A DNA stretch of 64,000 nucleotides from an uncultured Candidatus Actinomarina sp. (lineage in GTDB: Bacteria; Actinomycetota; Acidimicrobiia; Actinomarinales; Actinomarinaceae), in NCBI GenBank assembly GCA_902587025.1, contig CACIJJ010000002.1:23473-87472 (forward strand), written 5' to 3'. Below the pieces are notes generated by a model. The model did no database searches. It saw nothing but the letters and a program-made list of their open reading frames with translations, and had not been told where the DNA came from. The position numbers and the translations under genes were made by a program. Positions 1-64,000 of the stretch are shown piece by piece; positions within the stretch are counted from its first letter, which is position 1, and the number at the start of each line of letters is the position of its first letter.

Positions 1-96
1 AAATGAATCTAAGAAAATGTTTAAAAAAATTTTTTGTTTTCACAACTTTTTTTAGTCTAATAGGATAATAATTAATCTAAATTTGTTTTTTAATAC

Positions 97-102
97 TATA
101 AT
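97..102 (+). promoter_or_regulatory. candidate -10 box (TATAAT) for the tRNA-Asp/tRNA-Phe transcript
   Basis: TATAAT at 97-102, 12 nt upstream of the tRNA-Asp 5' end. No convincing -35. Confidence 0.3.
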
Positions 103-114
103 TTGGAAGTAATT

Positions 115-189
115 GGGGGCGTGGTAAAGTCTGGAGTTTACGCCTGCCTGTCACGCAGGAGGTCGCGGGTTCGAATCCCGTCGTCCCCG
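115..189 (+). tRNA. tRNA-Asp (anticodon GTC)
   Basis: Cloverleaf folded by hand. 7-bp acceptor GGGGGCG/CGTCCCC (one G-U), D-stem GTAA/TTAC, anticodon stem CCTGC/GCAGG with loop CTGTCAC, T-arm GCGGG-TTCGAAT-CCCGT, discriminator G. CCA not encoded. Confidence 0.85.
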
Positions 190-194
190 CTTTT

Positions 195-267
195 GGCCAG
201 ATAGCTCAGTCGGTAGAGCACTTGTCTGAAAAACAAGGGGTCGGCAGTTCGATTCTGCCTCTGGCCA
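195..267 (+). tRNA. tRNA-Phe (anticodon GAA)
   Basis: Acceptor GGCCAGA/TCTGGCC, D-arm GCTC-AGTCGGTA-GAGC, anticodon stem CTTGT/ACAAG with loop CTGAAAA, T-arm GGCAG-TTCGATT-CTGCC, discriminator A. Only 5 nt after tRNA-Asp. Confidence 0.9.
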
Positions 268-336
268 CAAATATCTATAAAAATTTGATTTGAACCTAAT
301 TTATGTTTAGATAATTTCAACTTTAAAATTTTTTGT

Positions 337-852
337 ATGTTTAACAATTATTTTTATCACACTGGAGAAGATGAGCCAATTGTAACTACTGCAGATTCTG
401 ACTTATTAGGGCTTCTTCTTGATTTTATAAAACATCCTTCAGTTGTCCACTTTCCAATTGCATATTCTGTAGCAATACCCTTTGTTGCTTTTGTAATTTA
501 TAAAGCTATTGCAAGTAAAACTATCAAGCTTTCTTGGTGGTACAGCGTCGTATTTACCCAATTTTTAGTATTTTTACTTCTACTTTTAGCTAGGTATACA
601 GGAAATTTGTTATATAGTGAACACGGATATGATTTGAATCCAACTAGTGAAATACAACTTCATTCAACGCTTGGGACATACTCAATTTATATTAATTTAG
701 TTCTTTTAATTGTCAGTATTCTTCCATTTTTACTTCAACGAAATCAAAAAAATCCTAAATTAATTATGAGAACTTACATTTTACTAGCTTTTGGAAATGC
801 TTTATTTATACTCTACATTGGCTACCTAGGTGGACAAATTGTTTGGGGATAA
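337..852 (+). CDS. hypothetical small polytopic membrane protein (cassette 1 cargo)
   Basis: 171-aa ORF with 4-5 hydrophobic segments. Sits between tRNA-Phe and the first tRNA-Phe 3'-half copy. Confidence 0.45.
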   Translation: MFNNYFYHTGEDEPIVTTADSDLLGLLLDFIKHPSVVHFPIAYSVAIPFVAFVIYKAIASKTIKLSWWYSVVFTQFLVFLLLLLARYTGNLLYSEHGYDLNPTSEIQLHSTLGTYSIYINLVLLIVSILPFLLQRNQKNPKLIMRTYILLAFGNALFILYIGYLGGQIVWG

Positions 853-1022
853 ACGCAAAATCATTTAAAAAATAAGCAATCAAAACCGATAAGAAATCGA
901 TAATCGCTAGTTGATGAAGTCTCTTTCAGTTACCACTCATTGACTTGAGGTTGGTCTCACTAACGAGCGATAATTGTAGATGAATAAGTTAAAATGGAAT
1001 AGGCTTGAAAGGTTTCCCCATA

Positions 1023-1067
1023 TCTGAAAAACAAGGGGTCGGCAGTTCGATTCTGCCTCTGGCCACA
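1023..1067 (+). repeat. att-like copy 1 of tRNA-Phe 3' half (identical to 223-267)
   Basis: tctgaaaaacaaggggtcggcagttcgattctgcctctggccaca matches the anticodon loop through the 3' end of tRNA-Phe exactly. Confidence 0.9.
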
Positions 1068-1093
1068 GGGTTTTTACCTAAAAAAAAATTAAG

Positions 1094-1687
1094 ATGAAAT
1101 TTTCAAAAAAAGAAGAATTTTTGAGGCAAATAGATCCTAAATTAAAAAAAATTATTGATAAGAATGGACATTTAATTTTTAAACCAAATAGGCAAAATCA
1201 ATTTGATACTCTAGTTGGAATCGTCATTTCACAATTTATATCAACAAAAGCTGCTAATTCTATTTTTACAAATATAAGGGAAAGCTTTAATTCAGAATAT
1301 CTATATCCCATACACTTTCAGAACATGTCTGTGAATAGGATAAAAAAATTAGGACTTTCCAGCAATAAAGCAAAAACTATTAAAGAGATTTCCGATCTTT
1401 ATTTGAAGCAAAATATAAAAGACTTGTCAGTTTTAAATGATAAACAACTTAACCAAACCCTATTATCAGTTTTTGGAATTGGGCCATGGTCATTGAATAT
1501 GTTTGAAATATTTTGTATTGGTAAATTAGATGTATTCTCGTCAAAAGATGCTGGTTTGAGGCAAGCAATGAATAATTTTGGAATGATAAAACCAGATAGT
1601 AATTGGGAATTGTATGATAAATACGCAAGCAAATGGTCTCCCTATAAATCAATTGCGTCGTTACATCTTTGGAAAACAGTAGATTAG
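1094..1687 (+). CDS. HhH-GPD superfamily DNA glycosylase (AlkA/3-methyladenine glycosylase II-like), cassette 2 cargo
   Basis: Helix-hairpin-helix motif followed by Asp: GIGPWSLNMFEIFCIGKLDVFSSKDAGLRQA. 197 aa. Confidence 0.6.
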   Translation: MKFSKKEEFLRQIDPKLKKIIDKNGHLIFKPNRQNQFDTLVGIVISQFISTKAANSIFTNIRESFNSEYLYPIHFQNMSVNRIKKLGLSSNKAKTIKEISDLYLKQNIKDLSVLNDKQLNQTLLSVFGIGPWSLNMFEIFCIGKLDVFSSKDAGLRQAMNNFGMIKPDSNWELYDKYASKWSPYKSIASLHLWKTVD

Positions 1688-1710
1688 ATAATTTTTACTT
1701 TAGATAATCT

Positions 1711-1754
1711 TCTGAAAAACAAGGGTCGGCAGTTCGATTCTGCCTCTGGCCACA
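1711..1754 (+). repeat. att-like copy 2 of tRNA-Phe 3' half (one G deleted)
   Basis: tctgaaaaacaagggtcggcagttcgattctgcctctggccaca. 43 of 44 positions shared with tRNA-Phe 224-267. Confidence 0.9.
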
Positions 1755-1855
1755 ATAAAAAGTACCTTTTCTATCCTTCTAAAGTATCTTGAAATTACAC
1801 AATTTAATTTTTTTAAAACCTTTAGTTCAATGCTTTTCTTTTTACAATAAATATT

Positions 1856-2617
1856 ATGGATCAATTAAAAAAAAATATTAACTTAAATAATTACAATAAC
1901 GAATTCTCAAAAGCCTTATTAGATTCGGAAAATATTTTTTTTGATATTTATCAACGTTGCAATTTTGAATTCGATTTAAATTGCGGGTCTTACTTATTTG
2001 ACGGTAAGAACTATGAGTACTCTTTAGAAATGTATGATAAACAAAAACTTTTATTTGAAATATCAAAACAAATTAATAGTGTTCTAGAAATTGGTGTATA
2101 TATGGGCCATAGTTTATTAATAATACTTTTGGCAAATCCTAATGTGACCTTTACTGGTATTGATATTGAAGAAAAATATTCAGCTAAAGCAATAAACCTC
2201 CTTTCAAGTTATTTCCCAAACTCAAAACTTGAATTTATACATTCAGATAGTCTTAAAGTATTAAAAAAAATAAATAAAAAGTATGATCTTTTCCATATTG
2301 ATGGTTCTCACAGCTCATTAATTATTTTTAAAGAACTTAAAAAAATATTCAAATTAGTAAATAATCAAAAATTAAAAGTTATTTTTGATGATGTTGATAC
2401 CTGTCAAAATGTAATAGATGCACTTGATAGGTCATTTAAAATTGAAAAAATTATTTATGCAGAAAGTAAATGGAGGAATTGTTATTTAGAGGTAGATTTA
2501 AACAAAAAAATAATTAAAAATTTATTCTTATTTCATTTCTTCTTTTATACAAGCAACTACAGTATTTTTTATAAGCAATATAAATACAAAATTAAAAAAC
2601 TAATTAAAAAAAGTTAA
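1856..2617 (+). CDS. class I SAM-dependent methyltransferase (O-methyltransferase family 3-like), cassette 3 cargo
   Basis: MTase motif I-like EIGVYMGHS, then GIDI and a HIDGSHS acidic motif. 253 aa. Confidence 0.45.
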   Translation: MDQLKKNINLNNYNNEFSKALLDSENIFFDIYQRCNFEFDLNCGSYLFDGKNYEYSLEMYDKQKLLFEISKQINSVLEIGVYMGHSLLIILLANPNVTFTGIDIEEKYSAKAINLLSSYFPNSKLEFIHSDSLKVLKKINKKYDLFHIDGSHSSLIIFKELKKIFKLVNNQKLKVIFDDVDTCQNVIDALDRSFKIEKIIYAESKWRNCYLEVDLNKKIIKNLFLFHFFFYTSNYSIFYKQYKYKIKKLIKKS

Positions 2618-2648
2618 AATTAAAAAGAGGCTTGGTCACAAAAGGATA

Positions 2649-3467
2649 ATGAAAAATAAAATAATATATTGGTACAAAAAATACGTTCCTAGAGGCATTC
2701 AAAAACTTTTTTACATATTAAAAAATATTGATGAATTAATCAAATTAGGACTTTTTAATTTTGAATTGAACAAAGATACAAGAATGTCACAACTAACTTG
2801 GACATATGCAAATTCAAGTAATGTTGACAAGAAGTTTGTTTCGAGAATCACTGAATATATAAATGCTGCAAATAATTTAGATTTACAATTTGATACAAGT
2901 ATTGAACCTGATAAATCTAGACAGTACGAATTTGAATATACAAATATGAATATGTTTCCAGGTGAACATTACAGAATGTTAGTAGGCATTATAAATACTG
3001 AAAATTTTAAAAATTTCATGGAAATAGGTACAGGTTCTGGTATTGCTTCTAAAGCTATTCTTAACAAGACTAATGCAGATATAAACACTTTTGATATTAT
3101 TCCATGGAGGGAAGACGATTCTCATCTTACAAAAGTAGAATTTACCAATAATAGGTTAACACAAATCACTGAAAATTTGTCAAACCCGCAATCTTTCAGG
3201 AAATATTCAGAACTAATTTCTAGCTCTGATTTGATTTTACTCGATGCAGATAAAAGCGGTACTTTTGAGGATTCACTACTTACTAAAATATCTACAATCT
3301 CCTTCGAGATCAAATATAGGCTCCTCTTCATTGATGATATAAGATACTTTTCAATGTACAAAATATGGAAAAAAATTCACAATCCAAAAATTGATCTTAC
3401 TTCATTTGGGCACTGGTCAGGAAGTGGACTAGTAGACATATCAAATGGCTTAATTTATAAAGACTAA
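2649..3467 (+). CDS. class I SAM-dependent methyltransferase-like protein, cassette 3 cargo
   Basis: FMEIGTGSGIAS (GxGxG motif I), then FDII, then LLDADKS. 272 aa. Confidence 0.45.
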   Translation: MKNKIIYWYKKYVPRGIQKLFYILKNIDELIKLGLFNFELNKDTRMSQLTWTYANSSNVDKKFVSRITEYINAANNLDLQFDTSIEPDKSRQYEFEYTNMNMFPGEHYRMLVGIINTENFKNFMEIGTGSGIASKAILNKTNADINTFDIIPWREDDSHLTKVEFTNNRLTQITENLSNPQSFRKYSELISSSDLILLDADKSGTFEDSLLTKISTISFEIKYRLLFIDDIRYFSMYKIWKKIHNPKIDLTSFGHWSGSGLVDISNGLIYKD

Positions 3468-3545
3468 TTTTTTTAGACAATCTATACTCAAACAGAATAA
3501 ATTATTATCAATTGAGATCAAATGTCTTTCCTCAATCAAAAAAGC

Positions 3546-3580
3546 AAGGAGTCGTCAGTTCGATTATGCCTTTGGCCACA
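3546..3580 (+). repeat. degenerate att-like copy 3 of tRNA-Phe 3' half
   Basis: caaggagtcgtcagttcgattatgcctttggccaca differs from the tRNA-Phe 3' half at 4 of 36 positions and ends with the same ggccaca. Confidence 0.7.
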
Positions 3581-3642
3581 ATAAACACATGCTATATTGA
3601 TATACAAAAATTCTACTAAGTCGATTGCTAAAATAAATACAT

Positions 3643-6138
3643 ATGAATCAAGTTAAAAAAAATAACATTTTTATTTTTTTAATAATATTTGTTGTAACTT
3701 TCATTCTCTTCTTATTTTTTAATTTATTTGATCAAAAAAATAATTTAGAAATTAATAAATTAGAAGAAAATATGTGTAAATATCACCATTCATCACTACT
3801 CAAAGAAAATTTTTCAGACACTTCAGTAGTTTTAGATATTCAATATAAAAGTAAAGGACTCTCCGTTTTTCCAGATTTAAAAAACATACTATGTGTCGGA
3901 AAAGTCATAGATTATGAGATTAATTTTTATGAGGAGGTTGGCAATTTAACTTATGTAAAACTTAATTTATATGTATTTACTCATGAAAGAATAATTAACC
4001 TATTAAAAATTTTCTTATTAATATTTATAGTTTATTTCCCAAAACTTCCATTAATTAATGACTCTTTTAGCAAAAATAATAAAATCGTCATTCTTGTATT
4101 TTTTTTACTTTTAATAAACCTAATTTTTAGTCTCAAATTTTCGATTGTTAATTTAATTATTGATATTATTTTTTACTCAACTCTGACAATATTTTTTGGA
4201 TCTGATAGTAAAAGATTTGATTTAGTAAACAAGAAACATAATATTTCCATCGATAGCCTCAGGGCTGTTGCAGTATTAGCAGTAATTTTTAATCACTTTG
4301 GATTTAAGTCTTTCGCAAGTGGCTATTTAGGTGTAGATTTATTTTTTGTTATATCTGGATATGTAATTACTAAAAAATATATACATATTAAAAATGATTC
4401 TTCTTTAAGCTTTTACGCAGAGTTTGTCTTTTTTAGATTAAAAAGAATTATTCCTAATCTAATATTTTTCATTACAATCACTTCAATTTTTGTATACCTT
4501 TTAGATTACAACTATAAAAATACACTTATCGGGGCACTTTTTGCTGTATTTGCAATTTCAAATATTTACTTTTACGTAAATTCACTTGATTATTTTTCAA
4601 TAGACTCTTCATTAAATTCATTTACCCATACATGGTCACTTGGAGTCGAAGAACAATTTTATTTAATTTTCCCTTTTCTAATTTATGCATTTGCAAGAAA
4701 TAAAATAAAAAAATCTTATTTTTTAATTCCTACTCTTTTATCTGTATTTTTGTTTTATTCAAGCACCACTACAAGTCCAAGTGCTACTTATTACTTAATA
4801 CAATATAGATTTTGGCAAATAGCATTAGGTTGCCTCTTAATAATATATAGTTTTGAATTAAAAAAATTAGCAAATCTAATACCAGTAAATGCTTTTTTAA
4901 TACCATTAATATTAGTTTTTACAATAAATACATCATATTCACGAAATTTAACATTGATATCAACCCTATTATTTGCGTTAATTATTTTAGGTATTGGAAA
5001 CTCTGACCAAAAGAGTAAAGTTCTAGAATCACCAAAACTAGCAACAATAGGTGTGTTGTCATATTCCCTATATTTATGGCATTGGCCAGTAATTAGTTTA
5101 TCTAAATGGACAAATTTTAAATTTATGACTTTTGAACTTCAGATGTTATTAATTATTACTCTTTCACTACTTTCTTTTAAATTCATAGAACAACCCTTTA
5201 GAAACATATCAATTGATAAGAGAAAAAAATATTTATTAATTCTATTTTCAACTACATTTTTGGTTTGGGTGTCTGTTTTTTCAATTACTAAATTTACAGA
5301 TAGAGACAATACATTGTCTGGAAACAATCCATACGTATTCGAGAAAAAAGATTACAAAAATATAGTAAATGAAATAGATTGCTATCACCCGAATGACATA
5401 GATAATGCTTTCGAGTCATGTATGGTTTATAAAAATGAAAAAGTAAATGTTTATCTGATTGGAGATAGTCATTCAACAAACCATTTTATTAGTTTAGAGC
5501 AAAACTTTAGAAATCAAGAAAATTATAACTTTAACCACTTAGTTGAGTGGGGGTTTATTAGAGATATCCAAGGGATTAAAGGTTGTGCACCAAGTCAAAA
5601 ATGCATTGAAAATAGTTTTGAAAAGCACTTAAATTTTTTTAGAGAAAACTTAGATAAAAATGATATTGTAATTTTTTCTTTTTCAAGAGATTGGTTCAAA
5701 ATAGATGGAGATTTACCCAGAAAAAATATAAATTCAAAGTTAACAAATTTTGAAAATAATTTTTCTAACTTAATTCAAACAATTAAAAACACTAACGCAA
5801 AAATCATCCTTTTAGATGACATACCTAAAACATGTAGCTCAAATGTAAATTTTTATAACGACATTATTGTGAAAGGCAATATCGATTCTTGTACGGTGTC
5901 AGAGGCTGTATCAATCAAAGATAGAAAAGAGCTCACAGATTTATATTCTAAATTTTTAGATGAAAATACAATTTACCTAGATCCTCACAAGGACTTCTGT
6001 AATGACGGCTTTTGTTCAATAATTGACTTAAAAACAAATGAAATAATGTTTTCAGATCTTTCGCCACATATATCGAAAAATGGACTAAAAATTATGGATG
6101 AATTTTGGAAAAAAAATTTTTACACATTAACTAAATGA
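3643..6138 (+). CDS. OafA-like O-acyltransferase (acyltransferase-3 membrane domain + C-terminal SGNH hydrolase domain) with ~200-aa N-terminal extension
   Basis: Acyltransferase-3 signature LRAVAVLAVIFNHFG...GYLGVDLFFVISGYVI, multiple TM segments, and a C-terminal GDSHS (SGNH) motif in YLIGDSHSTNHF. 831 aa. Confidence 0.7.
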   Translation: MNQVKKNNIFIFLIIFVVTFILFLFFNLFDQKNNLEINKLEENMCKYHHSSLLKENFSDTSVVLDIQYKSKGLSVFPDLKNILCVGKVIDYEINFYEEVGNLTYVKLNLYVFTHERIINLLKIFLLIFIVYFPKLPLINDSFSKNNKIVILVFFLLLINLIFSLKFSIVNLIIDIIFYSTLTIFFGSDSKRFDLVNKKHNISIDSLRAVAVLAVIFNHFGFKSFASGYLGVDLFFVISGYVITKKYIHIKNDSSLSFYAEFVFFRLKRIIPNLIFFITITSIFVYLLDYNYKNTLIGALFAVFAISNIYFYVNSLDYFSIDSSLNSFTHTWSLGVEEQFYLIFPFLIYAFARNKIKKSYFLIPTLLSVFLFYSSTTTSPSATYYLIQYRFWQIALGCLLIIYSFELKKLANLIPVNAFLIPLILVFTINTSYSRNLTLISTLLFALIILGIGNSDQKSKVLESPKLATIGVLSYSLYLWHWPVISLSKWTNFKFMTFELQMLLIITLSLLSFKFIEQPFRNISIDKRKKYLLILFSTTFLVWVSVFSITKFTDRDNTLSGNNPYVFEKKDYKNIVNEIDCYHPNDIDNAFESCMVYKNEKVNVYLIGDSHSTNHFISLEQNFRNQENYNFNHLVEWGFIRDIQGIKGCAPSQKCIENSFEKHLNFFRENLDKNDIVIFSFSRDWFKIDGDLPRKNINSKLTNFENNFSNLIQTIKNTNAKIILLDDIPKTCSSNVNFYNDIIVKGNIDSCTVSEAVSIKDRKELTDLYSKFLDENTIYLDPHKDFCNDGFCSIIDLKTNEIMFSDLSPHISKNGLKIMDEFWKKNFYTLTK

Positions 6139-7493
6139 AAAGATATGATTTAACATTATCAAAGTTAGTATTTGTTTTAATTAGTTTATCAAGCATCTAT
6201 GTCTTAATTTACAATATATTTCACTTTAACCCTATTTTAGGATACGACGCAGAAGCACATTACAGCTATGTAGACTTCCTATCTAGGTATCTACCAAATG
6301 ATATAAAACTACCAACTAAAAATGATACACGAGAATTTTTTAACCCACCTTTGGGCTATGTTGTACCAGCTATAGCACAAGTTTTATGTAGAAATATAAT
6401 TGAGTCAAACAACTTTTTAATTGAGTGCCAACCGATTTATGGAAAGGTAACCCAAATTTTTCAATCATTATTATATATTGCGACAATAATGATTAATTTG
6501 TATACATTGAAATTATTTAATAAATCAAATACATTCCTAAATACTGGGTATTTGATATTGATTTCACTTTTTGCTGTAAACTATAGAACTTTATCAATGA
6601 TAAGGGGTGAGCCATATATTTTATTCTTTTTAAGTTTATTTTTACTTGTAATATTTAAAGCTGAAAAAAATCATTTTCATTTCAATTTTAAATTTATTTT
6701 TTCAGCTGGGGTTGTAATTGCTTGTATTGCTTTAAGTAGACAATGGGGTTTTTTTCTATTTATTCCATTGATATATTTATTATTTCTTCAAAAACCAAAG
6801 AAACAATATTTTTTATTCTGGTTATATAGTTCTTTTTTGGGAGCTTTATTTTCTAGTTGGTTTTATATTGGGCTTTATCAAAAATATGGTTCATTTACAG
6901 CTTTTAATATGCAATCCGAGAGTTTTTCATTCGCAAATCAATCACGTCAATTTTACATCCCAACCTTTAATAATTTTCAATATTTGTTTACTAAACCAAT
7001 AAGGCCTAATTTAGATAATCAGTTTTTTTCAATATTATATTCAGATGTTTGGGGCGATTATTGGGGATATTTTGTTTTCACATCTAGGTTTATCGATATT
7101 GGCCGAAATCAAGAGTTAATCGGAGATTATTTAGCAAGGGTTAATTTAGTTTCTTTTTTTACTTCAACGTTAATAATATCCTTTTGTTTTATTGTTTTTC
7201 GGAAATATAAATCAAATTTTTTAATAAAGTATTTAAATTATGCAATAATATTTAGCTTGTTAGGATATCTTCTCTTCACAATTAATTATCCAACAACAAG
7301 TGGAGATACTATTAAATCTACATATATTATTCAAGTATTTCATTTAATGGCTTTTATGGCTTCTATTTATTTTTATAATTTAAAGAATACAAATCAAAGA
7401 ATCTATAACTTATTATTATCACTTTTGGTAATTATTTATTTCCACAACTTTGAGTCTTATTTATCCCACTATCCTTTTAATTTCCTTCCATAA
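6135..7493 (+). CDS. polytopic membrane protein, possible GT-C-type (ArnT/PMT-like) glycosyltransferase
   Basis: 452 aa with more than 10 hydrophobic segments. Start overlaps the upstream stop (ATGA). No diagnostic motif recognised. Confidence 0.4.
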   Translation: MKRYDLTLSKLVFVLISLSSIYVLIYNIFHFNPILGYDAEAHYSYVDFLSRYLPNDIKLPTKNDTREFFNPPLGYVVPAIAQVLCRNIIESNNFLIECQPIYGKVTQIFQSLLYIATIMINLYTLKLFNKSNTFLNTGYLILISLFAVNYRTLSMIRGEPYILFFLSLFLLVIFKAEKNHFHFNFKFIFSAGVVIACIALSRQWGFFLFIPLIYLLFLQKPKKQYFLFWLYSSFLGALFSSWFYIGLYQKYGSFTAFNMQSESFSFANQSRQFYIPTFNNFQYLFTKPIRPNLDNQFFSILYSDVWGDYWGYFVFTSRFIDIGRNQELIGDYLARVNLVSFFTSTLIISFCFIVFRKYKSNFLIKYLNYAIIFSLLGYLLFTINYPTTSGDTIKSTYIIQVFHLMAFMASIYFYNLKNTNQRIYNLLLSLLVIIYFHNFESYLSHYPFNFLP

Positions 7494-7556
7494 TTTAAAT
7501 TTAAAATATTTACTTGTATTAAATATCATTTAATTGTTTATCTATCATTGAGTTAA

Positions 7557-8522
7557 ATGAAAAAAATATTAATTACAGGCATCACAGGTCAGGACGGTTT
7601 ATTCTTATCAAAAAATTTAATGGAAGCCGATCCTAATACAAAAATTTTTGGGGTATCTAGAAAGGTAACTAACAATGGATTTAAAAAAAAATTAATAGAT
7701 TTAGGCGTAACAAATTTAGATAATTTTAAAATCTATAACATTGATTTACTTAATAAGACTAAAGTAAGAGAATTAATTAACACACTTCAACCAACATCGA
7801 TATTTAATTTAAGTGGACCAAGTTCTGTATATGAGTCTTTAACTCGTCCCAATGAGACATTCCTTGAGATTACTATGATATTTGACAATTTAATTGAAGC
7901 TATGTTCGAAGAAAATAATATTATTCCCTTTTTTCAAGCTTCTTCATCAGAAATGTATGGAAAAAATAATGAAACGGTTTTGAAAGAAGATTCAGAATTT
8001 GCACCACAATCAGCATACGCTAAAGCAAAGTTAGAAAACCATAATAAGGTAATTGAACTTTCAAAACAATTTAATATTAAGTCTGGAATAATGTTCAATC
8101 ATGAATCTGAATTTAGAACATCAAAATATTTATTCAAAAAAGTTATATTAGGTGCAAAAGAAATAAGTCAAAAAAAAACAAATAATCTAAAAATAGGAAG
8201 TCTAAAGTATGAACGAGACTGGACATTTGCTGGAGATGTTTCTAAAGCAATGATTAAGATTATAAATTTTGGTACTAAAAGTTCCTACATCATAGGGAGA
8301 GGACAATCGCATTCTATAGAATATCTGATTTCATTAGTTTTTAGCCATTTCAACTTAAACTGGAAAAAGTATGTTGAAGTTGATCCATCTTTATTAAGGG
8401 ATGGAGATCCTGAAAAAATTGCTTGCGACCCTTCAAGGTTGAACAAAGAGTTGAACTGGAAACCAGAGTATACTTTTGAAAACCTTGTAGAGAGATGTGT
8501 TTTAAAATCGATGGAAAGTTAA
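7557..8522 (+). CDS. GDP-mannose 4,6-dehydratase family protein (divergent second Gmd paralog, extended SDR)
   Basis: N-terminal ILITGITGQDG, catalytic SSSEMYG and YAKAK (YxxxK). 321 aa versus 344 aa for the canonical gmd at 25404. Confidence 0.55.
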   Translation: MKKILITGITGQDGLFLSKNLMEADPNTKIFGVSRKVTNNGFKKKLIDLGVTNLDNFKIYNIDLLNKTKVRELINTLQPTSIFNLSGPSSVYESLTRPNETFLEITMIFDNLIEAMFEENNIIPFFQASSSEMYGKNNETVLKEDSEFAPQSAYAKAKLENHNKVIELSKQFNIKSGIMFNHESEFRTSKYLFKKVILGAKEISQKKTNNLKIGSLKYERDWTFAGDVSKAMIKIINFGTKSSYIIGRGQSHSIEYLISLVFSHFNLNWKKYVEVDPSLLRDGDPEKIACDPSRLNKELNWKPEYTFENLVERCVLKSMES

Positions 8523-8635
8523 ATTAGAAATAAATATTATGAAAAATAAATTACTTTTTAATTTCGGAATTTAAACAAATAAAAATATTTTTAAATAAAA
8601 GGGTTAGAGAGTTTATTTTGTTAAATATTGTCAAA

Positions 8636-9367
8636 TTACCAAAATTTATGTGTTTTTATATATAGTTTTAAAATATTAAATCCCGATTCAATAATTATTC
8701 TGAAACTCATCTTTGATTTACCATTAGCTCTATCAATAAATGAAATAGGATACTCTAAAATTGAATTTTTGTTACTTATCACCAAACTTAAAATCTCAAC
8801 TAAAAACGAATATCCACTAGATTCAATATCTTTAAAATTAATTTCTTTTAAAATTTTTTGATCATACACTCTAAATCCAGATGTTAAATCATTTACATCT
8901 GTTCTTAGTACGTGCTTAGCAATTTTATTTGAGTATTTAGAAAGAATTCTTCTATGGTTTTTCCAACCAATTATTTCTCCACCTTTTACATATCTACTTC
9001 CAATTACCAAATCAGTTGTATCTTTGAGAATCATTTGACTCAAATCCTCTATACGATGAGATAAGTCAGCATCCATTTGAATTATTTTTGTATAGTTGTT
9101 TTTTAAAGCGTATTCGAAACCCTGTATCACTGCTTTTGCATAGCTTCTACTTTCTATCCTTCGAATCCCAAATAAATTATTATTAAATTGATTATGTTGC
9201 TGAATTAATTCAAAGGTTCCATCAGGAGAGCTGTCATCAACGACTAGTACATGTACTCCAATAGAAATAAGCTTATCGATTAAAGTTAAAATATTTTGAC
9301 TTTCGTTGAATGTTGGAATGACAGCTATTGCTTTATTATTAAGATTAGTCATATATATCCTAAACAT
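8636..9367 (-). CDS. GT2 glycosyltransferase, dolichyl/undecaprenyl-phosphate sugar synthase (DPM1/ArnC-like)
   Basis: IAVIPTFNESQNI, then VLVVDDSSPDGT, then MDADLSH (DxD). 243 aa. Confidence 0.75.
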   Translation of the reverse strand: MFRIYMTNLNNKAIAVIPTFNESQNILTLIDKLISIGVHVLVVDDSSPDGTFELIQQHNQFNNNLFGIRRIESRSYAKAVIQGFEYALKNNYTKIIQMDADLSHRIEDLSQMILKDTTDLVIGSRYVKGGEIIGWKNHRRILSKYSNKIAKHVLRTDVNDLTSGFRVYDQKILKEINFKDIESSGYSFLVEILSLVISNKNSILEYPISFIDRANGKSKMSFRIIIESGFNILKLYIKTHKFW

Positions 9368-9445
9368 TATATTAGGGCACTTTTAGAGATGTTAAATAAA
9401 CATACTCAACTCTATCTTTATGAAAGAAAGTATTTGGTGGCTAAA

Positions 9446-10189
9446 ATGTTAAATATGATTGATTGTAAGTTTTATGTTATCCACAATTTAGAAGAGCGTA
9501 GATATAACAATATCATGTATCTTCTAGAAAAAAATAATATTCCAACTTCTAAAATTGAATTTATAAATCATCCAAACAAAAATGAACTTACATTTGAAAT
9601 TAAACGTAAAGCTGTACAGAGAAATGCAAAAATTAAAGACGGCTGGATAAGCTGTAGCTATAAACATTATTTAGCAATAGAAAAAATAGCCCATGGTAAC
9701 GAAGAATTTGGTGTAGTGATGGAAGATAATGTCGGAAGTTTTTATGAAAATGTTTATGAAAGATTAAGTAAATATTTAAAAGAACTTCCAACTGACTGGG
9801 ATATAATATATGACTCAGTATGGGGTGATTATTCCCTTCTTAATGAAGAAATAGTAACTAGTGAAAAGCTGGTTTACAAAAAAAGTAATGAAGTTACAAA
9901 AAATATAAACGGAAAAATTATTTCTCACGGAGGAACAAGAGCAGCTCAATTTTATTTTGTTAATAAAGCTGGTGCAAAAAAACTATATGATAATTTTTTA
10001 CCTTTCAACCATTCTGCAGATATGTGGATGAATGATGTACTAAGAAAAGCAAATATCAATTCATTTTGGTCTGAACCCTCGCTCGTAGTTTCAAAATTTA
10101 ATAACAAAACATCAACAAATTTAAATTTGAGAGAAAATTTTTTCTATATACTTAAATCAAAATATCACAATTACCGATTAGGCATTTAG
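9446..10189 (+). CDS. glycosyltransferase family 25-like (LOS/LPS beta-1,4-galactosyltransferase Lic2B/LgtB type)
   Basis: N-terminus KFYVIHNLEERRY and a CSYKHYLAIEKIA...FGVVMEDNV block resembling the GT25 GCxxSH...ILEDD region. The track ORF starts at 9296 and would overlap the minus-strand GT2, so an internal ATG (9446 or 9455) was chosen. Confidence 0.45.
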   Translation: MLNMIDCKFYVIHNLEERRYNNIMYLLEKNNIPTSKIEFINHPNKNELTFEIKRKAVQRNAKIKDGWISCSYKHYLAIEKIAHGNEEFGVVMEDNVGSFYENVYERLSKYLKELPTDWDIIYDSVWGDYSLLNEEIVTSEKLVYKKSNEVTKNINGKIISHGGTRAAQFYFVNKAGAKKLYDNFLPFNHSADMWMNDVLRKANINSFWSEPSLVVSKFNNKTSTNLNLRENFFYILKSKYHNYRLGI

Positions 10190-10215
10190 AAACATCGATT
10201 GACAAACTCTTTTTA

Positions 10216-10243
10216 TTGTTGACTTTGTTGATATGAGTATAAT
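10216..10243 (+). promoter_or_regulatory. candidate sigma70-like promoter upstream of 10334 gene
   Basis: TTGTTG/TTGACT around 10216-10224 and TATAAT at 10238-10243. Spacing is suboptimal. Confidence 0.2.
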
Positions 10244-10333
10244 TTATATAAAAAAACTAATAGATTGTAGATATAAAAGTTAAAAAGGATGAAAAGTTTT
10301 ATACTTATTTACTAATATCTTAAGTAACATTTC

Positions 10334-11176
10334 ATGAAAAATATAATAAAAATAATCTTTAGATTTTTGGGTTTTGTTGTTTTAAGAAATGAAAAAAACA
10401 ATAAGATACTCAAATATGAATACATATCAAAGAATGTATTAAGAAAAATTCAAAATACGAATTTAACATATGCCCGCATTCCAGAGCTTGATTCTAATGA
10501 TGAACAAATAATTCAAGTTGTATTCGAAAATAATTTGACAATGGCATCAATAGATAGACTAATAGAAACACTTTTTTCAGTAAAACATGTCATCAAATCA
10601 AATATTAAGGGTGATTTTGTGGAGTGTGGTTCTTGGCGAGGTGGGAATGCTATTGCAGCACAATTAAAAATGTACAATCTTGGGGAAGCTAGAAAAATTT
10701 ATTTATATGACACATTTGTTGGAATGACTGAGCCAAACCCAGAGCTTGACAATAGTATTCACCAAGAAGACAGCGTACTAGATTTCTATGATTCAAATCA
10801 GGAAGATGAATACAACAAGTGGTGTTTTGCTTCTAAAGAAGAAGTAAAAAGCAATTTCACCAAATATGGAAGAGGTCTTAGTGGAGTACATCTAATTAAA
10901 GGAGATGTTAAGGAGACTCTCAAAATTGAGGAAAATTTACCTCAAGAAATTTCTATCCTAAGATTAGACACTGATTGGTATGAATCTACCTTACTAGAGT
11001 TAGAAGTGTTATACCCAAGGCTTGTTAAAGGAGGAATACTTCTTATTGATGATTATGGGTATTGGAAGGGAGCCGAATTGGCTGTAGAAGAATATTTCTC
11101 CAGACCATACACTCCTAATAAACCATTTCTTGCACGATCAGATAATTACGGAAGAGTATTAATAAAAAATGACTAA
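10334..11176 (+). CDS. TylF/MycF-family macrocin-O-methyltransferase-like sugar O-methyltransferase
   Basis: DFVECGSWRGGNAIA, then YLYDTFVGMTEP, then RLDTDWYEST, then LIDDYGYWKG, which are the family signature blocks. Confidence 0.75.
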   Translation: MKNIIKIIFRFLGFVVLRNEKNNKILKYEYISKNVLRKIQNTNLTYARIPELDSNDEQIIQVVFENNLTMASIDRLIETLFSVKHVIKSNIKGDFVECGSWRGGNAIAAQLKMYNLGEARKIYLYDTFVGMTEPNPELDNSIHQEDSVLDFYDSNQEDEYNKWCFASKEEVKSNFTKYGRGLSGVHLIKGDVKETLKIEENLPQEISILRLDTDWYESTLLELEVLYPRLVKGGILLIDDYGYWKGAELAVEEYFSRPYTPNKPFLARSDNYGRVLIKND

Positions 11177-11984
11177 TACAATAAAAAAAATTATTAAAAA
11201 AATATTAAACAATTCCAATAAATCTAATATTAATCTAGTTGATACGTTTCCCTCTTTCATTCCAAATAGTAAGGGAAGTTATAAATATCTTGAAAAAATA
11301 ATTGTACAAAATATTAATAATTCTATTAAAGCAATTAACAATTTGAAATCAAAAGAGATAAATTTTTATTTAAAAACATCAGATTTTCCAGATACAATTA
11401 ATGCTCAGGATTTGAAAGACTTACTTGATAATTCAGGTTCGGACAAAGCAAATCATCATGATTACCATAAAGTTTATAGCTACATAATTGAAGACATTCA
11501 AAATGTAAAAAATATATTAGAAATTGGTATAGGAACAACAAACCCAAACGTAGTCTCTAACATGGGTACTCACGGGAAACCCGGCGCATCATTGATTGCT
11601 TTTTCTGAATTTTTGCAAAATGCCAATATTTACGGTGCTGATATTGATAAGGAAATTTTATTTACAGAAAATAATATTAAGTGTTTTCATATTGATCAAT
11701 TAGATATTGAGACATTTAAAGTTTTAGAAAAAATTAAATTTGACCTAATCATAGATGACGGACTTCATGCACAAATAGCAAATCTAAATACGTTAAAATT
11801 TGCTATGGAAAATCTTTCAAAAGGGAGCTGGTTTGTAGTTGAAGATATTCCTGATTATTCCCTAGACACCTGGGAAATTGTCTGCAAGTTATTAAATGAA
11901 GAACATTTTGTACGAATAGTAAAATCTACAAAGTCTTTTTTATTTATTTGTAAAATTAAAAGTAAAGAGAAAAGTTTATTTTAA
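11169..11984 (+). CDS. class I SAM-dependent methyltransferase (paralog of 32824-33669)
   Basis: ILEIGIGTTNPNVVSNMGTHGKPGASLIAFSEF...GADIDKEILF...IIDDGLHA. Shares a long colinear block with the minus-strand ORF at 32824. Confidence 0.55.
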   Translation: MTNTIKKIIKKILNNSNKSNINLVDTFPSFIPNSKGSYKYLEKIIVQNINNSIKAINNLKSKEINFYLKTSDFPDTINAQDLKDLLDNSGSDKANHHDYHKVYSYIIEDIQNVKNILEIGIGTTNPNVVSNMGTHGKPGASLIAFSEFLQNANIYGADIDKEILFTENNIKCFHIDQLDIETFKVLEKIKFDLIIDDGLHAQIANLNTLKFAMENLSKGSWFVVEDIPDYSLDTWEIVCKLLNEEHFVRIVKSTKSFLFICKIKSKEKSLF

Positions 11985-13487
11985 TTGAATAATTTAAAAA
12001 CTGTTTTAATAGATACAAAAATTCGAAAATTTTTAACTACAGCATTGTTCTTTGTTATTCTATTTGTCCATTTTACAAGTTTAAAAACTGGAATTGCTCA
12101 CAACACATCGTCTAATATATTACCGGGAATCGCCATACACTATGGGCTAGGTTTGCCCTACATTGACTACAACGTTATATATCCACCAGGTCTTTATCTG
12201 TTTTACTATATCATTGGTTTTTTTAAGATCAGTACTGCAATATTTTTCAAATATGTACATTTTGTCTTTGTAGCTATTTTTACTACTTTAAATTTGTACA
12301 TTTTTGATAAATTAAAAATTCCAAGGATTTATTTTTTAATTTCTACACTTATTTTACTAAGTCCTGAAGTCATATATTATGTTCTTCCGAATGATTTAAT
12401 TGTCAGCACTTTTGTTTCAATGGCATTTGCATGTTTCTTATTTTTCAAAAATGATGCGAATAAATTTTTGTTTGCAAGCCTTTTTTTTATGCTTGCAGGT
12501 TTAACAAAGGATTATTATTTGACTTTACTTATAATTCCATATTTTTATTTATTGAAAAAGTTTACTTTTAAGAATTTTGTTTACATAATATTTGGAAATT
12601 TAATTGGTTTAACTTTAGTTGTAATATATGTTGCTAATTTTAATTTAACAAACCATGTTTTAAACTTGTATCGATTTAAATTTGAGTCTTACTTTATTCA
12701 GTATGTATGGTTTTTACCAATAATTTTTTTAATATTTTTAGCTCTTCTATTGACTGGAAAATTTGCCAAGCTTTCAAATTTAGTTAATGAAATTGAAGAG
12801 AATTTAGTTTTTATTTATTTATATATTTCACTGCTATTCGCTTTATATATGGGGTTTGAAATTTATGGAGAATACAAAATTTACGGACACCATGCGATAC
12901 CATTTACTTATGGATTTTTTGTATTAGTATTTTTACTAACAAAAAGGGTAGTTAGAGAAGAGTCATATAACATTTCTCTATTTTTTATTTTATTTTATTT
13001 TATTTTTAATTTATTTATTCTTACACCAAGAAGTTCAACGTTTGACTCTTATATGAACGAAGGATATCTTAAATTTGATTTATCTAATTTTACAAATAGT
13101 CCAATTCATAATTACCCATCAAACATTTCAGATTTATTAGATGAAAACCCAGATTACCGTTTATATGTAGCATTTGGATGGGGGGGGCCTGATTTTTATT
13201 TAGAAAAAATGATACAGCCTTATTCCAGACTATGGATAATGCAATATAGAATCATTCCTGATTTTGATTACGAAATATCTACTTTAAAAAATAAATTTAT
13301 AGAAGACCCTCCAGAAGTTTTAGAGTACTGCGGTCTTTCAGACTACTGTCCAACTGATATGGATAATGTTGGATTTGAAGAAAAATACATACCATATGGA
13401 GAGATAGTAACTAATTGTTATGAAGATTTAAAAAACAATTTTTATTTATTAACAAATAAAGAGTGTGTAAAAAATTTATTTAATTAG
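11985..13487 (+). CDS. polytopic membrane protein with C-terminal soluble domain (possible GT-C-fold transferase)
   Basis: 500 aa. TTG start immediately after the upstream stop. About 9 TM segments followed by a roughly 160-aa hydrophilic C-terminus. Confidence 0.4.
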   Translation: MNNLKTVLIDTKIRKFLTTALFFVILFVHFTSLKTGIAHNTSSNILPGIAIHYGLGLPYIDYNVIYPPGLYLFYYIIGFFKISTAIFFKYVHFVFVAIFTTLNLYIFDKLKIPRIYFLISTLILLSPEVIYYVLPNDLIVSTFVSMAFACFLFFKNDANKFLFASLFFMLAGLTKDYYLTLLIIPYFYLLKKFTFKNFVYIIFGNLIGLTLVVIYVANFNLTNHVLNLYRFKFESYFIQYVWFLPIIFLIFLALLLTGKFAKLSNLVNEIEENLVFIYLYISLLFALYMGFEIYGEYKIYGHHAIPFTYGFFVLVFLLTKRVVREESYNISLFFILFYFIFNLFILTPRSSTFDSYMNEGYLKFDLSNFTNSPIHNYPSNISDLLDENPDYRLYVAFGWGGPDFYLEKMIQPYSRLWIMQYRIIPDFDYEISTLKNKFIEDPPEVLEYCGLSDYCPTDMDNVGFEEKYIPYGEIVTNCYEDLKNNFYLLTNKECVKNLFN

Positions 13488-14330
13488 GTATTTTTTTAAC
13501 TTTTTATTATGTATGTGTAAATTAGCTACTTCGTAAGTTTTATTTTCATACCTAACAATTGGTCCTGTTTTTTTGAATTCTGGTTTGTATTTATTAATAT
13601 ACATATCTTCTCCTAAATATTGATTTGTACTCATTTCTTTAAGCCTTTTTTTTCTTGATTTCTTTTTATTATGGAAACCACTTAAATATTGACCATAGCT
13701 TGCTGGATCAAACAGAATAGAACTTTTCTTGTTTGGTAATGAATTTAATATATTAAAAAGTGTTGGTTCAAGCTTGTATACGATATTCAATATCACCATT
13801 TCATTTAACCTATTACCTTCATAATATTTTTTTTCATAAAACTCGACATTAGAAAATATTTCAAATACTTTATCAGCTAGATTTTTAAGCAACAGAATTT
13901 TTGGGAAATAGCTGTAACTAAAATTTAGAAAGATATTACTTACTTGTGTGATATTAATTTTTTCTTTAGAGAATTCATTTTGTAATTCGTTAAAGGATTT
14001 ATAAATAAGAACATCGTTATCAAAGTGAACAAAATTATCTATATCTAACATCAACGCAACATCTAAAATAGCAAAAATTCTTTTTAAGGATGCTTCCCAT
14101 AAAATATTTTCTTCATTATCAAAATAATTCAGGTTTTTTATTGATTCATCAATTTCATTCAAATAAGGAGTATCTATTTCTTCTAAGTTTATGTTTTGAA
14201 TATCTTCTATTGAAGTTGATTTGTCTGTAGCTAGGATAATATTTGAATTTTTATCGACTTTTTCAATATTTTTGATACAGAATTTTAGATGATTAGGTAT
14301 TTCTCCAAAGTTTACAAGTATGTAGTTCAT
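13476..14330 (-). CDS. putative DxD-motif glycosyltransferase-like protein (paralog of 46205-47089)
   Basis: The N-terminal block ILVNFGEIPNHLKFCIKN...NIILATDKS and FVHFDNDVL (DxD) resemble the 46205 ORF. Family not identified. Confidence 0.35.
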   Translation of the reverse strand: MNYILVNFGEIPNHLKFCIKNIEKVDKNSNIILATDKSTSIEDIQNINLEEIDTPYLNEIDESIKNLNYFDNEENILWEASLKRIFAILDVALMLDIDNFVHFDNDVLIYKSFNELQNEFSKEKINITQVSNIFLNFSYSYFPKILLLKNLADKVFEIFSNVEFYEKKYYEGNRLNEMVILNIVYKLEPTLFNILNSLPNKKSSILFDPASYGQYLSGFHNKKKSRKKRLKEMSTNQYLGEDMYINKYKPEFKKTGPIVRYENKTYEVANLHIHNKKLKKYLIK

Positions 14331-14429
14331 TAGTTATTTTCTAGTTAATTATACTTATCAACAACATTAAATTAATATTGAGTAATAAGTTGAGCTTTTT
14401 AAATTAATTTATTTTTTTAAAAAAATTTT

Positions 14430-15191
14430 ATGAACAAATATCAATATAATCTCTCTGGTAAGCACCAATCAATGTTTGATGGTGATATGAGGATAAATAA
14501 AGCATCAAAAACACTTGCCGTACTACAAGATTTTTTAACAGATACTAAAGGGTTAATACTTTTAGATATAGGTTGTTCATCTGGAATAATGACTAAAGAA
14601 TATTCGAAATCTTTTAAGAAGGTATTTGGTATAGATATAGACGAACAAGCTGTTGAATTTGCAAAAAAAAATTTTCAATCTACAAATATTGAATACATTG
14701 TTTCACCCATTGAAGAGTCCAATTTTGCACCAGGAACTATAGATGTAATAACATGTTCACATATTTATGAACATGTACCTTCTTCTGAGCTTTTATTTAA
14801 GAAAATTTATGAGTTACTTAAACCTGGTGGAGTTTGTTACTTCGCTGCACAGAATAGATATAATTTAAATATAATTGAAGCCCATTACAATCTCCCTTTC
14901 CTTTCGTGGATTCCAAAAAAAATTGCGAATATATACATAAAATACACCAGAAACGAGAATGAATATTATGAAACTCATTTGTCGTATAGAAACTTAAAAA
15001 AGTTAGTTAATAAATTTCAAGTATTTGATTATACTTTTAAAATTTTGAGAAATCCTAAACAATTTTCTGCAGAAGAGATGTTTAGAGAAGGATCTTTTAG
15101 ACAAAAACTTTATATCTATCTTGGAAAGATTTTATATGTTTTCTTTCCTACATATATATGGGTACTAAAAAAGCCTAATAATCAAAAATAA
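14430..15191 (+). CDS. class I SAM-dependent methyltransferase
   Basis: LLDIGCSSGIMT (motif I), VFGIDIDEQAVEFAKKN (motif II) and LKPGGVCYFA (post II). Confidence 0.7.
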   Translation: MNKYQYNLSGKHQSMFDGDMRINKASKTLAVLQDFLTDTKGLILLDIGCSSGIMTKEYSKSFKKVFGIDIDEQAVEFAKKNFQSTNIEYIVSPIEESNFAPGTIDVITCSHIYEHVPSSELLFKKIYELLKPGGVCYFAAQNRYNLNIIEAHYNLPFLSWIPKKIANIYIKYTRNENEYYETHLSYRNLKKLVNKFQVFDYTFKILRNPKQFSAEEMFREGSFRQKLYIYLGKILYVFFPTYIWVLKKPNNQK

Positions 15192-16214
15192 CTATTTAAA
15201 AAAATCTTGAATCAGTTTTTTTGAATTTAATTCAATTTGATTCAAACTATTTTCCCATTTATAAATAGTAAATAATATTTCATCCATACTTGTGTCACTA
15301 TGCCAGCCTAAAATGTTTTTTGCTTTAGATGAATCCAGCTTCAAAATAGCTACATCTTCTATATCATTATTTTTTTCTATTTTGATTTCCACTTCGGCTC
15401 CCCAGATTTTATTCATCTTTTTTGCAATATCAATCACTTTAAAATGAGAATTTTTGTCTGAATTTAAATTGAATTTACCATGAACAGAACTTTTTATACT
15501 CTTCTCAGCAGCAAGTATGTAACCAAAAAGTGAATCAAGGACATATTGCCAGGGTCTAATTGAATTGGGATTTCTTAAGATAATATTATTCTTACTGTTT
15601 AGAGATTCAACCAAGTCTGGAATTAATCTATCTTTAGCATTATCTCCTGGCCCCAGAACATTTCCAGACCTAATTACAGTCACTTTTAAATTATTATTTA
15701 TAGAGTTGAGATATGTATCAATTACATTTTCTGCCGCAACTTTACTCATGCTGTAAAACTCTTTACCACCTAATACATCATCTTCGGTGTTTTCGATTTC
15801 TGAATCTCTGTAAACCTTATCAGTTGTTGAAATGATTAAAGCAGCGTCACTAGCATATTTATCCACCATTTCTAAAATATTGAAAGTACCTAAAATATTT
15901 GTCTTTAGAGTTAAGCTTGGATTATTTTTTGCCTCTGAGACAATTGATTGTGCAGCTAAATGAAAAATTACATCAAAATTGTTTTCTATAAATAAATTTT
16001 CAAATTCAGTGCTTTTTTCACTTATATCTAGCGTATACTCTTTTTCTAAATAGTTTTTGCTATGAAGATCATATAACTTTGATGAGTTTGAGTTATTAGA
16101 TACCCCAAAAACTTTTGCACCATATTCATTTAGCATAAGTGCAAGCCAACAACCTTTAAAGCCCGAATGGCCTGTTATCAGAATGTTTTTATTTTCCCAA
16201 AAAACTTTATCCAT
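15192..16214 (-). CDS. rfbG: CDP-glucose 4,6-dehydratase-like NAD-dependent dehydratase (RfbG/DdhB type)
   Basis: The N-terminus FWENKNILITGHSGFKGCWLALML matches the characteristic RfbG FWxxKxVxVTGHTGFKGSWL. YSMSK is the YxxxK. Confidence 0.6.
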   Translation of the reverse strand: MDKVFWENKNILITGHSGFKGCWLALMLNEYGAKVFGVSNNSNSSKLYDLHSKNYLEKEYTLDISEKSTEFENLFIENNFDVIFHLAAQSIVSEAKNNPSLTLKTNILGTFNILEMVDKYASDAALIISTTDKVYRDSEIENTEDDVLGGKEFYSMSKVAAENVIDTYLNSINNNLKVTVIRSGNVLGPGDNAKDRLIPDLVESLNSKNNIILRNPNSIRPWQYVLDSLFGYILAAEKSIKSSVHGKFNLNSDKNSHFKVIDIAKKMNKIWGAEVEIKIEKNNDIEDVAILKLDSSKAKNILGWHSDTSMDEILFTIYKWENSLNQIELNSKKLIQDFFK

Positions 16215-16332
16215 TTGTTAGCTATTTTAATGCATTGATTTAAATTATTTGATCATGAGAATTTAATTAATTTCCTTACTTTTTTCAACATGAGATGGTT
16301 TAAGTGCTTGCAAGTGTTAAATTTATTTATGT

Positions 16333-17946
16333 ATGATAAAAAAGATTCAATCTATTTTTTCAAAAGTATTGTATGTATCTAAACTAACAAAAGTCAAAAA
16401 TAAAAAATATAGAATCGCAGCATCAGTGATGCTCTCTAATTTAGCAGTCGGTATGGATGTTTTAATAATTGTCCTATTTGCATCTATTTTAAATAATGAA
16501 ATTTATTATGAAAATGAAACAATAGTTAGTTTTTTTGATTTTATGATTTCAAATGTATATTTACTTCCATTTTTGGTTGTATTTAGGTTTTCCTTTTTAT
16601 TTATTGAAAGACTAAATATTGAAGATTTAAGCTTAAAAGTAAATGAAAGTCTGAAAAATTACTTATTAACCTTGTCTTTTGAAAAAGGCAATATGTCTTC
16701 TAATGATTCTTATTACTTCATAAACCAAGTAAGTATGCATGCCTCAGCTTTTTATAGATCATTTACTATGTTTATAAATAGTCTGATTCAAATTATTGGA
16801 TATTCAATAGTCCTTTTGTTTACGGACCCAAGTACTTTTATATATTTTGCTGTTGGTGCTTTAGTCCTTGTTATACCGACTAGATTCCTTTTGAGAAAAG
16901 GAAAGTATTACCAGCATCTTTCATTTGAAGAAGGAAGGCGTCTAAATTCATATATACAAAGAGTAATTGATAATGTTTTTTTAATAAAAATATTATCAAC
17001 GATGAAATATGAGTTTAAGAAATTTTCGGAAACAGTTGGAGATTTCAATAAATACCAAATTAGAAATATTTATTATGGATCGCTAAATAGTATACTTCCT
17101 ACTTTCGGCACATTATTTATTTTGGCTCTGCTGTTCACAACTGATATTGTCAAACAATTGTCTTTAGAGTTTATAGGAGTTCTTTTAAGATTATTTCAGT
17201 CACTTAGTGCCTTAAACAATGGCTTTAACTTACTTGTTAATTCTAGTGTTCATGTAGAGGAACTTTATAAACTTGATACGTCAAGCCCTGTTGTCGTGAA
17301 ATCTAATTATATAATAAGTAAGTCGCAAAAGAATGCAGTTGAATTTTCCAATGTTAGCTTTCAGTATCTTAATTCAGAAATTTTTATTTTTGAGAATCTA
17401 AATTTAAATATAAAAGATAAATCTCATACTATATTAACTGGACCTAACGGATCAGGAAAAAGTACTATTTTAGGATTAATTTCTGGGCTATATTTACCAA
17501 AATCAGGAATTGTAAGTATTAATAGCCCTAATAAAGGATATGTTGGAGTAACCCCTTTAATCACCCAAGACACATTACGGAACAATTTTTTGTATGGAAA
17601 TAAAATGGAAATAAAAGACAAAAAGATATTAGATTTGATGGAAGAATTTAATTTTTTTGCTTCTATAAAGGACGGAGATTTAGATAGAATCATTGATAAT
17701 AAATCACTATCTTCTGGTCAATTACAAAAAGTCTCATTTATAAGGTCATTATTAAATAATGTAGAAATACTCTTACTTGATGAATCAACATCTAATCTTG
17801 ATTCAGAAGCTAAGAAATTAATTTTTGATATTCTTAGTAATAAAAATATTACAATAATTAATTCAACTCATTCAAAAGAAGATTTTAATTATCATAATGA
17901 AATAAAAATTGAAGTAGATGAGGATACAAGGAAAATTATTTTTTAG
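16333..17946 (+). CDS. ABC exporter, fused transmembrane + ATP-binding domains (MsbA/PglK-like half transporter)
   Basis: N-terminal roughly 300 aa with about 6 TM segments. C-terminal Walker A LTGPNGSGKST, signature LSSGQLQK, Walker B LLLDESTSNLD. Confidence 0.7.
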   Translation: MIKKIQSIFSKVLYVSKLTKVKNKKYRIAASVMLSNLAVGMDVLIIVLFASILNNEIYYENETIVSFFDFMISNVYLLPFLVVFRFSFLFIERLNIEDLSLKVNESLKNYLLTLSFEKGNMSSNDSYYFINQVSMHASAFYRSFTMFINSLIQIIGYSIVLLFTDPSTFIYFAVGALVLVIPTRFLLRKGKYYQHLSFEEGRRLNSYIQRVIDNVFLIKILSTMKYEFKKFSETVGDFNKYQIRNIYYGSLNSILPTFGTLFILALLFTTDIVKQLSLEFIGVLLRLFQSLSALNNGFNLLVNSSVHVEELYKLDTSSPVVVKSNYIISKSQKNAVEFSNVSFQYLNSEIFIFENLNLNIKDKSHTILTGPNGSGKSTILGLISGLYLPKSGIVSINSPNKGYVGVTPLITQDTLRNNFLYGNKMEIKDKKILDLMEEFNFFASIKDGDLDRIIDNKSLSSGQLQKVSFIRSLLNNVEILLLDESTSNLDSEAKKLIFDILSNKNITIINSTHSKEDFNYHNEIKIEVDEDTRKIIF

Positions 17947-17961
17947 CCTTCCAATTGAATT

Positions 17962-19083
17962 TCAGTAATTAATTAGATTTGAGTAGTCGTTATATTCTTT
18001 ATCTAAAAAGTTCTTAAGTGAATTATTTCTTTCAATTTTACGAAAAGCATTAAGTGAAATATTATGACATTGTTCTGGTTTTGAAAGTAAATTTTTTATA
18101 ATCTCAATTAAGTTATCTTTCTCCTTTTCAAAGAGAATACCATTAATATTATTGTCAATTATTTCAATATTATTAGGTATGTTATTTGCAATTACAACAC
18201 AACCTGCTGCCATTGCTTCCAGAATGGTTTTAGAATTTCCTTCATAATCAGATACTGAGAGATATATTTTATATTGTTTATAAGTCTCTAGTAATTCAGA
18301 GTTATCAACTCTTCCCATGAAAGATATATTATTTACATCGAAAGCCTCTTTCTTTAGCTGTTCTGATAAAGACCCTTCTCCATAAATATCAATAAACAAA
18401 TCACTATTTCTAACTTTTTCAATAACGAAATCAATATTTTTTTGTTTTTCTAACCTTCCTACCATTAATATATTGTTCTTCCTAGCCTTTTCTGAAAATT
18501 GTTCATCAACCTTTACCCAGTTTGGCCTTAAAGCTAATTTTGATTTTCTAAATAAATAATGTTTTTTGATGAAATCAAAATCATTTTTTGAAGTTACGCT
18601 GTAGAGGTTACAAAAAATTAATCCAACTTGAGTGAGTAAATAATAAAAATATCTTTTGTATATCGGCTTTCTTTCATTAACACTAAATTTGTAAATATCA
18701 TAACCAGTTCTAATAAACAGGGGTTTGAAACTAATTAGTTTTAATGCAATAGCTATCCAAGCCCCCCATAGTTGATTTGTTTTGATTAGATCAAATTTTA
18801 ATTTTATCTTAAACTTTATAAGAAAAGGTATGTAAGTACTTTTTAAAATGTCGATATACTTAAGATTTCTTTTTTTCAAATATTCATAAACAGGTATTAC
18901 ATTAATACCGTCAAACTCTGTTAGGAATTTTCTATCTTGAATGTCACCATAGGAAACTAATGTAAATTCTATATTATATTTTTTTGACATTACATTATAA
19001 AGCTCTAGCTCTCTTGAAAGCAATCCGCTTTCATGCCAGTTTTTTAAAGAGATTCCATATGTTAAAAAAATAAGAACATTCAT
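17962..19083 (-). CDS. GT4 (GT-B fold) glycosyltransferase
   Basis: C-terminal EGNSKTILEAMAAGCVVIA (E-x7-E motif). Confidence 0.7.
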   Translation of the reverse strand: MNVLIFLTYGISLKNWHESGLLSRELELYNVMSKKYNIEFTLVSYGDIQDRKFLTEFDGINVIPVYEYLKKRNLKYIDILKSTYIPFLIKFKIKLKFDLIKTNQLWGAWIAIALKLISFKPLFIRTGYDIYKFSVNERKPIYKRYFYYLLTQVGLIFCNLYSVTSKNDFDFIKKHYLFRKSKLALRPNWVKVDEQFSEKARKNNILMVGRLEKQKNIDFVIEKVRNSDLFIDIYGEGSLSEQLKKEAFDVNNISFMGRVDNSELLETYKQYKIYLSVSDYEGNSKTILEAMAAGCVVIANNIPNNIEIIDNNINGILFEKEKDNLIEIIKNLLSKPEQCHNISLNAFRKIERNNSLKNFLDKEYNDYSNLINY

Positions 19084-19126
19084 TTAAATAGCTACTGTAT
19101 ATATATAATGTATCATAAACTACTTA

Positions 19127-20269
19127 TTGATGGACAAATTACTTTTAATTCATAATAATTATCAGAATATTGGTGGAGAAGACATTGCGGTTAGACAAGA
19201 AATTGAATTTTTAAAAAAACATTTTGAATTAAGAGAATTAATATTTGATAACAGTGAACTAAGAACCCCAAGCCAATTATTTAATTTTTTATTTAACTCA
19301 AATAGGAAAAGTAAAAAAAGAGTTTTAAAAGAGATTGAAGAATTTAATCCTGACGTAGCATATGTTCACAATACTTGGTTCTCGGCATCTCTTAGTATTT
19401 TTAAAGCTTTAAAGTCCAAAAATATTAAAGTTATCTTAAAACTTCACAATTACAGATTTTTTTGTACTCGATCATATTTAATTAATAATCATATACAAAA
19501 CGAATACTGTATGGCTTGTGGAATTAGGAAAAAATATTTTTCTTTTTTTAATAAATATTTTAAAGAAAGTTACCTAAAGTCTTTTTTGGTAAATAGATAT
19601 GGTAGAAAATATTATAAAATTATTAAGAATCTTGACGGAACTATAGTTTGTCTTACTGAATTTCAAAGAAATTTTTTAAGAAATTTAGGTTTTAGAAATC
19701 GAATCGAGACCCTTCCAAACAACTTACACTCTCAGTTTGAATTTACAAATTCAAAGAAGGAAAATAATGTTATATATGCAGGTAGAATCTCCGAGGAAAA
19801 AGGTATTGAAGAGTTAATCACTTCTTTTAGAGATGCAGGACTAAAGAAAACAAGACTTGTCATTATTGGAGATGGACCAGACCATAAATATTTAGTTAAT
19901 AAATATGGTGACATGGTAAATATTTCATTTCTTGGTTATAAGACTAATTTTGAAACTTTGAAACTTATTGCAAATTCTAAAGCAGTAGTAACAGCAACAA
20001 AACTTTATGAAGGGCAACCTACATTGTTAACAGAGGCATCTCTACACGGCACTCCATCTATATTTCCTGATACTGGCGGAGTGAGTGAATTCTTTCCAAA
20101 GGATTATCCACTTATGTTTGAGCAGTTTAATTATTTTGATTTAATATCCAAAATGCAATTAGTTGAAGATGAAAAATTAATTGTAGAACTCGGAAGTCTT
20201 GCCAGAGAGCATATAGAAAATAGTTTAAAAGATGAATATCTAATCAAAAAATTTAAGGAATTTTTTTAA
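19127..20269 (+). CDS. GT4 (GT-B fold) glycosyltransferase
   Basis: EGQPTLLTEASLHGTPSIFPDTGG motif. 380 aa. Confidence 0.65.
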   Translation: MMDKLLLIHNNYQNIGGEDIAVRQEIEFLKKHFELRELIFDNSELRTPSQLFNFLFNSNRKSKKRVLKEIEEFNPDVAYVHNTWFSASLSIFKALKSKNIKVILKLHNYRFFCTRSYLINNHIQNEYCMACGIRKKYFSFFNKYFKESYLKSFLVNRYGRKYYKIIKNLDGTIVCLTEFQRNFLRNLGFRNRIETLPNNLHSQFEFTNSKKENNVIYAGRISEEKGIEELITSFRDAGLKKTRLVIIGDGPDHKYLVNKYGDMVNISFLGYKTNFETLKLIANSKAVVTATKLYEGQPTLLTEASLHGTPSIFPDTGGVSEFFPKDYPLMFEQFNYFDLISKMQLVEDEKLIVELGSLAREHIENSLKDEYLIKKFKEFF

Positions 20270-20270
20270 G

Positions 20271-20987
20271 TTGAGTCTTCAAAAAAAAGTTTCTGTATTG
20301 ATGAGCGTTTATAATTCAGAATCTCAGGTAATAGATTCTGTGAAAAGCATTTTTCAACAAACATATAAAAACTATGATCTCCATATAATTGACGACTCTT
20401 CAACTGACAATACATACGATGTTATAAAAGAATATATTTCTGACTCCCCAAATGTTAATTTGATTAAGAATAAAGAAAACCTTGGTTTAACTAAGTCTCT
20501 TAATATTTTAATTAATGAAAGCGATGGAGAACTCATTGCTAGACAAGATGCTGATGATATAAGTTCACCCTTTAGATTGGAAAAGCAAATAAATAAGCTA
20601 GAGCATCATAATTTAGATGCATGTACTACTAGAGCACTTACTTTAGATGAAAATAAGATTATCCCAAATTTTTCATATTACTTACCAAAAAAAATAGTAA
20701 TTAAATATAAAAATCCATTCATTCATGGAAGTTTGATTATTAAAAGGACTGTTTTAGTCAACTTAGGGGGTTATAACGAAAATTTTTATTACTCACAAGA
20801 CTATAAACTCTTTTACGATTTTATTAATAGTAACTTTAAAATTAATATTTTAAAAGAGCCTTTATATTTTTTAAATACAAAAAACAATATATCAAGCAAC
20901 TTTCAACACCTTCAAGAATACTATGCTAATTGTGTCAAAAAAAATAAGATACCAAAAATAGATATTAGAGATCAAATTATTCCTTAA
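20271..20987 (+). CDS. GT2 glycosyltransferase
   Basis: VSVLMSVYNSE, then IIDDSSTDNT, then RQDADDIS (DxD). TTG start 1 nt after the upstream stop. Confidence 0.7.
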   Translation: MSLQKKVSVLMSVYNSESQVIDSVKSIFQQTYKNYDLHIIDDSSTDNTYDVIKEYISDSPNVNLIKNKENLGLTKSLNILINESDGELIARQDADDISSPFRLEKQINKLEHHNLDACTTRALTLDENKIIPNFSYYLPKKIVIKYKNPFIHGSLIIKRTVLVNLGGYNENFYYSQDYKLFYDFINSNFKINILKEPLYFLNTKNNISSNFQHLQEYYANCVKKNKIPKIDIRDQIIP

Positions 20988-20988
20988 A

Positions 20989-21930
20989 ATGCAAAATAAT
21001 AATAAATCAAAAATATATCTAAATAGAGCAAGAGAAAATTGGATTGCCGATAGACTTACAAAAGAATTTTGTGGTTTTAATACAACTAAAACTACAAAAT
21101 TTATAAGTCAATCTGATAAAATTTGGATAATTGCTCCTTGGGTGTGGAAAAACATCTCCAAAAAACACTTAATTAATAAAAAGGTTGTATGCACAATTCA
21201 CCATATAGATGAACAAAAATTTGATTCTGCAGATTTAAAAGATTTTAAAGATAGAGATGTGTATGTTAATCAATATCATGTTACAAATGATATAACCCAT
21301 CAAAAGTTAGCTGATTTAACTAATAAAAAAATTGTAAAGATACCTTTTTGGATTAATCATGATACGTTTTTTAATATTGAAGACAGAGATAATCTTAGAA
21401 AAAAATTTAATTTAAATTCTAGCGATTTTTTAATAGGTTCTTTTCAAAGAGATTCCGAGGGTTCAAATTTATTACTACCAAAACTATCAAAAGGACCTGA
21501 CCAGTTTATAAAAATAATAGAGTATCTAAACAAACAATACCCAAATTTAACAGTTGTACTTACAGGTTGGAGAAGAGACTTTATCATTAATAAATTAAGA
21601 TCAAAGAATATAAATTTTAGATATTTTAAAAAAATTAATACTAAAATATCAAACGAACTTTATAATTGTTTAGATTTATACATAGTAGCCTCCAGAGTAG
21701 AAGGAGGACCGATGGCAATATTAGAAGCCGGGTTAACAAAGACCCCAATAATTTCTACAGATGTAGGAATTGCAAGTGACATATTGAGTTCTGAATCAAT
21801 ATATAACATGGATAATTATAAATCAGCTAAACCTAATATCGAATATGCATATTCAAACAGTTTGAAATTTACTCAGGAAAACATAAATAATGAATATTTA
21901 AAAATGTTTGATGGTCTTTATGAAAGTTAG
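20989..21930 (+). CDS. glycosyltransferase, GT-B fold (GT4-like C-terminal domain)
   Basis: DLYIVASRVEGGPMAILEAGLTKTPIISTDVG. Confidence 0.5.
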   Translation: MQNNNKSKIYLNRARENWIADRLTKEFCGFNTTKTTKFISQSDKIWIIAPWVWKNISKKHLINKKVVCTIHHIDEQKFDSADLKDFKDRDVYVNQYHVTNDITHQKLADLTNKKIVKIPFWINHDTFFNIEDRDNLRKKFNLNSSDFLIGSFQRDSEGSNLLLPKLSKGPDQFIKIIEYLNKQYPNLTVVLTGWRRDFIINKLRSKNINFRYFKKINTKISNELYNCLDLYIVASRVEGGPMAILEAGLTKTPIISTDVGIASDILSSESIYNMDNYKSAKPNIEYAYSNSLKFTQENINNEYLKMFDGLYES

Positions 21931-22957
21931 TATTGGAACAAAAGTAAAAGAAGGACCTTGGGGTGGAGGTAATTTATTTGCTAAAAATTTACAATCATAT
22001 TTACAAAAAAATGGGCATGAAGTAGTTAATGATTTATCGGATGAAGATATTGATATAATTTTAATCACTGAACCCAGAAAAACTTCAGAGTCATCAGCCT
22101 ATACACATTGGGATGTACAAAAATATTTGAGCTATGTAAACAAAAATACTATAGTAGTCCACCGACTTAACGAGTGTGACGAAAGAAAAGGAACAAATTA
22201 TGTGAATAATTATATGATGTCAGTTAACAAAATAGCTGACTATACAATTTATGTTAGCTCTTGGCTGAGAAGTCTATATGAAAAACAAGGCTTAGTAAAT
22301 AAAGATAGTTCCGTAATTCTCGCAGGTGCTGACAAAAAAATTTTTAACAATATTGGATTTATACCTTGGAACAAAAATGAAAAATTGAAAATAGTTACTC
22401 ATCACTGGGGTGCTAGCTGGAAAAAAGGATTTGATATTTATAAAGAATTAGATGAATTAATAGCTAATAGTAGATGGAGTAATAAAATTGAATTTTCATA
22501 TATTGGAAACCTACCAAAAAATTTTAAATTCAAAAATTCAAAATCTATTCCCCCTCTTTCAGGTTTAGAGCTAGCAAGCAAGATTAAAGAAAACCATCTT
22601 TATTTAACAGCTTCAATAAACGAACCTTCTGGCAACCACCATATAGAGGCGGCTCAATGCGGACTTCCACTACTTTTTATTAACAGTGGTGGAATTCCAG
22701 AGTACTGTTCAAAGTATGGTTTAGAATTTAATAAATATAATTTTGAAGAAAAGCTAAATGAAATATATTATGATTACTCCAAATATCAAAAAAAAGTTGA
22801 AAAGTATCCAAATGAATCTGAAAAAATGGGTGAAGAATATTTAAAAATTTTTTATGAATTATTGGATAATAAAGACAAAATAATTAAAACCAAAAAATTA
22901 AACAATAATTTATTTGAAAAATACTTATATTTATCAATAAGAAAGATTTCTTTATAA
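21920..22957 (+). CDS. glycosyltransferase, GT-B fold (GT4-like)
   Basis: EPSGNHHIEAAQCGLPLLFINSGGIPEY. The start was moved to the ATG at 21920 (MKVSIG), overlapping the upstream gene by 11 nt. Confidence 0.5.
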   Translation: MKVSIGTKVKEGPWGGGNLFAKNLQSYLQKNGHEVVNDLSDEDIDIILITEPRKTSESSAYTHWDVQKYLSYVNKNTIVVHRLNECDERKGTNYVNNYMMSVNKIADYTIYVSSWLRSLYEKQGLVNKDSSVILAGADKKIFNNIGFIPWNKNEKLKIVTHHWGASWKKGFDIYKELDELIANSRWSNKIEFSYIGNLPKNFKFKNSKSIPPLSGLELASKIKENHLYLTASINEPSGNHHIEAAQCGLPLLFINSGGIPEYCSKYGLEFNKYNFEEKLNEIYYDYSKYQKKVEKYPNESEKMGEEYLKIFYELLDNKDKIIKTKKLNNNLFEKYLYLSIRKISL

Positions 22958-24028
22958 AATAATTTCTGATAAATTTTTGGTAAAAATCTCAATACTATAA
23001 ATATCATTAACTATTTTTTTTGCATTGCTAGATAATTTATCAGAGAAATCTTTGTTTTTGATTACTTTATTAATTGAGTTGGTCCACTCATCAAGTGAAT
23101 TATTTAAAAAAACTATATTTTCATTATTTCTAAAATTTTCAAAATCCCAGAAACCTGAAGTTTTTGTAATTAATACAGGAGTTTCCATAGACATTGATTG
23201 CAATGCAACACTTTGTCCGCTAGGTTGCATAGATTCCTTTAGTGGTAGTATCGTCAAGAGTGACTTAGAATAAAACTCTTTCATTTCAAGGTCATTTAAC
23301 TCTAACGAATTCCAGCTTCCTTTAATATGTGTGACATTTTTTTTGTGTATCTTTTCCATTCTTGAAGAAATAACAACAAAATTTATCGAGCTAAGATTAT
23401 CTATTAATTCAATAAGGAATTCATAATCTCTGTTTTTATCATTTCCAATAAATAGAACGAATTCCTTTATATTTGATTTAGGATTATTCCAAAATTCTTT
23501 ATCAACGCAAAATGGTAATAAATGAAAACGATCTGAGTAAGATCTGTACTTATTAATAGCAGCCTTGTACTCTCCTTCACCAAGAAATATTAAATTATCA
23601 GAAACTTTTATTAAGAAAAAATTTAATATTTTCTTTGATTTTTTTTCCAAATCGAAATCTGAAAACCCCATTATAAAAGTAGAAATACTTATATTTCTAA
23701 ACAGTTTTAAAAAGAATACTACTGGCAAGGTAGAGTATCCGATATTTTGATTGGTATTAATAATATGTGTACTATGATAAAAAATTCTTAAATTTTTGTA
23801 AGTTAATATTTTTTCTGTATACATAGGCACTTTTAATATTTTTCGAATTAATTTAAATATAAAATTAGAAATTAAGTTACCTGATTTTGATAATTCAATA
23901 ATTGAACAGTCGTTAATAGGGTCTTTGTTTAAATCAAAAAATGAATAAAAAAATTCTCTAGGAAAAACACTCTCATCTGAAAGTCTTGAGATTCTACCTT
24001 CTTTAAATACGTAAGTTATTTTATTCAA
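22952..24028 (-). CDS. glycosyltransferase, GT-B fold (GT4-like)
   Basis: MQPSGQSVALQSMSMETPVLITKTSGFWD. 358 aa. Confidence 0.45.
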   Translation of the reverse strand: MNKITYVFKEGRISRLSDESVFPREFFYSFFDLNKDPINDCSIIELSKSGNLISNFIFKLIRKILKVPMYTEKILTYKNLRIFYHSTHIINTNQNIGYSTLPVVFFLKLFRNISISTFIMGFSDFDLEKKSKKILNFFLIKVSDNLIFLGEGEYKAAINKYRSYSDRFHLLPFCVDKEFWNNPKSNIKEFVLFIGNDKNRDYEFLIELIDNLSSINFVVISSRMEKIHKKNVTHIKGSWNSLELNDLEMKEFYSKSLLTILPLKESMQPSGQSVALQSMSMETPVLITKTSGFWDFENFRNNENIVFLNNSLDEWTNSINKVIKNKDFSDKLSSNAKKIVNDIYSIEIFTKNLSEIIL

Positions 24029-24062
24029 ACATTTTAAATTATATTATTAAACTACAACTTAG

Positions 24063-25355
24063 ATGCTTATTAAAAATATTTTTACATATTTATATTTTGT
24101 CCTATTGATTTTACTTTCCATTTTTTCACGCTCTTTTGCTGGTTTGTACATTTCTCAATTTCGCTTGGGCGAGCTTTTGATTGGAGGTGCTTTATTAAGC
24201 TATCTTATATTTTTCATATCCGGAAGAAGCAAAATTTTAAAATTAGTACCAAATTTTTTAATTGTAAATAAATTGAAGATAATTTTTTTTAGTACATTTT
24301 TTCTTTTAGTTTTTAATAGCACAAAAGAGTTTGATCTTGGTTCAATTAGGAGAAGTTCTTATGTTTGGACTTTGATATTTCTATTATTTGGTGCTTATTT
24401 GCTCAAAGACCTAGATAAACCAATACAAAGCTATATCTTTGCAATTAATTTAGTTGCTTTATATTTATTTTCATATGGATACTACCCAAATTTTATAATT
24501 GACTTTTTCAAACAGTTTTCTGATAAATTTGATTTCATCAAAGCTTCAGACATATTTTTATCATTATTGGTAGCCAACCAGATTGTCATCAGATCGGGCT
24601 TTAATAAAAAAATATCTCTTGTATTTACTATATTTTCTTCTTTTGCCTTTCTTCCATATTTTATATCTCAAAGCAGAGGTTCAACGCTCGCATGCTTAGT
24701 TTTTATGTTTATATTTTTATACGAGATGAGAAATACACTAATTAAATATAAAATTTTTACTTTTATTACATTAATTGGTGGTTTAATAATATTTATTTTT
24801 TCAACTTTATTAATTACCCAAAGAATAGAAAATAATTCAGTATTTGAAGGTAATTTTCAAAATGAAATAGTAGTTGCCGTAGATGATAATTTAAAAAATA
24901 AAAATATAAAGGAAGGATTTTTTGGTTTTTATTTACAAGATGGACGGCTAATGTCTAAAGACAACACAACCAATTGGAGATTAGATATTTGGCAGGATTT
25001 ATTCTGGGATTTAAATTCCAATGGCAATATTTTAATTGGATATGGTTTTGATTCAATTTTCCCCGTTATGTTAGACCCTACAGCTCCAGGAAGGCTTGGA
25101 AGAGATGGATTAAATGAAAATGTACACAACTATTTTGTCAACATATTAGGGAGAGGTGGATTACTACAATTGATTCTTTTTATTATTCTATATTTTACAA
25201 TAATTAAAAACTGGATGAAAATAGAGTCGAAAGCTATGATTTTTTCCTATTTAATACCAGTCCTAATAGTTTCTTCACTAGATGTAACAATGGAAGGAGT
25301 ACAGTTTCCTATAATTTTCTATTCATATCTGGGATTATTTGCATATTCAGATTAA
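24063..25355 (+). CDS. O-antigen ligase/polymerase-like membrane protein (Wzy/WaaL family)
   Basis: About 10 TM segments, a periplasmic loop, and the motif FISQSRGSTLACLVFMF, which is typical of the Wzy_C/O-antigen ligase domain. Confidence 0.5.
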   Translation: MLIKNIFTYLYFVLLILLSIFSRSFAGLYISQFRLGELLIGGALLSYLIFFISGRSKILKLVPNFLIVNKLKIIFFSTFFLLVFNSTKEFDLGSIRRSSYVWTLIFLLFGAYLLKDLDKPIQSYIFAINLVALYLFSYGYYPNFIIDFFKQFSDKFDFIKASDIFLSLLVANQIVIRSGFNKKISLVFTIFSSFAFLPYFISQSRGSTLACLVFMFIFLYEMRNTLIKYKIFTFITLIGGLIIFIFSTLLITQRIENNSVFEGNFQNEIVVAVDDNLKNKNIKEGFFGFYLQDGRLMSKDNTTNWRLDIWQDLFWDLNSNGNILIGYGFDSIFPVMLDPTAPGRLGRDGLNENVHNYFVNILGRGGLLQLILFIILYFTIIKNWMKIESKAMIFSYLIPVLIVSSLDVTMEGVQFPIIFYSYLGLFAYSD

Positions 25356-25403
25356 GATTATATATTTATTATTCTTTATAAATACATTACAATATAAACA
25401 AAT

Positions 25404-26438
25404 ATGAAAAAAGCTCTCCTAACAGGAATAACTGGCCAAGATGGGTATTATCTTACAAGACTTTTAATTGATAAAGGTTACGAGGTTCATGGGACAATAA
25501 GAAGAACATCCTCCATTAATACATTTAGGCTTGATCCTTTAATTTCAAAATATCAACCAGATGGCATTCTAAATCTTCATTATTCAGACTTACTTGATTC
25601 ATCATCGTTAGAACTTCTAATTAACCAGATAGAGCCCGACGAAGTTTATAATTTAGCAGCCCAATCTCATGTATCAGTTTCGTTTAAAAATCCTATATAT
25701 ACAACTCAAACAGCGACGTTGGGTTCTATTTCAATTCTGGAAGCTATTAGAAATTCAAACAAAGATGTAAAATTTTATCAAGCATCTTCTTCTGAGATGT
25801 ATGGAGGAGACTCAAAAGAGTTGCTTAATGAGCAATCGCTATTTAATCCAAAAAGTCCCTATGCAGCATCAAAAGTATTTGCTCATAATATCACCAAAAT
25901 ATACAGAGAATCATACGATATATTTAGTGTGAATGGAATATTGTTTAACCACGAATCACCTTATAGAGGGGAGACTTTTGTTACTAGAAAAATTACAAGA
26001 GCTCTAGGCAGAATCGCATGTGGACTACAGTCAAAAGTTACTCTAGGCAATTTAGATGCATCAAGAGACTGGGGGTTTGCAGGTGATTATGTAAAAGGTA
26101 TGTGGATGATGTTGAATCACGAAAAAGCTGATGATTGGGTACTTGCAACTGGTGAAACACATACAGTAAAAGATTTTTTAAAAATTGCGTTCGAATACTT
26201 AAGCTTAAATTATGAAGAATTTGTTGAGACTTCAGATAAATATTATAGGCCAAACGAAGTAGAGCATCTTCTGGGTGATTCAACAAAAGCTAGAAAACAG
26301 CTTGGTTGGAAGCCTGAGGTTGAATTTGAGCAGTTGGTTCACATGATGGTTGATTTTGATTTAAATCTTGCCAAAAGAGAAAAGCTATTGATAGATGAGG
26401 GTTATTTAAAACCTACTTGGGAAAATTTCATTTCCTAG
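25404..26438 (+). CDS. gmd: GDP-mannose 4,6-dehydratase
   Basis: MKKALLTGITGQDGYYL, VHGTIRRTSSINTFRLD, NLAAQSHVSVSF, ASSSEMYG and YAASK, all canonical Gmd blocks. Confidence 0.9.
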   Translation: MKKALLTGITGQDGYYLTRLLIDKGYEVHGTIRRTSSINTFRLDPLISKYQPDGILNLHYSDLLDSSSLELLINQIEPDEVYNLAAQSHVSVSFKNPIYTTQTATLGSISILEAIRNSNKDVKFYQASSSEMYGGDSKELLNEQSLFNPKSPYAASKVFAHNITKIYRESYDIFSVNGILFNHESPYRGETFVTRKITRALGRIACGLQSKVTLGNLDASRDWGFAGDYVKGMWMMLNHEKADDWVLATGETHTVKDFLKIAFEYLSLNYEEFVETSDKYYRPNEVEHLLGDSTKARKQLGWKPEVEFEQLVHMMVDFDLNLAKREKLLIDEGYLKPTWENFIS

Positions 26439-27363
26439 CAACATCATAATTTTCTGAAAACCATTTGAATGTTTTACTGATACCATCTCGAATTTTTATT
26501 TTTGCTTTCCATCCTTTGCTATTTAAATAACTTGAATCTAATAACTTCCTTGGATTACCATCAGGCATGCTTTCATCAAAAATAACCTCTCCAGGAAAAG
26601 AGGAAATATCTTTTATAAGATAGGCTAAGTCCTTTATAGTAATTTCTTCCGATGAACCAACATTAATTAATTCTTTTTCGATATTATTTTCAATAATGAA
26701 ATTTACTGCAGCTGAAAAATCATCAACGTGTAAAAATTCTCTTAGTGGGCTACCTGAACCCCAAATTTCAATTGATTCTTGATTATTTATTTTTGCATTA
26801 TAAAATTTATGAATCAAACTAGGTATAACATGTCCATTTTCAAGAGAAAAATTATCTCTATAACCATACAAGTTAGTAGGCATCAAGTTCACAACAACAG
26901 ATCCGTATTGATATTTTAATGATTTTCCAAGCTCAATTGCTGTAATTTTAGCTAATGCATAAGGTGAATTAGTTGGTTCAAGAACTCCTGTCATAAAACT
27001 ATCTTCTTTTATAGGGACAGCGGCCCCTAAGGGGTATATGCAACTACTTCCTAAGTTTATTATTTTAAGGTTCGGTTTATTTATTGAAGATTCTAGAACA
27101 TTAATATTTATTTTTAGGTTTTCAAGTAAAAAATCAACTCTTTGTGTATTATTCGCATTTATCCCTCCAACTTTTGCTGCGGCATTTATGATAAGATCAG
27201 GATTTTGGTTATCTATATACTTTTTTGTACTTTTATAATCAAATAAATCTAATTCGTTTCTGCTTGGAGACTGAATTTTTAAGTTTTTGTTATGAGAAAG
27301 CGTTTCTTTAAGAGATGAACCTACAAGCCCAGAACCACCTAATAATAAAGTTTTAATTTTCAT
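26428..27363 (-). CDS. fcl: GDP-L-fucose synthase (GDP-4-keto-6-deoxymannose 3,5-epimerase/4-reductase)
   Basis: LLGGSGLVGSS, YALAKITAIELGKSL, NLYGYRDNFSLENGHVIPSLIHKF. Convergent with gmd, overlapping it by 11 nt. Confidence 0.8.
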   Translation of the reverse strand: MKIKTLLLGGSGLVGSSLKETLSHNKNLKIQSPSRNELDLFDYKSTKKYIDNQNPDLIINAAAKVGGINANNTQRVDFLLENLKININVLESSINKPNLKIINLGSSCIYPLGAAVPIKEDSFMTGVLEPTNSPYALAKITAIELGKSLKYQYGSVVVNLMPTNLYGYRDNFSLENGHVIPSLIHKFYNAKINNQESIEIWGSGSPLREFLHVDDFSAAVNFIIENNIEKELINVGSSEEITIKDLAYLIKDISSFPGEVIFDESMPDGNPRKLLDSSYLNSKGWKAKIKIRDGISKTFKWFSENYDVARK

Positions 27364-27423
27364 ATCTTATCTAATTAATAATATAACAGCAGTAAAAAGT
27401 ATTAATCTATAAATTAATATCGA

Positions 27424-28323
27424 TTGTTTATAATATATATGATGAAATCTTTACCCTATTTAGTTAACATTCCTCCCTTTATGTTTAGAGGTGTAGACAC
27501 AGATAATTTTGGTTTTATCGAAAAACTGGTATTTATTATAAAGGGAAAAATTATAAGTAATATCATTATTAAAACTAACGGTAAAATATTTTGTTTATTA
27601 ATCAATTTTTTTTATCCAAAAGAAAATTCCATATACTATGAAAACAAAAAGTACAAAAAAAAATTAAGTGATTCAAAAATTATTAGTTTTCCAAATAAGA
27701 GAATTCTCAGAATAGTTAATAAACCTGATATACATTTAGAAAAATTATTAGCTTCCTATTGCTTGGATAATATTGAAATATTAAATAACGATACTGTAAT
27801 TGATTGTGGAGCAAATGTAGGAGAGATAAAAATTGCATTAAATTTTCAGGGTAAATTTCCAAAGTATATAGCATTTGAACCAGATGGAGATACATTTGAA
27901 TGTTTAAAGTTGAACACAAATGATGAATATACGAGACTTTTTAAACAAGGATTATCTGACTCACAGTCTTTAAAACAATTTTATCTAGATAATGAAGGTG
28001 GTAATTCTTCAGTAATTGATTTTGGATCAGGTATTAATACATTAGTTCCATGTATTGATCTAGACAATCTCAATATTGACTATAAAGTTAAACTATTCAA
28101 AGTTGAAGCGGAAGGCTATGAACCAGAAGTACTTTTAGGGTCTTTAAAAACTCTAAAATACATTGAGTACATCTCTGTAGATTTTGGTGCAGAAAGAGGT
28201 ATAAGTGAAGAAAATACCATTCCCGAGGTAAATAAAATATTATACAAAAATAACTTTGAATTGATTAAATTTAGCAACTATAGACAAATTGGACTTTATA
28301 AGCAAAAAGAATATAACTTTTAG
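27424..28323 (+). CDS. FkbM-family methyltransferase
   Basis: IDCGANVGE, then YIAFEPDGDTFECL, then FKVEAEGYEPEVLLGS, the characteristic FkbM blocks. Confidence 0.65.
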   Translation: MFIIYMMKSLPYLVNIPPFMFRGVDTDNFGFIEKLVFIIKGKIISNIIIKTNGKIFCLLINFFYPKENSIYYENKKYKKKLSDSKIISFPNKRILRIVNKPDIHLEKLLASYCLDNIEILNNDTVIDCGANVGEIKIALNFQGKFPKYIAFEPDGDTFECLKLNTNDEYTRLFKQGLSDSQSLKQFYLDNEGGNSSVIDFGSGINTLVPCIDLDNLNIDYKVKLFKVEAEGYEPEVLLGSLKTLKYIEYISVDFGAERGISEENTIPEVNKILYKNNFELIKFSNYRQIGLYKQKEYNF

Positions 28324-28325
28324 AC

Positions 28326-29456
28326 ATGCATCAATCAAAACTCTGGTACCACTCAATTGAAGAAGGCATATTACAATTACTTCAGAAACTTAATAGGCCC
28401 GAAACTAATTTTGAATTTAATCCAGTTCTTTTGGGAAATACTAAATCAGGAAATAAAATAAAGCTTGGCCCCTCAATTTACGCACTTAAAATACTTAAAA
28501 TTTTAAATAATAAAGAATTTTTAAACAACAACACAATTTCTGAATGGGGAGATTTTATTAACTCATTTCAAAAACAGAATTCTAAATTTCCTACAAACTC
28601 ATTTATAGATGAAGGTTATTTAACTGAGATAACAAAGTTTAATTTACAAAATGACTTTAAAAATTTAATAAAGAAAATAATCTTATCTTTTAATGAAAAA
28701 GTACCTTTTGAAGAAAACGAAAAAAAAATAGTGAAATCAGTTAAAGCAGAAACTAAACAAGCTATTTCTATTCTTCATGAATTCAATATGAAAAATAAAT
28801 ATTTGTATATAGATTTTCCAAGACTAGATTCAAGAATTAAAAATTATCTCGATTCGTATAATTGGCAGTACCCATGGAATAGTGGTGCTCAATTTGCAGG
28901 TCAATGTTTATTTATTTCTACCCAACTTCCAGAAGATGAAAGACTTCAATGTAAAAAAGTATTATCTAGTTTTATCAAAAATAAAGTTAATAAAGAAACT
29001 GGTTTCTATTATGAGGGATCTTTACCTCAATCTGCACAACTAGTAAATGGAGCAATGAAAGTTTTAACAGGACTTCAGTGGATTGATGAGGAAATACATT
29101 ACCCAAAAAAAATAATTGATTATTCTTTAAACTATGTTCCAAATAGAGAAGGTTGCGATTTAATAGATGTAGTACATGTTTTAAGTTTGTGCGGAAAGCA
29201 ATCTGGCTATAAAAAAAATCAGATTATTAAATATTTCGACAATATTTTGAACATGGTAAAGGAACATTATCAACCAAAAACTGGTGGCTTTTCATACTTT
29301 ATTAACAAAAGCCAAACTCATTATTATGGATTAAAAATCTCAGACGGTAGAGACACTTCTGATTTACACGGCACATTATTATGTCTTTGGGCAATTTCAA
29401 TAATTTTAGATTTTAAAGAAGACTCAAGTCAAAATTGGAATATACTCAAGCCCTAG
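28326..29456 (+). CDS. hypothetical protein, possible alpha/alpha-toroid (prenyltransferase/terpene cyclase-like) fold
   Basis: 376 aa and soluble. Single KTGGFSYF repeat-like element. No firm family. Confidence 0.3.
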   Translation: MHQSKLWYHSIEEGILQLLQKLNRPETNFEFNPVLLGNTKSGNKIKLGPSIYALKILKILNNKEFLNNNTISEWGDFINSFQKQNSKFPTNSFIDEGYLTEITKFNLQNDFKNLIKKIILSFNEKVPFEENEKKIVKSVKAETKQAISILHEFNMKNKYLYIDFPRLDSRIKNYLDSYNWQYPWNSGAQFAGQCLFISTQLPEDERLQCKKVLSSFIKNKVNKETGFYYEGSLPQSAQLVNGAMKVLTGLQWIDEEIHYPKKIIDYSLNYVPNREGCDLIDVVHVLSLCGKQSGYKKNQIIKYFDNILNMVKEHYQPKTGGFSYFINKSQTHYYGLKISDGRDTSDLHGTLLCLWAISIILDFKEDSSQNWNILKP

Positions 29457-31017
29457 TATCGTACTTTTTTACAATTAAAAATGAAATAGTTAGACAAACC
29501 AACAATACAAAGAAAAAATTAAATATTGGAATCTGATCAACATTATATAGCAGGGATTGAAAATCTGAATTGTCTCCAGGTAGTTTATTTGATATTAGAA
29601 AGTTAGTGAACACCTCTGGTTTAACAAATAATAAAATTATTTTAAATATAAATGCCCCAAAAAAACTTGTTGAAAATATTTTTAAATATGAATCAGTTTC
29701 TATAAAAGAACTTAGGAGTCCAAAAAGGTATTTAGAATTAACAAATTTTCTTTCAATTCCAAAGCTATTAATTTGATAATCCAAGGATAGCTGGGTACCA
29801 ATACTAGCTTCAAAGAAAACTACCCCAATAATTCCAAAAATAGAAAATAATTTTAAATAAATTTTTATATATTTTTTCTCAAAGTATTTACTTGTAAAAA
29901 ATAATAATGTTGACAGAGGTATTAAGTTAAGAAGATACCTGTAGCCATACGATGAAGCAGTCGATTGCCATAATAACACTATTCCGTAAATTTGTGAATA
30001 TGAAACAAAAATCAAGAATTTAAAAAGTAAATTTTTTTTTGTATTTACAATAATAATAAAAGCGATAATACTACCAAGAAAAACAATTGGATTGAACCAA
30101 ATCAAACCAAATTCTTGTCCAAAAAATATATTTTTTATTGCATTCAAATTTGTAATTAATAAACTACTAAAATCTTGGTTTGAAAAATATGAGCCAACCA
30201 CGTTAGATGTGTTATAAACTATTTGGGGGTTAAATACTAGGCTTCCATAAACACCTATAGATAAAAAACAAAAAATTAAAAAATTTATTACCAAAGATAT
30301 TTGAAACTTTAAGTCTTTGTAAACAGATTTTACAATATTTATTCTTTCTCTAGAAATACACTCAACAAGATAAGGGACAAATAAAACATACAGGTGCACC
30401 CATTTAGTTAAAATTGCAAGCAAAATTGAAATAGAGATAAAAATAGCATATTTTCCGTCCATTCTTGTTAGATGGTATTTAACAGTAAAATACATAACAC
30501 ATATAATTGAAAAAACTTCATAAACATGTGACATGCTGTACCTTTCAAACGCGAAGTATGACAATCCAGAACCAAAGATGATTAGGAATACCATATTAAA
30601 TTGATTTCTTATTTGTAATAATTCAAGTATTTTATTCATTAGAAATATAGAAAAAAACAGATACATTACAGAAGAAATCGAATAAAAAAGAATTTTTATG
30701 TTAAAAACATTACCCGATTGGCTCAAAACATTGTTTAGCAAATTCCCAATAAAAATAAATGGTGCAGAAAAAATTCCTGACCCAATGAATCCTGAAGGAG
30801 CACTAACTCCTTCTTTATAGAACCTAGCTTTTTCATTACCAGACAATTGATTAGAATAATCAAGGTCAAAGTCTAATGCAATAGTCTCAGCATGCATATA
30901 GTAATCATGATCATCTTTACAGCAATATATCTCTTCAATAAATCTGTAGTCTGTTTTTGTAATCAAAAGAAAAAAAAATGTAAAAAGAATTAATAATAAT
31001 TTTTTATTTAATATCAT
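29446..31017 (-). CDS. polytopic membrane protein, possible GtrC/GT-C-like glycosyltransferase
   Basis: 523 aa with more than 12 TM segments. Lies immediately downstream of, and overlaps by 14 nt, the GtrB-like GT2 at 31004-31978. Confidence 0.4.
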   Translation of the reverse strand: MILNKKLLLILFTFFFLLITKTDYRFIEEIYCCKDDHDYYMHAETIALDFDLDYSNQLSGNEKARFYKEGVSAPSGFIGSGIFSAPFIFIGNLLNNVLSQSGNVFNIKILFYSISSVMYLFFSIFLMNKILELLQIRNQFNMVFLIIFGSGLSYFAFERYSMSHVYEVFSIICVMYFTVKYHLTRMDGKYAIFISISILLAILTKWVHLYVLFVPYLVECISRERINIVKSVYKDLKFQISLVINFLIFCFLSIGVYGSLVFNPQIVYNTSNVVGSYFSNQDFSSLLITNLNAIKNIFFGQEFGLIWFNPIVFLGSIIAFIIIVNTKKNLLFKFLIFVSYSQIYGIVLLWQSTASSYGYRYLLNLIPLSTLLFFTSKYFEKKYIKIYLKLFSIFGIIGVVFFEASIGTQLSLDYQINSFGIERKFVNSKYLFGLLSSFIETDSYLKIFSTSFFGAFIFKIILLFVKPEVFTNFLISNKLPGDNSDFQSLLYNVDQIPIFNFFFVLLVCLTISFLIVKKYDTRA

Positions 31018-31978
31018 TATTTATTTTAGAAAAATTATTTTGATAGTAATCACTTTCAATTGATTGTGATCTATTGAATAGAAATATAAAAAACAAAAAA
31101 AACAAAAGACCAGTTAAAAACCAAGATGATTGTATCCCGATCTTGTTGCCATATCTTATATAAAAAAAGTTAATAAAACTGTAAATAGAAACTATAAATG
31201 AAAAGATTGAGGCAATATCTAAAAAAGAAGATGACTGAAGGTCTGAAAAATACAATTTCATTTTTATTTTTGCAAAGTAACTCTTTAATGTTGTGTATAT
31301 AAGTTTATAAAAGATTACGGAAGCTCTTAAACCACTTTTTTGCCCACCATATTCTACTTTATTTTGATATTGCCCAAATTTAATACTTTCAGTTACAATT
31401 TTTTTTGACATAAAAATTGTTAAAAAAAACGGATATCCATATCTGTAAAAAAATTTTGGCATTTCAAAATCACCTAAAGCTTTCTTTGATATCAAAAATA
31501 GACCGTTCAGTGGATCATTGATTTTCCAGTTGCCTGTAGCAATTTTTATTAGAATTGAAGCAAACGAATTACCAACATATCTTATAGTTGGAATTTCTCC
31601 AACAATACCTTCACTCCAGAATCTATCGCATTTAACAAAGTCGAATTGATTAGTTTCATTTAGTTTAATTAATCTAAGTACATCTTTTTTTGAGAACTGG
31701 TTATCCCCGTCAATTTTTATTACATAATCAGAATCACTTAATATAAATTGATTAATTCCAATTTCAAAAGACTTTCCAGCTCCAAGATTTTTTTGATTGT
31801 TGATTACATTTAAATTGGGGTATAAATTTTCTAGTTTTAATAAAATATTTTGAGTGGAATCTGTACTCTTATCGTTGACAACAATTATTTCATTAAATAA
31901 AGATGAATATGAATTTATTACATCATTTAAATATGATTCTTCATTGTAAGCCAAAACTAGTAATGATTTTTTCATCAA
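31004..31978 (-). CDS. GT2 glycosyltransferase with C-terminal TM anchor (GtrB-like bactoprenol-phosphate sugar transferase)
   Basis: LVLAYNEESYL, then VVNDKSTDST, then KIDGDNQF (DxD). Two C-terminal TM helices. Confidence 0.7.
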   Translation of the reverse strand: MMKKSLLVLAYNEESYLNDVINSYSSLFNEIIVVNDKSTDSTQNILLKLENLYPNLNVINNQKNLGAGKSFEIGINQFILSDSDYVIKIDGDNQFSKKDVLRLIKLNETNQFDFVKCDRFWSEGIVGEIPTIRYVGNSFASILIKIATGNWKINDPLNGLFLISKKALGDFEMPKFFYRYGYPFFLTIFMSKKIVTESIKFGQYQNKVEYGGQKSGLRASVIFYKLIYTTLKSYFAKIKMKLYFSDLQSSSFLDIASIFSFIVSIYSFINFFYIRYGNKIGIQSSWFLTGLLFFLFFIFLFNRSQSIESDYYQNNFSKINNDIK

Positions 31979-31991
31979 CCTTTTATTCCAA

Positions 31992-32831
31992 TCATATACT
32001 TAATTTTCTATAAATTTTAAAAATTAAAAATGAAAGAAAATCTGAAATCATGGTAATTATTCTGTATTGCATAAAAAGTACCAAAATGAATTCTTCACTA
32101 AAATTATTGCTAAGTAATAATACTGATACATATTCTCTTATTCCTATTCCAGCAGGTGAACCAATTGCAAAAAAAGCTATTAGAGATGAAAGAATAAAAG
32201 CAAACACTGAGGAAGTCAGCAATTCGCCATAAGACAATATATTAAATGATAGAAGTGAAAGAAATGACAAATAATAAAATCCCACATAGCAGATTAAGAC
32301 TTTCTTATTTTTGAATATTAGGAAGGTAGTATATAAAACTAAGAATATATTCAATAATATAAAATTATTAAGTAGGTTGTTATCCAGAAAGAAAAAAATG
32401 CTAAATAATGATGCTGTAAAAATAATAAAAATTTGCTCTTTTACTGTTAATTTTGAATATGTAGGTAAATTAATTTCATGGTTGTTTATTTTCAAATAAT
32501 TATATCTTAATAAAGCTGGAGTAATTTTAAAGGGAACATATTTTCCGAGAATTGAGTAGTACCAAGATTTCAAATATATATTATTTTTTAAACCTTGTCC
32601 GTTATTTAAAAAAGACCAACCAAGTGCTAAAAAGAAAATTCCACAAATGTAGATAATTACTGAAATTAATAAAGCTAAATAATTTAACTCTAAGATATAA
32701 TTTATTTGGTCAGACAATATATTTGAAATATAGAATAAACTAACAACAGAAACCACAAAATTAAAATATTTAAAAAATTTATTATTGAATAATCTTTTAA
32801 ATAAATTTAATATTTTGTATTTATCAATCAT
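31992..32831 (-). CDS. membrane protein, possibly flippase-like (UPF0104/LPG-synthase TM family)
   Basis: 279 aa with about 8 TM segments. Cotranscribed upstream of the GtrB-like GT2. Confidence 0.3.
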   Translation of the reverse strand: MIDKYKILNLFKRLFNNKFFKYFNFVVSVVSLFYISNILSDQINYILELNYLALLISVIIYICGIFFLALGWSFLNNGQGLKNNIYLKSWYYSILGKYVPFKITPALLRYNYLKINNHEINLPTYSKLTVKEQIFIIFTASLFSIFFFLDNNLLNNFILLNIFLVLYTTFLIFKNKKVLICYVGFYYLSFLSLLSFNILSYGELLTSSVFAFILSSLIAFFAIGSPAGIGIREYVSVLLLSNNFSEEFILVLFMQYRIITMISDFLSFLIFKIYRKLSI

Positions 32832-33669
32832 TTAATTTTTTTAAAACAGCAACTGCCATATTTGGATTCTTATAAATTTTAGCTTCGAAGTCTTCCTTAA
32901 CTAAATTTATAGCTACATTTAGCAATGGAAGATTGTCTAGTCGTATATCTTCTATTATCAACAAACCATCTTCTACTAATATATTTTTTGCTATGAAAAT
33001 AGAATTAATATTTGAAATTATAGAATGAAAACCATCATCAATTATTACGTCAAATTTAAAAGAAAATTTAGTAATAAACTCTTGAATCGAAATTTTATCT
33101 AATTGATCTAAGTAAAGAGTGTTTATATTTTTGTCTTGAAAAAGTATTTTTTCATCAATATCAGCACCCCAAATTTCTGACTGTGGAAGAAAATCCCTAA
33201 ATGCAAATAACGATGCTCCAGGATTTCCTAATTTTGACATGTTAGACATAATTTCTGTGTTATTAGTGCCAAGGCCAATCTCAAGTAAATTTTTAATTTT
33301 TTGTTGATTTAAATATTTTGCATAAACCAAATGATAGTTGTGAGTTGCTTTATCAGATTTATATTTTTGAAATAACTCCTTTAATAATTGAGATTCATTG
33401 GATGGTGTAATCTCATCTATATCTTGTTGGTGTAGTGGTTGCTTGATTAAAGAATTTAGTACTGGCGAATAATTTTTTATCGAAAAAATAGTGTTTTTTG
33501 ATCTGCCCGAGATTGTTCCTGTTACATTTGGAGAATATTCAAAAAACTCTTTTATAATATTAATTTTGATATATTCACTTCTAAATTTTTTATTAATGTA
33601 GTTACGCATTGGACCAGAATTATTAAATAATTTAGGAAAATATTTTTTTATGAATTGTTTAAAGTTCAT
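32824..33669 (-). CDS. class I SAM-dependent methyltransferase (paralog of 11169-11984)
   Basis: LLEIGLGTNNTEIMSNMSKLGNPGASLFAFRDF...GADIDEKILF...IIDDGFHS, colinear with the 11169 ORF. Confidence 0.55.
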   Translation of the reverse strand: MNFKQFIKKYFPKLFNNSGPMRNYINKKFRSEYIKINIIKEFFEYSPNVTGTISGRSKNTIFSIKNYSPVLNSLIKQPLHQQDIDEITPSNESQLLKELFQKYKSDKATHNYHLVYAKYLNQQKIKNLLEIGLGTNNTEIMSNMSKLGNPGASLFAFRDFLPQSEIWGADIDEKILFQDKNINTLYLDQLDKISIQEFITKFSFKFDVIIDDGFHSIISNINSIFIAKNILVEDGLLIIEDIRLDNLPLLNVAINLVKEDFEAKIYKNPNMAVAVLKKLND

Positions 33670-33699
33670 TTTTGACTGGCCTCATTAACTTAACTAAAT

Positions 33700-34677
33700 T
33701 TATTTCTTAGAAGTTACTAAAGATTTTATACTTACTTTAAAGAATTCTAGTGGATAGTCATAGTCAAAAATTCTTAAATTAATTAAATTTTTTATAATAA
33801 AAAAGAAGCTTGAAAGTTTTTTGTTTGTGACAACATGATATTTTTTGGAACTAATTTCTCTGAACTCATCTTGATAAAAGTTAGAATTTTTATATTGTAT
33901 AAATTCTAAATTCCAAGGTTTACCTTTTCCACTAAAATGTAAAAAGCAAATATTTTCTTTCACATATTCGTAGGTATAACTTGGATTATCAAAGATTCCA
34001 AGATTAAAATTAAGACTATTACTCATATCCATAAAGTTATTGTCGAAAGCTTTATTCAGAAGATCTTGATCCCAGTAGATGATATTCTTTTTGTATTTTT
34101 CCAAAATACTTAAAAGACTTTTTTGAGTATCATTATCTTTCCACATATTAAAGTTCATTACTAATACACCCGCATTAAAATAATTGTTTCCTTTTAGGTC
34201 AAGTCTTCTAAAAAACTTTTCTGCTTCTTCTTTTGTCCAATTTTCATAATCATTTCTCATACCTTCTGTTCTGGCTGCAACTGGCTTTACTGTATTTTTC
34301 AAATTTAGGATTGTTTCATGAAGTAAAGGTAGGGGATTATTAAGACAAATAATATCTGCATCGAGATAAATTAAAAAATCTATATCTACATCAACATATT
34401 CTTCAGCAAATATTCGATAGTAAGTTGCTTCAGAGACGTGTGCGTTTTTCAATTTAGGAAAATCATGATTTTTTAATTTAAATTCAGAAATTTTTATATC
34501 ATTAATATTTTCATTTTTAATAATGGCATTGTAATAATTAATAAATGAAGCAGGGTTTTTATGGATAATATAAATATTGACTTTTTCGTCAATATTTTTT
34601 AAGAGAGAGTTTATTGAGACAAAAGCTTGGGTATTATAATTTTCATCAAAACAATATAAAAAATTTAAATGGCTCAT
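33700..34677 (-). CDS. GT8 glycosyltransferase (LPS alpha-1,3/1,2-glycosyltransferase RfaJ/WaaJ-like)
   Basis: CFDENYNTQAFVSINS, then IYLDADIICL (DxD), then YFNAGVLVMN, the GT8 signature blocks. Confidence 0.7.
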   Translation of the reverse strand: MSHLNFLYCFDENYNTQAFVSINSLLKNIDEKVNIYIIHKNPASFINYYNAIIKNENINDIKISEFKLKNHDFPKLKNAHVSEATYYRIFAEEYVDVDIDFLIYLDADIICLNNPLPLLHETILNLKNTVKPVAARTEGMRNDYENWTKEEAEKFFRRLDLKGNNYFNAGVLVMNFNMWKDNDTQKSLLSILEKYKKNIIYWDQDLLNKAFDNNFMDMSNSLNFNLGIFDNPSYTYEYVKENICFLHFSGKGKPWNLEFIQYKNSNFYQDEFREISSKKYHVVTNKKLSSFFFIIKNLINLRIFDYDYPLEFFKVSIKSLVTSKK

Positions 34678-34870
34678 ATTTTATCCTTTGTCATTTTAGT
34701 ATTGTTCGACAACCAAATAACTCTTGTGATTATTTTTGTTTTAGGTTTTCCGCAAAAAAAGTTGAAACATTTTTATGTAGCAATGACTATAATTATCTGC
34801 AACCACACATTAAGCAACAGTATGATTCAAATAAAAGTTAACTTGAGTACATACACTTTGAAAGACCGAT

Positions 34871-35611
34871 ATGAAAATTAATTCTGTAGCAATTCTTGCC
34901 GGGGGAAAAGGGAGTCGCTTAAAAGAATTGACTACATCAATTCCAAAACCAATGGTTAGTGTGTTAGGGAAACCACTTATTTTTTATATTGTTGATCATT
35001 ATGTATCATTTGGTGTATCGAAAATTTATTTACTGACTGGGTATAAGCACAAATATATTTTAGATTATTTTAGAGAACATTTTAATGAGACTTCACCAAA
35101 TAAATTTGAATATTATCAATCCGATGTCATTATTGAAATTTGCTATACCGGTGTAAAAACAATGACTGGAGGTAGGATAAAAAAAGTTTTAAATAAAATA
35201 GAAGAGCAAGATTTCTTTTTAACTTATGGAGATGGTATTTCAAATATAGACTTAAATAAATTATCTAAATTCCACGATAAACATAAACCCATAGTTACAG
35301 TAACTGCTGTTAGGCCGCCTGCACGCTTTGGTAGTTTAGATATAAAAGGATCAATTGTTGAAAGTTTTGGGGAAAAAAAACAAACTTCTTCAGGGTGGAT
35401 AAATGGAGGATTTTTTATAGTTAATAAAAAAGTTGATAGGTATATTAGGTCTTATGATCAACCATTTGAAGAATATCCACTAAGAAAATTAGCATCATCA
35501 TCTAATCTTATTGCTTTTAAACATTACGGTATTTGGCAATGTGCAGATACTTTAAGAGAGATTGAAATTTTAGAAGAAATAATAAAGGATAATATTTTTT
35601 TTAAAAAATAA
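34871..35611 (+). CDS. rfbF: glucose-1-phosphate cytidylyltransferase
   Basis: VAILAGGKGSRLKELTTSIPKPMV...GKPLIFYIVDHY matches the RfbF/DdhA N-terminus. 246 aa. Confidence 0.75.
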   Translation: MKINSVAILAGGKGSRLKELTTSIPKPMVSVLGKPLIFYIVDHYVSFGVSKIYLLTGYKHKYILDYFREHFNETSPNKFEYYQSDVIIEICYTGVKTMTGGRIKKVLNKIEEQDFFLTYGDGISNIDLNKLSKFHDKHKPIVTVTAVRPPARFGSLDIKGSIVESFGEKKQTSSGWINGGFFIVNKKVDRYIRSYDQPFEEYPLRKLASSSNLIAFKHYGIWQCADTLREIEILEEIIKDNIFFKK

Positions 35612-35649
35612 GTATTAAATCTTTTATAAATACTTTAAGCTAGTTTTTA

Positions 35650-36027
35650 ATGAAAAACATTACAAAATTTTCAGTTATTTCAATTTCTTCTTATTTAGCA
35701 ATTCAAAATAGTGAGTTTATCGATGTTGGGCAACTAATCGGTGATATTGAAAGGTTTTATACTTTTGAAAATTTACAATTGAGTTATATTTATTTTTTAA
35801 TAAGTATTTTAATCTCTTGCTTAACTTTGTATCTTATGTATTTCTTGAAGCCTTTTATTGAGATATATTTGTTGTATTATTTTAGATTCAGTTTTTATTT
35901 TCTGATTAATTTATTATCTATTTCAACAGTATTTATTATTTTAAGAATTTATGGATATTCAAGGCTAAATTTATTGATCTATTTAATTTTTTCATCCTTT
36001 GTTTTCACTTTTTTTGCAAGAAAGTAG
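35650..36027 (+). CDS. small hypothetical membrane protein
   Basis: 125 aa with 3-4 TM segments. Confidence 0.3.
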   Translation: MKNITKFSVISISSYLAIQNSEFIDVGQLIGDIERFYTFENLQLSYIYFLISILISCLTLYLMYFLKPFIEIYLLYYFRFSFYFLINLLSISTVFIILRIYGYSRLNLLIYLIFSSFVFTFFARK

Positions 36028-36101
36028 GCTCATGATAGGTGAAAAATATCATTTTTTTAAAAATCAAATTAACAGTATCTAAGATAGTTATACACTAAGT
36101 A

Positions 36102-37295
36102 ATGAATAAAATAACAAAACTAACTTCGTTAATAAAAATTTCTTTCGATATTGTTATTGACATAATCTTTATTATCTATTCAATAATTTATAATCTAATT
36201 TTTTTCAGAAGAGCATTTGATTATCAAAACATTATCGTAACTGCTTCTGACAAATATTATTATGATGATTTAATTGATTTTTTAGTTTTTTTTGAAGGTA
36301 AAAAATATTTTACAGATGTTTTTGTTTACGATTTAGGGTTAACTGAGGACCAGATTAAAAACATACAACGAATGTTTCCGTTTATAAATCTTTATAAATT
36401 TAAATTTGAAAATTATCCAGCATTTATTGGACATAGAGATTCAGATACAAAATTAGGTGGTTACGCATGGAAACCTTTGATAATTCAAGATGTCTATTTG
36501 AAAAGTAATAAGACTGTCTTTTGGTTTGATACAGGTACACGCAGCAACAGATTTTTTATCAACTCTTTAATAACGATAAAACATCGTGGGTATTTTTCTA
36601 CATACAGCCCAGGAACAATACAAGATTGGACCATAAAAAGCGTTGTTAAAAAGCTAAATGTATCTGAAAAAGATTTAAGAAAAAGAAACTTAAATGGGGC
36701 AATAGTTGGATTTAAACAAGGAGATACAAAAGCCAAAAAACTCTTAGACGATTGGGTGAACTTATCTTTAAAAAAAGAGCTTATCGTTCCTAATGACAAC
36801 TCAAGAAAAAATCACCGTCACGATCAATCATTATTAACCATATTGTCTTACAGAATAAGCCCAAACTTTTTTGCTAGAAATAAATTTATGTATGGAATAA
36901 AAATTCATCAACATTCAAAAAGAGTAATATATATTCACGATAAATTATTAAACAATAAAATGAAAAAGTTTAGAGAAAATTGGTATAAACAAAACCAAAG
37001 CATTTCAACAAATACTTTTAAAAAATCGAAAATAGTTATTTTTTTAAATATTGATCAATTCAGAACGATTAAAAATTATAAATTTAAAAATAAGTTAATC
37101 ATAGTTGTGCTTGAAAGCTTTTCAGAAGTTTTAGTATTAGAAAATTATTTAGCAAGAAAAAAACTGAATGTAAATGTTTTATTAGATTCTGATGATGAGA
37201 TTAATAATAATTTAAATTTTCCAATCTTTAGATTAAAACTAACAGAAGAAAATCTTAAAAACTTTCTGTTCAATGGGGAGAAAAGTTATTCTTAA
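36102..37295 (+). CDS. hypothetical protein, possibly GT-A-like glycosyltransferase
   Basis: 397 aa. N-terminal TM. No diagnostic motif. Confidence 0.3.
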   Translation: MNKITKLTSLIKISFDIVIDIIFIIYSIIYNLIFFRRAFDYQNIIVTASDKYYYDDLIDFLVFFEGKKYFTDVFVYDLGLTEDQIKNIQRMFPFINLYKFKFENYPAFIGHRDSDTKLGGYAWKPLIIQDVYLKSNKTVFWFDTGTRSNRFFINSLITIKHRGYFSTYSPGTIQDWTIKSVVKKLNVSEKDLRKRNLNGAIVGFKQGDTKAKKLLDDWVNLSLKKELIVPNDNSRKNHRHDQSLLTILSYRISPNFFARNKFMYGIKIHQHSKRVIYIHDKLLNNKMKKFRENWYKQNQSISTNTFKKSKIVIFLNIDQFRTIKNYKFKNKLIIVVLESFSEVLVLENYLARKKLNVNVLLDSDDEINNNLNFPIFRLKLTEENLKNFLFNGEKSYS

Positions 37296-37299
37296 TTTT

Positions 37300-38523
37300 T
37301 TAATTATTAAATAAGTGTTTGTAAAACTGATAATTTACTGATTCCAATAAATATTTTTTACTATCTTTCTCTGCCTCTACTTTTATGTTCATTAGATTAT
37401 CTTTTCTTTTAAAAATATATTTTATTTTTTGACTTAGTTCGAAATTTGTATCTGAATCAAATAAAAAACCATTTTTGCCGTCATTTATGATCTCTCCAGC
37501 GTTACTTTGAAAACTTGAAAGAGTAGCGTTTCCAAAGTACATCGATTCCATTAATACGACTGGAAGGCCTTCTACATCTCCTCCTTTTGTAACTATTGAA
37601 GGCACTACTATTAAGTCAGCAATTTCATATATATATTTTAATTTAGGTATATCATTAAAAAATTTTATAATTTTTACATTCTTAGTAAGGCCATGTTTAT
37701 CAATTAGCCTGAAATATTCATTAACTAACGAGCCTGAACCACAAATAATTAATACAATTTCATCAAGTATTTCTGGAATTTCTTTCAGAGAATTTATTAA
37801 GGATTCAACACCTTTTTTTTTGGCAAATCTACCAGCGTAAACAATTTTAAATTTATCATGGTATTTTGAGATTTCAATAATTTCGGTAGATTCGATAGAT
37901 TCAAATTTATTGCTATTAACCCCCATGGGGATAATTTTGCTTTTGTCTTGGTTCCAATTCTTTTTTTTAATATTTCGTTTTAGCTTGTATTCAGTGTTTT
38001 TAGAATCAAAAGTAAATGATTTTGCATTTTTAACAATCGTATTTAATAATAGTTTTCCAATTACAGGTAATTTAGTCAATATCTCAGCATCATGTGCATG
38101 ACTTGTAAATACAAAAGGTACTCTTGTCAACTTAAAGCAAATTAAAGCAATTAATGCTTGAGGCATAACCCAATGTGCATAAATTAAATCAGGTTTTAAT
38201 TTATTAATTAGCTTTAAAGTTGCCAATAGCTGTGATATTAAAAAGAATGGAATAACCAGTGTATAGAGAAAATTTTTTCTTAAAACCGGCAAGATCCCTT
38301 CACCAGCAAGTTTTTCAAATCTAGAGAAAAAGTATCTAAATCTATATTCGTTAAAATATAAATTTTCTGAATATTTTTTATTTTGATAAGATGGCGCAAG
38401 AACAGTAAATTCTATATCATTATTTTTCTTTTTTAACTCTACTATTTGATCCATGACAAAACTTGGAGTGGGATCATTATTGCTAAGTGGAAAAGTAGAC
38501 GCTAAAACTATAATTTTTTTCAT
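37300..38523 (-). CDS. GT4 (GT-B fold) glycosyltransferase
   Basis: VTKGGDVEGLPVVLMESMYFGNATLSS. 407 aa. Confidence 0.6.
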   Translation of the reverse strand: MKKIIVLASTFPLSNNDPTPSFVMDQIVELKKKNNDIEFTVLAPSYQNKKYSENLYFNEYRFRYFFSRFEKLAGEGILPVLRKNFLYTLVIPFFLISQLLATLKLINKLKPDLIYAHWVMPQALIALICFKLTRVPFVFTSHAHDAEILTKLPVIGKLLLNTIVKNAKSFTFDSKNTEYKLKRNIKKKNWNQDKSKIIPMGVNSNKFESIESTEIIEISKYHDKFKIVYAGRFAKKKGVESLINSLKEIPEILDEIVLIICGSGSLVNEYFRLIDKHGLTKNVKIIKFFNDIPKLKYIYEIADLIVVPSIVTKGGDVEGLPVVLMESMYFGNATLSSFQSNAGEIINDGKNGFLFDSDTNFELSQKIKYIFKRKDNLMNIKVEAEKDSKKYLLESVNYQFYKHLFNN

Positions 38524-38585
38524 ACTCTGTCTAGGTTAAATAAAACTTTATAATACCTTATTACATATTAATATTTTAATTAATC

Positions 38586-39449
38586 ATGAGTGCAGAGATA
38601 AATTTTGTAATTACTGGCAGCGAAGGTTTTTTGTCAAAAAATTTCATTTATTTTCTTTCGGATACAAAATTTAATTTTTACAAGGTTTCACATAAAAGTT
38701 TTGATGAAGATATCCACAATATCAAGAAACTAAAACTTAAGAACATAATTTTAATTCATAACGCATTTTTGCATCCCAGTATATTAAGGAATAAAAATCA
38801 TGATTTTTTTAAAAACAAATCCAATGAACTTTTTTATAAAATTGTAGAATTTATTACCCATAATGATATTTATAGTATTTTTTACCCATCCTCAGGTTCT
38901 ACTAAAAAGTTTAGGGACATTGATAACAATTTATTTAAACCTTATGCAGATCAAAAAATTTATGAAAAAGCTCAGTTAAATAACTTAAGTAAGGATTTGG
39001 GCTTTAAAATAATGGTTCCTATTATTTACTCTTCAATTGGACCATTTGGAAAATATAATAGAAACTCTTCCCTCTCTTCAATTCCATATAATGCTTTTCT
39101 TGGCAATGAAATAAACATCCTAGACAAAACTAACAATACTTATTCAATAACCTGTATAGAAGATTTAGTTAAACTGTCTATAAAAGCATTGTCAGATCCA
39201 ATTAGTGAATCGAATCTTGTTCTTGATGTAGGGAGTGAAATTTTAAATATTAAGGATTTCATAGATATGAATATTAATATTTTTGGATTAGATCCAAATA
39301 AAGTCAAATTTAACTTTGAAGATGTCGCCCTACAAAATTATTTTTCAGATAATTCAAAATATTTAGAACTTTTAAAATATTATTCAATAAGAAATACTAA
39401 AGTAAGCGACTACTTGACCTACTTAAAAAAGTATTTTGAAACTTTGTAA
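38586..39449 (+). CDS. extended-SDR NAD(P)-dependent sugar epimerase/reductase-like protein
   Basis: N-terminal VITGSEGFLS (Rossmann) and YADQK (YxxxK). Confidence 0.4.
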   Translation: MSAEINFVITGSEGFLSKNFIYFLSDTKFNFYKVSHKSFDEDIHNIKKLKLKNIILIHNAFLHPSILRNKNHDFFKNKSNELFYKIVEFITHNDIYSIFYPSSGSTKKFRDIDNNLFKPYADQKIYEKAQLNNLSKDLGFKIMVPIIYSSIGPFGKYNRNSSLSSIPYNAFLGNEINILDKTNNTYSITCIEDLVKLSIKALSDPISESNLVLDVGSEILNIKDFIDMNINIFGLDPNKVKFNFEDVALQNYFSDNSKYLELLKYYSIRNTKVSDYLTYLKKYFETL

Positions 39450-40464
39450 ATATTTGATTTTTTCTAAAGCGATATTTTTTTAGAACTCTTAATTTGTATC
39501 TTTTGATGTTAAATATAATTTTTTCAAATAATCTTAAAATGTAGCTTTCATTTAAATTTACAGAATCATGTGAATCAATTTGTTTTTCTTTGAATAATGA
39601 AATCCAATATTTTTTATCAAGCTTATCGAAGTTAAACCTTTTTTTAGAAATATATTTTTTTGCTTCAATTAAAAACTCATAATTTATCTCATTAAAATGC
39701 TCCACAATAATTACTGGCAAGTCAGATGTGGTCTCTTGAAAAGTTGGATGTTTTTCAACAATTGGTATAGCTCCTGCGTAAAGCGACTCCCATAATCTAT
39801 GTGTATCATAGCCATTTCCAAAAGGGCAAAGAACAAAATCTGATGAGCTTAATGATTTGAGATAGTCTTTCAATTCTAAATTAGGAGACTCTATTTTTAC
39901 CCAGCTTTTCTTTTCAAAGTGCCGATACAATTCACTTCTAACCTTATCATTTGTATTTATTTGAAAATTAATATAAAGTAGATTTTCTTTTTGAATAATT
40001 TTATTTTTTTTACTGTGCTGTAAAAAATGTTCTTTAAGTAAATTTTTTTTTGAGTAACTATTTGAAATACCCAAAGGAAAAGCTCTTAATTCTGGATGGT
40101 CTATGTTTATATTTACAGAAAACCATTCCGAAATACACTCTGGTTTACTTTTAAATAATTCATAATTTATAGGTTCGTCAGATTGGGCTGTTATGAGTTT
40201 AATATTTTTTAAATTTACTTTGTCTAAGAGTTTAAAAAGTGACTTTACACATGAAAGATTTGTAAAAATTGTATCATTTTCATTAAGCTGAACTGACTTT
40301 AATTTGTAAAAGATTTGTCCATCTATATTTGATATTATGTAGTAGTTACTTAATTCAAGATTGTTAAACTCTTCAGTTGTAACAAGTTCTGAATAGACAA
40401 CATCACACTCTCTAGCAATCTCATAACTTGAAATAAAATTAATTTTACTAAAGTCAGTCATCAT
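39397..40464 (-). CDS. exostosin-like (GT47-type) glycosyltransferase
   Basis: FVLCPFGNGYDTHRLWESLYAGAIPIV resembles the exostosin C-terminal FCLxPxG...R..EAL..GCIPVI block. Confidence 0.4.
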   Translation of the reverse strand: MMTDFSKINFISSYEIARECDVVYSELVTTEEFNNLELSNYYIISNIDGQIFYKLKSVQLNENDTIFTNLSCVKSLFKLLDKVNLKNIKLITAQSDEPINYELFKSKPECISEWFSVNINIDHPELRAFPLGISNSYSKKNLLKEHFLQHSKKNKIIQKENLLYINFQINTNDKVRSELYRHFEKKSWVKIESPNLELKDYLKSLSSSDFVLCPFGNGYDTHRLWESLYAGAIPIVEKHPTFQETTSDLPVIIVEHFNEINYEFLIEAKKYISKKRFNFDKLDKKYWISLFKEKQIDSHDSVNLNESYILRLFEKIIFNIKRYKLRVLKKYRFRKNQIFTKFQNTFLSRSSSRLL

Positions 40465-41378
40465 TTAATCAAATCAAAAAGTAAGTTGTAGGTTTTTTCT
40501 TGATCTCTATAATTAGTAAATTTATGGAAATTATTATTAATGATGTTTTTGTACATTAATGTAAATTGATTAAATTCCCCTACATGAGTCTTTTCTGTAG
40601 TTTCTTCAGAATATATTTCAAAGTAACTGTGAAAATTATCTGGTTTTGAAAAAATAAACGGAAAATGATAAGAACTCTGCAAAGTATCAAATCTCAATTC
40701 ATTTGAGTAAACATCTGAAATACCCCACCTGGAATTAAATTTTATGCCAGATTTAGTTTCAATTTCTATCTCTCCTCCTAGATCAACGTCAATATTATTG
40801 TCAGAAACTTTACTAAATTTATTAATTATGTAATCTTCTTTTTCTAGACTAAAAAAAAGGGATAAAGGATAAATACCTAAATCTAATGTAAAACCACCAC
40901 CTTTATCTTTCTGATATCTAAAATTTTGTTTGTCCATTTCGGGTATCGTAAAGTTTGCTTCAATACTTTGCACATTATTACTTTTAAAAACATTAATAAC
41001 TTCATCCCATAAAGGATGATGCAAATACATCAATCCTTCAAAAATTCTTTTTTTGGATTTATCTTTTAGAAAATCCTTATATTCAAATAATTTAGAACTA
41101 TTCGACAAAGGTTTTTCAATAAGGAAAACATCTGAAAAAGTTTTAATCTGTTCAAAATTTTCTAAATGCGAATTTGGAGTAGATGCAATAATTACAAAAT
41201 CATAAGTACAATTTTTATCAAGGTGATCAAAGTTTTTAATTCGTACCTTACCGGATTCTTCAACATTTGTTTTTTTTCTATCAACAATTTCAATGCAAGA
41301 TATTTTGTTAATATTTAATAGTGCCGGAATAATTCTTTTAGAAGTGTGAATACCGTTTCCAATTACTAATATTTTCAA
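40461..41378 (-). CDS. Gfo/Idh/MocA-family NAD(P)-dependent oxidoreductase
   Basis: N-terminal Rossmann KILVIGNGIHTSKRIIPAL and an EKP motif (LIEKPL). Confidence 0.55.
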   Translation of the reverse strand: MKILVIGNGIHTSKRIIPALLNINKISCIEIVDRKKTNVEESGKVRIKNFDHLDKNCTYDFVIIASTPNSHLENFEQIKTFSDVFLIEKPLSNSSKLFEYKDFLKDKSKKRIFEGLMYLHHPLWDEVINVFKSNNVQSIEANFTIPEMDKQNFRYQKDKGGGFTLDLGIYPLSLFFSLEKEDYIINKFSKVSDNNIDVDLGGEIEIETKSGIKFNSRWGISDVYSNELRFDTLQSSYHFPFIFSKPDNFHSYFEIYSEETTEKTHVGEFNQFTLMYKNIINNNFHKFTNYRDQEKTYNLLFDLIK

Positions 41379-41433
41379 TTTCTTTTATTATAAAGCTTTA
41401 ATATTTAAATCTTATTCAACAAATTCATATTAT

Positions 41434-42444
41434 TTGATTATTATCAAATTTATGAAAATATTAGTTACCGGATGTTTTGGCTTTATTGGATTTAATTTTT
41501 TAAAATATATAGATTCGAATTATAAAAATGAAATAGAAATAATTGGAATTGATTCATTAGAATCAGCAGGTTCTACTACTAATAGTGTTAATTATAAAAA
41601 TGATAAATTTACTTTCATCAAAGGTAATATTGTAGATATCAACAGTTTTGAGATTTCTAAAATTGATGTTGTTGTAAATTTTGCCGCAGAAACCCATGTT
41701 GATAATTCAATCTTTATGCCTGAAAAGTTTATAGATTCAAATGTTCTTGGTGTGACAGAGTTGTTAAAATTTGCAGTGAAAAATAAGATTTCAAAATTTG
41801 TTCATATTTCTACAGATGAAGTTTATGGAAGTGTTCAAAATGAATATTGTAAGGAAAGTAATTTTTTTAACCCCTCTTCACCATATTCTGCATCTAAAGC
41901 TAGCGCTGAGTTAATATGTAACTCATTTATAAAAACATATGGCCTAAATATTTTAACAGTTAGGCCTGCCAATAATTATGGATACTTTCAACAACCTGAA
42001 AAACTTATACCATTTAGCGTTGCAAATCTATTGAACAATCAAAATATTGAAATCTATGGAGACGGTAAAAATATACGTCATTGGCTTCATGTCTCTGATA
42101 CTTCAAGTGCTATTTTAAAAATAATTGAACAAGTTAATGAGCCAGATGTTTTCAATGTTGGTTCTGGAGTTTATATGAACAATATTGACTTAAGCCATAA
42201 GTTGCTGAGTATTTTGAATTTAACTGATGAAAGAATTACATTTGTTGAAGATAGGCCCGGGCATGATTTCAGATATGCTATTGATTTCTCAAAATTAAAA
42301 TCTCTTGGTTGGGAACCACAGGCCCAATTCGACAATGAACTAGGAAATACTGTCAACTGGTATATCAATAATGAAGAATGGTGGAAAAATTCTTATCAAA
42401 ATATTATAAATAGTAAGAGAAAAAAAAGGAAAGGATTGGTTTAA
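41434..42444 (+). CDS. rfbB: dTDP-glucose 4,6-dehydratase
   Basis: ILVTGCFGFIGFNF, YSASKASAE (YxxxK), HWLHVSDTSSA (the RfbB HV.D motif). Confidence 0.7.
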   Translation: MIIIKFMKILVTGCFGFIGFNFLKYIDSNYKNEIEIIGIDSLESAGSTTNSVNYKNDKFTFIKGNIVDINSFEISKIDVVVNFAAETHVDNSIFMPEKFIDSNVLGVTELLKFAVKNKISKFVHISTDEVYGSVQNEYCKESNFFNPSSPYSASKASAELICNSFIKTYGLNILTVRPANNYGYFQQPEKLIPFSVANLLNNQNIEIYGDGKNIRHWLHVSDTSSAILKIIEQVNEPDVFNVGSGVYMNNIDLSHKLLSILNLTDERITFVEDRPGHDFRYAIDFSKLKSLGWEPQAQFDNELGNTVNWYINNEEWWKNSYQNIINSKRKKRKGLV

Positions 42445-42451
42445 TTCTGAT

Positions 42452-43318
42452 ATGAAAACAGGCGGAATTTTACTTTGTGGAGGTCATGGTACAAGACTTT
42501 TTCCTACAACAAAATATATTAACAAACACTTAATACCAATTTATGACAAACCAATGATATATTACTCACTTTCAATTCTGTTACTTGCAGGGATGAGGGA
42601 AATAACAATAGTTTGTAATCCTGAAGACAGAGATTCATTTCAAAAACTATTAGGAAGCGGAGAAGAATTTGGAGCGGACATTAAATATTCAGTACAAGAA
42701 GCACCACTAGGAATACCAGATGCAATTTCAAAAGCCCTAGAGGTGTCGGAGTACGACAAATTTATTACAGTATTAGGCGACAATTTTATATTTGGTCAAA
42801 ATTTTTTTACTAATTTAGAATTTATATATAACAATACAGTCACTTCCTCTATTTTTCATCAAAAGGTGAAGAACCCAGAAGACTTTGGCGTAATTGATGT
42901 AGACAGTAATAACAAAATTACATCTATAATTGAAAAACCAAAAAAGTATATCTCAAATAAGGCTGTAATAGGTCTTTATATTTTTGATCATAATTTTCAA
43001 AATTATTTTGAAAACTCTTCTCATTCAAAAAGAAATGAATATGAAATTGTTGATATATTGAATCAATATTTGAACAATAATTTACAACATCATGAAATTG
43101 GGAGGGGAACAGCTTGGTTTGATATGGGTACAACAGAGGCATTTTTTAATTGTTCTTCCTTTGTAAGGACAATCCAGGAAAGACAAGATGTTTTAGTTTG
43201 TTCTCCGCATGAAATTGCTTATAGAAACAACTGGATTGATCAAATATCTTTAGAAAACTACATTGGAACTATTAAAGGATCTGAATACTCTGAAAACTTG
43301 ATTAATTCTTTGCTATAA
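42452..43318 (+). CDS. rfbA: glucose-1-phosphate thymidylyltransferase
   Basis: GGILLCGGHGTRLFPTTKYINKHLIPIYDKPMIYY, the RmlA N-terminal signature. Confidence 0.7.
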   Translation: MKTGGILLCGGHGTRLFPTTKYINKHLIPIYDKPMIYYSLSILLLAGMREITIVCNPEDRDSFQKLLGSGEEFGADIKYSVQEAPLGIPDAISKALEVSEYDKFITVLGDNFIFGQNFFTNLEFIYNNTVTSSIFHQKVKNPEDFGVIDVDSNNKITSIIEKPKKYISNKAVIGLYIFDHNFQNYFENSSHSKRNEYEIVDILNQYLNNNLQHHEIGRGTAWFDMGTTEAFFNCSSFVRTIQERQDVLVCSPHEIAYRNNWIDQISLENYIGTIKGSEYSENLINSLL

Positions 43319-43320
43319 AT

Positions 43321-44445
43321 ATGTATAGAAAGATAAATTTTCATGAACCCTCTGAGTCTTCTAAGATTAAAAAGTATGTCAACCAATCGCTAAATACGAA
43401 TTATTACTCAGAAGGAATTTTTGACTACAAAGTTAAAAAATACCTGGCATCAAATTATGGTCTCAAGAATACACTCATTACCCACAGTGCAACAGGTGCT
43501 TTAGAGTTAAGTGCATTAATTGCAAAAAGCTCTTTTCCTAATAAAAAAGTTTTCTTACCATCGTACACATTCTCTTCAACTGCAAATGCATTTATAAGAG
43601 CTGGATTTAAAATTCAATTTTTGGACATTGTAAAAGAGAACTTTATGATTGATTTTAAAGAATCAGTAAAAAAAGTTCAAAATAACATACTTGTTCCAGT
43701 TCACTATGCAGGATTTCCTGTAGAAATGCATGGATATAGAGATTTTAAAAAAGAAGGCTTTTTAATTGAAGATGCCGCACAAGGATTAGGTGCAACATGG
43801 AAAAATAAGAATGTTGGTACTTTCGGTAATTTATCTGCATTTTCTTTTCACTATACAAAAAATATTCATGGGGGGTTTGCAGGCCTTATCTCAGTTAATG
43901 AAAAAAAATATTTTGAACAAGCAAAATTTATATATGAGCGCGGTACCGATAGGACAAAGGTGGTTTCGGGTTTAAAAAATAGATACCAATGGGTAGAGAT
44001 AGGTTCTAGTTTTCAGGTTCCTGATATATTAGCAGCTATAATTTATGCTCAACTTGAGGACTATGAAGTTATCAATAAAAAGAGAAAAAAAGTTTATGAA
44101 TTTTATTCAAACTTGTTCTCATCTAAGGATTACAGCTCTTTCTTTACACTTCCCAAATATTCAATTCAAAGTAGGCACAACAACCATGCTTTCTTTCTAA
44201 TATTTAATACAGACAAACAAGCGAGTAATTTTATTGAGTTTACAAAATCTAAAGGTGTAAATTGTTATATTGGATACGTCCCACTTCATAATTCAAAAAT
44301 GGGAAAAAGATTAGGACTAGATAAGAGACTAAACAATACAGAAACTTACGCAAAAAAAATTGTTAGATTACCATTTCATACAAACCTTATAAAAGAAGAC
44401 CTTAATTATATTTCAGAAGTTTTTGAAAGCTATTTCAAATTATAG
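43321..44445 (+). CDS. DegT/DnrJ/EryC1/StrS-family PLP-dependent sugar aminotransferase
   Basis: Fold-type I aminotransferase blocks with the PLP lysine context FSFHYTKNIHGG. 374 aa. Starts 2 nt after rfbA. Confidence 0.7.
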   Translation: MYRKINFHEPSESSKIKKYVNQSLNTNYYSEGIFDYKVKKYLASNYGLKNTLITHSATGALELSALIAKSSFPNKKVFLPSYTFSSTANAFIRAGFKIQFLDIVKENFMIDFKESVKKVQNNILVPVHYAGFPVEMHGYRDFKKEGFLIEDAAQGLGATWKNKNVGTFGNLSAFSFHYTKNIHGGFAGLISVNEKKYFEQAKFIYERGTDRTKVVSGLKNRYQWVEIGSSFQVPDILAAIIYAQLEDYEVINKKRKKVYEFYSNLFSSKDYSSFFTLPKYSIQSRHNNHAFFLIFNTDKQASNFIEFTKSKGVNCYIGYVPLHNSKMGKRLGLDKRLNNTETYAKKIVRLPFHTNLIKEDLNYISEVFESYFKL

Positions 44446-45201
44446 AAAAATTAACCTAGCAAGATGGGGATTGACATAAGGTCCGTGATTTATAAACTGA
44501 ATTATTTGGAATTTGCTTATCCATTTAAAATTATCATCTAAATCACCAATTTGTTCAAAATCGATATTTTTAACTAATCCAAGATTCCTTTTATTAAAAA
44601 GACGACCACCATCTTCCGACAACCATTGCTTAAATATAAAACTATCTTCACTTTCATAATCTTTGAAAAATTCATAATATTTTGGTTCAGATCCTTTATG
44701 AGCTTTTTTTATATTAGAGAATGTAGCTTGAAGAGAGGGGCTTAATTGTATGAGTTCATAATTTCCTGGTTCAAACTTAGCTTCTACTAAATAATGAGGA
44801 AGTCCATTGATCTCGGACCTAATCAATCCTAATATACCACCATCAAAGTCAATCTCCGATATTATTGGCTGATTCCACCCTTTAACACCTACTTCTCTCG
44901 TAGATGAGTTTCGTATTTTCAGACCAAATATTTCAAAAAATTTACCTGATTCATGTTTAAAATTACCATCCTTATCAGATGACCAAGATTCTAAATCATT
45001 TAAATTTATTTTTTCAACGCTAGCTGAAAGATTGTTTTTAAGATTTTCTAACCAAGAAAATAAATCTTCAAAAGATTCAGAATTATTCGTACAATAAATT
45101 GATTCAATTAATTTTTCAATCTCTAGATTGCTTTTATCATTAAGAATTTTTGAGAGTCTTTTTTTAAGTTGATTGAATTCACTTAGATTTATATTGCTCA
45201 T
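44440..45201 (-). CDS. hypothetical protein, possibly NDP-hexose 2,3-dehydratase-like domain
   Basis: YLVEAKFEPGNYELIQLSPSLQATFSN resembles the hexose-dehydratase repeat, but only one domain of 253 aa is present. Confidence 0.25.
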   Translation of the reverse strand: MSNINLSEFNQLKKRLSKILNDKSNLEIEKLIESIYCTNNSESFEDLFSWLENLKNNLSASVEKINLNDLESWSSDKDGNFKHESGKFFEIFGLKIRNSSTREVGVKGWNQPIISEIDFDGGILGLIRSEINGLPHYLVEAKFEPGNYELIQLSPSLQATFSNIKKAHKGSEPKYYEFFKDYESEDSFIFKQWLSEDGGRLFNKRNLGLVKNIDFEQIGDLDDNFKWISKFQIIQFINHGPYVNPHLARLIFL

Positions 45202-45255
45202 CTTTTTTAATCTTAATAAATATATAGAACTTTAATAGTAATAAAATAAACAAAC

Positions 45256-46215
45256 ATGGAGCATAAAAGCGTTACAGTAATTATCCCAACAGTAAACAGA
45301 CCTCAACTTATTAAAAGATGTATAGATTCAGTACTTAATCAAGATTATGAAGGCGATATTGATTGTATAGTTGTCGATAGTTCTGAGAATCTTGAAACAA
45401 GAAATTTATGTGAAACAGCATCATTAAGCCTATCAAAAACTTTAAACAGAAATATAGAATATATACAGAACAAAGACTCAAAGTTCCCAATAGATAATTG
45501 GATTATTGGCTCTAAAAAGATTTCAACAAATTATGCAAAATTTTTATGTGACGATGACTGGTTGGATAGTAATTTCATTAGTGAATGTGTTTATTATTTA
45601 AATAAAAATAAAGCAAAAACTGTTGTAACAAATATAAACATACATCAGACTAATGGAAACATAATGGAAAATTACTATAATCTTGAAAACGGTTTAATTC
45701 CAAAAACTAAAGTAATTGATTCGTTTCTTAATAGAAGCTCTATTTTGCCTGTTACACCTACTGCAGCCTTGATGGTTTCCTCTAAATTTTTAGAAAGTTT
45801 TAAATTTTCACTTCAACATTGGGAATGTACGAAGTACTTATTCGGTTTTGATTTTTTAATGAATTATTACGGTAGTTTTGATGAATCGAATACCTTCATT
45901 CTTGAAAATTCGTTAGCTAATTCATGGGCGGGTGATGACTCAATGACATTAAATGTAAAAAAATCAAACATTTTTTATTGCTACTTACTTGCTTTGGGAC
46001 GGTTGGTATATAAATTTGAACAAAAATTAAATCCTGAACAAAAAAAATTATTTTCCCATTATTTACGTATTATTGAACTTAAATCAATTTTTCAACCAGA
46101 ATTGAAAAAAAGAATATTTGAATTTCCAATTAATAAAAAATTGATTGTTAGAAAATTAATCAGTGATTTTATATCAAAGTTATTAATAAAAATTAAGTAT
46201 AAATTTAAAAATTAG
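45256..46215 (+). CDS. GT2 glycosyltransferase
   Basis: VTVIIPTVNRPQLIKRCIDSVLNQ, then CDDDWL (DxD). Confidence 0.7.
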   Translation: MEHKSVTVIIPTVNRPQLIKRCIDSVLNQDYEGDIDCIVVDSSENLETRNLCETASLSLSKTLNRNIEYIQNKDSKFPIDNWIIGSKKISTNYAKFLCDDDWLDSNFISECVYYLNKNKAKTVVTNINIHQTNGNIMENYYNLENGLIPKTKVIDSFLNRSSILPVTPTAALMVSSKFLESFKFSLQHWECTKYLFGFDFLMNYYGSFDESNTFILENSLANSWAGDDSMTLNVKKSNIFYCYLLALGRLVYKFEQKLNPEQKKLFSHYLRIIELKSIFQPELKKRIFEFPINKKLIVRKLISDFISKLLIKIKYKFKN

Positions 46216-47089
46216 TATTTTGAAATTTACGCAAAGCTTTTTGATTTAAAAAACGCTTGGCTTTACCTTGGTAATGAATATTTGCAACATTGATAAATTT
46301 TTTATTGTAAATATCATAAATACTAAATCCACTATTTTTTTTATTTTTATATGTTTTAATATGTCCTCTAAAGCTCATATTGTATTGTTTTTTTTCATAA
46401 AATCCTTCAGAGTCATTAATGTCATTCATAAAAACAAAATTTTTATTTTTATTATTAGTTATTGGAAGCATAAGATTTTGTACTTTAACTAAGTTATTTT
46501 TCTCAAGTAAATAGAAAAGTGTCATATCACAAATGCCGCCAGATCGAGTACTTTCATGGTAATTAATTTTCTGTTCAATCATGCTAAACTTTTCTTTTGT
46601 AACAAAAATATCTTCGTATAACTTTTGAAATTCAACAAAAAAATTCCTACTCAATAGAGATGAATGAATACTTGCTGTCATGTGGAAAGGATTATCAAAA
46701 TTATTGCTAACTAAATAGGCATTGTCTTCAATAAAATTGAAGTTGTTAATATTTTCTAGGAGAATATTGTCACTATCAATATGAAAAATATTTTCTATAT
46801 TATTTTCTTCCATAAATAGCTTTGTAATAAATACCCTCAAGTACCACAACCATACATATTTTTTATCAGTAAAGTTGTATGGTTCAAAATGAGATTTGAG
46901 ATATCCAATTTCATCTTTTTTAAGATAATCTTCGTAATTTACAAACTCAACGTTATTAATTTGAGATAGATGACTAACTTCACTATCACCAATAAGAATA
47001 ATTTTATTTGAGGTAGAAGTTATTTGACAATTAAATTTTAAGTAGTCTTGATACCCTGTATGAAAAATTAATACCTTTGTTTCTGACAT
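46205..47089 (-). CDS. putative DxD-motif glycosyltransferase-like protein (paralog of 13476-14330)
   Basis: VLIFHTGYQDYLKFNCQ...KIILIGDSEVS and IFHIDSDNIL are colinear with the 13476 ORF. Confidence 0.35.
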   Translation of the reverse strand: MSETKVLIFHTGYQDYLKFNCQITSTSNKIILIGDSEVSHLSQINNVEFVNYEDYLKKDEIGYLKSHFEPYNFTDKKYVWLWYLRVFITKLFMEENNIENIFHIDSDNILLENINNFNFIEDNAYLVSNNFDNPFHMTASIHSSLLSRNFFVEFQKLYEDIFVTKEKFSMIEQKINYHESTRSGGICDMTLFYLLEKNNLVKVQNLMLPITNNKNKNFVFMNDINDSEGFYEKKQYNMSFRGHIKTYKNKKNSGFSIYDIYNKKFINVANIHYQGKAKRFLNQKALRKFQNTNF

Positions 47090-47157
47090 TGTTCACATTT
47101 TAATAAAATTAAAATACTAGATAATTAAATAGTTAAAATGTATAAGTACTAAATTTT

Positions 47158-48165
47158 ATGAAAAAAATAATCAGTGAAAATTACAAATCAATTCGGGTAA
47201 AACCAATAAATTTTAACGATAAGGATGATCTTTTATTCAAAAATGAGTATGTAAAAACAATACCTGAAACTTACTATTTGTTCGACAAAAACATATATTT
47301 AAATAATAATAATTTGTATAAGTATAAATATTTAAATAAATACTTGTCCGAAACAAAGATGGATACTGACAATTGGAACTTTTTTAAGAACAGTTTAAAA
47401 AAGTTGGTGAATAAATCTTTTCCAAAGCATATTAGCTATATTGACCAAGCTAGCTGGGTGATTGATGACAAGAGTATAAATTATTTTCATTGGATGACAG
47501 ATGTTTTAAGTAGGATAGCCTTAATACCACCTCCTTTATTGGACAACTATCCGATAATGGTTCCAAAAAAACTTATTTATAAATCTTTTATTAGAGAATC
47601 TTTGGAGCTATTAAAGACCAATTACATAACCTACGAAGAAAATGATAGTTATAAAATTGGTAAAATGTTGATAACTAGTCACGTTGCACCTGCCGGAAAT
47701 TTTAATAAGAATTTTATTTTAACAGTAAGAGATCAGCTTTTAAAAACAATTGATACAAGGCCTAATACAGGAGCAAGGCTTTGGGTAAGTAGAAAAAAAC
47801 AAAATAGAAGAATTTTGGTTAATGAAGATGAAATCTTAGAAATACTTTTAGAATTTGGTTTCCAAATTATATTACCTGAAGAACTTAGTTTTAAAGAACA
47901 ACTCAAATTATTTTCAGGAGCATCTTTATTAGCTGGAACCCATGGTGCGGCTTTGACAAATGCAATGTTTATGGAAACAAATTCAAGTATTCTTGAGATT
48001 AGAGCAAGCAATGATACACACAGGAACCCATTTTTTACTTTAGCAAGTGAATTTGATTTAAGGTATTATTATCTTCTTGCTAATCCAAAAATCGATTCTC
48101 TTGAATCTGATTTATATCTAAATCCTAAAAATTTAAAAAATACTTTGATGTCGATTTTAAATTAA
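47158..48165 (+). CDS. GT61/DUF563-like glycosyltransferase (capsular polysaccharide biosynthesis protein-like)
   Basis: SGASLLAGTHGAALTNAMFM matches the GxHGAxLxN block of the DUF563 family. Confidence 0.45.
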   Translation: MKKIISENYKSIRVKPINFNDKDDLLFKNEYVKTIPETYYLFDKNIYLNNNNLYKYKYLNKYLSETKMDTDNWNFFKNSLKKLVNKSFPKHISYIDQASWVIDDKSINYFHWMTDVLSRIALIPPPLLDNYPIMVPKKLIYKSFIRESLELLKTNYITYEENDSYKIGKMLITSHVAPAGNFNKNFILTVRDQLLKTIDTRPNTGARLWVSRKKQNRRILVNEDEILEILLEFGFQIILPEELSFKEQLKLFSGASLLAGTHGAALTNAMFMETNSSILEIRASNDTHRNPFFTLASEFDLRYYYLLANPKIDSLESDLYLNPKNLKNTLMSILN

Positions 48166-48260
48166 ATCTAGATAAAATTTGTCCTTATAAAACTTGATAA
48201 CATTGCTAAAAAATTAATAATTTAAAATAGTCAATATACATAAAGCTCTAACATGGATAT

Positions 48261-49955
48261 GTGGATACAATCGAAATTGAAGGCATTTGTGGACCAACTC
48301 CAGTTGATTTTATAGAACCCAATATAACTGGTAGCGATTATATTTTTCAAAACGATCCTTTGTTTGATCCATTAAATGTCTATGATTTTTTTGGAAGAGG
48401 CGCTACCGTAAACTCTTTCTCAGAGTGTTTTTATTATGTAAATCTAGGTTTCTCACCAGATAAAGTAACTATTTTTGATTATTTAATACCAACTATATTC
48501 ACACTAGCTATAGGTCTATTTGGCTTTTTATTGTATAAATGGAATTTTAAAACTAAATTAATTGATTTATTTTCAACAATTAAAAAAATAGATTTCAAGA
48601 AATATAAGAATAATAGGATTACCCCAAAAATTTTATTTTCAATTTTTCTAATTTGGTCTTTAATTCAGTATTATTTTTTATTTCGTTATGTAAGTTCTAA
48701 GGCCCTTCGCATACCTTCATTTATCGATGAATATAATGTTATTTCCTCCAGTTATCTATTTTTTACACAATTAGATTTTAATGCTGGAGGATATCTTGGA
48801 GGAAATTATACAGTCCAGCTGACTTCAGGACCACTTTCTGCTTTAGGTGGGGTAATAGGTTGGAGCTTAACTGAAAGCTTTAATTTTTCAAGGGTTTCAA
48901 ATTTTATTTGGCTGTTTTTATTGCAGTTCACATTGGCATTTTTTATTGGTAAAAATTTTAATTTAGATAAAAAATTTCTTTTTCTCACTTCTGGTCTGTT
49001 TTTAATACTCATACCATGGTGGCAAGGGGGTCTTTATTCTTTAGGAGAAATTCCTTCAACAATATTATTTGTGAGTGCAGTATTTCTATTTTCAAAATAT
49101 AGGAAAACATCTATAATTTTATTTTCGCTCGGAATATTTTATGCAAAAATATTAACATTCTTACCTTTTATTGCGTTTTATATTGTAATAGCAATTTACG
49201 AAAGAAATCTAAAGAATATAGTTTCTGATATTATAGTTTTTTTAATTCCTATTTCATTTTGGCTCATATTAGTTTCTCTAAAGTATGAAAACGGATCCTT
49301 AATAGATTACTTATTTAATCAATTTAACTTCATTACTCAACACAAAGCTTCTGGGATTAATAATACCGATTATTCTTTTTATGAAAATTTCATAAATACT
49401 TTGAATGACTCAGAGTTCTCGGGATGGAATATATATGAAAAAATTAGATTAATTTTATTACCACTAGCGTTCATATTTTTAATATTTAGAAATAGAGTAA
49501 AAATAGATAAATATTTTGGATTCATCTCTATTCCAATAATATCTTCAACTTTGTCTATTTACTTTTGGTTTTGGCTCCTTAACTCAACAAAGTGGATTAG
49601 ACACACGCAACACTTTACTGTCTTGATGATTTTTTCATTAGTCTATATTTTAAATTCGAATGCTATACGAAATAAATTTGATTTAATTTTAATTAACACC
49701 ATTTTGTTTTTATTAATAGACAACAACAAGGAAATGATTTTATTCTTTGTATTTATCAGTTTTTTAATCATTACAATACTGGACAAAAGCTATATAAAAT
49801 CTGCGGCTAAAGTGATCCTAGTTTTTTTTATTGCATTAGATATAATTCTCGTAAACGAAAATATTGTAGTTTTTGAAAATCTTTATCAAACTTATATGAA
49901 CTGTGAAATTACAATTTTATCCGAAGATTGTAGGATAACTTATCTTGGAAGATAA
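48261..49955 (+). CDS. polytopic membrane protein, possible GT-C-type glycosyltransferase
   Basis: 564 aa (GTG start) with more than 12 TM segments. Converges on, and overlaps by 16 nt, the DPM1-like GT2 at 49940-50641. Confidence 0.4.
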   Translation: MDTIEIEGICGPTPVDFIEPNITGSDYIFQNDPLFDPLNVYDFFGRGATVNSFSECFYYVNLGFSPDKVTIFDYLIPTIFTLAIGLFGFLLYKWNFKTKLIDLFSTIKKIDFKKYKNNRITPKILFSIFLIWSLIQYYFLFRYVSSKALRIPSFIDEYNVISSSYLFFTQLDFNAGGYLGGNYTVQLTSGPLSALGGVIGWSLTESFNFSRVSNFIWLFLLQFTLAFFIGKNFNLDKKFLFLTSGLFLILIPWWQGGLYSLGEIPSTILFVSAVFLFSKYRKTSIILFSLGIFYAKILTFLPFIAFYIVIAIYERNLKNIVSDIIVFLIPISFWLILVSLKYENGSLIDYLFNQFNFITQHKASGINNTDYSFYENFINTLNDSEFSGWNIYEKIRLILLPLAFIFLIFRNRVKIDKYFGFISIPIISSTLSIYFWFWLLNSTKWIRHTQHFTVLMIFSLVYILNSNAIRNKFDLILINTILFLLIDNNKEMILFFVFISFLIITILDKSYIKSAAKVILVFFIALDIILVNENIVVFENLYQTYMNCEITILSEDCRITYLGR

Positions 49956-50641
49956 TCATTTTTATATTTTTTTCTAATTTTTACTAGATCTCTAAGCATT
50001 ACTATTGAGTCTTTAATTAATGAGACAGAAGAATTTCTATTAAAATTATATTTAATTGGTACTTCTTGTATTTCTAACCCTATTTCTTTACAAGCTTGAA
50101 TTAAATCTACATCAAAAGAAAACCCTGAAAAAGTTAACCGTTCTGAAATTTTTTGAATTTTATCGCTGTGTAAATATTTGAAACCACATTGTGTATCTTT
50201 GATATCTATATTAAACATTTTTCTTACTATAAAATTAAAAACTTTTCCGGCTAAAACCCTTCTAATTGGTGTATTAATCTCATTGCCTAGACTTCTTGAA
50301 CCAATTAATAAATGATAATTTTTTTTAGAAAGCCAATCAGGATTAAACTCTTTGATGTCTGTAGATAAATCTGCATCTAATATTAGAACTTTATCAAACT
50401 TACAATTTTGTAAGCCTTTTTTAACAGCTGCGCCCTTACCTTTTATGTATTCATTAAGTAACAACACGTATTGCGGATTAACTAAACTATGTATTTTCTC
50501 AACAGTGCTGTCTGTTGATTTATTATTTACTATTAATATCTCACCTTCGCATTTGTTTTCCAGCATCCATTCTTGAACTCTTTTAATACTATCGACAATT
50601 ATTTCTTCTTCGTTGAAGCAGGGTATAACTATACTTATCAT
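49940..50641 (-). CDS. GT2 glycosyltransferase, polyprenol-phosphate sugar synthase (DPM1/ArnC-like)
   Basis: ISIVIPCFNEEEII, then LIVNNKSTDST, then LILDADLS. Confidence 0.75.
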   Translation of the reverse strand: MISIVIPCFNEEEIIVDSIKRVQEWMLENKCEGEILIVNNKSTDSTVEKIHSLVNPQYVLLLNEYIKGKGAAVKKGLQNCKFDKVLILDADLSTDIKEFNPDWLSKKNYHLLIGSRSLGNEINTPIRRVLAGKVFNFIVRKMFNIDIKDTQCGFKYLHSDKIQKISERLTFSGFSFDVDLIQACKEIGLEIQEVPIKYNFNRNSSVSLIKDSIVMLRDLVKIRKKYKNDYLPR

Positions 50642-50763
50642 TAATACTTTAATTTAAAACTTTGTTCAAAAACAGAAACTATTGTCGGATATATTCATGA
50701 ACAATTATTACACAAAATAAAAATTTAAATAAAAGTAGTGAAGTTTTTTTATAAATTTATTTT

Positions 50764-50807
50764 GTAGGCGCTATAGGATTTGAACCTTTGACTTCTTTTT
50801 TGTAAGG
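50764..50807 (-). repeat. degenerate att-like copy 3 of tRNA-Val 3' half
   Basis: gtaggcgctataggatttgaacctttgacttcttttttgtaagg has about 5 mismatches to tRNA-Val 55281-55324. It is followed by a degenerate agaaccatt...tttatgagttcattgat stretch resembling the long flank repeat. Confidence 0.6.
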
Positions 50808-50900
50808 ATAGAACCATTGACACCAGACTAACTTTATGAGTTCATTGATGTTTGTGATAACGACCCAATACTGAAAGTTTATTTTAACTTTGTGTGTCTT

Positions 50901-51030
50901 TTTTCTATATATATGTAAAGATTTTTGTACAAAATCAGCCAAAGTGCCAATTTTTCTATATATATGAAAAGATTTTTGTACAAAATCAGCCAAAGTGCCA
51001 ATTTTTCTATATATATGTAAAGATTTCTCA
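50901..51030. repeat. ~51-bp tandem repeat, about 2.5 copies
   Basis: ttttctatatatatgtaaagatttttgtacaaaatcagccaaagtgccaat appears at 50901-50951 and 50952-51002, with a partial third copy running into att copy 2. Confidence 0.8.
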
Positions 51031-51220
51031 AAAAACTCTTATGAGCGCTACAGGATTTGAACCTGTGACTTCTTCCTTGTAAGGAAAGAACCATTAAATA
51101 CTAGGTAGTATCAGAAAGTATCAGTTTATAGAGTCAATGAACTTAAGCTTACACAAAAAGATATCAGAGGCTATCAGAGAGTATCTACAGTTTTAGAAAA
51201 TTTTGGTGTCTTTTAGGTGT
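51008..51220. repeat. ~215-bp direct repeat, copy A (att plus flanks, TATCAGA motifs, GTGTCTTTT doublet)
   Basis: About 90% identical to 51798-52003. Contains tatatatgtaaagatttct, the tRNA-Val 3' half, aaagaaccattaaatactaggtagta, 5 TATCAG(A) motifs, and ggtgtcttttaggtgtctttt. Confidence 0.8.
51046..51084 (-). repeat. att-like copy 2 of tRNA-Val 3' half (exact)
   Basis: gcgctacaggatttgaacctgtgacttcttccttgtaagg matches 55285-55324 exactly. Confidence 0.9.
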
Positions 51221-51734
51221 CTTTTATAATTTTTTGTGCCTGAGATCTCACAGCTTTTCTTTCATCATTCTTTAACTGTCTTGCGATACTTATAACATTT
51301 GACTTCAATATTTCGTCTGAATTGGATAATTTTTCTAGAAGTTTTAAACCTTGAGCAAGTATCATCCAGTCTTTACTATTTTCCACCCAACTCATTGCAT
51401 TTTTACTAATAACTTTGTATTCTTTATCGTCAAAATATGAAATGAAATCATAATAAATTGTAATAAGCCCAAGTTTGACTACATTATGTTCAGACTCTGA
51501 AAACTCATCTATGAATCTTTTTTTATTTTCAACAAAAATTTGATTATTACCTTTTATTATTCTTTTTGTTGCATTCATAGCTCTCATTGCAACTAAAGAA
51601 TTGTTAGAAAAAAAACATAAGAATAATTTATCAATTTCTTTTATATTATTTTGAATATGTTCTACTACTTTTAATGTCTCTCCAAGTGAGTTTTGTTTTC
51701 CTTTGCTTAACTCAAATTCAAAATCTAATTCCAT
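51213..51734 (-). CDS. hypothetical protein (alpha-helical, HEAT/ARM-like?), cassette cargo
   Basis: 173-aa ORF flanked on both sides by the roughly 215-bp direct repeats. No recognisable motif. Confidence 0.4.
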   Translation of the reverse strand: MELDFEFELSKGKQNSLGETLKVVEHIQNNIKEIDKLFLCFFSNNSLVAMRAMNATKRIIKGNNQIFVENKKRFIDEFSESEHNVVKLGLITIYYDFISYFDDKEYKVISKNAMSWVENSKDWMILAQGLKLLEKLSNSDEILKSNVISIARQLKNDERKAVRSQAQKIIKDT

Positions 51735-51797
51735 AACTAAATGTATATTACCAAATGAAACTCTACAGAGGTGGTGTCTTCTAGGTGTCTTTTGGGT

Positions 51798-52003
51798 ATA
51801 TATATAAAGATTTCTGATAAACCCTTGTGGGCGCTACAGGATTTGAACCTGTGACTTCTTCCTTGTAAGGAAAGAACCATTAAATACTAGGTAGTACCAG
51901 AGAGTATCAATTTATAGAGTCAATGAACTTAAGCTCTTACAAAAAGATATCAGAAGTTATCAGATAGTGTCTACAGTTATAGAAAATTTGTGTGTCTTTT
52001 GTG
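51798..52003. repeat. ~215-bp direct repeat, copy B
   Basis: tatatataaagatttctgataaacccttgtg, then an exact tRNA-Val 3' half (51828-51870), then aaagaaccattaaatactaggtagtaccagagagtatcaatttatagagtcaatgaactt...tgtgtgtcttttgtgtgtcttt. Confidence 0.8.
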
Positions 52004-52049
52004 TGTCTTTTTATTTTCATACATTATTGCTAGCTATTAATATTTAGAT

Positions 52050-52361
52050 ATGTTCATAAAAAAGAAATCAAAAAAGTTAAAAGTAGAATTTAAAAATATA
52101 CAGACCGATCTTTTAAAAATTAATAAGAAGATTTGTGATCTTTACCAAAAAGTAAATCATCTTAACCTAGAAGAGTTGAGAGAAGAGATAAAAGATTTAC
52201 TAGAGTTTTCAGAAATACAAATAATTAATGAACACAAAGGTTACGATAATTGCTTTACAACATCAAATGGTAAGGAAAATATAATCAATAGGCCAGCTTT
52301 TGTTGATAAATATGGAAATTGTCTTGTACAGGGCTACAGAGAAGTAAAAGAAAAAATCTAA
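52050..52361 (+). CDS. hypothetical small protein, first gene of Hsp70-like operon
   Basis: 103 aa, Lys-rich. Stop lies 5 nt before the ATG of the next gene. Confidence 0.4.
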   Translation: MFIKKKSKKLKVEFKNIQTDLLKINKKICDLYQKVNHLNLEELREEIKDLLEFSEIQIINEHKGYDNCFTTSNGKENIINRPAFVDKYGNCLVQGYREVKEKI

Positions 52362-52366
52362 CTTTA

Positions 52367-54619
52367 ATGAGCAAACAGGCTTTAGGTTTTGATTTTGGTA
52401 CTACTAACTGTACTGTGTCAATTTTTGATAGTGAAGAAGGAATTGCAAAAACACTTCCTATCTCAAATTTTTCAGAGTCAAAGAAAAAGAGTTTAGCTAA
52501 TCAATCATTATTTCCATCAAAAGTTGGTCTTAATAATGATTTTGAATATGTATTTGGTGATGATACAAAAAAATGTGAGCGAGATTTTGTATGGGACAAT
52601 TCCAAAAGATTACTAGAACACAACACTCCAATTTATAGGGGAGGAGTTCATAAAAAACCTATCTGGGTTGCAATAGGTATCATTGCTGGAGTTTTTAAGG
52701 AATTAAAAAATTTATCGATAAAAACTTCATCACCTATGGTAATTACGGTTCCTGCAAACTCTTATAGTGTGCAAAGAAGTCTTACTAGATTAGCTGCTGA
52801 AGCATTTAACTTTAATGTAGATCAATTAGTTTCTGAACCATGCGCAGCAGCTTTAGGTTGTTTCAACTACATTAAAAACTTAAAACATATTTTGATAGTT
52901 GATGTAGGAGGTGGAACAACAGATATTGCTTTATTAGAAAATGATTTTGGGACCTTAAAAGAGATTGAAATTGAAGGCTTGAAAAGATTTGGTGGAATAA
53001 ATATTGATCAAAAACTATTCGACACTTATAAATACGAAGTTGAATTATCGACTGATTCAGAAACATTACTCTTTAGAGATTTACTGGAAGACGTAAAAAT
53101 AGAACTATCAACTAAAAAGAAATCTAAGTTAATTTTTAAAGATCAGGTAATCGAAATTACTAGAGATAGTATTGAAAAATTAATAGAAAAAGATATTGAA
53201 AATTTAGATAAAACTATTGATAGAGTACTTAAAAAGGGAAATGTCGAAGTAAAAAATATAGAGGCTGTTTTACCTATTGGAGGCTCATCTAATATTCCTG
53301 CAATAAGAAATCTTTTGAAAAAAAAGTTTAAATCCAGGTTTATTAATCTTAATTTTGAAGAATCAATAACTGCTGTTGCAAATGGAGCAGCAACAGCTTC
53401 AGCCATAAATGCAAAAATTATTGATAATCTAAGTTTTAAACAGTGTCTAGAACATAGTGTTGGCCTTAGGGTGTGGAGCGGCACTAAAGAAAATAAGATT
53501 TTTAAAGCAATACTTGAAAAAGGATCAGTATTTCCAGCATCAGCAGTAGAAACATTTATCTCGGATACAGATGAATCTGTAGTTGCTTTGTATGAAAGTA
53601 CTTCAGGTAAATTAAAAAATAATGATACAAAATTAATTATTGAAAAAAGAATAAAAACTGGTGTTATGCATGTTGATGTTGAGCTCACCTATGATGACGA
53701 TGGAAAAATAGATATTAAGACATACAACATAAATAAAGGAGAACGTGGAAAATTAGGAGACTTGGGAGACAGTACTGAGGATTCTCAAGGGTATATAAAG
53801 AATTTGCAATCAAAATCTCGTAAGCAAGGAATGGATTTAAAAATTGACAATATAAATTACATAGATTCACAATTAACCCAAAAAAAATTAAAAGAATGGT
53901 CGAATGAGTTTTTAGGGAAGTATAAAAAATATAAAAAAGTATCAAAAAAAGTTAAAAATATATTCAAAAAAGAATTTAAAGATGAATTTGTTTCAATTAA
54001 TAAGGAAAATATTTCTGAAGCAATATTTAAAGTGAGAACAGAACTCGATTTTGGTAGTACTAATGATGCATTTATGTTCGCAAGAGGTATTTTGAAACAT
54101 TCTTTAAGGGTGGTGTTTAATATTGCAGGTTATGAAAAACTTCATCACTTTCAAAGTATTCATAAATTATTAGGAGAAAGAGACGTTGTGTATCAAACAA
54201 CACAGAAGCTTTTACCAGAACAACCTCTTGAAGATATTAGGTGGTTAATAAAAGTTCTTCAGAAATCTAGATATTTAAAGAACTTAGGACACACAAATAC
54301 TCAAGAAGTTAGAGACAGTCTTGAATCATTAAGAACAATCTTAAATAAATTTAGTCATGGTGTTCGTTCAAGTTTTTTTGGATTATTTACAGATTCATTA
54401 GATGAATACGATTCTTCAATTGAAAGTAACATACTAAATGCTGTTTATAAAGAATCTAAATATACACCCCAGGATGTTGTCCTACTGGCCTCTAACGTAG
54501 TCTATTTATTAACTTCTCTAATTAATACAGAAGAATATAAGGGAAAAGATAGAGAAAATCTTATGAAAATGCTAGAAAGTATGCTTGCTTTAGAACAGAC
54601 ATATAAAGATGATTTTTAA
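52367..54619 (+). CDS. atypical Hsp70-family ATPase (DnaK-like NBD + SBD-beta-like region + ~290-aa unique alpha-helical C-terminal domain)
   Basis: LGFDFGTTNCTVSIF (phosphate-1), ILIVDVGGGTTDIALL (phosphate-2), VLPIGGSSNIPAIRNLL (adenosine). No EEVD. The C-terminal half is unrelated to the DnaK lid. The track ORF starts at 52319, but the internal ATG at 52367 follows the upstream stop. Confidence 0.65.
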   Translation: MSKQALGFDFGTTNCTVSIFDSEEGIAKTLPISNFSESKKKSLANQSLFPSKVGLNNDFEYVFGDDTKKCERDFVWDNSKRLLEHNTPIYRGGVHKKPIWVAIGIIAGVFKELKNLSIKTSSPMVITVPANSYSVQRSLTRLAAEAFNFNVDQLVSEPCAAALGCFNYIKNLKHILIVDVGGGTTDIALLENDFGTLKEIEIEGLKRFGGINIDQKLFDTYKYEVELSTDSETLLFRDLLEDVKIELSTKKKSKLIFKDQVIEITRDSIEKLIEKDIENLDKTIDRVLKKGNVEVKNIEAVLPIGGSSNIPAIRNLLKKKFKSRFINLNFEESITAVANGAATASAINAKIIDNLSFKQCLEHSVGLRVWSGTKENKIFKAILEKGSVFPASAVETFISDTDESVVALYESTSGKLKNNDTKLIIEKRIKTGVMHVDVELTYDDDGKIDIKTYNINKGERGKLGDLGDSTEDSQGYIKNLQSKSRKQGMDLKIDNINYIDSQLTQKKLKEWSNEFLGKYKKYKKVSKKVKNIFKKEFKDEFVSINKENISEAIFKVRTELDFGSTNDAFMFARGILKHSLRVVFNIAGYEKLHHFQSIHKLLGERDVVYQTTQKLLPEQPLEDIRWLIKVLQKSRYLKNLGHTNTQEVRDSLESLRTILNKFSHGVRSSFFGLFTDSLDEYDSSIESNILNAVYKESKYTPQDVVLLASNVVYLLTSLINTEEYKGKDRENLMKMLESMLALEQTYKDDF

Positions 54620-55196
54620 AAAAAGAAAAATTCAAAAAATTATTTCACTTCACAAAGATGAGATAGCTGATTTAGAAGATGAATATAGGGAAAAACTAAA
54701 ACTTTTGAAAATTGAGGCTGATAATCATTTGGATAAAGAAATTACCAAATATAAAGAAAAATTAGCAAAAGAACAGAATCAAAAAGCTGATTCTGAAAAG
54801 CAAAAGCTACAAACTAAACATGATAAAGAAATCAAACATTTGATCAACGAATATGAAAAACAAAAAATCTTAGAACTTGAAAAGTTAGAAAAAAAATTTC
54901 GAGACTCTGATGTTTTCACAAAGAAGTTACAAAAGTATTTTTCTGATGAACTTGGCAGAGAGTATCAAGATGTTTCATTTAAAGAGCTTGAAGAAGATTT
55001 GAAAAATGATTTAAAAGAGATTGTATATGAAATTAACGATTTAAATAAGCAAGTTGATGATAGCAAGGATAAACTTTTACAATTTAATGAACTTGCTAAA
55101 GAAATAAATTATTTAGAAGAAGAAATAGGAATTAAACGTAATGAACTTTATGAAATCAAGCAGGCAATCAAAGAACTAAAAAAAGAAGGTAATTAA
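54609..55196 (+). CDS. coiled-coil protein (Lys/Glu-rich), third gene of Hsp70-like operon
   Basis: 195 aa with heptad-like KE-rich repeats throughout. Overlaps the preceding gene by 11 nt. Confidence 0.45.
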   Translation: MIFKKRKIQKIISLHKDEIADLEDEYREKLKLLKIEADNHLDKEITKYKEKLAKEQNQKADSEKQKLQTKHDKEIKHLINEYEKQKILELEKLEKKFRDSDVFTKKLQKYFSDELGREYQDVSFKELEEDLKNDLKEIVYEINDLNKQVDDSKDKLLQFNELAKEINYLEEEIGIKRNELYEIKQAIKELKKEGN

Positions 55197-55220
55197 TTTT
55201 TGCATATTCAAAAAGTAATT

Positions 55221-55279
55221 TGTGTGTCTTTTGTGTGTCTTTTTACTATATATATGTAAAGATTTCTGAAAAACCCTTG
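55221..55279. repeat. conserved tRNA-Val 3' flank (GTGTCTTTT doublet + tatatatgtaaagatttctgaaaaacccttgtg)
   Basis: Same sequence module that precedes each att copy at 51775-51827 and, less well, at 51008-51045. Confidence 0.7.
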
Positions 55280-55353
55280 TGGGCGCTACAGGATTTGAAC
55301 CTGTGACTTCTTCCTTGTAAGGGAAGCGCTCTGCCAGACTGAGCTAAGCGCCC
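55280..55353 (-). tRNA. tRNA-Val (anticodon TAC)
   Basis: The reverse complement folds as GGGCGCT-TA-GCTC-AGTCTGGCA-GAGC-G-CTTCC-CTTACAA-GGAAG-AAGTC-ACAGG-TTCAAAT-CCTGT-AGCGCCC-A. Confidence 0.85.
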
Positions 55354-55368
55354 CAATTACAAATAATA

Positions 55369-57006
55369 TTAGTCTTTAAAAATAACATATGAAAAATAAT
55401 TATCTTTTAAAACATTTTTATTTCTTACGCAATCTAAATTAATCCAACACTGATCACCAACCTCAGGCAGAACACCGTATCCAAAAGAGTTGGTGATATA
55501 GTTAATTTGCTGTGGTTTGATATCAACTATTTTTAGATTATTAAAATTTTCAAGAAGAACAAAATAATTATTTAGTTGTGGAACAAGTCCCACAACTACC
55601 AAGTAGAAGGTAATAATACTTTTATAATATTTTTTTTTGAGACTATTTTTTCTGTCTCCTTTGAAAATGCTAGATAAAAATAATACAAACATTAGAAATA
55701 TACCAATTCCCATCCTTATCCCAGGTGCTGAAACAATCCAAACTAAAAAGCTAAAAGCTGTATAAACAAAAGTTACAGCTAAATATACATCTTTCTGTTC
55801 TTTAAAAATTTTTTGAGTTATTATCAATAAAAGCAAAATTGCAAATATTGTCAAAGAATAGTTTTTTATAACTACTGAATTTATATCTTTTGAAAGCCAA
55901 AGCTCCGGCCAATTAAAAAAATTATTTTTGTTGAGTGCTATGTGAAAATTTTTTAAAACATCAGATTCAACCCCAGCTTTTGAGTACCCACTTTGAGATG
56001 ACCATTTAAAATAATTAAAACATGAAATCTTTACTGGATATATTAAGCAACTAGAAGTGATTAAATTTTTTATAAGAAAAGAAAATCCAAAAAAAATAAG
56101 TAATAGTGAGTTATTTAAAAAATAAGTAAAAGTTTGATAAAGCTTGTACTTATACAATACAACTATTAGAAATGCCAAAAACGCAATAGCACCTAAGATT
56201 CTCATTTGAGTTGCAAATAGAGTTAAAGTAAACAATAAATTAATTTCAGAATTTTTTGGTGGAAATTTATCTTCTTTTAAATAGCAAATTAAGAAAAAGC
56301 TTGAAATTATAAATAAAATTGCAAATGGACTGTCTTGTTTTCCTATAGCTTCAATTTCTATAAACCCATTTTTACCACCTCCGAAACCAAAATTATCTAA
56401 AAATCCATAAATTAGAACCGCATATCCAAATTTATAGTGATTAGTAAAAAGAAGTAAATATATAAACTGGAAAAAAACAACTATAAATATTATGTTTACA
56501 AAATGTAAGATTAGAAAATTATTGTCTAACCAAAAGTTTGCATTTATATATTCAATTATTGAGGAATAGCCATAACGCATATGGTTATTTGCTAATCCAA
56601 AAACAATTTTCGAGCTTCTTAACCAATTTTGATGATTTAAATGATAAAGCCCAGCATCATAAGCTAGATTTGTATTTAAAGAGCTAATACCTAAAATTAC
56701 AGGAGTAGCAATATATAGAATTAAATTATTTAATTTAAACGATTGCTTATTTAAATTATCAAATTTCTTGAGGTTATATACAACTGGAATTAATGTAATG
56801 AAAACTAAAAATAAGGAATTTATGTTGTAAAAAAAGTTGTATATAACAGAAAAATTTCCGATAAAAAACAACCCTATAATGGGATAAAAAATATTGCTTT
56901 TAATACCAAAATAGTCCCTAGCTTCATATTTAAAGAGATAAAAATAACCACGACCTACAAAATATATATAGAAATAAAAAATTAAAAATAAAAATATTGT
57001 TATCAT
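55369..57006 (-). CDS. polytopic membrane protein, possible GT-C-type glycosyltransferase
   Basis: 545 aa with more than 12 TM segments. Divergent from, and 9 nt away from, a DPM1-like GT2. Confidence 0.45.
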   Translation of the reverse strand: MITIFLFLIFYFYIYFVGRGYFYLFKYEARDYFGIKSNIFYPIIGLFFIGNFSVIYNFFYNINSLFLVFITLIPVVYNLKKFDNLNKQSFKLNNLILYIATPVILGISSLNTNLAYDAGLYHLNHQNWLRSSKIVFGLANNHMRYGYSSIIEYINANFWLDNNFLILHFVNIIFIVVFFQFIYLLLFTNHYKFGYAVLIYGFLDNFGFGGGKNGFIEIEAIGKQDSPFAILFIISSFFLICYLKEDKFPPKNSEINLLFTLTLFATQMRILGAIAFLAFLIVVLYKYKLYQTFTYFLNNSLLLIFFGFSFLIKNLITSSCLIYPVKISCFNYFKWSSQSGYSKAGVESDVLKNFHIALNKNNFFNWPELWLSKDINSVVIKNYSLTIFAILLLLIITQKIFKEQKDVYLAVTFVYTAFSFLVWIVSAPGIRMGIGIFLMFVLFLSSIFKGDRKNSLKKKYYKSIITFYLVVVGLVPQLNNYFVLLENFNNLKIVDIKPQQINYITNSFGYGVLPEVGDQCWINLDCVRNKNVLKDNYFSYVIFKD

Positions 57007-57015
57007 CTAATTTAA

Positions 57016-57708
57016 ATGTATACGTTAGACGTAATTGTACCATTTTTTAATGAAGAAGTTTTCCTCAAAGAGTCTGTTGGTAGGTTGTTAAAAACTAGTA
57101 TTCATACAAATATATATTTAGTTGACAATAATTCTGATGATAATTCTCCAGAAATTGCAAAAAAATTATCAAAAGACAGAGAAGATGTTCATTATGTAAA
57201 AACACCAGAAGTGTCTGGTAAGGGATTTGGAATACAAACAGTAATGCCATATTTAAAATCGTCTCATGTTGTGATCCACGATGCAGACCTTGAATACTTT
57301 CCAGAAGATATTATTGAAATGTTTGATTTAGCAAAACAAAATCAAAAATCTTTAATTCTAGGTTCACGATTTATTGGATCAAAAATAAGACAAAATATCT
57401 ATTTGAGAACATTTATAGCAAATAGAGTTATGTCATTATTTTTTTCTTTAGTAAATTTTTACAGAATTTCAGATGTAGCATCATGTTATAAATTGATGCC
57501 CGTAGAGTTTCTAAAAAATATAGACCTTAAAGAAAAGGGATTTTCAATAGAGATTGAACTACTCTCCAAATTTTTAAAATTCAACAGATCTGTTTTAGAA
57601 GTACCTATTTCATATGAAGGCAGATCATATGCAGATGGAAAAAAGATAAAAGCAACAGATGGGTTACAGTATTTGTTTAATACAATTAAATACAGGTTTA
57701 TAAATTAA
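57016..57708 (+). CDS. GT2 glycosyltransferase, polyprenol-phosphate sugar synthase (DPM1/ArnC-like)
   Basis: LDVIVPFFNEEVFL, then YLVDNNSDDNS, then HDADLEY. Confidence 0.75.
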   Translation: MYTLDVIVPFFNEEVFLKESVGRLLKTSIHTNIYLVDNNSDDNSPEIAKKLSKDREDVHYVKTPEVSGKGFGIQTVMPYLKSSHVVIHDADLEYFPEDIIEMFDLAKQNQKSLILGSRFIGSKIRQNIYLRTFIANRVMSLFFSLVNFYRISDVASCYKLMPVEFLKNIDLKEKGFSIEIELLSKFLKFNRSVLEVPISYEGRSYADGKKIKATDGLQYLFNTIKYRFIN

Positions 57709-60700
57709 CTACAGCCTAAAGAGTTTCCGCAGTTTAGGCATTTATAGCAAGAGCCATTTCTTATTGTTATGTGTCCACAATCTGGACAAGCAGGAGCGTC
57801 TCCCATCATATCACCAAGAACTTCTTGCACTGTTGTAACGGAATTTGAAGTAGCCTCAGTTTTGTCTAAAGCTTCAACCTCTTTAACTTTTGTAACAAAC
57901 TGCACTTCTTTTACTTCGTTTGAAACTTCTGTAGTTTTAGAGCCGCTTGGAGACTCTGTTTCTTGTACCTCGCTTACAGATTCAGCTATTTCCTCAACCG
58001 GAGCTGAAGGAGATTCTTGAACAGGAGCTGAAGGAGATTCTTGAACAGGAGCTGAAGGAGATTCTTCAGGTGGGTTCTGTACTATATCAGTTCTGTTTAG
58101 ATATTCTAAACCTAGGGCTCTAAAGACATAATCTACAATTGAGTTGCTCATTTTTATATTTTCATGTCCTTCAACCATTCCTCGTGGTTCAAATGTTTGA
58201 AAAGTGAAAGTATCAACGAATTCTTCAAGAGGAACACCATATTGAAGACCTTTAGATACAGCAATGGCAAAACATCCAAGAACTCCTTTGAGAGTCGCAC
58301 CCTCTTTTGCGATATCTATGAAAACTTCACCAAGTGTTCCATCTGGATATTCTCCCGTTCTTAGATATACTTTATGACCTGCGATTTTTGCTTCTTGAGT
58401 CCAACCTTCTCTTCTTTCAGGCAATAAAAACCTTGGTCTTGTTGTTCCTGCATAGGCTTTTGTAGGACTTGTTCCAGCAGGATAGTTCCCATGCATTAAC
58501 ATTGATTCACTTTCAATTATTTCAGAGACTTGCGGATCAGTTTCTTCCGATTCACCATCATCTGAAGATGCAGACAGTGGTTGAGATGCTTTTGATCCAT
58601 CTCTATAAATTGCTATTGCTTTAATACCAAGACCTGCAGATTCGAAATAGCAGTTTTCTATATCTTCTATCGTTGCTTCATTAGGCATATTTACAGTTTT
58701 TGAAATCGCACCAGAAATAAACGGTTGCGCCGCAGCCATCATTCTGACATGACCCATATAATGAATAAATCTTTTTCCATCTTTTCCACATTTGTTAGCA
58801 CAATCAAAAACACTAAGATCTTCATCTTTAAGATGAGGTGCTCCCTCAATTGTTTGAGTTCCACAAATAAATTTATTTGCTTCTGCGATTTCAGTCTTAG
58901 TAAATCCTAGTTTTTCTAAAAGATTGAAATCAAAAGATGTATATTCTTCCTCTTGGATATCAAGTCTTTGCATTGTTTCTTCACCAACCACAAAGACATT
59001 AAATGCATGTTGAATTTCAAAAGCACCTGGTAAAGAATTTTCAATATTTTCAATATCTTGATCATTCAAGCCTTTATCTTTTAGTGTTTCTTTATTAACA
59101 AATGGAGAACCATCTAGTGACATTGATCCAATAACATATTGAATTATTTCTTCAGTTTGTTGATTGGTGTAACCAAGTGCGCTCAATGCTGGACCAATTG
59201 ATTGGTTTGCTATCTTCATATATCCACCACCAGCTAGCTTCTTAAATTTCATTAGTGCAAAGTCTGGTTCTACGCCTGTTGTATCACAATCCATTAGCAA
59301 ACCAATTGTTCCTGTTGGAGCCAGTACGGTTGCTTGTGCATTTCTATATCCATGTTTCTCACCTAATTCAAGTGCTCCATCCCATGAATCTTGTGCACCT
59401 TTTAGTAAATCATCAGGACACAAGTCTTGATCTATTGGTAGTAAGTCATGACTGATTCCAACATAATTATCAGAATCATAAGCTGCTTTTCTGTGGTTGC
59501 CCATAACACGAAGCATGTTGTCTTTGTTTTCTGAATATTTTGGAAATGGTCCGACTATACTTGCCATTTCTGCAGAGGCTTTATAAGCTTCACCAGTCAA
59601 CATTGCTGTCAAAGCACCTGCAATAGCTCTACCTAATTCTGAGTCATACGCAATACCTTTTCTCATCAGAAGGGATCCAAGGTTTGCATATCCCAGACCT
59701 AGTGTTCTGTAGTCATAAGATCCTTGAGCGATTTCTTTTGAAGGAAACTGGGCCATCTCAACTGATATTTCTAGCACTACAGTCCAGATTCTTAGTGCAT
59801 GCTTATATGATGCAACATCAAATACCTGGTTATCATCATCATAAAACTTAACTAAGTTCAAACTTGCTAGGTTACAGGCAGTATTATCTAAAAATAAGTA
59901 TTCAGAGCATGGATTTGATGCTCTAATTTGTCCACCTGCTGGGGAAGTGTGCCACTCATTAATGGTTGTGTTGAATTGAACACCAGGGTCTGCACATCTC
60001 CAAGCAGCATCTGCTATTTTGTTCCATAATTCTCTTGCTTTTACAGTTTTCATTGTTGAACCATCAGTTCTAGCTGTAAGCTCCCAATCTCCATCTGTCT
60101 CGAGTGCTTTTATAAATTCATTTGGTACTCTTACAGAGTTATTTGAGTTTTGACCAGACACAGTAGCATATGCTTCGCCGTTATAGTCTGATGGATACCC
60201 AGCATTGATTAACGCTCTCGCCTTATCTTCTTCAATAGCTTTCCACTCAATAAAATCTTCAATATCTGGATGGTCAAGATCAAGAATAACCATTTTTGCA
60301 GCTCTTCTTGTTGTTCCACCTGATTTAATTGCACCTGCTGCTCTATCGCCAATTTTTAGAAATGACATAACACCTGAGGAGACACCACCACCAGAAAGTT
60401 TTTCTCCCTCACCTCTTAGGTTTGAAAAGTTTGTACCTGTTCCAGACCCAAACTTAAATAATCTTGCTTCTTTTACCCAAAGGTCCATAATTCCACCTTC
60501 GTTGACAAGATCATCATCAATTGATTGAATGAAACAAGCGTGCGGTTGTGGTCTTGAGTAGGAGTCTTCTCCTGGCGTTAATTCACCTGTACTCGGATCA
60601 ACATACCAAAAACCTTGTGGTTTCCCAGTTAATCCATATTTATAATTTAGACCTGTGTTAAACCACTGCGGACTGTTTGGAGCTGCCATCTGGGTTGCAA

Positions 60701-61097
60701 GCATATACTTTAATTCATCTTCAAAAGCCTGAGCATCTTCTGTTGATGCAAAATATCCAGTCTCTTCACCCCAGTGTCTCCATGTCTCTGCAAGTCGGTT
60801 GAATACCTGTTTTGATGATGTTTCAGGTCCTAGAACCAAATCACCATTGTCATCTTTAAGTTCATTTCCGTTTTCATCTGTCTGAGGAACACCGGCTTTT
60901 CTAAAATATTTTGAAACCATTATGTCAGTAGCTACTTGAGACCAGGATGAAGGGATCTCAACGTCATTCATTTCGAAAACTATTGAGCCATCTGGGTTAG
61001 TTATCTTTGAACTTCTCTTTTCCCAAACTATGTCTTTGTAAGGATCACCAGGTGAGGTATATTTCCTATTTATCTTGAGCCCTGTATTTTTTGCCAC
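57705..61097 (-). CDS. nrdJ: class II (adenosylcobalamin-dependent) ribonucleotide reductase
   Basis: 1130 aa. RNR catalytic core blocks (SNPCSEY, LGLGYANLG). C-terminal Cys-rich zinc-ribbon CPDCGH...CYKCLNCG. Intragenic ESPSAPVQ x3 linker. Confidence 0.9.
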   Translation of the reverse strand: MAKNTGLKINRKYTSPGDPYKDIVWEKRSSKITNPDGSIVFEMNDVEIPSSWSQVATDIMVSKYFRKAGVPQTDENGNELKDDNGDLVLGPETSSKQVFNRLAETWRHWGEETGYFASTEDAQAFEDELKYMLATQMAAPNSPQWFNTGLNYKYGLTGKPQGFWYVDPSTGELTPGEDSYSRPQPHACFIQSIDDDLVNEGGIMDLWVKEARLFKFGSGTGTNFSNLRGEGEKLSGGGVSSGVMSFLKIGDRAAGAIKSGGTTRRAAKMVILDLDHPDIEDFIEWKAIEEDKARALINAGYPSDYNGEAYATVSGQNSNNSVRVPNEFIKALETDGDWELTARTDGSTMKTVKARELWNKIADAAWRCADPGVQFNTTINEWHTSPAGGQIRASNPCSEYLFLDNTACNLASLNLVKFYDDDNQVFDVASYKHALRIWTVVLEISVEMAQFPSKEIAQGSYDYRTLGLGYANLGSLLMRKGIAYDSELGRAIAGALTAMLTGEAYKASAEMASIVGPFPKYSENKDNMLRVMGNHRKAAYDSDNYVGISHDLLPIDQDLCPDDLLKGAQDSWDGALELGEKHGYRNAQATVLAPTGTIGLLMDCDTTGVEPDFALMKFKKLAGGGYMKIANQSIGPALSALGYTNQQTEEIIQYVIGSMSLDGSPFVNKETLKDKGLNDQDIENIENSLPGAFEIQHAFNVFVVGEETMQRLDIQEEEYTSFDFNLLEKLGFTKTEIAEANKFICGTQTIEGAPHLKDEDLSVFDCANKCGKDGKRFIHYMGHVRMMAAAQPFISGAISKTVNMPNEATIEDIENCYFESAGLGIKAIAIYRDGSKASQPLSASSDDGESEETDPQVSEIIESESMLMHGNYPAGTSPTKAYAGTTRPRFLLPERREGWTQEAKIAGHKVYLRTGEYPDGTLGEVFIDIAKEGATLKGVLGCFAIAVSKGLQYGVPLEEFVDTFTFQTFEPRGMVEGHENIKMSNSIVDYVFRALGLEYLNRTDIVQNPPEESPSAPVQESPSAPVQESPSAPVEEIAESVSEVQETESPSGSKTTEVSNEVKEVQFVTKVKEVEALDKTEATSNSVTTVQEVLGDMMGDAPACPDCGHITIRNGSCYKCLNCGNSLGCS

Positions 61098-61143
61098 AAT
61101 ATCTCCTTTTTATAACTAAATGTAGTATATGCCACTGTTTTTG

Positions 61144-61159
61144 ACACTAAATATAGTGT
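61144..61159. promoter_or_regulatory. putative NrdR box upstream of nrdJ
   Basis: The 16-bp palindrome ACACTAAATATAGTGT matches the NrdR consensus acaCwAtATaTwGtgt. It lies 47-62 nt upstream of the nrdJ start codon. Confidence 0.45.
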
Positions 61160-61165
61160 TTTTTA

Positions 61166-61171
61166 ATTATA
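61166..61171 (-). promoter_or_regulatory. candidate -10 (TATAAT on minus strand) of nrdJ promoter
   Basis: attata on the plus strand reads as TATAAT on the minus strand. cTTGAa lies 17 nt upstream. The NrdR box sits just downstream of it. Confidence 0.3.
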
Positions 61172-61223
61172 TACAAATCGCTTTAGTTTTCAAGCATATC
61201 TAGGTAAAATTTTCGCGAGGATA

Positions 61224-61967
61224 ATGTTACAAACTCAACTAAGATACATCCAGACAGTTCTTACTTTTGGAATTTTTATAACAATTTTTTTAAACAACGA
61301 AAATTTAATTATCTCATGTTTTGTTGGATTAATACTAGCTTGGCAATTAGAGCTACTTGCATGTGAGTTACGTACAACGAATAATGAATTTGTACTAATA
61401 CTCCTACTACTCATCACATCTTTTTCACCTGTTGCGACAATATTTTTTGAAGTTAGCGAAATAAAGAATATGATCTTTTTGATTTCGATCCTAATTGGGA
61501 TTTTTTATCTTACTTTTAAAGATATAAGTATTTCTACATTTGGAAATGCTTATTTAGTAACATTTATTTCTTTTTTTCTTGTTTCTTTTTTTGTTTCAAA
61601 AACGTTTAGCGAAAATTTAGATTTTCTCACATTTTTGTTTTTAATACTCTTTTTCATAAAAACTTTAGCAACTTTTTTTAATATACAATTTAGTAATTAT
61701 CAATATTTCTTTAATTTTTTTGCGTCGTTTTTTGTGGTCACTACAGTTAGTTTGTTCTCTGGTTTTACCATTCAATATGTTTTGATTGCTGCAGGATTAA
61801 TATCAATTTTTACCGTGATAATGAATTTTCTCTTTCAGAGAAACAGAAGAGAGTATAAATATTTTTCAACACTTACAACCCAAATCTACCTTTTTGATTA
61901 TTTAGTTTCTTTCTTATTTGCTTTGTATTTTGTTGATGTACTAAATCTCATTATAGGATTATTCTAG
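61224..61967 (+). CDS. hypothetical polytopic membrane protein
   Basis: 247 aa with about 7 TM segments. Confidence 0.4.
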   Translation: MLQTQLRYIQTVLTFGIFITIFLNNENLIISCFVGLILAWQLELLACELRTTNNEFVLILLLLITSFSPVATIFFEVSEIKNMIFLISILIGIFYLTFKDISISTFGNAYLVTFISFFLVSFFVSKTFSENLDFLTFLFLILFFIKTLATFFNIQFSNYQYFFNFFASFFVVTTVSLFSGFTIQYVLIAAGLISIFTVIMNFLFQRNRREYKYFSTLTTQIYLFDYLVSFLFALYFVDVLNLIIGLF

Positions 61968-61972
61968 AATCT

Positions 61973-62794
61973 GTGGTTAAAGACTTAGTAGCAAACTCAC
62001 CATTTATTGATATCGGGTTCACACAATCTGGTGCAAAATTAAACAATTCAAAATCAGAACCTATTTTTGATTACTACAAGTTAGAGTCAAACACTCTTGA
62101 ATTTCAAATTGATAGAGATTTTACTGACTATCGGATTACACCGTACTTTTCTGAAGACCAAATCAAGGACTTGAAAATTGAGTATTTTCAATTTGATTCG
62201 CTTAGTTACTTTCAGATTTCTCAATTCTTAAACCACAACACTTTCAATTCCATTGAAATTGTCAAAAGTGATATATCTGTATTCCTTGAGCTTCCTGAAA
62301 GTTATGAAATATACCTAAGTGCTCTATCTAAAAAAAATAGACATGAGCTAAAGAGAAAGAAAAGAATATTTGTTGATAAATTTGGAGATATCTCTTTTGA
62401 AAAAAGTAAAAATAGTGATATTTTTGATGAATTTGTCAGATTACACAAGAAGTCCACCGGTGTAAAAGGGAAATATATGACTAAAACAGTTCAGGATTTC
62501 TATAGATCACTAATCGAACAAGATAATTGGTATATTTATTATATTAATTACAACGATTCTATGATTTCCTCAGCTTTTGTATACGAGTCAGAAATCGTAG
62601 ATTATCTTTATAACTCATGCAGAGATCATTCTTTAGAAGAATTTAATACGGGGACTTATTTGAATGATCAGTTATTGAAAAACAGTATTAATAATAAAAA
62701 AAGATATTTTGATTATTTAAAGGGCGAGGAAAAATATAAATTTAATTTTGGTGGTCAAGTGCATCAATTATATGATCTAAAAATTAAAGTATGA
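61973..62794 (+). CDS. GNAT-fold acyltransferase-like protein (FemAB/CelD-like, Acetyltransf_6-type)
   Basis: 273 aa. The C-terminal half has the alternating beta/alpha pattern and a KKRYFDYLKGEEKYKFNFG block seen in CelD/BioF2-like proteins. Weak call. Confidence 0.35.
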   Translation: MVKDLVANSPFIDIGFTQSGAKLNNSKSEPIFDYYKLESNTLEFQIDRDFTDYRITPYFSEDQIKDLKIEYFQFDSLSYFQISQFLNHNTFNSIEIVKSDISVFLELPESYEIYLSALSKKNRHELKRKKRIFVDKFGDISFEKSKNSDIFDEFVRLHKKSTGVKGKYMTKTVQDFYRSLIEQDNWYIYYINYNDSMISSAFVYESEIVDYLYNSCRDHSLEEFNTGTYLNDQLLKNSINNKKRYFDYLKGEEKYKFNFGGQVHQLYDLKIKV

Positions 62795-63924
62795 ATATTC
62801 TTCAGCTTGCATTTCACACCTCTCCTTTTAATGAAGTAGGAAAAAATGATGGCGGAGGTATGAGTATCTATGTTCAACAAATTTCAAGACATTTATCAGA
62901 CAATCACAATGTAACTGTTGTAACAGGTGAAAAAGCAGAAAGTTTTAAAGATAACAATCTTGAATTTATTTCATTGAACATTTTTGAATCCGATCTTAAT
63001 GTCGAAGATAAAGAAGTTTTCTTACAAGAATTTAAAAATAAGCTTGAAGAATCTTTAGACCTAAATAGTTTTGACGTAATTCATGCCCACTACTGGTTTT
63101 CAGGTCTTATTGCAAAAGAGATATCAAATGAATTCGACATACCTTTTATTTTTACATCACATAGTTTGGGGGTTTTTCTAGATGGTTACAACAAAGAAAG
63201 AGTTGATTGTGAAAAAATTGTAATGACCTCATCTGATTTAGTTACTGCTTCTTCAGAATTTGAAAATATGCTGATTAGTGAAACATACAAAGTTGACGAA
63301 AATAAAATTAAAAAAATTATTCCAGGAGTTGATAAAAAAATATTTTCTCCTGATTCATCTGTTGAAAAAGAAAATATTTTTTTATCAATAGGAAGAATAC
63401 AAGAACAAAAAGGACAACTAAAAACTCTTGAATTTTTGAATAGTTTTAGAAAGACAGAAAATAATTTTAAATGTTATTTTATTGGTGGTCCAAGTGGAAA
63501 AACAGGAAATGAATATTTACAAGAACTGAAAGAAAGTGTAACAAATTTTAAATTAGAAACACATGTTGAGTTTTTAAACACCCTTTCTCAAGAAGAAATT
63601 ATAGAGTTACTTAATAAAGCAAAATTATTAATACATTCATCACAATTTGAGACTTTTGGACTTGTTGCAATTGAAGCTAACTCGATGGGCGTTCCTGTAC
63701 TCTCAGTAAATAATGGATCATTGATGGAAGTTATTGAAAATAATAAAAATGGTTACTTATCAGAAAATTTATTAGATGTAAATGTTAACAATTTTGTAAA
63801 CAATTTGCTTAATGATAAGAAAAAATTTAAAGAAATTGAATCAGCCTGTATAGAGAAATCAAAACAATACGATTGGAAGATTACTTCAAAAAATTTAAAT
63901 AAAATATATGAAAGTTTAGTTTAA
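62791..63924 (+). CDS. GT4 (GT-B fold) glycosyltransferase
   Basis: N-terminal GGGMSIYV (GT4 G-rich loop). C-terminal ETFGLVAIEANSMGVPVLSVNNGSLMEVI. Confidence 0.65.
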   Translation: MNILQLAFHTSPFNEVGKNDGGGMSIYVQQISRHLSDNHNVTVVTGEKAESFKDNNLEFISLNIFESDLNVEDKEVFLQEFKNKLEESLDLNSFDVIHAHYWFSGLIAKEISNEFDIPFIFTSHSLGVFLDGYNKERVDCEKIVMTSSDLVTASSEFENMLISETYKVDENKIKKIIPGVDKKIFSPDSSVEKENIFLSIGRIQEQKGQLKTLEFLNSFRKTENNFKCYFIGGPSGKTGNEYLQELKESVTNFKLETHVEFLNTLSQEEIIELLNKAKLLIHSSQFETFGLVAIEANSMGVPVLSVNNGSLMEVIENNKNGYLSENLLDVNVNNFVNNLLNDKKKFKEIESACIEKSKQYDWKITSKNLNKIYESLV

Positions 63925-64000
63925 AGATTCAAGAAATTTTTCAATCTCAAAAATATATCTGACTGGATCAGCATTCCATGATGTGACATGACCTACGTTA

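What the first reader, a model, noticed from the sequence alone, without database searches (positions are those of the whole stretch)
115..3580. tRNA-Asp/tRNA-Phe integration hotspot with three serially inserted cassettes bounded by tRNA-Phe 3'-half copies
The last 42-45 nt of tRNA-Phe, from the anticodon loop to the discriminator, recur at 1023-1067 (exact), 1711-1754 (one deletion) and 3546-3580 (4 mismatches). Each copy closes a small cargo cassette: a membrane protein, an HhH-GPD glycosylase, and two methyltransferases. This is the classic attL/attR footprint of tyrosine-integrase insertion into a tRNA 3' end, repeated three times. The increasing degeneracy away from the tRNA gives a relative age order. 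The large glycan island begins immediately after the oldest copy.
Basis: seen in the sequence. Interest (0 to 1): 0.7.

Follow-up and report, generated by a model that had tools for sequence, protein, structure and literature searches.

The report
Actinomarina tRNA-Phe integration cassette array
This is the edge of the already described cell-surface sugar island of the tiny marine actinobacterium Actinomarina (not a cyanobacterium), where small gene cassettes pile up next to the tRNA-Phe gene. Related DNA from the sea now shows the integrase-carrying elements that most likely put them there.

Summary
The last 45 nt of tRNA-Phe (225-269) recur at 1023-1067 (45/45), 1711-1754 (one deletion) and 3536-3580 (38/45), and nowhere else in the 64 kb.

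The organism is Candidatus Actinomarina, not a picocyanobacterium. The locus is the tRNA-Asp/Phe border of the glycan island fGI1. López-Pérez et al. 2020 already reported cassettes there that end in partial-tRNA repeats, but found no mobile elements.

Comparison with other DNA supports site-specific integration:
- Sister contigs 99% identical to the window lack exactly the 798-bp cassette 1.
- That cassette sits at 98-99.6% identity in several other array positions and lineages.
- Copies 2 and 4 are preceded by a conserved attP-type arm. Copy 3 is a bare core.
- A family of about 400-aa tyrosine integrases always lies about 170-660 nt upstream of a tRNA-Phe core, with Xis-like, repressor-like and helicase genes.
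- One such 6.3-kb element, minus its 5.35-kb mobility module, equals an integrase-less cassette in other genomes.

The window has no integrase. Only cassette 1 is demonstrably mobile. The HhH-GPD gene looks like a vertically inherited island-edge gene. Degeneracy of the copies is not a reliable clock. The phenomenon is known; the integrase link is the increment.

The parts
115..190 (+). tRNA-Asp (GTC). It is a neighbour, not an integration target; no partial copies exist.
   Evidence: ARAGORN; Rfam 60.3 bits; no partial Asp copies by blastn-short.
195..268 (+). Intact tRNA-Phe (GAA). This is the attB/attL site. Its last 45 nt (225-269) form the core shared by all copies.
   Evidence: 75.3 bits. 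It is 100% identical in about 30 Actinomarina loci.
270..1022 (+). Cassette 1: a single DUF2231 membrane-protein gene (337-852) plus a 150-nt attP-type P arm. It is a discrete, recently mobile unit without an integrase.
   Evidence: Pfam. It is absent from the 99%-identical sister contigs L116 and L118-L120. It is present at 98-99.6% identity in other array positions in L014, L121, L122, L124, L127 and L128. The exact protein occurs in 281 blocks of the collection.
880..1022 (+). P arm of cassette 1: a conserved module upstream of the partial core. It includes paired direct repeats AAAACCGATAA / GAAATCGATAA at 882-903, in the position of arm-type sites.
   Evidence: An HMM built without the window sequences matches 880-1067 at E = 7.6e-41. 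Alignment A2.
1023..1067 (+). Core copy 2 (45/45), the attR of cassette 1. It is followed by the native tRNA-Phe downstream flank GGGTTTTTACC, which is terminator-like.
   Evidence: The same flank directly follows the intact tRNA-Phe in L116, L018 and L019.
1094..1687 (+). HhH-GPD DNA glycosylase gene (Pfam HhH-GPD; weak, below-cutoff similarity to AlkA/DNA-3-methyladenine glycosylase 2). It is probably a vertically inherited island-edge gene rather than a mobile cassette.
   Evidence: Pfam and NCBIfam. It lies directly after tRNA-Phe in L116 and L118-L120. Orthologues at 71-73% identity in L121-L123 and L129 have no flanking cores.
1711..1754 (+). Core copy 3 (one G deleted). It is a bare core with no P arm upstream; the HhH-GPD stop codon is 23 nt away.
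   Evidence: The HMM match covers only model positions 151-195. Homology with L121 ends at 1707.
1856..2617 (+). Class I O-methyltransferase (Methyltransf_3/24).
   Evidence: Pfam E = 1.5e-10. The exact protein is not on record elsewhere.
2649..3467 (+). Divergent YrrM-like O-methyltransferase homologue. In other lineages its start codon directly abuts a core copy.
   Evidence: L129, L130 and L131 carry a core 0-2 nt before the ATG. A possible vestigial core lies at window 2629-2640.
3484..3535 (+). Degenerate half P arm upstream of copy 4.
   Evidence: An independent HMM matches 3484-3580, model positions 99-195, at E = 1.6e-14.
3536..3580 (+). Core copy 4 (38/45), an old attR-type junction. 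It is followed at 3581-3610 by ATAAACACATGCTATATTG, which resembles the P' arm of the L049-type element.
   Evidence: L049 1378-1448 matches window 3540-3610 at 83%.
3643..6138 (+). AT3 + SGNH acyltransferase, the first gene of the glycan island proper.
   Evidence: Pfam. Downstream genes are GDP-mannose dehydratase, TylF, GT1, Wzy_C, DegT and GT2.

Best explanation
The window is the tRNA-Asp/tRNA-Phe border of flexible genomic island 1, the envelope-glycan island, of a Candidatus Actinomarina genome.

The site. tRNA-Phe is the attB of a family of small integrative elements. Their attP holds the same 45 nt, from the anticodon loop to the 3' end. Crossover in or near the 7-nt anticodon loop rebuilds the tRNA and leaves a partial copy at the far end of the insert. 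Later arrivals push earlier ones outward.

The autonomous elements. They are 6-12 kb, are seen only in related contigs, and carry:
- a tyrosine integrase of about 400 aa with a putative N-terminal arm-binding domain (weak AP2-like hit);
- an HTH_17 Xis-like protein;
- an HTH_3 repressor-like protein;
- an AAA_25 helicase;
- cargo genes.
Their arms carry paired short direct repeats. The same element-specific word appears in both arms, as expected of arm-type sites.

How cassettes arise. Loss of the mobility module by internal deletion leaves 'cassettes' that have att sites on both sides but no integrase.

In the window:
- Cassette 1 (DUF2231) is such a unit and was gained recently.
- Copy 2 marks the old tRNA end, followed by native DNA (HhH-GPD).
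- Copies 3 and 4 are older, partly eroded junctions around two methyltransferase genes.

Shown: the repeats, the indel polymorphism, the integrase-att linkage, the deletion derivative and the matched arm words.
Inferred: catalysis by this integrase, the crossover position, and whether integrase-less cassettes move through integrase supplied in trans or by homologous recombination between cores.
For: Organism and locus:
- A 27-mer of the core hits 46 loci, nearly all Ca. Actinomarina, OCS155 or Acidimicrobiia.
- The flank upstream of tRNA-Asp/Phe is syntenic and the downstream side is hypervariable.
- The window has 27% G+C, matching the published 28% for the island.

Fixed boundaries:
- Partial copies in dozens of loci nearly all start at tRNA nt 31-32 and end at nt 74-75.
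- Base 1 varies together with the upstream arm, and base 45 with the downstream flank.

Indel tests:
- Window 1023-4639 equals L116 62-3677 at 99.3%, with tRNA-Phe directly in front. The sister lineage therefore lacks exactly cassette 1.
- L014 equals L024/L032 plus that 798-bp unit.
- The cassette order is 36 then 11 in L014, but 11 then 36 in L122.
- Cassette 1 is 98-99.6% identical in places where the neighbouring genes are only 71-73% identical.

Integrase:
- A remnant lies in L005 (Pfam E = 6.6e-9) and a frameshifted copy in L047.
- The repaired query finds intact proteins of 381-410 aa, P0017 to P0064.
- In every context where the flanking DNA was long enough to tell, the integrase is followed within about 170-660 nt by a P arm and a tRNA-Phe core: L049-L051, L054, L055, L057 and L060-L063. 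In L049, L051-L053 and L056 the intact tRNA-Phe gene (in L050, L054 and L055 a truncated core at the contig start) lies at the other end of the element.
- The element genes are annotated by Pfam and PHROGs.

Deletion derivative:
- L023 and L045 equal L049 minus positions 1492-6844, with 99% identity on both sides.

Arms:
- The conserved P arm is shown in alignment A2.
- An HMM built without window sequences hits window 880-1067 at E = 7.6e-41 and 3484-3580 at E = 1.6e-14.
- Twelve of 32 non-redundant cassettes share a word of at least 9 nt between the P' and P arms. The permutation mean is 1.7 and the maximum 8 in 5000 trials.
Against: - The 64-kb window has no integrase homologue. Only 2 of the 46 reference loci carry even a remnant.
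- None of the three window cassettes has a convincing matched P'/P word pair.
- Copy 3 has no P arm, so the simple serial-insertion model does not explain it.
- No circular or tandem attP junction of cassette 1 was found in metagenome contigs: 0 hits, against 17 attR junctions.
- The link between integrase and att site rests on adjacency only; there is no functional test.
- The 45-nt cores could also support RecA-mediated exchange. That would give the same boundaries.
Confidence: 0.8

Rival explanations
1. Homologous recombination, not an integrase, moves the integrase-less cassettes. DNA taken up from relatives recombines through the 45-nt cores, which act as portable homology. The integrase-bearing elements only seeded the repeats.
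For: - There is no integrase in the window and almost none in the reference genomes.
- Cassette 1, the one demonstrably mobile unit, lacks clear P' arm words.
- The high-identity tracts end inside or at the cores, as crossovers within the cores would produce.
- No circular junction was found.
Against: - 45 nt is short for RecA-mediated exchange.
- Integrase-less cassettes keep a well-conserved 150-nt P arm, and 12 of 32 keep matched arm words. That is unexpected if these sequences are no longer used.
- Cassette 11 (620 bp) has both arm pairs intact.
Confidence: 0.3
2. The copies are functional tRNA-like genes or RNA processing or terminator signals, kept for expression of the cassette genes.
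For: - ARAGORN calls an 80-nt 'tRNA-Phe' at several partial copies in independent loci.
- The copies retain the T-arm hairpin.
- A weak terminator-like site lies at 1057-1078.
Against: - Rfam scores 21.8 bits, below the gathering score of 29.
- RNAalifold on 28 P-arm-plus-core sequences finds no covarying structure beyond the T arm and a pseudo-anticodon stem.
- Copies decay (38/45 at copy 4). They also flank genes on either strand in other genomes.
Confidence: 0.03
3. The locus is a picocyanobacterial (Prochlorococcus) tycheposon or cyanophage integration site.
For: - The composition is AT-rich.
- The island architecture resembles that of Prochlorococcus (bioRxiv 10.1101/2020.12.28.424599).
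Against: - None of the 46 genome hits is cyanobacterial.
- tRNA-Phe is not among the seven tycheposon target tRNAs.
- There are no phage or IMG/VR matches.
Confidence: 0.01

Closest known systems
Additive cassette hot spots at the tRNAs of fGI1 in 'Candidatus Actinomarinales' (López-Pérez et al. 2020, PMC7771536). The same region is the tRNA-bounded hypervariable region of 'Actinomarina, resolved' (bioRxiv 10.64898/2026.04.03.716425).
   Same: - Same organism group and same island.
- Same tRNAs; Phe and Asp are listed at the island border.
[quoted passage not shown]
- Same low G+C.
   Different: Those papers report no integrase and call the genomes free of mobile elements. The 2026 preprint says the integration mechanism is still to be identified. 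Here an integrase-bearing element family, its arms and a deletion derivative are traced in related contigs.
Tycheposons of Prochlorococcus (Hackl et al., bioRxiv 10.1101/2020.12.28.424599).
   Same: - Small tyrosine-recombinase elements that target the 3' ends of tRNA genes.
- An optional helicase or primase module, plus cargo.
- Tandem insertions separated by partial tRNAs, and degenerate remnants that build islands in streamlined marine bacteria.
   Different: - Different phylum and a different tRNA; Phe is not one of the seven targets.
- The integrase reads outward towards attR, rather than being described as inward-facing.
- Relatedness of the integrases was not tested.
CIMEs and IMEs: cis-mobilisable, att-flanked deletion derivatives of integrative elements, as described in Streptococcus thermophilus (own knowledge).
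   Same: Both have att sites on both sides, no int or xis gene, and an origin by deletion from an autonomous element. Here that origin is shown by L023 against L049.
   Different: Trans-mobilisation has not been shown here. The units here are very small, down to 620 bp with a single gene.
Integron cassette arrays.
   Same: Stacks of mostly single-gene units, each ending in a recombination site. In the simple model the newest unit lies next to a fixed attachment site. The recombinase is a tyrosine recombinase.
   Different: - No resident IntI, attI or Pc promoter.
- The sites are tRNA-derived double-stranded att sites with arm repeats, not folded attC hairpins.
- Cassette genes occur on both strands.
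Lambda- and Tn916/Tn1549-type integrases that integrate at the anticodon loop of tRNA genes (sublocation classes of Williams 2002, own knowledge).
   Same: - The identity block runs from the anticodon loop to the 3' end of the tRNA.
- Imperfect inverted repeats flank a 7-nt loop.
- Arm-type direct repeats are present.
- The closest solved structures are 3NKH and the Tn1549 Int.
   Different: Sequence similarity is low: all NCBIfam hits fall below their cut-offs. The partner proteins differ.

Membership tests
Actinomarinales fGI1 tRNA cassette hot spot (PMC7771536) | Lies at the tRNA border of the envelope-glycan island of an Actinomarinales genome with low G+C. | tested here: met
   One search gives the organism. 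The window is 98.9% identical to the Ca. Actinomarina SAG locus L014 over tRNA-Asp to core copy 2 (window 1-962). Glycan genes are confirmed. The window has 27.4% G+C.
Actinomarinales fGI1 tRNA cassette hot spot (PMC7771536) | [quoted passage not shown] | tested here: met
tRNA-targeting tyrosine-integrase integrative element (att footprint) | The identity block starts in the anticodon loop or T loop and runs to the tRNA 3' end, and the intact tRNA is regenerated. | tested here: met
   Copies start at nt 31-32 and end at nt 74-75. The tRNA-Phe scores 75.3 bits.
tRNA-targeting tyrosine-integrase integrative element (att footprint) | Presence/absence polymorphism with exact att boundaries in close relatives. 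| tested here: met
   L116 and L118-L120 against the window. L014 against L024.
tRNA-targeting tyrosine-integrase integrative element (att footprint) | An integrase gene lies inside the element next to an att site. | tested here: not met
   The window has no integrase. The feature is met only in related loci: L049-L064, with remnants in L005, L047 and L048. The window cassettes are therefore derivatives, not autonomous elements.
tRNA-targeting tyrosine-integrase integrative element (att footprint) | Recombination is catalysed by the associated integrase; excised circles exist. | tested here: inconclusive
   The junction scan gave 0 hits, against 17 attR controls. There is no biochemical test.
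Tycheposon (Hackl et al.) | Integrates at one of the seven Prochlorococcus island tRNAs: Pro, Ser, Ala, Thr, Arg, Met or tmRNA. | tested here: not met
   The target is tRNA-Phe in an actinobacterium.
Tycheposon (Hackl et al.) | The integrase belongs to the tycheposon tyrosine-recombinase clade. | not tested
Only generic Phage_integrase hits were obtained.
Tycheposon (Hackl et al.) | An integrase at one end, an optional small replication module, and cargo. | tested here: met
   L049 and L054 carry Int, an AAA_25 helicase, and cargo (a GNAT, or an Mrr/helicase protein). The orientation is outward-facing, unlike the published description.
Integron | A resident IntI next to attI, and attC hairpin sites. 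| tested here: not met
   No integrase in the window. No covarying hairpin in the sites. NCBIfam integron-integrase hits fall far below their cut-offs.
CIME-like non-autonomous element | att sites on both sides, no int or xis, derived from an autonomous element by deletion. | tested here: met
   L023 and L045 equal L049 minus 5.35 kb. Cassette 11 has both arm-word pairs. Within the window this applies to cassette 1 only in part, because only its P arm is recognisable.
CIME-like non-autonomous element | Mobilised in trans by a related integrase. | not testable with these tools
   This needs an in vivo or in vitro assay.

The most novel reading that the evidence does not exclude
Actinomarina, reported to lack mobile elements, diversifies its envelope-glycan island through a two-tier system. 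Rare autonomous Int/Xis/helicase elements specific for tRNA-Phe supply integrase in trans to abundant one-gene mini-elements. These mini-elements keep complete attL and attR arms, and element-specific arm-site words act as an address code. In function this would resemble an integron, anchored on an essential single-copy tRNA and with no resident integrase.
Probability: 0.35. Interest if true: 0.55.

Novelty: already known. Interest (0 to 1): 0.3.

Why it matters
The published work on Actinomarinales describes the cassettes and their partial-tRNA repeats. It states that the genomes lack mobile elements, and the 2026 preprint says the integration mechanism remains to be identified.

Tracing an integrase family that always sits next to the tRNA-Phe core, together with a caught-in-the-act deletion derivative, gives a concrete and testable mechanism. 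It would explain how one of the most streamlined and abundant ocean bacteria renews its cell-surface genes, which are probably under phage pressure.

For the scan itself the lesson is different.

Tried and rejected
- **Prochlorococcus/tycheposon framing.** Rejected once the genome scan returned only Actinomarina-type genomes.
- **Viral origin.**
  - The att 31-mer has 0 hits in IMG/VR.
  - The integrase finds only relatives of 37% identity or less there.
  - blastn of window 270-3580 against 50,697 phage records finds nothing.
- **Second tRNA-Phe gene at 987-1066.** Rejected; it is below the Rfam threshold.
- **Structured RNA in the P arm.** No covariation.
- **Copy degeneracy as a clock.**
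  - It is monotonic in the window.
  - In L005, L018, L028, L040, L047 and L048 an internal copy is more degenerate than a more distal one.
- **Integrase in the window.** None by tblastn.
- **First homologue search with the L005 fragment.** It gave only truncated proteins. A conceptual repair of the L047 pseudogene was needed.
- **Cognate integrase for cassette 1's arm word (CGATAA).** Not found among the fetched elements.
- **Circular or tandem junction of cassette 1.** 0 hits.
- **Exact look-up of the 253-aa methyltransferase.** Not on record.
- **HhH-GPD as a mobile cassette.** Not supported.

Full report
**1. Observation**

ARAGORN and Rfam place tRNA-Asp at 115-190 and tRNA-Phe at 195-268. 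The 45 nt from the last base of the 5' anticodon-stem strand to two bases past the discriminator (225-269) recur three times:
- at 1023-1067, 45/45;
- at 1711-1754, with one G deleted;
- at 3536-3580, 38/45.

A 31-mer of this block has three exact hits, against none in 100 shuffles. Profile and low-stringency searches find no other copy in the 64 kb.

ARAGORN's extra 'tRNA-Phe' at 987-1066 scores 21.8 bits in Rfam, against a threshold of 29, so it is not a gene.

- a DUF2231 membrane protein;
- an HhH-GPD glycosylase;
- one clear O-methyltransferase;
- a second ORF that is a methyltransferase only through its homologues.

The next gene is an AT3-SGNH acyltransferase. About 45 kb of sugar-modifying genes follow it.

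**2. Organism and prior knowledge**

A scan of one genome per species with a 27-mer of the core returned 46 loci. Nearly all come from Candidatus Actinomarina, OCS155 or Acidimicrobiia single-cell and metagenome genomes, and none is cyanobacterial. The window is 98.9% identical to a Ca. Actinomarina SAG locus over tRNA-Asp to core copy 2 (window 1-962).

López-Pérez et al. 2020 (PMC7771536) describe this situation. The envelope-glycan island fGI1, 43-79 kb and 28% G+C, uses its tRNAs as targets for gene cassettes. [quoted passage not shown] Asp and Phe are single-copy tRNAs. Those authors report a 'total absence' of mobile genetic elements apart from three IS elements and one prophage in tRNA-Val, and the word 'integrase' does not occur in the paper.

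A 2026 preprint confirms the tRNA-bounded hypervariable region, with Phe and Asp on one boundary. It says the integration mechanism remains to be identified.

The finding is therefore an instance of a published phenomenon, and the 'picocyanobacterial' frame is wrong. tRNA-Phe is not among the seven tycheposon tRNAs of Prochlorococcus.

**3. Comparative test of mobility**

In the fetched loci the genes upstream of tRNA-Asp/Phe are syntenic, while the downstream side differs in almost every genome.

Each locus holds zero to five partial tRNA-Phe copies. Nearly all start at tRNA nt 31-32 and end at nt 74-75. Base 1 of the block (T or C) varies with the upstream sequence, and base 45 (A, C or T) varies with the downstream sequence. 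This brackets the crossover within the block.

- Contigs L116 and L118-L120 are 99% identical to the window but have tRNA-Phe directly followed by the HhH-GPD gene. Window 1023-4639 equals L116 62-3677, so they lack exactly the 798-bp unit.
- L014 equals L024/L032 plus the same unit.
- The cassette also sits second, behind three different cassettes, in L121, L122 and L127. It has other right-hand neighbours in L124 and L128.
- The order of cassette 1 and the 127-aa 'cassette 11' is reversed between L014 and L122.
- It is 98-99.6% identical in genomes whose neighbouring HhH-GPD genes are only 71-73% identical. That implies recent horizontal spread as a discrete unit.
- Its exact protein occurs in 281 blocks of the collection.

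**4. The other two 'cassettes'**

*The HhH-GPD segment.*
- It is the native DNA downstream of tRNA-Phe in the sister contigs. It includes the GGGTTTTT terminator-like flank that follows the intact tRNA in other genomes.
- Its orthologues in other lineages have no flanking cores.
- Copy 3 has no element-derived arm. The profile match covers the core only, and homology with L121 stops 3 nt before the core.
- It therefore cannot be called an inserted cassette, and the origin of copy 3 is unexplained.

*The methyltransferase segment.*
- It ends in half a P arm plus copy 4 (E = 1.6e-14 with a model that excludes window sequences).
- It is followed by a sequence resembling the P' arm of an autonomous element.
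- In three other lineages a full core abuts the start codon of the second methyltransferase. The window has only a doubtful 12-nt vestige there, at 2629-2640. The segment may therefore be composite.

*Copy degeneracy.* It rises outward in the window (45, 45, 44, 38 of 45). In six of the eight other arrays examined an internal copy is more degenerate than a more distal one. It is a hint, not a clock.

**5. The recombinase**

L005 carries a 145-aa C-terminal tyrosine-recombinase remnant about 170 nt upstream of a partial copy. Its homologues are all truncated. L047 holds a frameshifted but otherwise complete copy.

The conceptually repaired protein retrieves a family of intact proteins of 381-410 aa, with a Phage_integrase domain and a weak AP2-like N-terminus.

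Wherever the fetched DNA extended far enough to tell, the integrase is followed within about 170-660 nt by the conserved arm and a tRNA-Phe core. This holds even for members only 46% identical to the query.
- L049 shows a complete insertion: tRNA-Asp, tRNA-Phe, then 6.3 kb, then a core, then cassette 11 and another core. The 6.3 kb holds an 88-aa gene, an AAA_25 helicase, an 80-aa gene, an HTH_17 Xis-like gene, an HTH_3 gene, a 295-aa gene, the integrase and a GNAT gene.
- L054 and L055 are relatives of 10-12 kb with Mrr/helicase cargo.

L023 and L045 equal L049 with positions 1492-6844 removed, at 99% identity on both sides. What remains is the 74-nt P' arm, the GNAT gene, the P arm and the core. 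This directly shows how integrase-less, att-bounded cassettes arise.

The window itself has no integrase homologue.

**6. The arms**

Twenty-eight sequences upstream of partial cores align over about 150 nt. At their far end is a pair of 11-12-nt direct repeats with an element-specific core:
- CCGCACACA in L049;
- CTGTCACA in cassette 11;
- GTTGGAAC in L054/L055;
- ATGGCGACA in L064;
- CCGATAA/TCGATAA in window 882-903.

The same word recurs as a pair just after the proximal core of the same element. Among 32 non-redundant cassettes, 12 share a word of at least 9 nt between their two arms. The permutation mean is 1.7 and the maximum 8 in 5000 trials.

This is the pattern of arm-type integrase sites. 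It fits a putative N-terminal arm-binding domain (inference from the weak AP2-like hit).

The arm next to the core (GCCCTTA) forms an imperfect inverted repeat with AAGGGG across the 7-nt anticodon loop, as expected of core-type sites. RNAalifold finds no other conserved structure, so these are best read as DNA sites.

Cassette 11, 620 bp with one gene, keeps both arm pairs. None of the window's cassettes does.

**7. What remains open**

It is not settled whether integrase-less cassettes move by integrase supplied in trans or by homologous recombination through the 45-nt cores. Both predict the observed boundaries.
- A scan of metagenome contigs for the circle or tandem junction of cassette 1 found nothing.
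- A control pattern found 17 attR junctions with at least 14 different right-hand contexts.
- The elements have no close relatives in IMG/VR or in phage records.
- The closest solved structures are 3NKH and the Tn1549 integrase.
- No curated NCBIfam model claims the integrase.

**8. Verdict**

The mechanism is right in kind and proven for one cassette. The organism is wrong, and two of the three cassettes and the age order are over-read.

The phenomenon is already published for this order of bacteria. These deserve a modest follow-up.

Noticed in passing
window 50762-55353: The far side of the island mirrors the tRNA-Phe side.
- tRNA-Val(TAC) at 55279-55353 (-) has three 57-nt copies of its 3' part at 50762-50818, 51039-51095 and 51825-51881.
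- Each copy is flanked by short paired direct repeats (for example GGTGTCTTTT twice).
- A 3 x 51-nt tandem lies at 50900-51052.
- The cassette next to the tRNA encodes an Hsp70-like 766-aa protein (52319-54619) and a 195-aa ORF with no Pfam hit.
- Mizuno et al. 2013 (PMC3861242) reported a putative phage fragment with an integrase and a 43-bp att site identical to tRNA-Val of Ca. Actinomarina.
   Followed up: partly
window 987-1066; also L007, L014, L024, L028, L037, L038: ARAGORN repeatedly calls an 80-nt 'tRNA-Phe' (anticodon at position 39-40) at partial copies. The arm upstream of the core offers a pseudo-acceptor stem and a pseudo-anticodon stem. Rfam rejects it (21.8 bits). This is an annotation trap.
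   Followed up: yes
window 2629-2640: GGCTTGGTCACA lies just upstream of the start codon of the second methyltransferase. It may be the vestige of a fifth core, because in L129, L130 and L131 a full core abuts the ATG of the orthologue. The evidence is weak.
   Followed up: partly
L016, L030, L043, L044: A copy of tRNA-Phe nt 22-27 to 74 abuts the start of a conserved gene near a tRNA-Gly/Cys/Val(GAC) cluster, and there is no intact tRNA-Phe at that place. In one contig (L030/L041) the intact gene lies elsewhere. [quoted passage not shown]
   Followed up: no
L062 3048-3087: Here the left neighbour of an integrase-bearing tRNA-Phe element is a 40-nt fragment of the tRNA-Val 3' end, instead of tRNA-Phe. 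This suggests rearrangement, or near-complete loss of the island, in that genome.
   Followed up: no
L004 (reverse strand, between tRNA-Asp 6264-6189 and tRNA-Phe 5332-5259): An 0.85-kb segment carrying a 258-aa methyltransferase sits between tRNA-Asp and tRNA-Phe, with no detectable repeat. Not all insertions at this locus leave an att footprint.
   Followed up: no
L049 7515-7550; L047 1920-1965; L059 end: Three to four direct repeats of CTTGACCCT / CTTGA(A/G)ACT lie about 180-210 nt upstream of the core in integrase-bearing elements. They are distinct from the arm words and may be sites for the Xis-like or repressor-like protein.
   Followed up: no
L049 4282-5169 and its counterparts in L054, L058, L060, L064: A conserved protein of 255-317 aa is translationally coupled to the integrase gene. 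It has no Pfam, PHROG or NCBIfam hit. It is an unknown partner present in every autonomous element seen.
   Followed up: partly
window 57990-58066: Three 24-nt tandem repeats lie inside the class II ribonucleotide reductase gene (57705-61097, - strand).
   Followed up: no

Follow-up and report, generated by a model that had tools for sequence, protein, structure and literature searches.

The closest described counterpart of the locus analyzed here is flexible genomic island 1 (fGI1) of Candidatus Actinomarinales, which the available text of López-Pérez et al. (2020, mSystems, PMC7771536) presents as a 43-79 kb region of 28% GC rich in envelope glycan genes, with five tRNAs per island. According to that text, tRNAs (Asp, Phe and Val are named) serve as cassette targets, a partial-tRNA direct repeat closes each cassette, growth from the ends, cassette by cassette, is the favored view, and an outer membrane is judged unlikely in the host group (PMC7771536). 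A 2026 preprint, “Actinomarina, resolved” (10.64898/2026.04.03.716425), presents this locus as a hypervariable region bounded by tRNAs. Related behavior has been described for tycheposons, tyrosine-recombinase elements at the tRNAs of Prochlorococcus tRNA-anchored islands, where newcomers push older elements into the island and leave partial tRNAs behind, with some elements being PICI-like and carrying terS (Hackl et al., bioRxiv 10.1101/2020.12.28.424599).

We analyzed a 64,000-nucleotide stretch of DNA (the window) whose organism group, chromosomal neighborhood, size class, low GC and kinds of genes are all like those of fGI1. The nrdJ product of the window is 96-97% identical in amino acid sequence to those of the Actinomarina SAGs AG-422-J23 (97%; OCS155/Actinomarina) and AG-891-I09, and all close nrdJ matches come from Actinomarina, placing the host in Ca. 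Actinomarinales. At 47.2 kb for the core and 55 kb from intact tRNA to intact tRNA, the locus falls within the fGI1 size range, and its GC content in 2-kb windows is 0.24-0.32 (about 26% overall) vs. 0.34-0.39 over nrdJ. ARAGORN reports three tRNAs in the window vs. five per fGI1 island. The window very probably represents fGI1, the “glycotype” island, of a Candidatus Actinomarina genome, organized in two tiers, a core and its ends. Because this is the same locus as fGI1 and as the tRNA-bounded region of the preprint, the island is not new; it is one more instance of a known island with nothing essential different, and its gene set may be a version outside the 43 published islands.

The core comprises the following features, those within it being assigned from Pfam/NCBIfam:

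3582-50766, both strands: glycan core, 44 genes (Pfam, NCBIfam, ORF layout)
3643-6138: AT3-SGNH
16333-17946: ABC exporter
24063-25355: Wzy_C protein
25404-27363: GMD and Fcl-like gene
33700-34677: GT8
41434-45201: dTDP-sugar set (RmlB, RmlA, aminotransferase, 2,3-dehydratase)
47158-48165: GT61

An earlier note on this DNA had described almost every ORF here as a glycan or membrane protein gene, and the description holds, with 39 of the 44 core ORFs encoding glycosyltransferases, sugar-nucleotide enzymes, methyl- or acyltransferases, exporters or polytopic membrane proteins. Glycan-related families were assigned to 33 of the 44 (Pfam and NCBIfam; 3 of these 33 assignments score under the Pfam curated cut-offs), namely 15 glycosyltransferases (GT2 x5, GT4-type x6, GT25, GT8, GT47/RXYLT1-like and GT61), 11 sugar-nucleotide enzymes, 4 methyltransferases, the AT3-SGNH acyltransferase, a fused TMD-NBD ABC exporter and the Wzy_C protein; an exact-sequence look-up of this Wzy-like protein returned no record. 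The other 11 ORFs comprise 6 polytopic membrane proteins without a Pfam match and 5 proteins without an assigned family. Gene orientation is near-random, with strand switches at 23 of 43 junctions, in line with the frequent switching remarked on in the same note, and its estimate of 0-60 nt gaps fits most junctions (median gap 4 nt, 97% coding, 3′-end overlap in 8 of 12 convergent pairs) but is exceeded by a few of the divergent gaps, which span 34-193 nt. Glycan genes also occur beyond the limits originally drawn, at 1856-2617, 55369-57708 and 61224-63924. Within the 47-kb core, a blastn-short search for degenerate copies recovered no tRNA remnants, and nhmmer profiles recovered no cassette arms.

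This inventory (GT2, GT4, GT8, GT25, Wzy_C, GDP-fucose and dTDP-sugar pathways, an AT3 O-acyltransferase, and GT2 genes paired with polytopic proteins) is shared with both Gram-negative O-antigen/LOS and Gram-positive wall-polysaccharide/teichoic-acid loci. In contrast to the single long operon of such loci, the core has the scattered orientation described above, and the only link to WaaL-type lipid A-core ligation is the Wzy_C domain family. The labels LOS-type and O-antigen-type applied previously are accurate as statements of family homology only, the host being an actinobacterium in which an outer membrane is thought unlikely; given that neither an outer membrane nor lipid A is in evidence, a polymer of the wall or membrane must serve as acceptor. 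Judging from family names, the core would serve to make, decorate and export a cell-envelope glycan particular to the strain, built through GDP-fucose-type and dTDP-amino/deoxy-sugar pathways by ~15 glycosyltransferases, decorated by O-methylation and O-acylation, assembled by a Wzy-like polymerase and exported by an MsbA/PglK-like ABC exporter; both the product and its surface location are predictions of this kind. The conserved initiating enzymes Bac_transf and WecG/TagA are encoded just outside the left flank.

Comparison with 26 related genomes, over at most 10 kb per island edge, revealed that both flanks are conserved while different glycan genes take the place of the interior, the pattern that the earlier note had expected of a synteny comparison. 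Nineteen loci have the right flank (tRNA-Val-nrdJ-GNAT-GT4) and all of them lack the interior sequence of the window; the flank is 75-92% identical at the nucleotide level across all Actinomarina loci (90-98% amino acid identity for nrdJ). On the left, the order argS-WecG-GT4-...-Bac_transf-tRNA-Asp/Phe-DUF2231-HhH-GPD is conserved and then gives way to different glycan genes, with argS...Bac_transf-tRNA-Asp/Phe found in loci L108-L113. Interior proteins have best matches of 23-64% amino acid identity in the island edges of relatives, vs. 90-100% for flank proteins. Given the 10 kb compared per edge, replacement of the interior rests on these edges together with the published comparison.

The same core also recurs in the ocean, as independent Tara and JGI metagenome contigs tile it at 99.5-99.8% identity over 1.0-51.1 kb of the window while the outer cassettes differ, and three matching contigs part from the window right after the core of a tRNA-Val remnant. 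Proteins identical to those of island genes occur in 9-17 contigs, vs. 281 blocks of the searched collection for the exact DUF2231 protein of cassette P1, counts that are not equivalent to read recruitment. A given core version is stable and widespread in the ocean, and strains differ entirely at the same place.

The second tier consists of cassettes at the tRNA-Phe end (P1 to P3) and the tRNA-Val end (E1 to E3), listed here with the anchors and the right flank:

115-268, plus strand: left anchor, tRNA-Asp (115-190) and intact tRNA-Phe (195-268), ARAGORN
269-1066, plus strand: cassette P1, with DUF2231 membrane protein (337-852), right arm and tRNA-Phe 3′ half (1023-1066, 100%)
1067-1753, plus strand: cassette P2, with HhH-GPD base-excision glycosylase (1094-1687) and 3′ half (1711-1753, 97.7%)
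1754-3581, plus strand: cassette P3, with O-methyltransferase (1856-2617), 272-aa protein of no named family (2649-3467) and oldest 3′ half (3540-3579, 87.5%)
50767-51084, minus strand: oldest tRNA-Val 3′ half (50767-50807, 90%), empty degenerate cassette E3 and second 3′ half (51045-51084)
51085-51870, minus strand: cassette E2, with right arm (51085-51232), 173-aa protein (51213-51734), left arm and 3′ half (51827-51870)
51871-55278, plus strand: cassette E1 (newest), with 103-aa protein (52050-52361), Hsp70-like ATPase of 750 aa (52367-54619) and 195-aa coiled-coil protein (54609-55196)
55279-55353, minus strand: right anchor, intact tRNA-Val (TAC), ARAGORN
55369-57708: variable pair 5′ of tRNA-Val, a 545-aa protein with 10 predicted TM (55369-57006, minus) and a GT2 (57016-57708, plus)
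57705-63924: right flank, with nrdJ (57705-61097, minus), 8-TM protein (61224-61967), FemAB-like GNAT (61973-62794) and GT4 (62791-63924)

The 3′ ends of tRNA-Phe and tRNA-Val both point toward the island. Positions 31-74 of tRNA-Phe are copied three times, with copies ending at 1066 (100% identity), 1753 (97.7%) and 3579 (87.5%), and positions 32-75 of tRNA-Val are copied at 51827-51870 (100%), 51045-51084 (100%) and 50767-50807 (90%), compared with 0 such tRNA-half matches in shuffled sequence. A second tRNA-Phe gene called by ARAGORN (987-1066) was rejected, as it consists of a cassette arm plus a 3′ half. The previous picture of an island between inward-facing tRNA-Phe and tRNA-Val arrays is therefore sound, except that its right end stopped 4.5 kb short of the intact tRNA-Val; its limits of 3581 and 50756 correspond to the outermost remnants, since this is where the tRNA copies end and start.

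On the left, the anchor tRNAs are 97-99% conserved and P1 is 98-99.9% identical in L108-L117, some of which carry a newer cassette between P1 and the tRNA. Homologs of the P2 glycosylase (64-74% amino acid identity) occupy the same place in L108-L110, the arms of P2 are degenerate, and no homolog of P3 was found in the island edges of relatives that were searched. On the right, tRNA-Val adjoins nrdJ in 13 related loci, at distances that range among relatives from 47 nt to 3.4 kb. E3 carries a 51-nt tandem repeat (50900-51026). The order tRNA-Val-E2 recurs in 8 SAG loci, and E2 is 97-99% identical at the nucleotide level in genomes whose nrdJ flank is only 79-92% identical; in L051 and L094 this holds for the whole cassette including its non-coding arms, with adjacent nrdJ at 79-81%. 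No match to the 173-aa protein of E2 turned up in Pfam, PHROG or PADLOC, nor a significant one among PDB sequences; its predicted structure (pLDDT 94.8) is an all-alpha solenoid of a generic HEAT-like kind, for which no PDB structure matches the fold at E <= 0.001. A role for it as excisionase or regulator of the cassettes was considered, with nothing found in support.

E1, whose cargo is flanked at both ends by matching AAAAGACACAC x2 repeats, is missing beside tRNA-Val in L001 and L091-L095, where E2 directly adjoins the tRNA, and its module turns up in other contexts in L243-L247 and L253; in L253 its distal end bears the same remnant and arm. An exact-sequence look-up of the Hsp70-like protein returned no record, and assignment of E1 to a known defense system was rejected, PADLOC giving weak matches only (PDC-M61B, 1.7e-5; Avs2/LmuB fragments). 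We also rejected E1 and E2 as a single unit: the gene of 173/175 aa next to the Hsp70 module in L243 and L246 had been a candidate homolog of E2 but shows no BLASTP similarity to it.

Cassette ends consist of a conserved arm of ~140 nt and the 44-nt tRNA-derived core. The same crossover point is reused in 8 related loci, and it also occurs in 115 metagenome contigs, which gave 77 complete cassettes in 60 clusters (median ~1.1 kb) with conserved ends. These 60 cargo types share one ~180-nt scaffold with the cargo at a fixed position; most ORFs point the same way (45 vs. 11), and the cargo is very diverse, including polytopic or envelope-type proteins in some cassettes of other genomes. The P and E units lie between a complete tRNA and a partial copy of it, and contain no replication module; no integrase was found in the window by Pfam over all ORFs or by tblastn with the integrase of L002. 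Integrase-bearing elements do occupy the same tRNA site in relatives (L002, L225, L234), such as a 5.9-kb unit at tRNA-Val in L002 with a tyrosine integrase (PF00589; phrog_1, 1.5e-50), DUF3631 and TerS (phrog_4102, 6e-17). The L225 element, the only other one with a DUF3631 protein, is syntenic with it over six genes and ends in the right arm that E1 and E2 also have. The L002 and L225 elements show the combination typical of PICI-like elements (~5-15 kb, integrase by the att site, replication gene, terS, no full virion module). Scanning viral contigs for the tRNA-Val junction and the tRNA-Val and tRNA-Phe 3′ halves gave 0 matches and thus linked no phage or satellite with a matching attP to the site. 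The crossover in many genomes and 115 contigs, together with integrase elements at the same site, substantiates the earlier suggestion that the tRNA ends are integration hotspots.

These units resemble tycheposons in their streamlined marine host with few other mobile elements and in their full and partial tRNA flanks, but differ in being mostly single-gene, ~1 kb, and devoid of integrase and replication module, in hosts of different phyla. As in integron arrays, small cassettes that mostly carry a single ORF and look promoter-less line up at one site, and the newest lies nearest to it; in contrast to integrons, the Actinomarina array has no IntI, attI or Pc beside it, is anchored on a tRNA gene, and has ends that read directly as a lambda-type attP with arms and tRNA-derived core rather than as a folded attC. 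Cis-mobilizable elements (CIMEs) and site-specific accretion, as at the ICESt1/ICESt3 locus of Streptococcus thermophilus, offer a further parallel, the units being integrase-less, att-bounded units in tandem with an integrase element at one tRNA or gene 3′ end, so that joint excision with the integrase element would be possible. In the Actinomarina case, however, no conjugation module takes part, the autonomous partner looks like a phage satellite, and mobilization is presumed.

Taken as a mechanism, the convergent tRNA-Phe and tRNA-Val very probably act as attB for tyrosine-integrase elements, with crossover at the anticodon stem-loop; each insertion restores the tRNA and pushes the old 44-nt 3′ half and everything behind it inward, yielding age-ordered arrays (Val remnants at 100, 100 and 90% identity, Phe remnants at 100, 98 and 88%). 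Each cassette would place 1-2 genes at the fixed point of the ~180-nt scaffold, which with the 44-nt core would make a complete lambda-type attP of ~240 bp; the outer limits of the scaffold appear to be an ~11-nt repeat pair that differs between cassettes and matches at both ends of one. The present units lack an integrase and combine cargo with a complete attP-like scaffold of ~240 bp; they would be mobilized either in trans or, through accretion, in cis, the integrases coming from satellite-like ~6-kb elements (integrase/primase/TerS) that share their site and arm. Current mobility and a trans-acting integrase are presumed, as is phage pressure as the selective force; neither an excised circle nor an empty site was seen directly. 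That the tRNA ends form a working integron-like system, with satellite integrases moving cassettes between cells and even between species and giving a 1.1-Mb genome access to envelope genes and to defense genes (Mrr/ResIII, GmrSD, Hsp70-like module), is a proposal we advance tentatively, at somewhat less than even chances. As the core is free of integration scars, the hotspots explain growth at the edges but not necessarily replacement of the core.

A purely additive origin, with the entire 47-kb core accumulated through serial tRNA-targeted insertions whose old scars have eroded and without whole-island replacement, would account for the drop in remnant identity with distance from each tRNA, for outermost remnants lying exactly at the core edges, and for the near-random orientation (23 of 43 switches), and it matches both the envelope-type and polytopic cargo of some cassettes elsewhere and the cassette-wise end growth favored in the available text of López-Pérez et al. 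(PMC7771536). Yet the 47 kb contain no tRNA remnant or arm while edge remnants 0.3-1.8 kb apart are still 88-90% identical, the core acts as one unit across metagenomes while the outer cassettes differ, and sugar-nucleotide pathways split over several genes would be useless if gained singly, so we consider this origin rather unlikely.

Whether the cassettes still move is a separate matter. They could be decayed prophage or satellite remains whose integrase was deleted and whose similarity reflects vertical descent, as the lack of an integrase in the window and most arrays, the fixed order of P1 and P2 in several genomes, and the degenerate arms of P2 would allow. Vertical descent, however, cannot account for E2 and its arms being 97-99% identical where nrdJ has diverged to 79-81%; nor does decay fit 60 cargo types keeping one scaffold and cargo position, array make-up that varies on an otherwise identical core, or E1 in three contexts, and we regard this account as improbable. 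Least probable by a wide margin is misassembly at the repeated 44-nt tRNA halves, a chimera that would leave island and cassettes non-contiguous in real genomes: metagenome contigs do break near the repeats (starts at 1017-1094, ends at 51005-51089) and the window's E2|E1|tRNA-Val order was not found on another contig, but the tRNA-Val-E2 order is present in SAGs, the left junction tRNA-Phe-P1-P2 recurs in L108-L110 and L113, contigs cross P2|P3|core (L101-L104) and core|E3|remnant 2 (L118-L121) at >=99% identity, and L253 retains E1 with its distal remnant and arm.

Relative to published work, what is new here is the presence of integrase-less cassettes with attP-like ends, the right arm they share with the ~6-kb integrase/primase/TerS element of relatives, the near-identity of one cassette across species, and the scar-free recurrent core; neither the attP-like scaffold, nor the link to integrase/primase/TerS elements, nor the scar-free core was found stated in the available text of PMC7771536. 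The island is a textbook example of the way in which abundant, streamlined marine bacteria maintain many surface types within a single species, presumably spreading phage risk, and the mechanism at its edges is the part that could still matter. If satellite integrases do shuttle these cassettes, a genome nearly free of mobile elements would be sampling a large pool of defense and envelope genes, an uncultured lineage would gain a concrete, testable pairing of att site and integrase, and cassette supply would reach a 1.1-Mb genome thought to be almost devoid of mobile elements.

The glycan-gene island that the earlier note recognised between two tRNA arrays had already been described (López-Pérez et al. 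2020, PMC7771536; 2026 preprint, 10.64898/2026.04.03.716425), and it is therefore a correct rediscovery of a locus published for exactly this lineage rather than a new feature. Single-cell genomes of Actinomarina/OCS155 encode nrdJ proteins with 96-97% identity to that of the window (57705-61097). Throughout Ca. Actinomarinales, López-Pérez et al. report one flexible genomic island of 43-79 kb and ~28% GC that codes for envelope polysaccharide synthesis and varies in content even inside species; these genomes have a single copy each of tRNA-Asp and tRNA-Phe, one tRNA-Val houses a prophage, and a boundary tRNA of AG-891-I09 houses insertion elements (PMC7771536). The preprint, covering 84 complete genomes, presents this locus as a tRNA-bounded hypervariable region. 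Our analysis confirmed the observation and supported its interpretation.

The window is AT-rich, with a GC content of 0.24-0.32 across the claimed island vs. 0.34-0.39 over nrdJ. Using a length cut-off of 100 aa or more, we counted 44 ORFs in the glycan core (3582-50766), where 97% of the DNA is coding and the median gap is 4 nt. Pfam and NCBIfam placed 33 of these ORFs in glycan-related families; these 33 and the remaining 11 ORFs are listed below.

Gene content of the glycan core
15 glycosyltransferases: GT2 (5), GT4-type (6), GT25, GT8, GT47/RXYLT1-like and GT61
11 sugar-nucleotide enzymes
4 methyltransferases, an AT3-SGNH acyltransferase, a fused TMD-NBD ABC exporter (MsbA class) and a Wzy_C protein
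6 polytopic membrane proteins without a family match
5 ORFs of unknown type

Measured against the respective equivalog cut-offs, the score of the GDP-mannose 4,6-dehydratase is higher, and those of the Fcl-like, RmlA-like, RmlB-like and DegT-type aminotransferase genes are lower. Strand switches occur at 23 of 43 junctions, stop ends overlap in 8 of the 12 convergent pairs, and divergent genes are separated by 34-193 nt. The earlier description of densely packed glycan genes with frequent changes of orientation was accurate.

By family assignment, the sugars of the core are probably of GDP-fucose type together with dTDP-linked amino and deoxy sugars, which the ~15 transferases would probably assemble on a lipid carrier; the initiating step would fall to Bac_transf and WecG/TagA-like enzymes, which related loci conserve just left of the window. 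The product is probably decorated with O-methyl and O-acyl groups, and its export or polymerisation probably proceeds via the Wzy-like protein and the MsbA/PglK-class ABC exporter. Three pairs of a GT2 gene and a ~520-565-aa polytopic protein (29446-31978, 48261-50641 and 55369-57708) look, judged by architecture alone, like candidate extracytoplasmic glycosylation modules. The dTDP-sugar set at 40461-45201 comprises RmlA/RmlB-like enzymes, a DegT-type aminotransferase, a GFO/IDH/MocA oxidoreductase and an unusually short (253 aa) NDP-hexose 2,3-dehydratase; this combination is more familiar from deoxysugar antibiotics than from glycans of the cell surface. In the earlier note, "LOS-type" and "O-antigen-type" are labels of homology; an outer membrane is considered unlikely in this actinobacterium (PMC7771536).

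Synteny, compared over 10 kb per island edge, showed the expected conserved flanks around an interior of other glycan genes, with one exception. The right flank (57.7-64 kb) is conserved at 75-92% nucleotide identity in 19 Actinomarina loci, with tRNA-Val adjoining nrdJ in 13 of them; past tRNA-Val, no interior sequence of the window was found in the up to 10 kb readable per edge. On the left, loci with an identical DUF2231 protein keep the order argS, WecG/TagA-like glycosyltransferase, GT4, ..., Bac_transf, tRNA-Asp/Phe, DUF2231, HhH-GPD, after which they differ in their sets of glycosyltransferases, methyltransferases and ABC exporters. Identity to relatives is 90-98% for the nrdJ protein and 96-100% for the DUF2231 and E2 proteins (E2 being a tRNA-Val cassette), and at best 23-64% for interior proteins searched against relatives' island edges (10 kb per edge). 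The exception is a partly syntenic module (ABC exporter, GT4, GT4, GT2; 42-54% amino-acid identity) shared with locus L108, and interior replacement is therefore not absolute. Variation extends to the interval that separates nrdJ from the 5' end of tRNA-Val (55369-57708 in the window), which measures 47 nt to 3.4 kb (loci L001-L018, L091-L096) and contains one GT2 gene or two, in some cases accompanied by a ~550-aa polytopic protein; this variation cannot be explained by integration at the tRNA 3' end.

The tRNA genes (ARAGORN) and the displaced 3' halves, or remnants, that lie inward of each inserted cassette are arranged as follows.

tRNA genes and remnants, with identity to the intact gene
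115-190, tRNA-Asp
195-268, tRNA-Phe, intact
1023-1066, 1711-1753 and 3540-3579, tRNA-Phe remnants copying positions 31-74 (100%, 97.7% and 87.5%)
50767-50807, 51045-51084 and 51827-51870, tRNA-Val remnants copying positions 32-75 (90%, 100% and 100%)
55279-55353, minus strand, tRNA-Val, intact

The arrays proposed in the earlier note are thus real, with three partial copies per tRNA and no comparable matches in shuffled sequence, and the limits it drew at 3581 and 50756 correspond to the outermost remnants. Both intact tRNAs point their 3' ends toward the island, remnants farther from the intact gene are less similar to it, and crossover takes place at the anticodon stem-loop of both tRNAs; a push-inward model has likewise been proposed for Prochlorococcus islands (bioRxiv 10.1101/2020.12.28.424599). 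A second "tRNA-Phe" called by ARAGORN (987-1066, 80 nt) is no gene, since the right arm of cassette P1 supplies its 5' part and tRNA sequence is confined to the last 44 nt at the 3' end; annotation pipelines would miscount this pseudo-tRNA.

Scanning metagenomes with the E2 right arm yielded 115 contigs, which together with single-cell loci gave 77 complete cassettes, grouped by sequence into 60 clusters; they are 177-5928 nt long (median ~1.1 kb) and mostly with one or two ORFs, the largest being co-oriented with the tRNA in 45 of 56 cassettes. All share one scaffold: the tRNA core, 35 nt beginning CAAGGGTTTTTCAGAAATC, two tandem ~11-nt repeats, cargo, the same two repeats, a ~120-nt arm rich in CTGATA/TGATAC and ending TATTTAATGGTTCTTT, and the next core. 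Scaffold and core total ~240 bp and so match a lambda-type attP in length. Across 56 cassettes (metagenome contigs L128-L242), the repeats sit at fixed offsets, ~35 nt inward of the left end and ~142 nt inward of the right (in the window, 51987-52011 with 55225-55250 and 51201-51226 with 51776-51800). The repeat unit matches within a cassette and differs between cassettes, with exact repeats of at least 16 nt in 24 of 56 cassettes vs. 2.8% of cross-cassette pairs, and 26 of 33 vs. 6.2% in an 8-mer test; an "empty" 177-nt cassette has one repeat pair only. We read these pairs as putative arm-type integrase sites of different specificities, the alternative being a site for cargo swapping. In E3, which has no cargo, a 51-nt unit repeated 2.5 times (50900-51026) duplicates part of the left arm. 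The tRNA-Phe cassettes (269-3581; L108-L117) have conserved ends of their own: on the left, AGGGTTTTT and then two ACTGTSRCA-like repeats; on the right, an arm that includes GAGCGATAA...GAATAAGTTA. These distinct ends would imply a second integrase family, of which no member was found in the loci compared.

Independent Tara, JGI and GenBank metagenome contigs, including a single one of 36,961 nt, tile the window from 1.0 to 51.1 kb at 99.5-99.8% identity. Short-read contigs of this population typically start at 1017-1094 and end at 51005-51089, i.e., at the 44-nt tRNA repeats (L101-L107, L118-L126), which is probably why island edges are absent from many assemblies. Three contigs cross the second tRNA-Val remnant into sequence unlike the window's E2, loci L001 and L091-L095 lack cassette E1 so that E2 abuts the intact tRNA-Val, and several genomes have an additional cassette between tRNA-Phe and the DUF2231 cassette. 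Because the recurring core is unchanged while outer cassettes differ among contigs and loci, the island edges turn over faster than the core. Within 3582-50766 we found neither tRNA remnants nor cassette arms; the core may be exchanged as a block through homologous recombination or may have accreted long ago.

Other tRNA-Val cassettes (L128-L242, L051, L094, L096) carry, among other genes, those for an Mrr-nuclease/ResIII helicase fusion (975 aa), an HSDR_N/ResIII protein (829 aa), a GmrSD type IV restriction enzyme, a sigma-70 region 4-like protein, a NucS-like nuclease, an LRR protein, a trypsin-like lipoprotein, a solute-binding protein and Thr-rich surface proteins, a predicted cargo with which the array may serve as a store of defence and surface genes next to the glycan island. 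The commonest tRNA-Val cassette is E2 (51085-51870), whose 173-aa protein has no family match, is confidently modelled as a HEAT-like helical solenoid (pLDDT 94.8) and has 422 homologues, which fall into tiers of 98, 87, 63 and 50% identity. Since E2 (~0.75 kb) retains 97-99% nucleotide identity, arms included, where the adjacent nrdJ segment has 79-92%, recent horizontal spread is required.

E1, which sits at tRNA-Val in the window (51871-55278; also in L243-L247, L248-L252 and L253), is a probably mobile three-gene cassette encoding a ~100-aa protein, a 750-aa Hsp70-like ATPase with a ~270-aa C-terminal extension, and a ~195-228-aa coiled-coil protein. Such modules adjoin a DNA methylase, a Bsp6I-like restriction enzyme and SbcCD in two single-cell genomes, and in L253 the module is fused to a unit with an N6/N4-methyltransferase. 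The ~75 full-length homologues come from marine metagenomes only, and distant ones (43% amino-acid identity) keep only the small upstream gene as partner. PADLOC returned a sole, weak match (PDC-M61B, 1.7e-5), and the module could be a candidate undescribed defence system.

Integrases are present in only 3 of 191 loci and absent from the window's ORFs, and neither circle junctions nor empty sites were seen for the cassettes. The 5.9-kb unit of L002 (AG-891-I09) lies directly at tRNA-Val and encodes a tyrosine integrase, a DUF3631 protein and a small-terminase homologue; in contig L225, six genes are syntenic with it (integrase identity 44%), and the right end is the same right arm as in E1 and E2. 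We infer that the cassettes may be non-autonomous members of this integrase/DUF3631/TerS satellite-like family, whose integrases would move them in trans or through tandem accretion. For an island already described, any value that is left would come from the cassette scaffold and its connection to an integrase/TerS element.

Follow-up and report, generated by a model that had tools for sequence, protein, structure and literature searches.

The 64,000-nt stretch of DNA analyzed here (the window) covers nearly all of fGI1, the flexible "glycotype" island, in a marine actinobacterium resembling Candidatus Actinomarina; this cell-surface sugar island is already known to be hypervariable. Taken as a whole, its modules are likely to combine a DPM1/GtrB/ArnC-type synthase with a polytopic transferase that adds lipid-linked side-branch sugars. 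The small GT2 proteins, judging from their relatives, probably attach sugars to a lipid of the membrane, and their large membrane partners (M1 to M4) probably transfer the sugar onto the cell surface, a role with a basis in predicted fold for two of the four, M2 and M3. In the scheme we favor, a DPM1/GtrB/ArnC-type GT2 at the cytoplasmic face would move one sugar from a nucleotide sugar to polyprenyl phosphate, the lipid-linked sugar would be flipped to the outer face, and the polytopic transferase would add it as a side branch to an already exported envelope polymer or protein. Both the sugars and the acceptors in this scheme are ones that we infer. Multi-component transmembrane glycosylation is a kind of system already known, and the modules described here would be new members of it.

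The island runs from tRNA-Phe (195-268, plus strand; ARAGORN and Rfam) to nrdJ, has a GC content of ~26%, and carries tRNA-fragment repeats at either end. On the left, three direct repeats of the 3' 41 nt of tRNA-Phe (1028-1068, 1715-1755, and 3541-3581, plus strand) complete a border block at 195..3581. The conserved right flank, nrdJ (57705..61097, minus strand; Pfam), encodes a class II RNR of 1130 aa that scores 2463 bits against its counterpart in the Ca. Actinomarina MAG AH-321-L10, where the same genes flank it. One island insertion target is a tRNA-Val (55279..55353, minus strand; ARAGORN and Rfam), which sits between the modules M3/GT2_3 and M4/GT2_4. Three direct-repeat copies of its 3' part (50762-50818, 51039-51095, and 51825-51881, minus strand) mark successive cassette insertions, in agreement with the fGI1 mechanism of PMC7771536. 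The fGI1 that Lopez-Perez et al. (2020) describe there for the Ca. Actinomarinales resembles the window in its location, its tRNA targets, its repeats of tRNA fragments, and its low GC, and its published size of 43-79 kb is consistent with the ~57 kb found here; in the passages of that work covered here, annotation of the island is at the level of KEGG categories only, with no mention of synthase/GT-C modules. Besides the modules, the island encodes a Wzy_C protein, an ABC exporter, sugar-nucleotide genes, and many GT4, GT8, GT25, and GT61 genes. The earlier note had placed the fourth pair outside the island, which is incorrect: GT2_4 and M4 lie inside, between the tRNA-Val insertion hotspot and nrdJ, and in relatives this pair directly abuts the GT2_3/M3 pair. 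PMC7771536 also indicates that neither an outer membrane nor a mycolic-acid envelope is expected in the Actinomarinales. With no outer membrane expected, the chemistry of the modules should therefore be called extracytoplasmic rather than, as in that note, periplasmic.

How are the modules arranged? All nine open reading frames are present where they had been placed, on the strands described. GT2_2 (31004..31978, minus strand; 324 aa) and M2 (29446..31017, minus strand; 523 aa) share a strand and overlap by 14 bp, with F2 (31992..32831, minus strand; 279 aa) 13 bp upstream. GT2_3 (49940..50641, minus strand; 233 aa) and M3 (48261..49955, plus strand; 564 aa) are convergent with a 16-bp overlap, while GT2_4 (57016..57708, plus strand; 230 aa) and M4 (55369..57006, minus strand; 545 aa) diverge across a 9-bp gap. 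These three of the four proposed pairs stand as adjacent pairs, but the first does not: GT2_1 (8636..9367, minus strand; 243 aa) and M1 (6135..7493, plus strand; 452 aa) are on opposite strands, 1.1 kb apart, and between them lies a gene for an NAD-dependent sugar-nucleotide dehydratase/epimerase (7557..8522, plus strand; PF16363, 1.1e-66).

The pairing is nonrandom and recurs in relatives. Among the 58 genes of the window, three GT2-M adjacencies were observed versus 0.55 expected (permutation P 0.0098), and each GT2 (4/4) has an M gene within two genes (permutation P 0.0034). In relatives, the GT2_2/M2, GT2_3/M3, and GT2_4/M4 pairings are all found again. The GT2_3 orthologue is convergent with M3 relatives in clusters L021-24, L028, L033, L035, and L043. 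Among the 51 informative clusters with an M4 relative, 31 have a DPM1-like GT2 immediately beside it and 40 have one no more than two genes away. GT2_4 stays beside nrdJ in many relatives, the recurring gene orders (M4h and M2h being the M4 and M2 relatives) including nrdJ-GT2_4-M4h (~21 clusters), GT2_4-M2-like-M4h (~9), and GT2_4-M1-like-nrdJ (L021/24). For some of the M3 and M4 relatives, no GT2 lies close by.

All four GT2s match PF00535, with E-values of 1.2e-23 (GT2_1), 1e-21 (GT2_2), 1.6e-17 (GT2_3), and 2.4e-23 (GT2_4), and each has a DxD motif: MDADLSH at 99, LDADLS at 89, HDADLE at 89, and IDGDNQ at 90, in that order. Their best characterized relatives are polyprenyl-phosphate sugar synthases (PfDPMS, ArnC, GtrB, PpgS, AglJ, and PgfS), as are those of ten partner GT2s taken from relatives, so the DPM1/GtrB-like assignment made previously is borne out, with GT2_2 the weakest case. 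For GT2_1, GT2_3, and GT2_4, the nearest solved structure is PfDPMS (5mlz), matched at 1.5e-27 over residues 12-232, at 5.9e-9, and at 5.3e-13 over residues 4-221, respectively. ArnC comes next for all three and GtrB also for GT2_1 and GT2_3; nearly all of their other solved-structure matches are of these same kinds, the exception being one weak, unrelated glycosyltransferase for GT2_4. Could the small GT2s instead be ordinary cytoplasmic enzymes, lengthening a repeat unit linked to lipid-PP, whose place beside membrane proteins is a coincidence? Their NCBIfam matches (PpgS at 69 bits for GT2_1 and 51 bits for GT2_2; AglJ at 59 bits for GT2_3 and 85 bits for GT2_4) are all far under the equivalog cutoffs, models of nonsynthase GT2s such as PgaC and TuaG score too, and the first PDB match of GT2_2 is an uncharacterized glycosyltransferase (6p61) that is not a lipid-phosphate synthase, with PfDPMS second at 9e-7. 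Against this, the DPMS matches of the other three are near full-length and reach past the GT-A core, the pairing is kept across many relatives, and neither of the two remaining GT2s of the window (20271-20987 and 45256-46215) neighbors a polytopic protein lacking a family assignment. We regard this alternative as highly improbable. The GT2_2 orthologue in cluster L012 (313 bits) likewise gives its top scores to PpgS, AglJ, and PgfS. GT2_2 has the GtrB architecture, with two C-terminal TM helices (251-269 and 282-300). The other three have no TM segment, and a partner anchor was not identified for them.

The membrane partners share no pairwise similarity. Their sizes agree with the earlier description. 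Each has 12-13 hydrophobic segments when the Kyte-Doolittle threshold is lenient, and 5-10 when it is strict. As judged from AlphaFold models, M2 and M3 have the GT-C fold. The M2 model (pLDDT 92.2, pTM 0.93) retrieves ArnT, AglB, ALG12, ALG3, STT3, Pmt4, ALG9, and PglB from the PDB by Foldseek with probabilities of 0.96-1.0, versus at most 0.14 for non-GT-C proteins. M3 (pLDDT 85.3), which is predicted to have an extra N-terminal extracytoplasmic domain, first matches ArnT (5f15, E 1.9e-5), then 5ezm, ALG3, ALG9, ALG6, ALG12, STT3, and AftB, with transporters at probabilities below 0.1. For both proteins, the high-probability matches are exclusively GT-C enzymes that use lipid-linked donors (transporters <0.15), at TM-scores of just 0.37-0.44 and, for M2, a best E-value of 3e-3. 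In M2, a set of invariant residues lies directly past TM1 (D23, R25, C32, C33, D35, D36, D38, Y39, and H42), and in M3 the invariant F154, D156, E157, and Y158 fall where the helix after a TM helix begins. A homologue of M2, P0223, bears PF03901, family GT22. The claim that the membrane partners are GT-C-like is thus upheld by fold for M2 and M3, with M1 and M4 as candidates.

What do these transferases modify? One variant of the favored scheme, differing in acceptor only, is that the modules glycosylate envelope proteins, by PMT- or PgfM-like O-glycosylation, and not polysaccharide. Actinobacteria O-mannosylate proteins via Ppm1 and Pmt, the partner GT2s have good scores against two synthases from protein-glycosylation pathways, PgfS and AglJ, and the fold matches of M2 and M3 include Pmt4 and OST subunits. 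Set against these points are the best fold match, ArnT, which is a modifier of lipid and glycan, and the polysaccharide-type gene content of the island that surrounds the modules; we consider a protein acceptor distinctly unlikely.

M1 and M4 are candidate GT-C-like transferases, an assignment that we infer from their topology, their gene neighborhood, and an extracytoplasmic Asp motif that is invariant. M1 has ~12 hydrophobic segments and no match in Pfam, NCBIfam, or PDB sequences; its invariants after TM1 are G36-Y37-D38, H42, Y45, and a C85/C98 pair, and its relatives, at 58-96% identity, are very common in marine metagenomes. M4 is LIC_10190-like (NCBIfam NF047510, 84.9 bits, under the cutoff of 100), with no Pfam match across 75 relatives and no PDB match; D117, Y121, and H122, invariant or near-invariant, lie in a loop for which an outside position is predicted, and four Cys residues are invariant as well. 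One or both could instead be a polytopic envelope protein of another kind (a flippase, a Wzy-like polymerase or ligase, or a partner that binds the acceptor of a TM-less GT2 or anchors the enzyme) and adjoin GT2 genes simply through the density of glycan genes in the island. The missing Pfam and PDB matches fit such a reading, as does the LIC_10190-like family, which has no assigned function, and known TM-less GT-A enzymes need a membrane partner (PMC8035078). In hhalign profile-profile comparisons, M1 and M4 give p-values of 0.002-0.01, only slightly better than those of controls (0.011-0.013), but this negative result carries no weight, because M2 and M3, both GT-C by predicted fold, score only 0.099-0.32 against each other. 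Gene density would yield GT2 adjacency for ~14% of M4 relatives, far below the 61% found, and operons of UDP-GlcNAc 2-epimerase, GT2, and M4h are present in relatives. The 12-13 TM segments and the invariant, predicted outside-facing Asp/Tyr/His motif of M1 and M4 count against this alternative too, as do the p-value of 0.35 for M4 versus Wzy and the separate Wzy_C protein and ABC exporter already in the island. It therefore seems rather unlikely, and a GT-C-like role for M1 and M4 is the reading we retain.

Which synthase feeds M1? The M1-epimerase-GT2_1 block is found again in clusters L109/L110, and a GT2_1 orthologue is kept in the genome with the 96% M1 relative. M1 relatives have an overlapping GT2 upstream, however, and adjoin GT2_4-type synthases in clusters L003-5 and L021/24, which makes the assignment to GT2_1 doubtful. 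Relatives suggest a GT2_4-type synthase, and proximity suggests GT2_1.

The second module had been described as a complete GtrA/B/C-like layout; GT2_2, M2, and F2 are indeed contiguous, but F2 (~8 TM segments) is not GtrA, which its size and family rule out. Pfam finds no GtrA-family gene within the window, and F2 itself has no Pfam match even at E<=10 and no significant match to a flippase family. In relatives, the GT2-M2 cluster includes a PF03706 (MprF-flippase-like) protein, in three gene orders: in L012 its gene is upstream of that for the GT2, the arrangement of F2 here, and in L105 and L108 it is downstream of M2h. F2 aligns co-linearly, if weakly, with a profile of these proteins (conditional E 0.0023), with the common motifs LGK-YVPFKI and SPAGIGIRE, and it is possibly a divergent UPF0104/PF03706 protein. 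By its position beside GT2_2/M2, F2 is a candidate lipid-sugar flippase. Two other genes have counterparts near M-family genes in relatives. A protein of 125 aa with 3-4 predicted TM segments and no Pfam match (35650..36027, plus strand) has homologues that adjoin M2, M3, or M4 relatives in clusters L008, L012, L062, L073, and L101; speculatively, it is a small flippase or a GT2 membrane partner. A 500-aa protein (11985..13487, plus strand), with a C-terminal domain rich in Cys and ~12 predicted TM segments, is conserved downstream of M1 in L109. It has no Pfam match and no adjoining DPM1-like GT2, and is a possible fifth GT-C-like protein.

The closest parallels are the multi-component systems GtrA/GtrB/GtrC of Shigella and Salmonella, CsbB/GtcA/YfhO and GtlA/GtlB of Firmicutes, and csdAB/CD/EF of L. 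lactis (PMC8035078, PMC11127046). There too, a GT-A (GT2) lipid-phosphate sugar synthase adjoins a GT-C-fold transferase, several such pairs occur per genome, the GT-C partners have almost no mutual sequence similarity, and the role is surface-glycan diversification. The Actinomarina modules differ in four respects. (i) They have no GtrA-family flippase. (ii) The C-terminal TM helices that GtrB and CsbB carry are missing from three of the four synthases. (iii) The GT-C partners lie outside any Pfam family and are not PMT_2, YfhO, or GtrC-type. (iv) They belong to a streamlined marine actinobacterium with an uncharacterized envelope and are carried on a cassette island targeted to tRNA genes. 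Genomes with several GT-A/GT-C pairs, GT-A enzymes without TM segments, and flippases other than GtrA all have precedents (PMC8035078, PMC11127046, PMC5898192).

ArnC/ArnT, an undecaprenyl-phosphate-L-Ara4FN synthase and its GT-C transferase, is similar in that ArnT is the best structural match of M2 and M3, ArnC is among the nearest solved relatives of GT2_1, GT2_3, and GT2_4, and GT2_4 is in some relatives co-oriented with DegT aminotransferase, oxidoreductase, and dehydratase genes, as in an arn operon. However, identity of ArnT to M2/M3 is 9-14% (TM-score ~0.4), NCBIfam ArnC scores are 20-36 bits versus a cutoff of 529, and Actinomarina has no lipid A. The actinobacterial Ppm1/PpgS synthases with their GT-C enzymes (PimE, Pmt, Rv3779, and Emb/Aft) share phylum and logic, PpgS being the top NCBIfam match of GT2_1 and GT2_2 and Emb and AftB being among the fold matches of M2/M3. 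Here the differences are the 51-69 bits to PpgS versus a cutoff of 370, the far smaller size of the M proteins than Emb or AftD, and the mycolic-acid envelope, which is not expected in the Actinomarinales. Finally, the archaeal neighborhood of AglD-like GT2, UPF0104 (pfam03706), and PMT/STT3-like proteins (Makarova et al. 2015, PMC5898192) resembles the trio that accompanies M2 relatives and, by position, that of the window, except that the Actinomarina case is bacterial, its proteins are separate rather than fused, and F2 is under every PF03706 threshold.

Overall, the pay-off of the modules would be diversification of surface glycans under phage pressure. Masking of phage receptors, as proposed in the earlier note, would be a reasonable reading of their role, one shared with the published view of the island.

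The best explanation of the four loci is that they are modules of a known multi-component transmembrane glycosylation pathway. In each, a GT-A synthase would generate a polyprenyl-P-sugar, a flippase would export it, and a GT-C enzyme would transfer the sugar to an exported glycan. These three steps are familiar from multi-component transmembrane glycosylation elsewhere (PMC11127046, PMC8035078), where several synthase/GT-C pairs per genome, GT-C partners that share almost no sequence similarity with one another, TM-less synthases, and non-GtrA flippases are all documented (PMC8035078). Compared with those systems, what is specific to the window is the host and its island, partners that belong to no Pfam family, an association with PF03706 proteins, and apparent partner swapping beside a conserved GT2 gene at nrdJ. 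All nine open reading frames named in the earlier note, encoding four small GT2 enzymes (GT2_1 to GT2_4), four large membrane proteins named as their partners (M1 to M4), and the membrane protein F2, are present with the coordinates and strands claimed for them. How well do they fit the proposed roles?

The synthase role was well chosen. GT2_1 (8636-9367, minus strand), GT2_2 (31004-31978, minus), GT2_3 (49940-50641, minus), and GT2_4 (57016-57708, plus) all match PF00535 in Pfam (E, 1e-17 to 1e-23) and carry a DPM1-type DAD or DGD motif at residues 89-101, which in GT2_1 reads MDADLSH. Among solved structures, GT2_1, GT2_3, and GT2_4 all match the Pyrococcus dolichol-phosphate mannose synthase, PfDPMS, best (5mlz; E, 1.5e-27, 5.9e-9, and 5.3e-13, respectively). 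The matches span residues 12-232, 2-205, and 4-221, which is almost the full length of each protein and extends beyond the GT-A core. ArnC follows for all three and GtrB (sll0501) for GT2_1 and GT2_3, while GT2_4 has no GtrB match and one weak match to an unrelated glycosyltransferase, 3bcv. The case of GT2_2 is weaker: its first match among solved structures is an uncharacterized glycosyltransferase, 6p61, with the dolichol-phosphate mannose synthase second (residues 2-180). Its best NCBIfam model is PpgS, and its orthologues adjoining M2 relatives score best with PpgS, AglJ, and PgfS. The best models for the other three are PpgS, AglJ, PgfS, and dolichyl-phosphate hexose transferase, all far under their equivalog cutoffs, and none of the four enzymes passes a curated equivalog for PpgS, AglJ, ArnC, or PgfS (51-85 bits versus cutoffs of 325-529). 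Synthases of this kind are anchored either by C-terminal TM helices (GtrB, ArnC, PfDPMS) or by a dedicated partner (DPM3, GacJ). The first arrangement is that of GT2_2, whose pair of C-terminal TM helices reproduces the GtrB architecture. TM prediction found no helix in GT2_1, GT2_3, or GT2_4, and no anchoring partner was identified for them; they are in this respect like DPM1, PpgS, or GacI and unlike GtrB. All 10 GT2 enzymes inspected beside M-family genes in relatives fall into the same class. Sequence comparison thus points to DPM1/GtrB/ArnC-type enzymes, less strongly for GT2_2, that are predicted to make polyprenyl-P-monosaccharides from nucleotide sugars.

The partners are indeed large and polytopic (M1, 452 amino acids [aa]; M2, 523 aa; M3, 564 aa; M4, 545 aa), and a lenient hydropathy threshold gives each of them 12-13 hydrophobic segments. 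They share no detectable pairwise similarity, have no Pfam match even at an E value of ≤10 and no NCBIfam GT-C match, and so lie outside the described GT-C families (PMT_2, YfhO, GT22, GT87, and others). Single-sequence and profile searches of PDB sequences returned chance matches only. AlphaFold models of M2 (pLDDT, 92.2; pTM, 0.93) and M3 (pLDDT, 85.3; pTM, 0.77) were compared with the PDB using Foldseek, and every match at a probability of ≥0.8 was a GT-C protein (ArnT, AglB, ALG3/6/9/12, STT3, PMT, PglB, AftB), with transporters and receptors below 0.15. M2 matched ArnT (5f15; E, 3e-3), AglB, ALG12, ALG3, STT3, Pmt4, ALG9, PglB, and Emb; M3 matched ArnT (E, 1.9e-5), ALG3, ALG9, ALG6, ALG12, STT3, and AftB. 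TM-scores were modest (0.3-0.44). A Foldseek search of M3 against viral structures gave no significant match. The models therefore uphold the GT-C claim for these two proteins and would place them far from every solved family. Their homologues in marine metagenomes are diverse (40-50% identity), and PF03901 was found in 1 of 120 M2 homologues. The invariant residues D35, D36, D38, Y39, and H42 of M2 sit in the helix immediately following TM1. Those of M3 (D156, E157, Y158) open the helix that follows a TM segment, which in turn comes after a lysine-rich (cytoplasmic) loop. In the models, both sets occupy the positions expected of GT-C catalytic residues, making them candidate catalytic residues.

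What about M1 and M4? Each of the four proteins has a conserved acidic (DxD-like) motif toward its N terminus, invariant or nearly so (Y37-D38..H42 in M1, D35-D36-x-D38-Y39 in M2, D156-E157-Y158 in M3, D117..Y121-H122 in M4), which would lie extracytoplasmically judging by the positive-inside rule and AF2 helices. In M1 (GYDxxxH) and M4 (YDAGLYH), it consists of Tyr, Asp, and His residues, invariant or almost so, within a loop that is predicted to lie outside, and both proteins have conserved Cys pairs. M4 gave the sole NCBIfam match among the four, to "LIC_10190 family membrane protein," a family of undefined function (84.9 bits versus a cutoff of 100) on which nothing was found in the literature. 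Scanning 75 M4 relatives against Pfam gave no match, and an exact-sequence look-up of M4 returned no record. Profile alignment with hhalign, which covered the four M families and additional polytopic proteins encoded by relatives, gave best M-to-M P values of 0.0016-0.0036, barely better than AT3, Wzy, and ABC controls (0.011-0.013). M2 versus M3, both GT-C by fold, scored just 0.099-0.32, so the negative PDB, Pfam, and hhalign results are uninformative for M1 and M4. That M1 and M4 are GT-C transferases is plausible but unproven, and we regard them as candidates. Other polytopic proteins deserve mention here. A 500-aa protein (11985-13487) has ~12 TM segments, a Cys-rich C-terminal domain, no Pfam match, and a YIDYNVIYPP motif after its second hydrophobic segment; it is a possible fifth GT-C-like protein, which no DPM1-like GT2 adjoins. 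Beside an M1 relative, a related island, L111, encodes a bona fide GT-C protein of the Pfam family PMT_2 (PF13231; 6214-7845 of that locus), two GtrB-size GT2 enzymes, and a further two polytopic proteins (481-545 aa) that lack annotation. Related islands, as this one illustrates, contain many GT-C-type families.

Gene neighborhood provides the second line of evidence. The earlier note described four pairs, a description that is largely borne out. GT2_2 and M2 (same strand, 14-bp overlap), GT2_3 and M3 (convergent, 16-bp overlap), and GT2_4 and M4 (divergent, 9-bp gap) are adjacent, but GT2_1 and M1 are separated by a sugar-nucleotide dehydratase/epimerase gene (7557-8522). When the 58 genes in the window were permuted at random, at least three GT2-M adjacencies had a P value of 0.0098, and all four GT2 genes lying within two genes of an M gene had a P value of 0.0034. 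The pairing also recurs across genomes. In relatives of M2, the start of the gene is overlapped by a GtrB-size GT2, and a PF03706 protein (LPG_synthase_TM/UPF0104, MprF flippase-like) completes a trio, in the order PF03706-GT2-M2 homologue or GT2-M2 homologue-PF03706; on an Acidimicrobiia contig, the GT2 is divergent from the M2 relative. The convergent overlap of GT2_3 and M3 recurs in several lineages and is missing in one. Two unrelated contexts (L017, 1702-3039; L021, 2159-3751) have a gene for a GMC-family FAD oxidoreductase just upstream of the M3 relative, which recalls the DprE1-type oxidation of lipid-linked sugars. The M4 relatives, 86 loci that collapse to 60 clusters at 90% identity (51 of them informative), have a DPM1-like GT2 directly adjacent in 31 of the 51 and no more than two genes away in 40. 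Conserved neighborhood couples the M proteins functionally to lipid-phosphate sugar synthases, with M1/GT2_1 in the window as the exception. M1 relatives are highly conserved (58-96% identity) and, where partnered, pair with a GT2_4-type synthase, which overlaps upstream in three loci (L003-5) and is convergent beside nrdJ in L021/24; in the window, M1 may thus be fed by GT2_1 or by a GT2_4-type synthase. Only the 96% relative retains the M1-epimerase-GT2_1 block seen in the window. In the window, the start of M1 is overlapped by 4 bp by the gene for an AT3-SGNH acyltransferase (831 aa, 3643-6138). In the 96% relative (L109, 4363-5004), a 213-aa open reading frame matching part of this acyltransferase holds its place, so the protein is variable or decayed between close strains.

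Beside nrdJ, the right flank, the order nrdJ-GT2_4-M4 is kept in relatives of at least 45% identity, and GT2_3/M3 often comes directly next. In the window, these two modules are therefore separated by inserted DNA from 50.6 to 55.3 kb, whose contents include the tRNA fragments and an Hsp70-like gene. More distant M4 relatives show other arrangements, including GT2_4-M2-like-M4 homologue, nrdJ-M4 homologue without an adjacent GT2, and operons of a UDP-GlcNAc 2-epimerase (PF02350; 1.7e-70), a GT2, and an M4 homologue, which read as a whole donor-to-transfer pathway. In these operons (L059, 2210-5641; L065, 1033-4425; and similar loci in many relatives), the epimerase, a 235-aa DPM1-like GT2, and the M4 relative are co-directional. 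Judging by this gene content, the lipid-linked sugar of those lineages is probably ManNAc or one of its derivatives, with UDP-ManNAc as the predicted nucleotide sugar. In three other loci (L030, 201-5653; L032; L100), GT2_4 heads a co-oriented run of genes for an NDP-hexose 2,3-dehydratase, a GFO-type oxidoreductase, and a DegT aminotransferase. This layout resembles that of an arn operon and, by analogy, hints at an amino-deoxy sugar donor.

How would the lipid-linked sugar cross the membrane? F2 (31992-32831, minus strand), 13 bp upstream of GT2_2, had been called flippase-like and taken to complete a GtrA/B/C-like layout. GtrA-type proteins are ~120-150 aa long with 3-4 TM segments and match PF04138. 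F2 does not fit: it has 279 aa, ~8 TM segments, and no Pfam match even at an E value of ≤10. Among window open reading frames of at least 100 aa, none matched PF04138. F2 lies directly upstream of its GT2, the place held by the PF03706 protein in L012, one of the loci with the trio. The trio neighbors pass PF03706 in L012 (33.7 bits versus a GA of 33.4) and also in L105 and L108. Against a profile of these three neighbors, F2 aligns co-linearly with both hallmark motifs, though weakly (conditional E, 0.0023; 3.3 bits); by BLASTP, it matches them weakly (E, 0.64). No F2 relatives were found in a scan of viral contigs. PF03706 domains have been proposed in the literature as general lipid translocators, and a neighborhood of GT2, UPF0104, and PMT/STT3-like genes has already been predicted in archaea (PMC5898192). 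Directly upstream of F2, in the operon it shares with GT2_2 and M2, lies one (32824-33669) of two paralogues of 271/281 aa that are 34% identical to each other; the other (11169-11984) has a weak match to a methyltransferase model. A separate 125-aa protein (35650-36027) with 3-4 TM segments and no Pfam match has homologues adjoining M2, M3, or M4 relatives in five loci (L008, L012, L062, L073, L101). A role as a small flippase, or as the membrane partner that the TM-less GT2 enzymes would need, is conceivable; its identification as GtrA is unsupported.

Where do these modules reside? Ca. Actinomarinales are described as carrying a single order-wide flexible genomic island, fGI1, with cell envelope polysaccharide genes, a length of 43-79 kb, and a GC content of ~28%, and with five tRNAs as insertion targets, direct repeats of tRNA fragments marking where each inserted cassette ends (Lopez-Perez et al. 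2020, PMC7771536). The window matches this glycotype island in position, low GC, tRNA targets and repeats, and envelope glycan genes. GC is 25-29% up to ~57 kb versus 34-37% in nrdJ, and the glycan genes encode GT4, GT2, GT8, GT25, GT61, and GT47-like enzymes and many sugar-nucleotide enzymes, accompanied by a Wzy_C protein, an ABC exporter, the AT3-SGNH acyltransferase, and methyltransferases. GC, gene content, and tRNA repeats set the extent of the island at ~0.2-57.7 kb. This bears on the fourth pair, which had been placed outside the island: it falls within it, and in relatives GT2_4/M4 often abuts GT2_3/M3. The same article, in what it says of the envelope, treats it as uncharacterized and an outer membrane as unlikely (PMC7771536), so the decoration previously termed periplasmic is better called extracytoplasmic. 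In a scan of a genome collection for M4 relatives, all matched contigs were Candidatus Actinomarina/OCS155. One of the relatives' loci, L007 (MAG AH-321-L10), has an nrdJ identical in length to that of the window (2463 bits) and the same three genes beyond it, and its M4 relative directly adjoins nrdJ. With the nrdJ flank matching Ca. Actinomarina, SAR11 HVR2 and a Prochlorococcus island were rejected as sources. In the group of loci L012-L015 (GCA_002694025.1 and Tara contigs), a contig labeled Candidatus Marinimicrobia at NCBI has matches to eight window genes (290-427 bits) in partly rearranged order, as would be expected if it were mis-binned or had acquired part of an island laterally.

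The tRNA signatures lie at both ends. On the left, tRNA-Asp and tRNA-Phe occupy 115-268 (tRNA-Phe, 195-268), and three 41-nt direct repeats of the tRNA-Phe 3' end (1028-1068, 1715-1755, 3541-3581) each end one small cassette, encoding a DUF2231 protein, an HhH-GPD glycosylase, and an O-methyltransferase plus a 272-aa open reading frame. An 80-nt "tRNA-Phe" called by ARAGORN at 987-1066 is such a fragment repeat and no gene. On the right, an intact tRNA-Val (55279-55353) is matched by three direct repeats of its 3' part (50762-50818, 51039-51095, 51825-51881). The cassettes bracketed by the tRNA-Val copies are unrelated to glycans and encode proteins of 173 aa and 103 aa, a divergent Hsp70-like protein of 766 aa with a weak match to the candidate defense model PDC-M61B (1.7e-5), and a 195-aa coiled-coil protein. 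Between the first and second tRNA-Val fragments, a 51-bp unit is repeated about three times in tandem (50900-51052).

A joint reading of these observations, offered tentatively and with some doubt, is that M1, M4, and other island polytopic proteins are unrecognized GT-C families and that the nrdJ-proximal end is a plug-and-play array. GT2_4, the putative lipid-phosphate sugar synthase, would stay beside nrdJ while unrelated GT-C transferases (M4, M2-like, M1-like) were exchanged next to it via tRNA-targeted cassettes, and MprF-like (PF03706) proteins, instead of GtrA, would flip the lipid-sugar. If this is true, one activated sugar could be placed on differing acceptors or linkages.

Actinomarinales are among the smallest free-living cells and are abundant in the surface ocean. 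The mechanism outlined here is a textbook one, so the analysis is of value for annotation and for ecology (phage-host interaction, glycotype diversity) and not for new concepts. It adds two or more GT-C families without a Pfam model, along with candidate catalytic residues for mutation, and ties the modules to the already described tRNA-cassette dynamics of fGI1. The prediction is that GT-C enzymes, two at a minimum and probably all four, would build much of the strain-level surface diversity of Actinomarinales on the outer side of the membrane, using single sugars carried on lipid.
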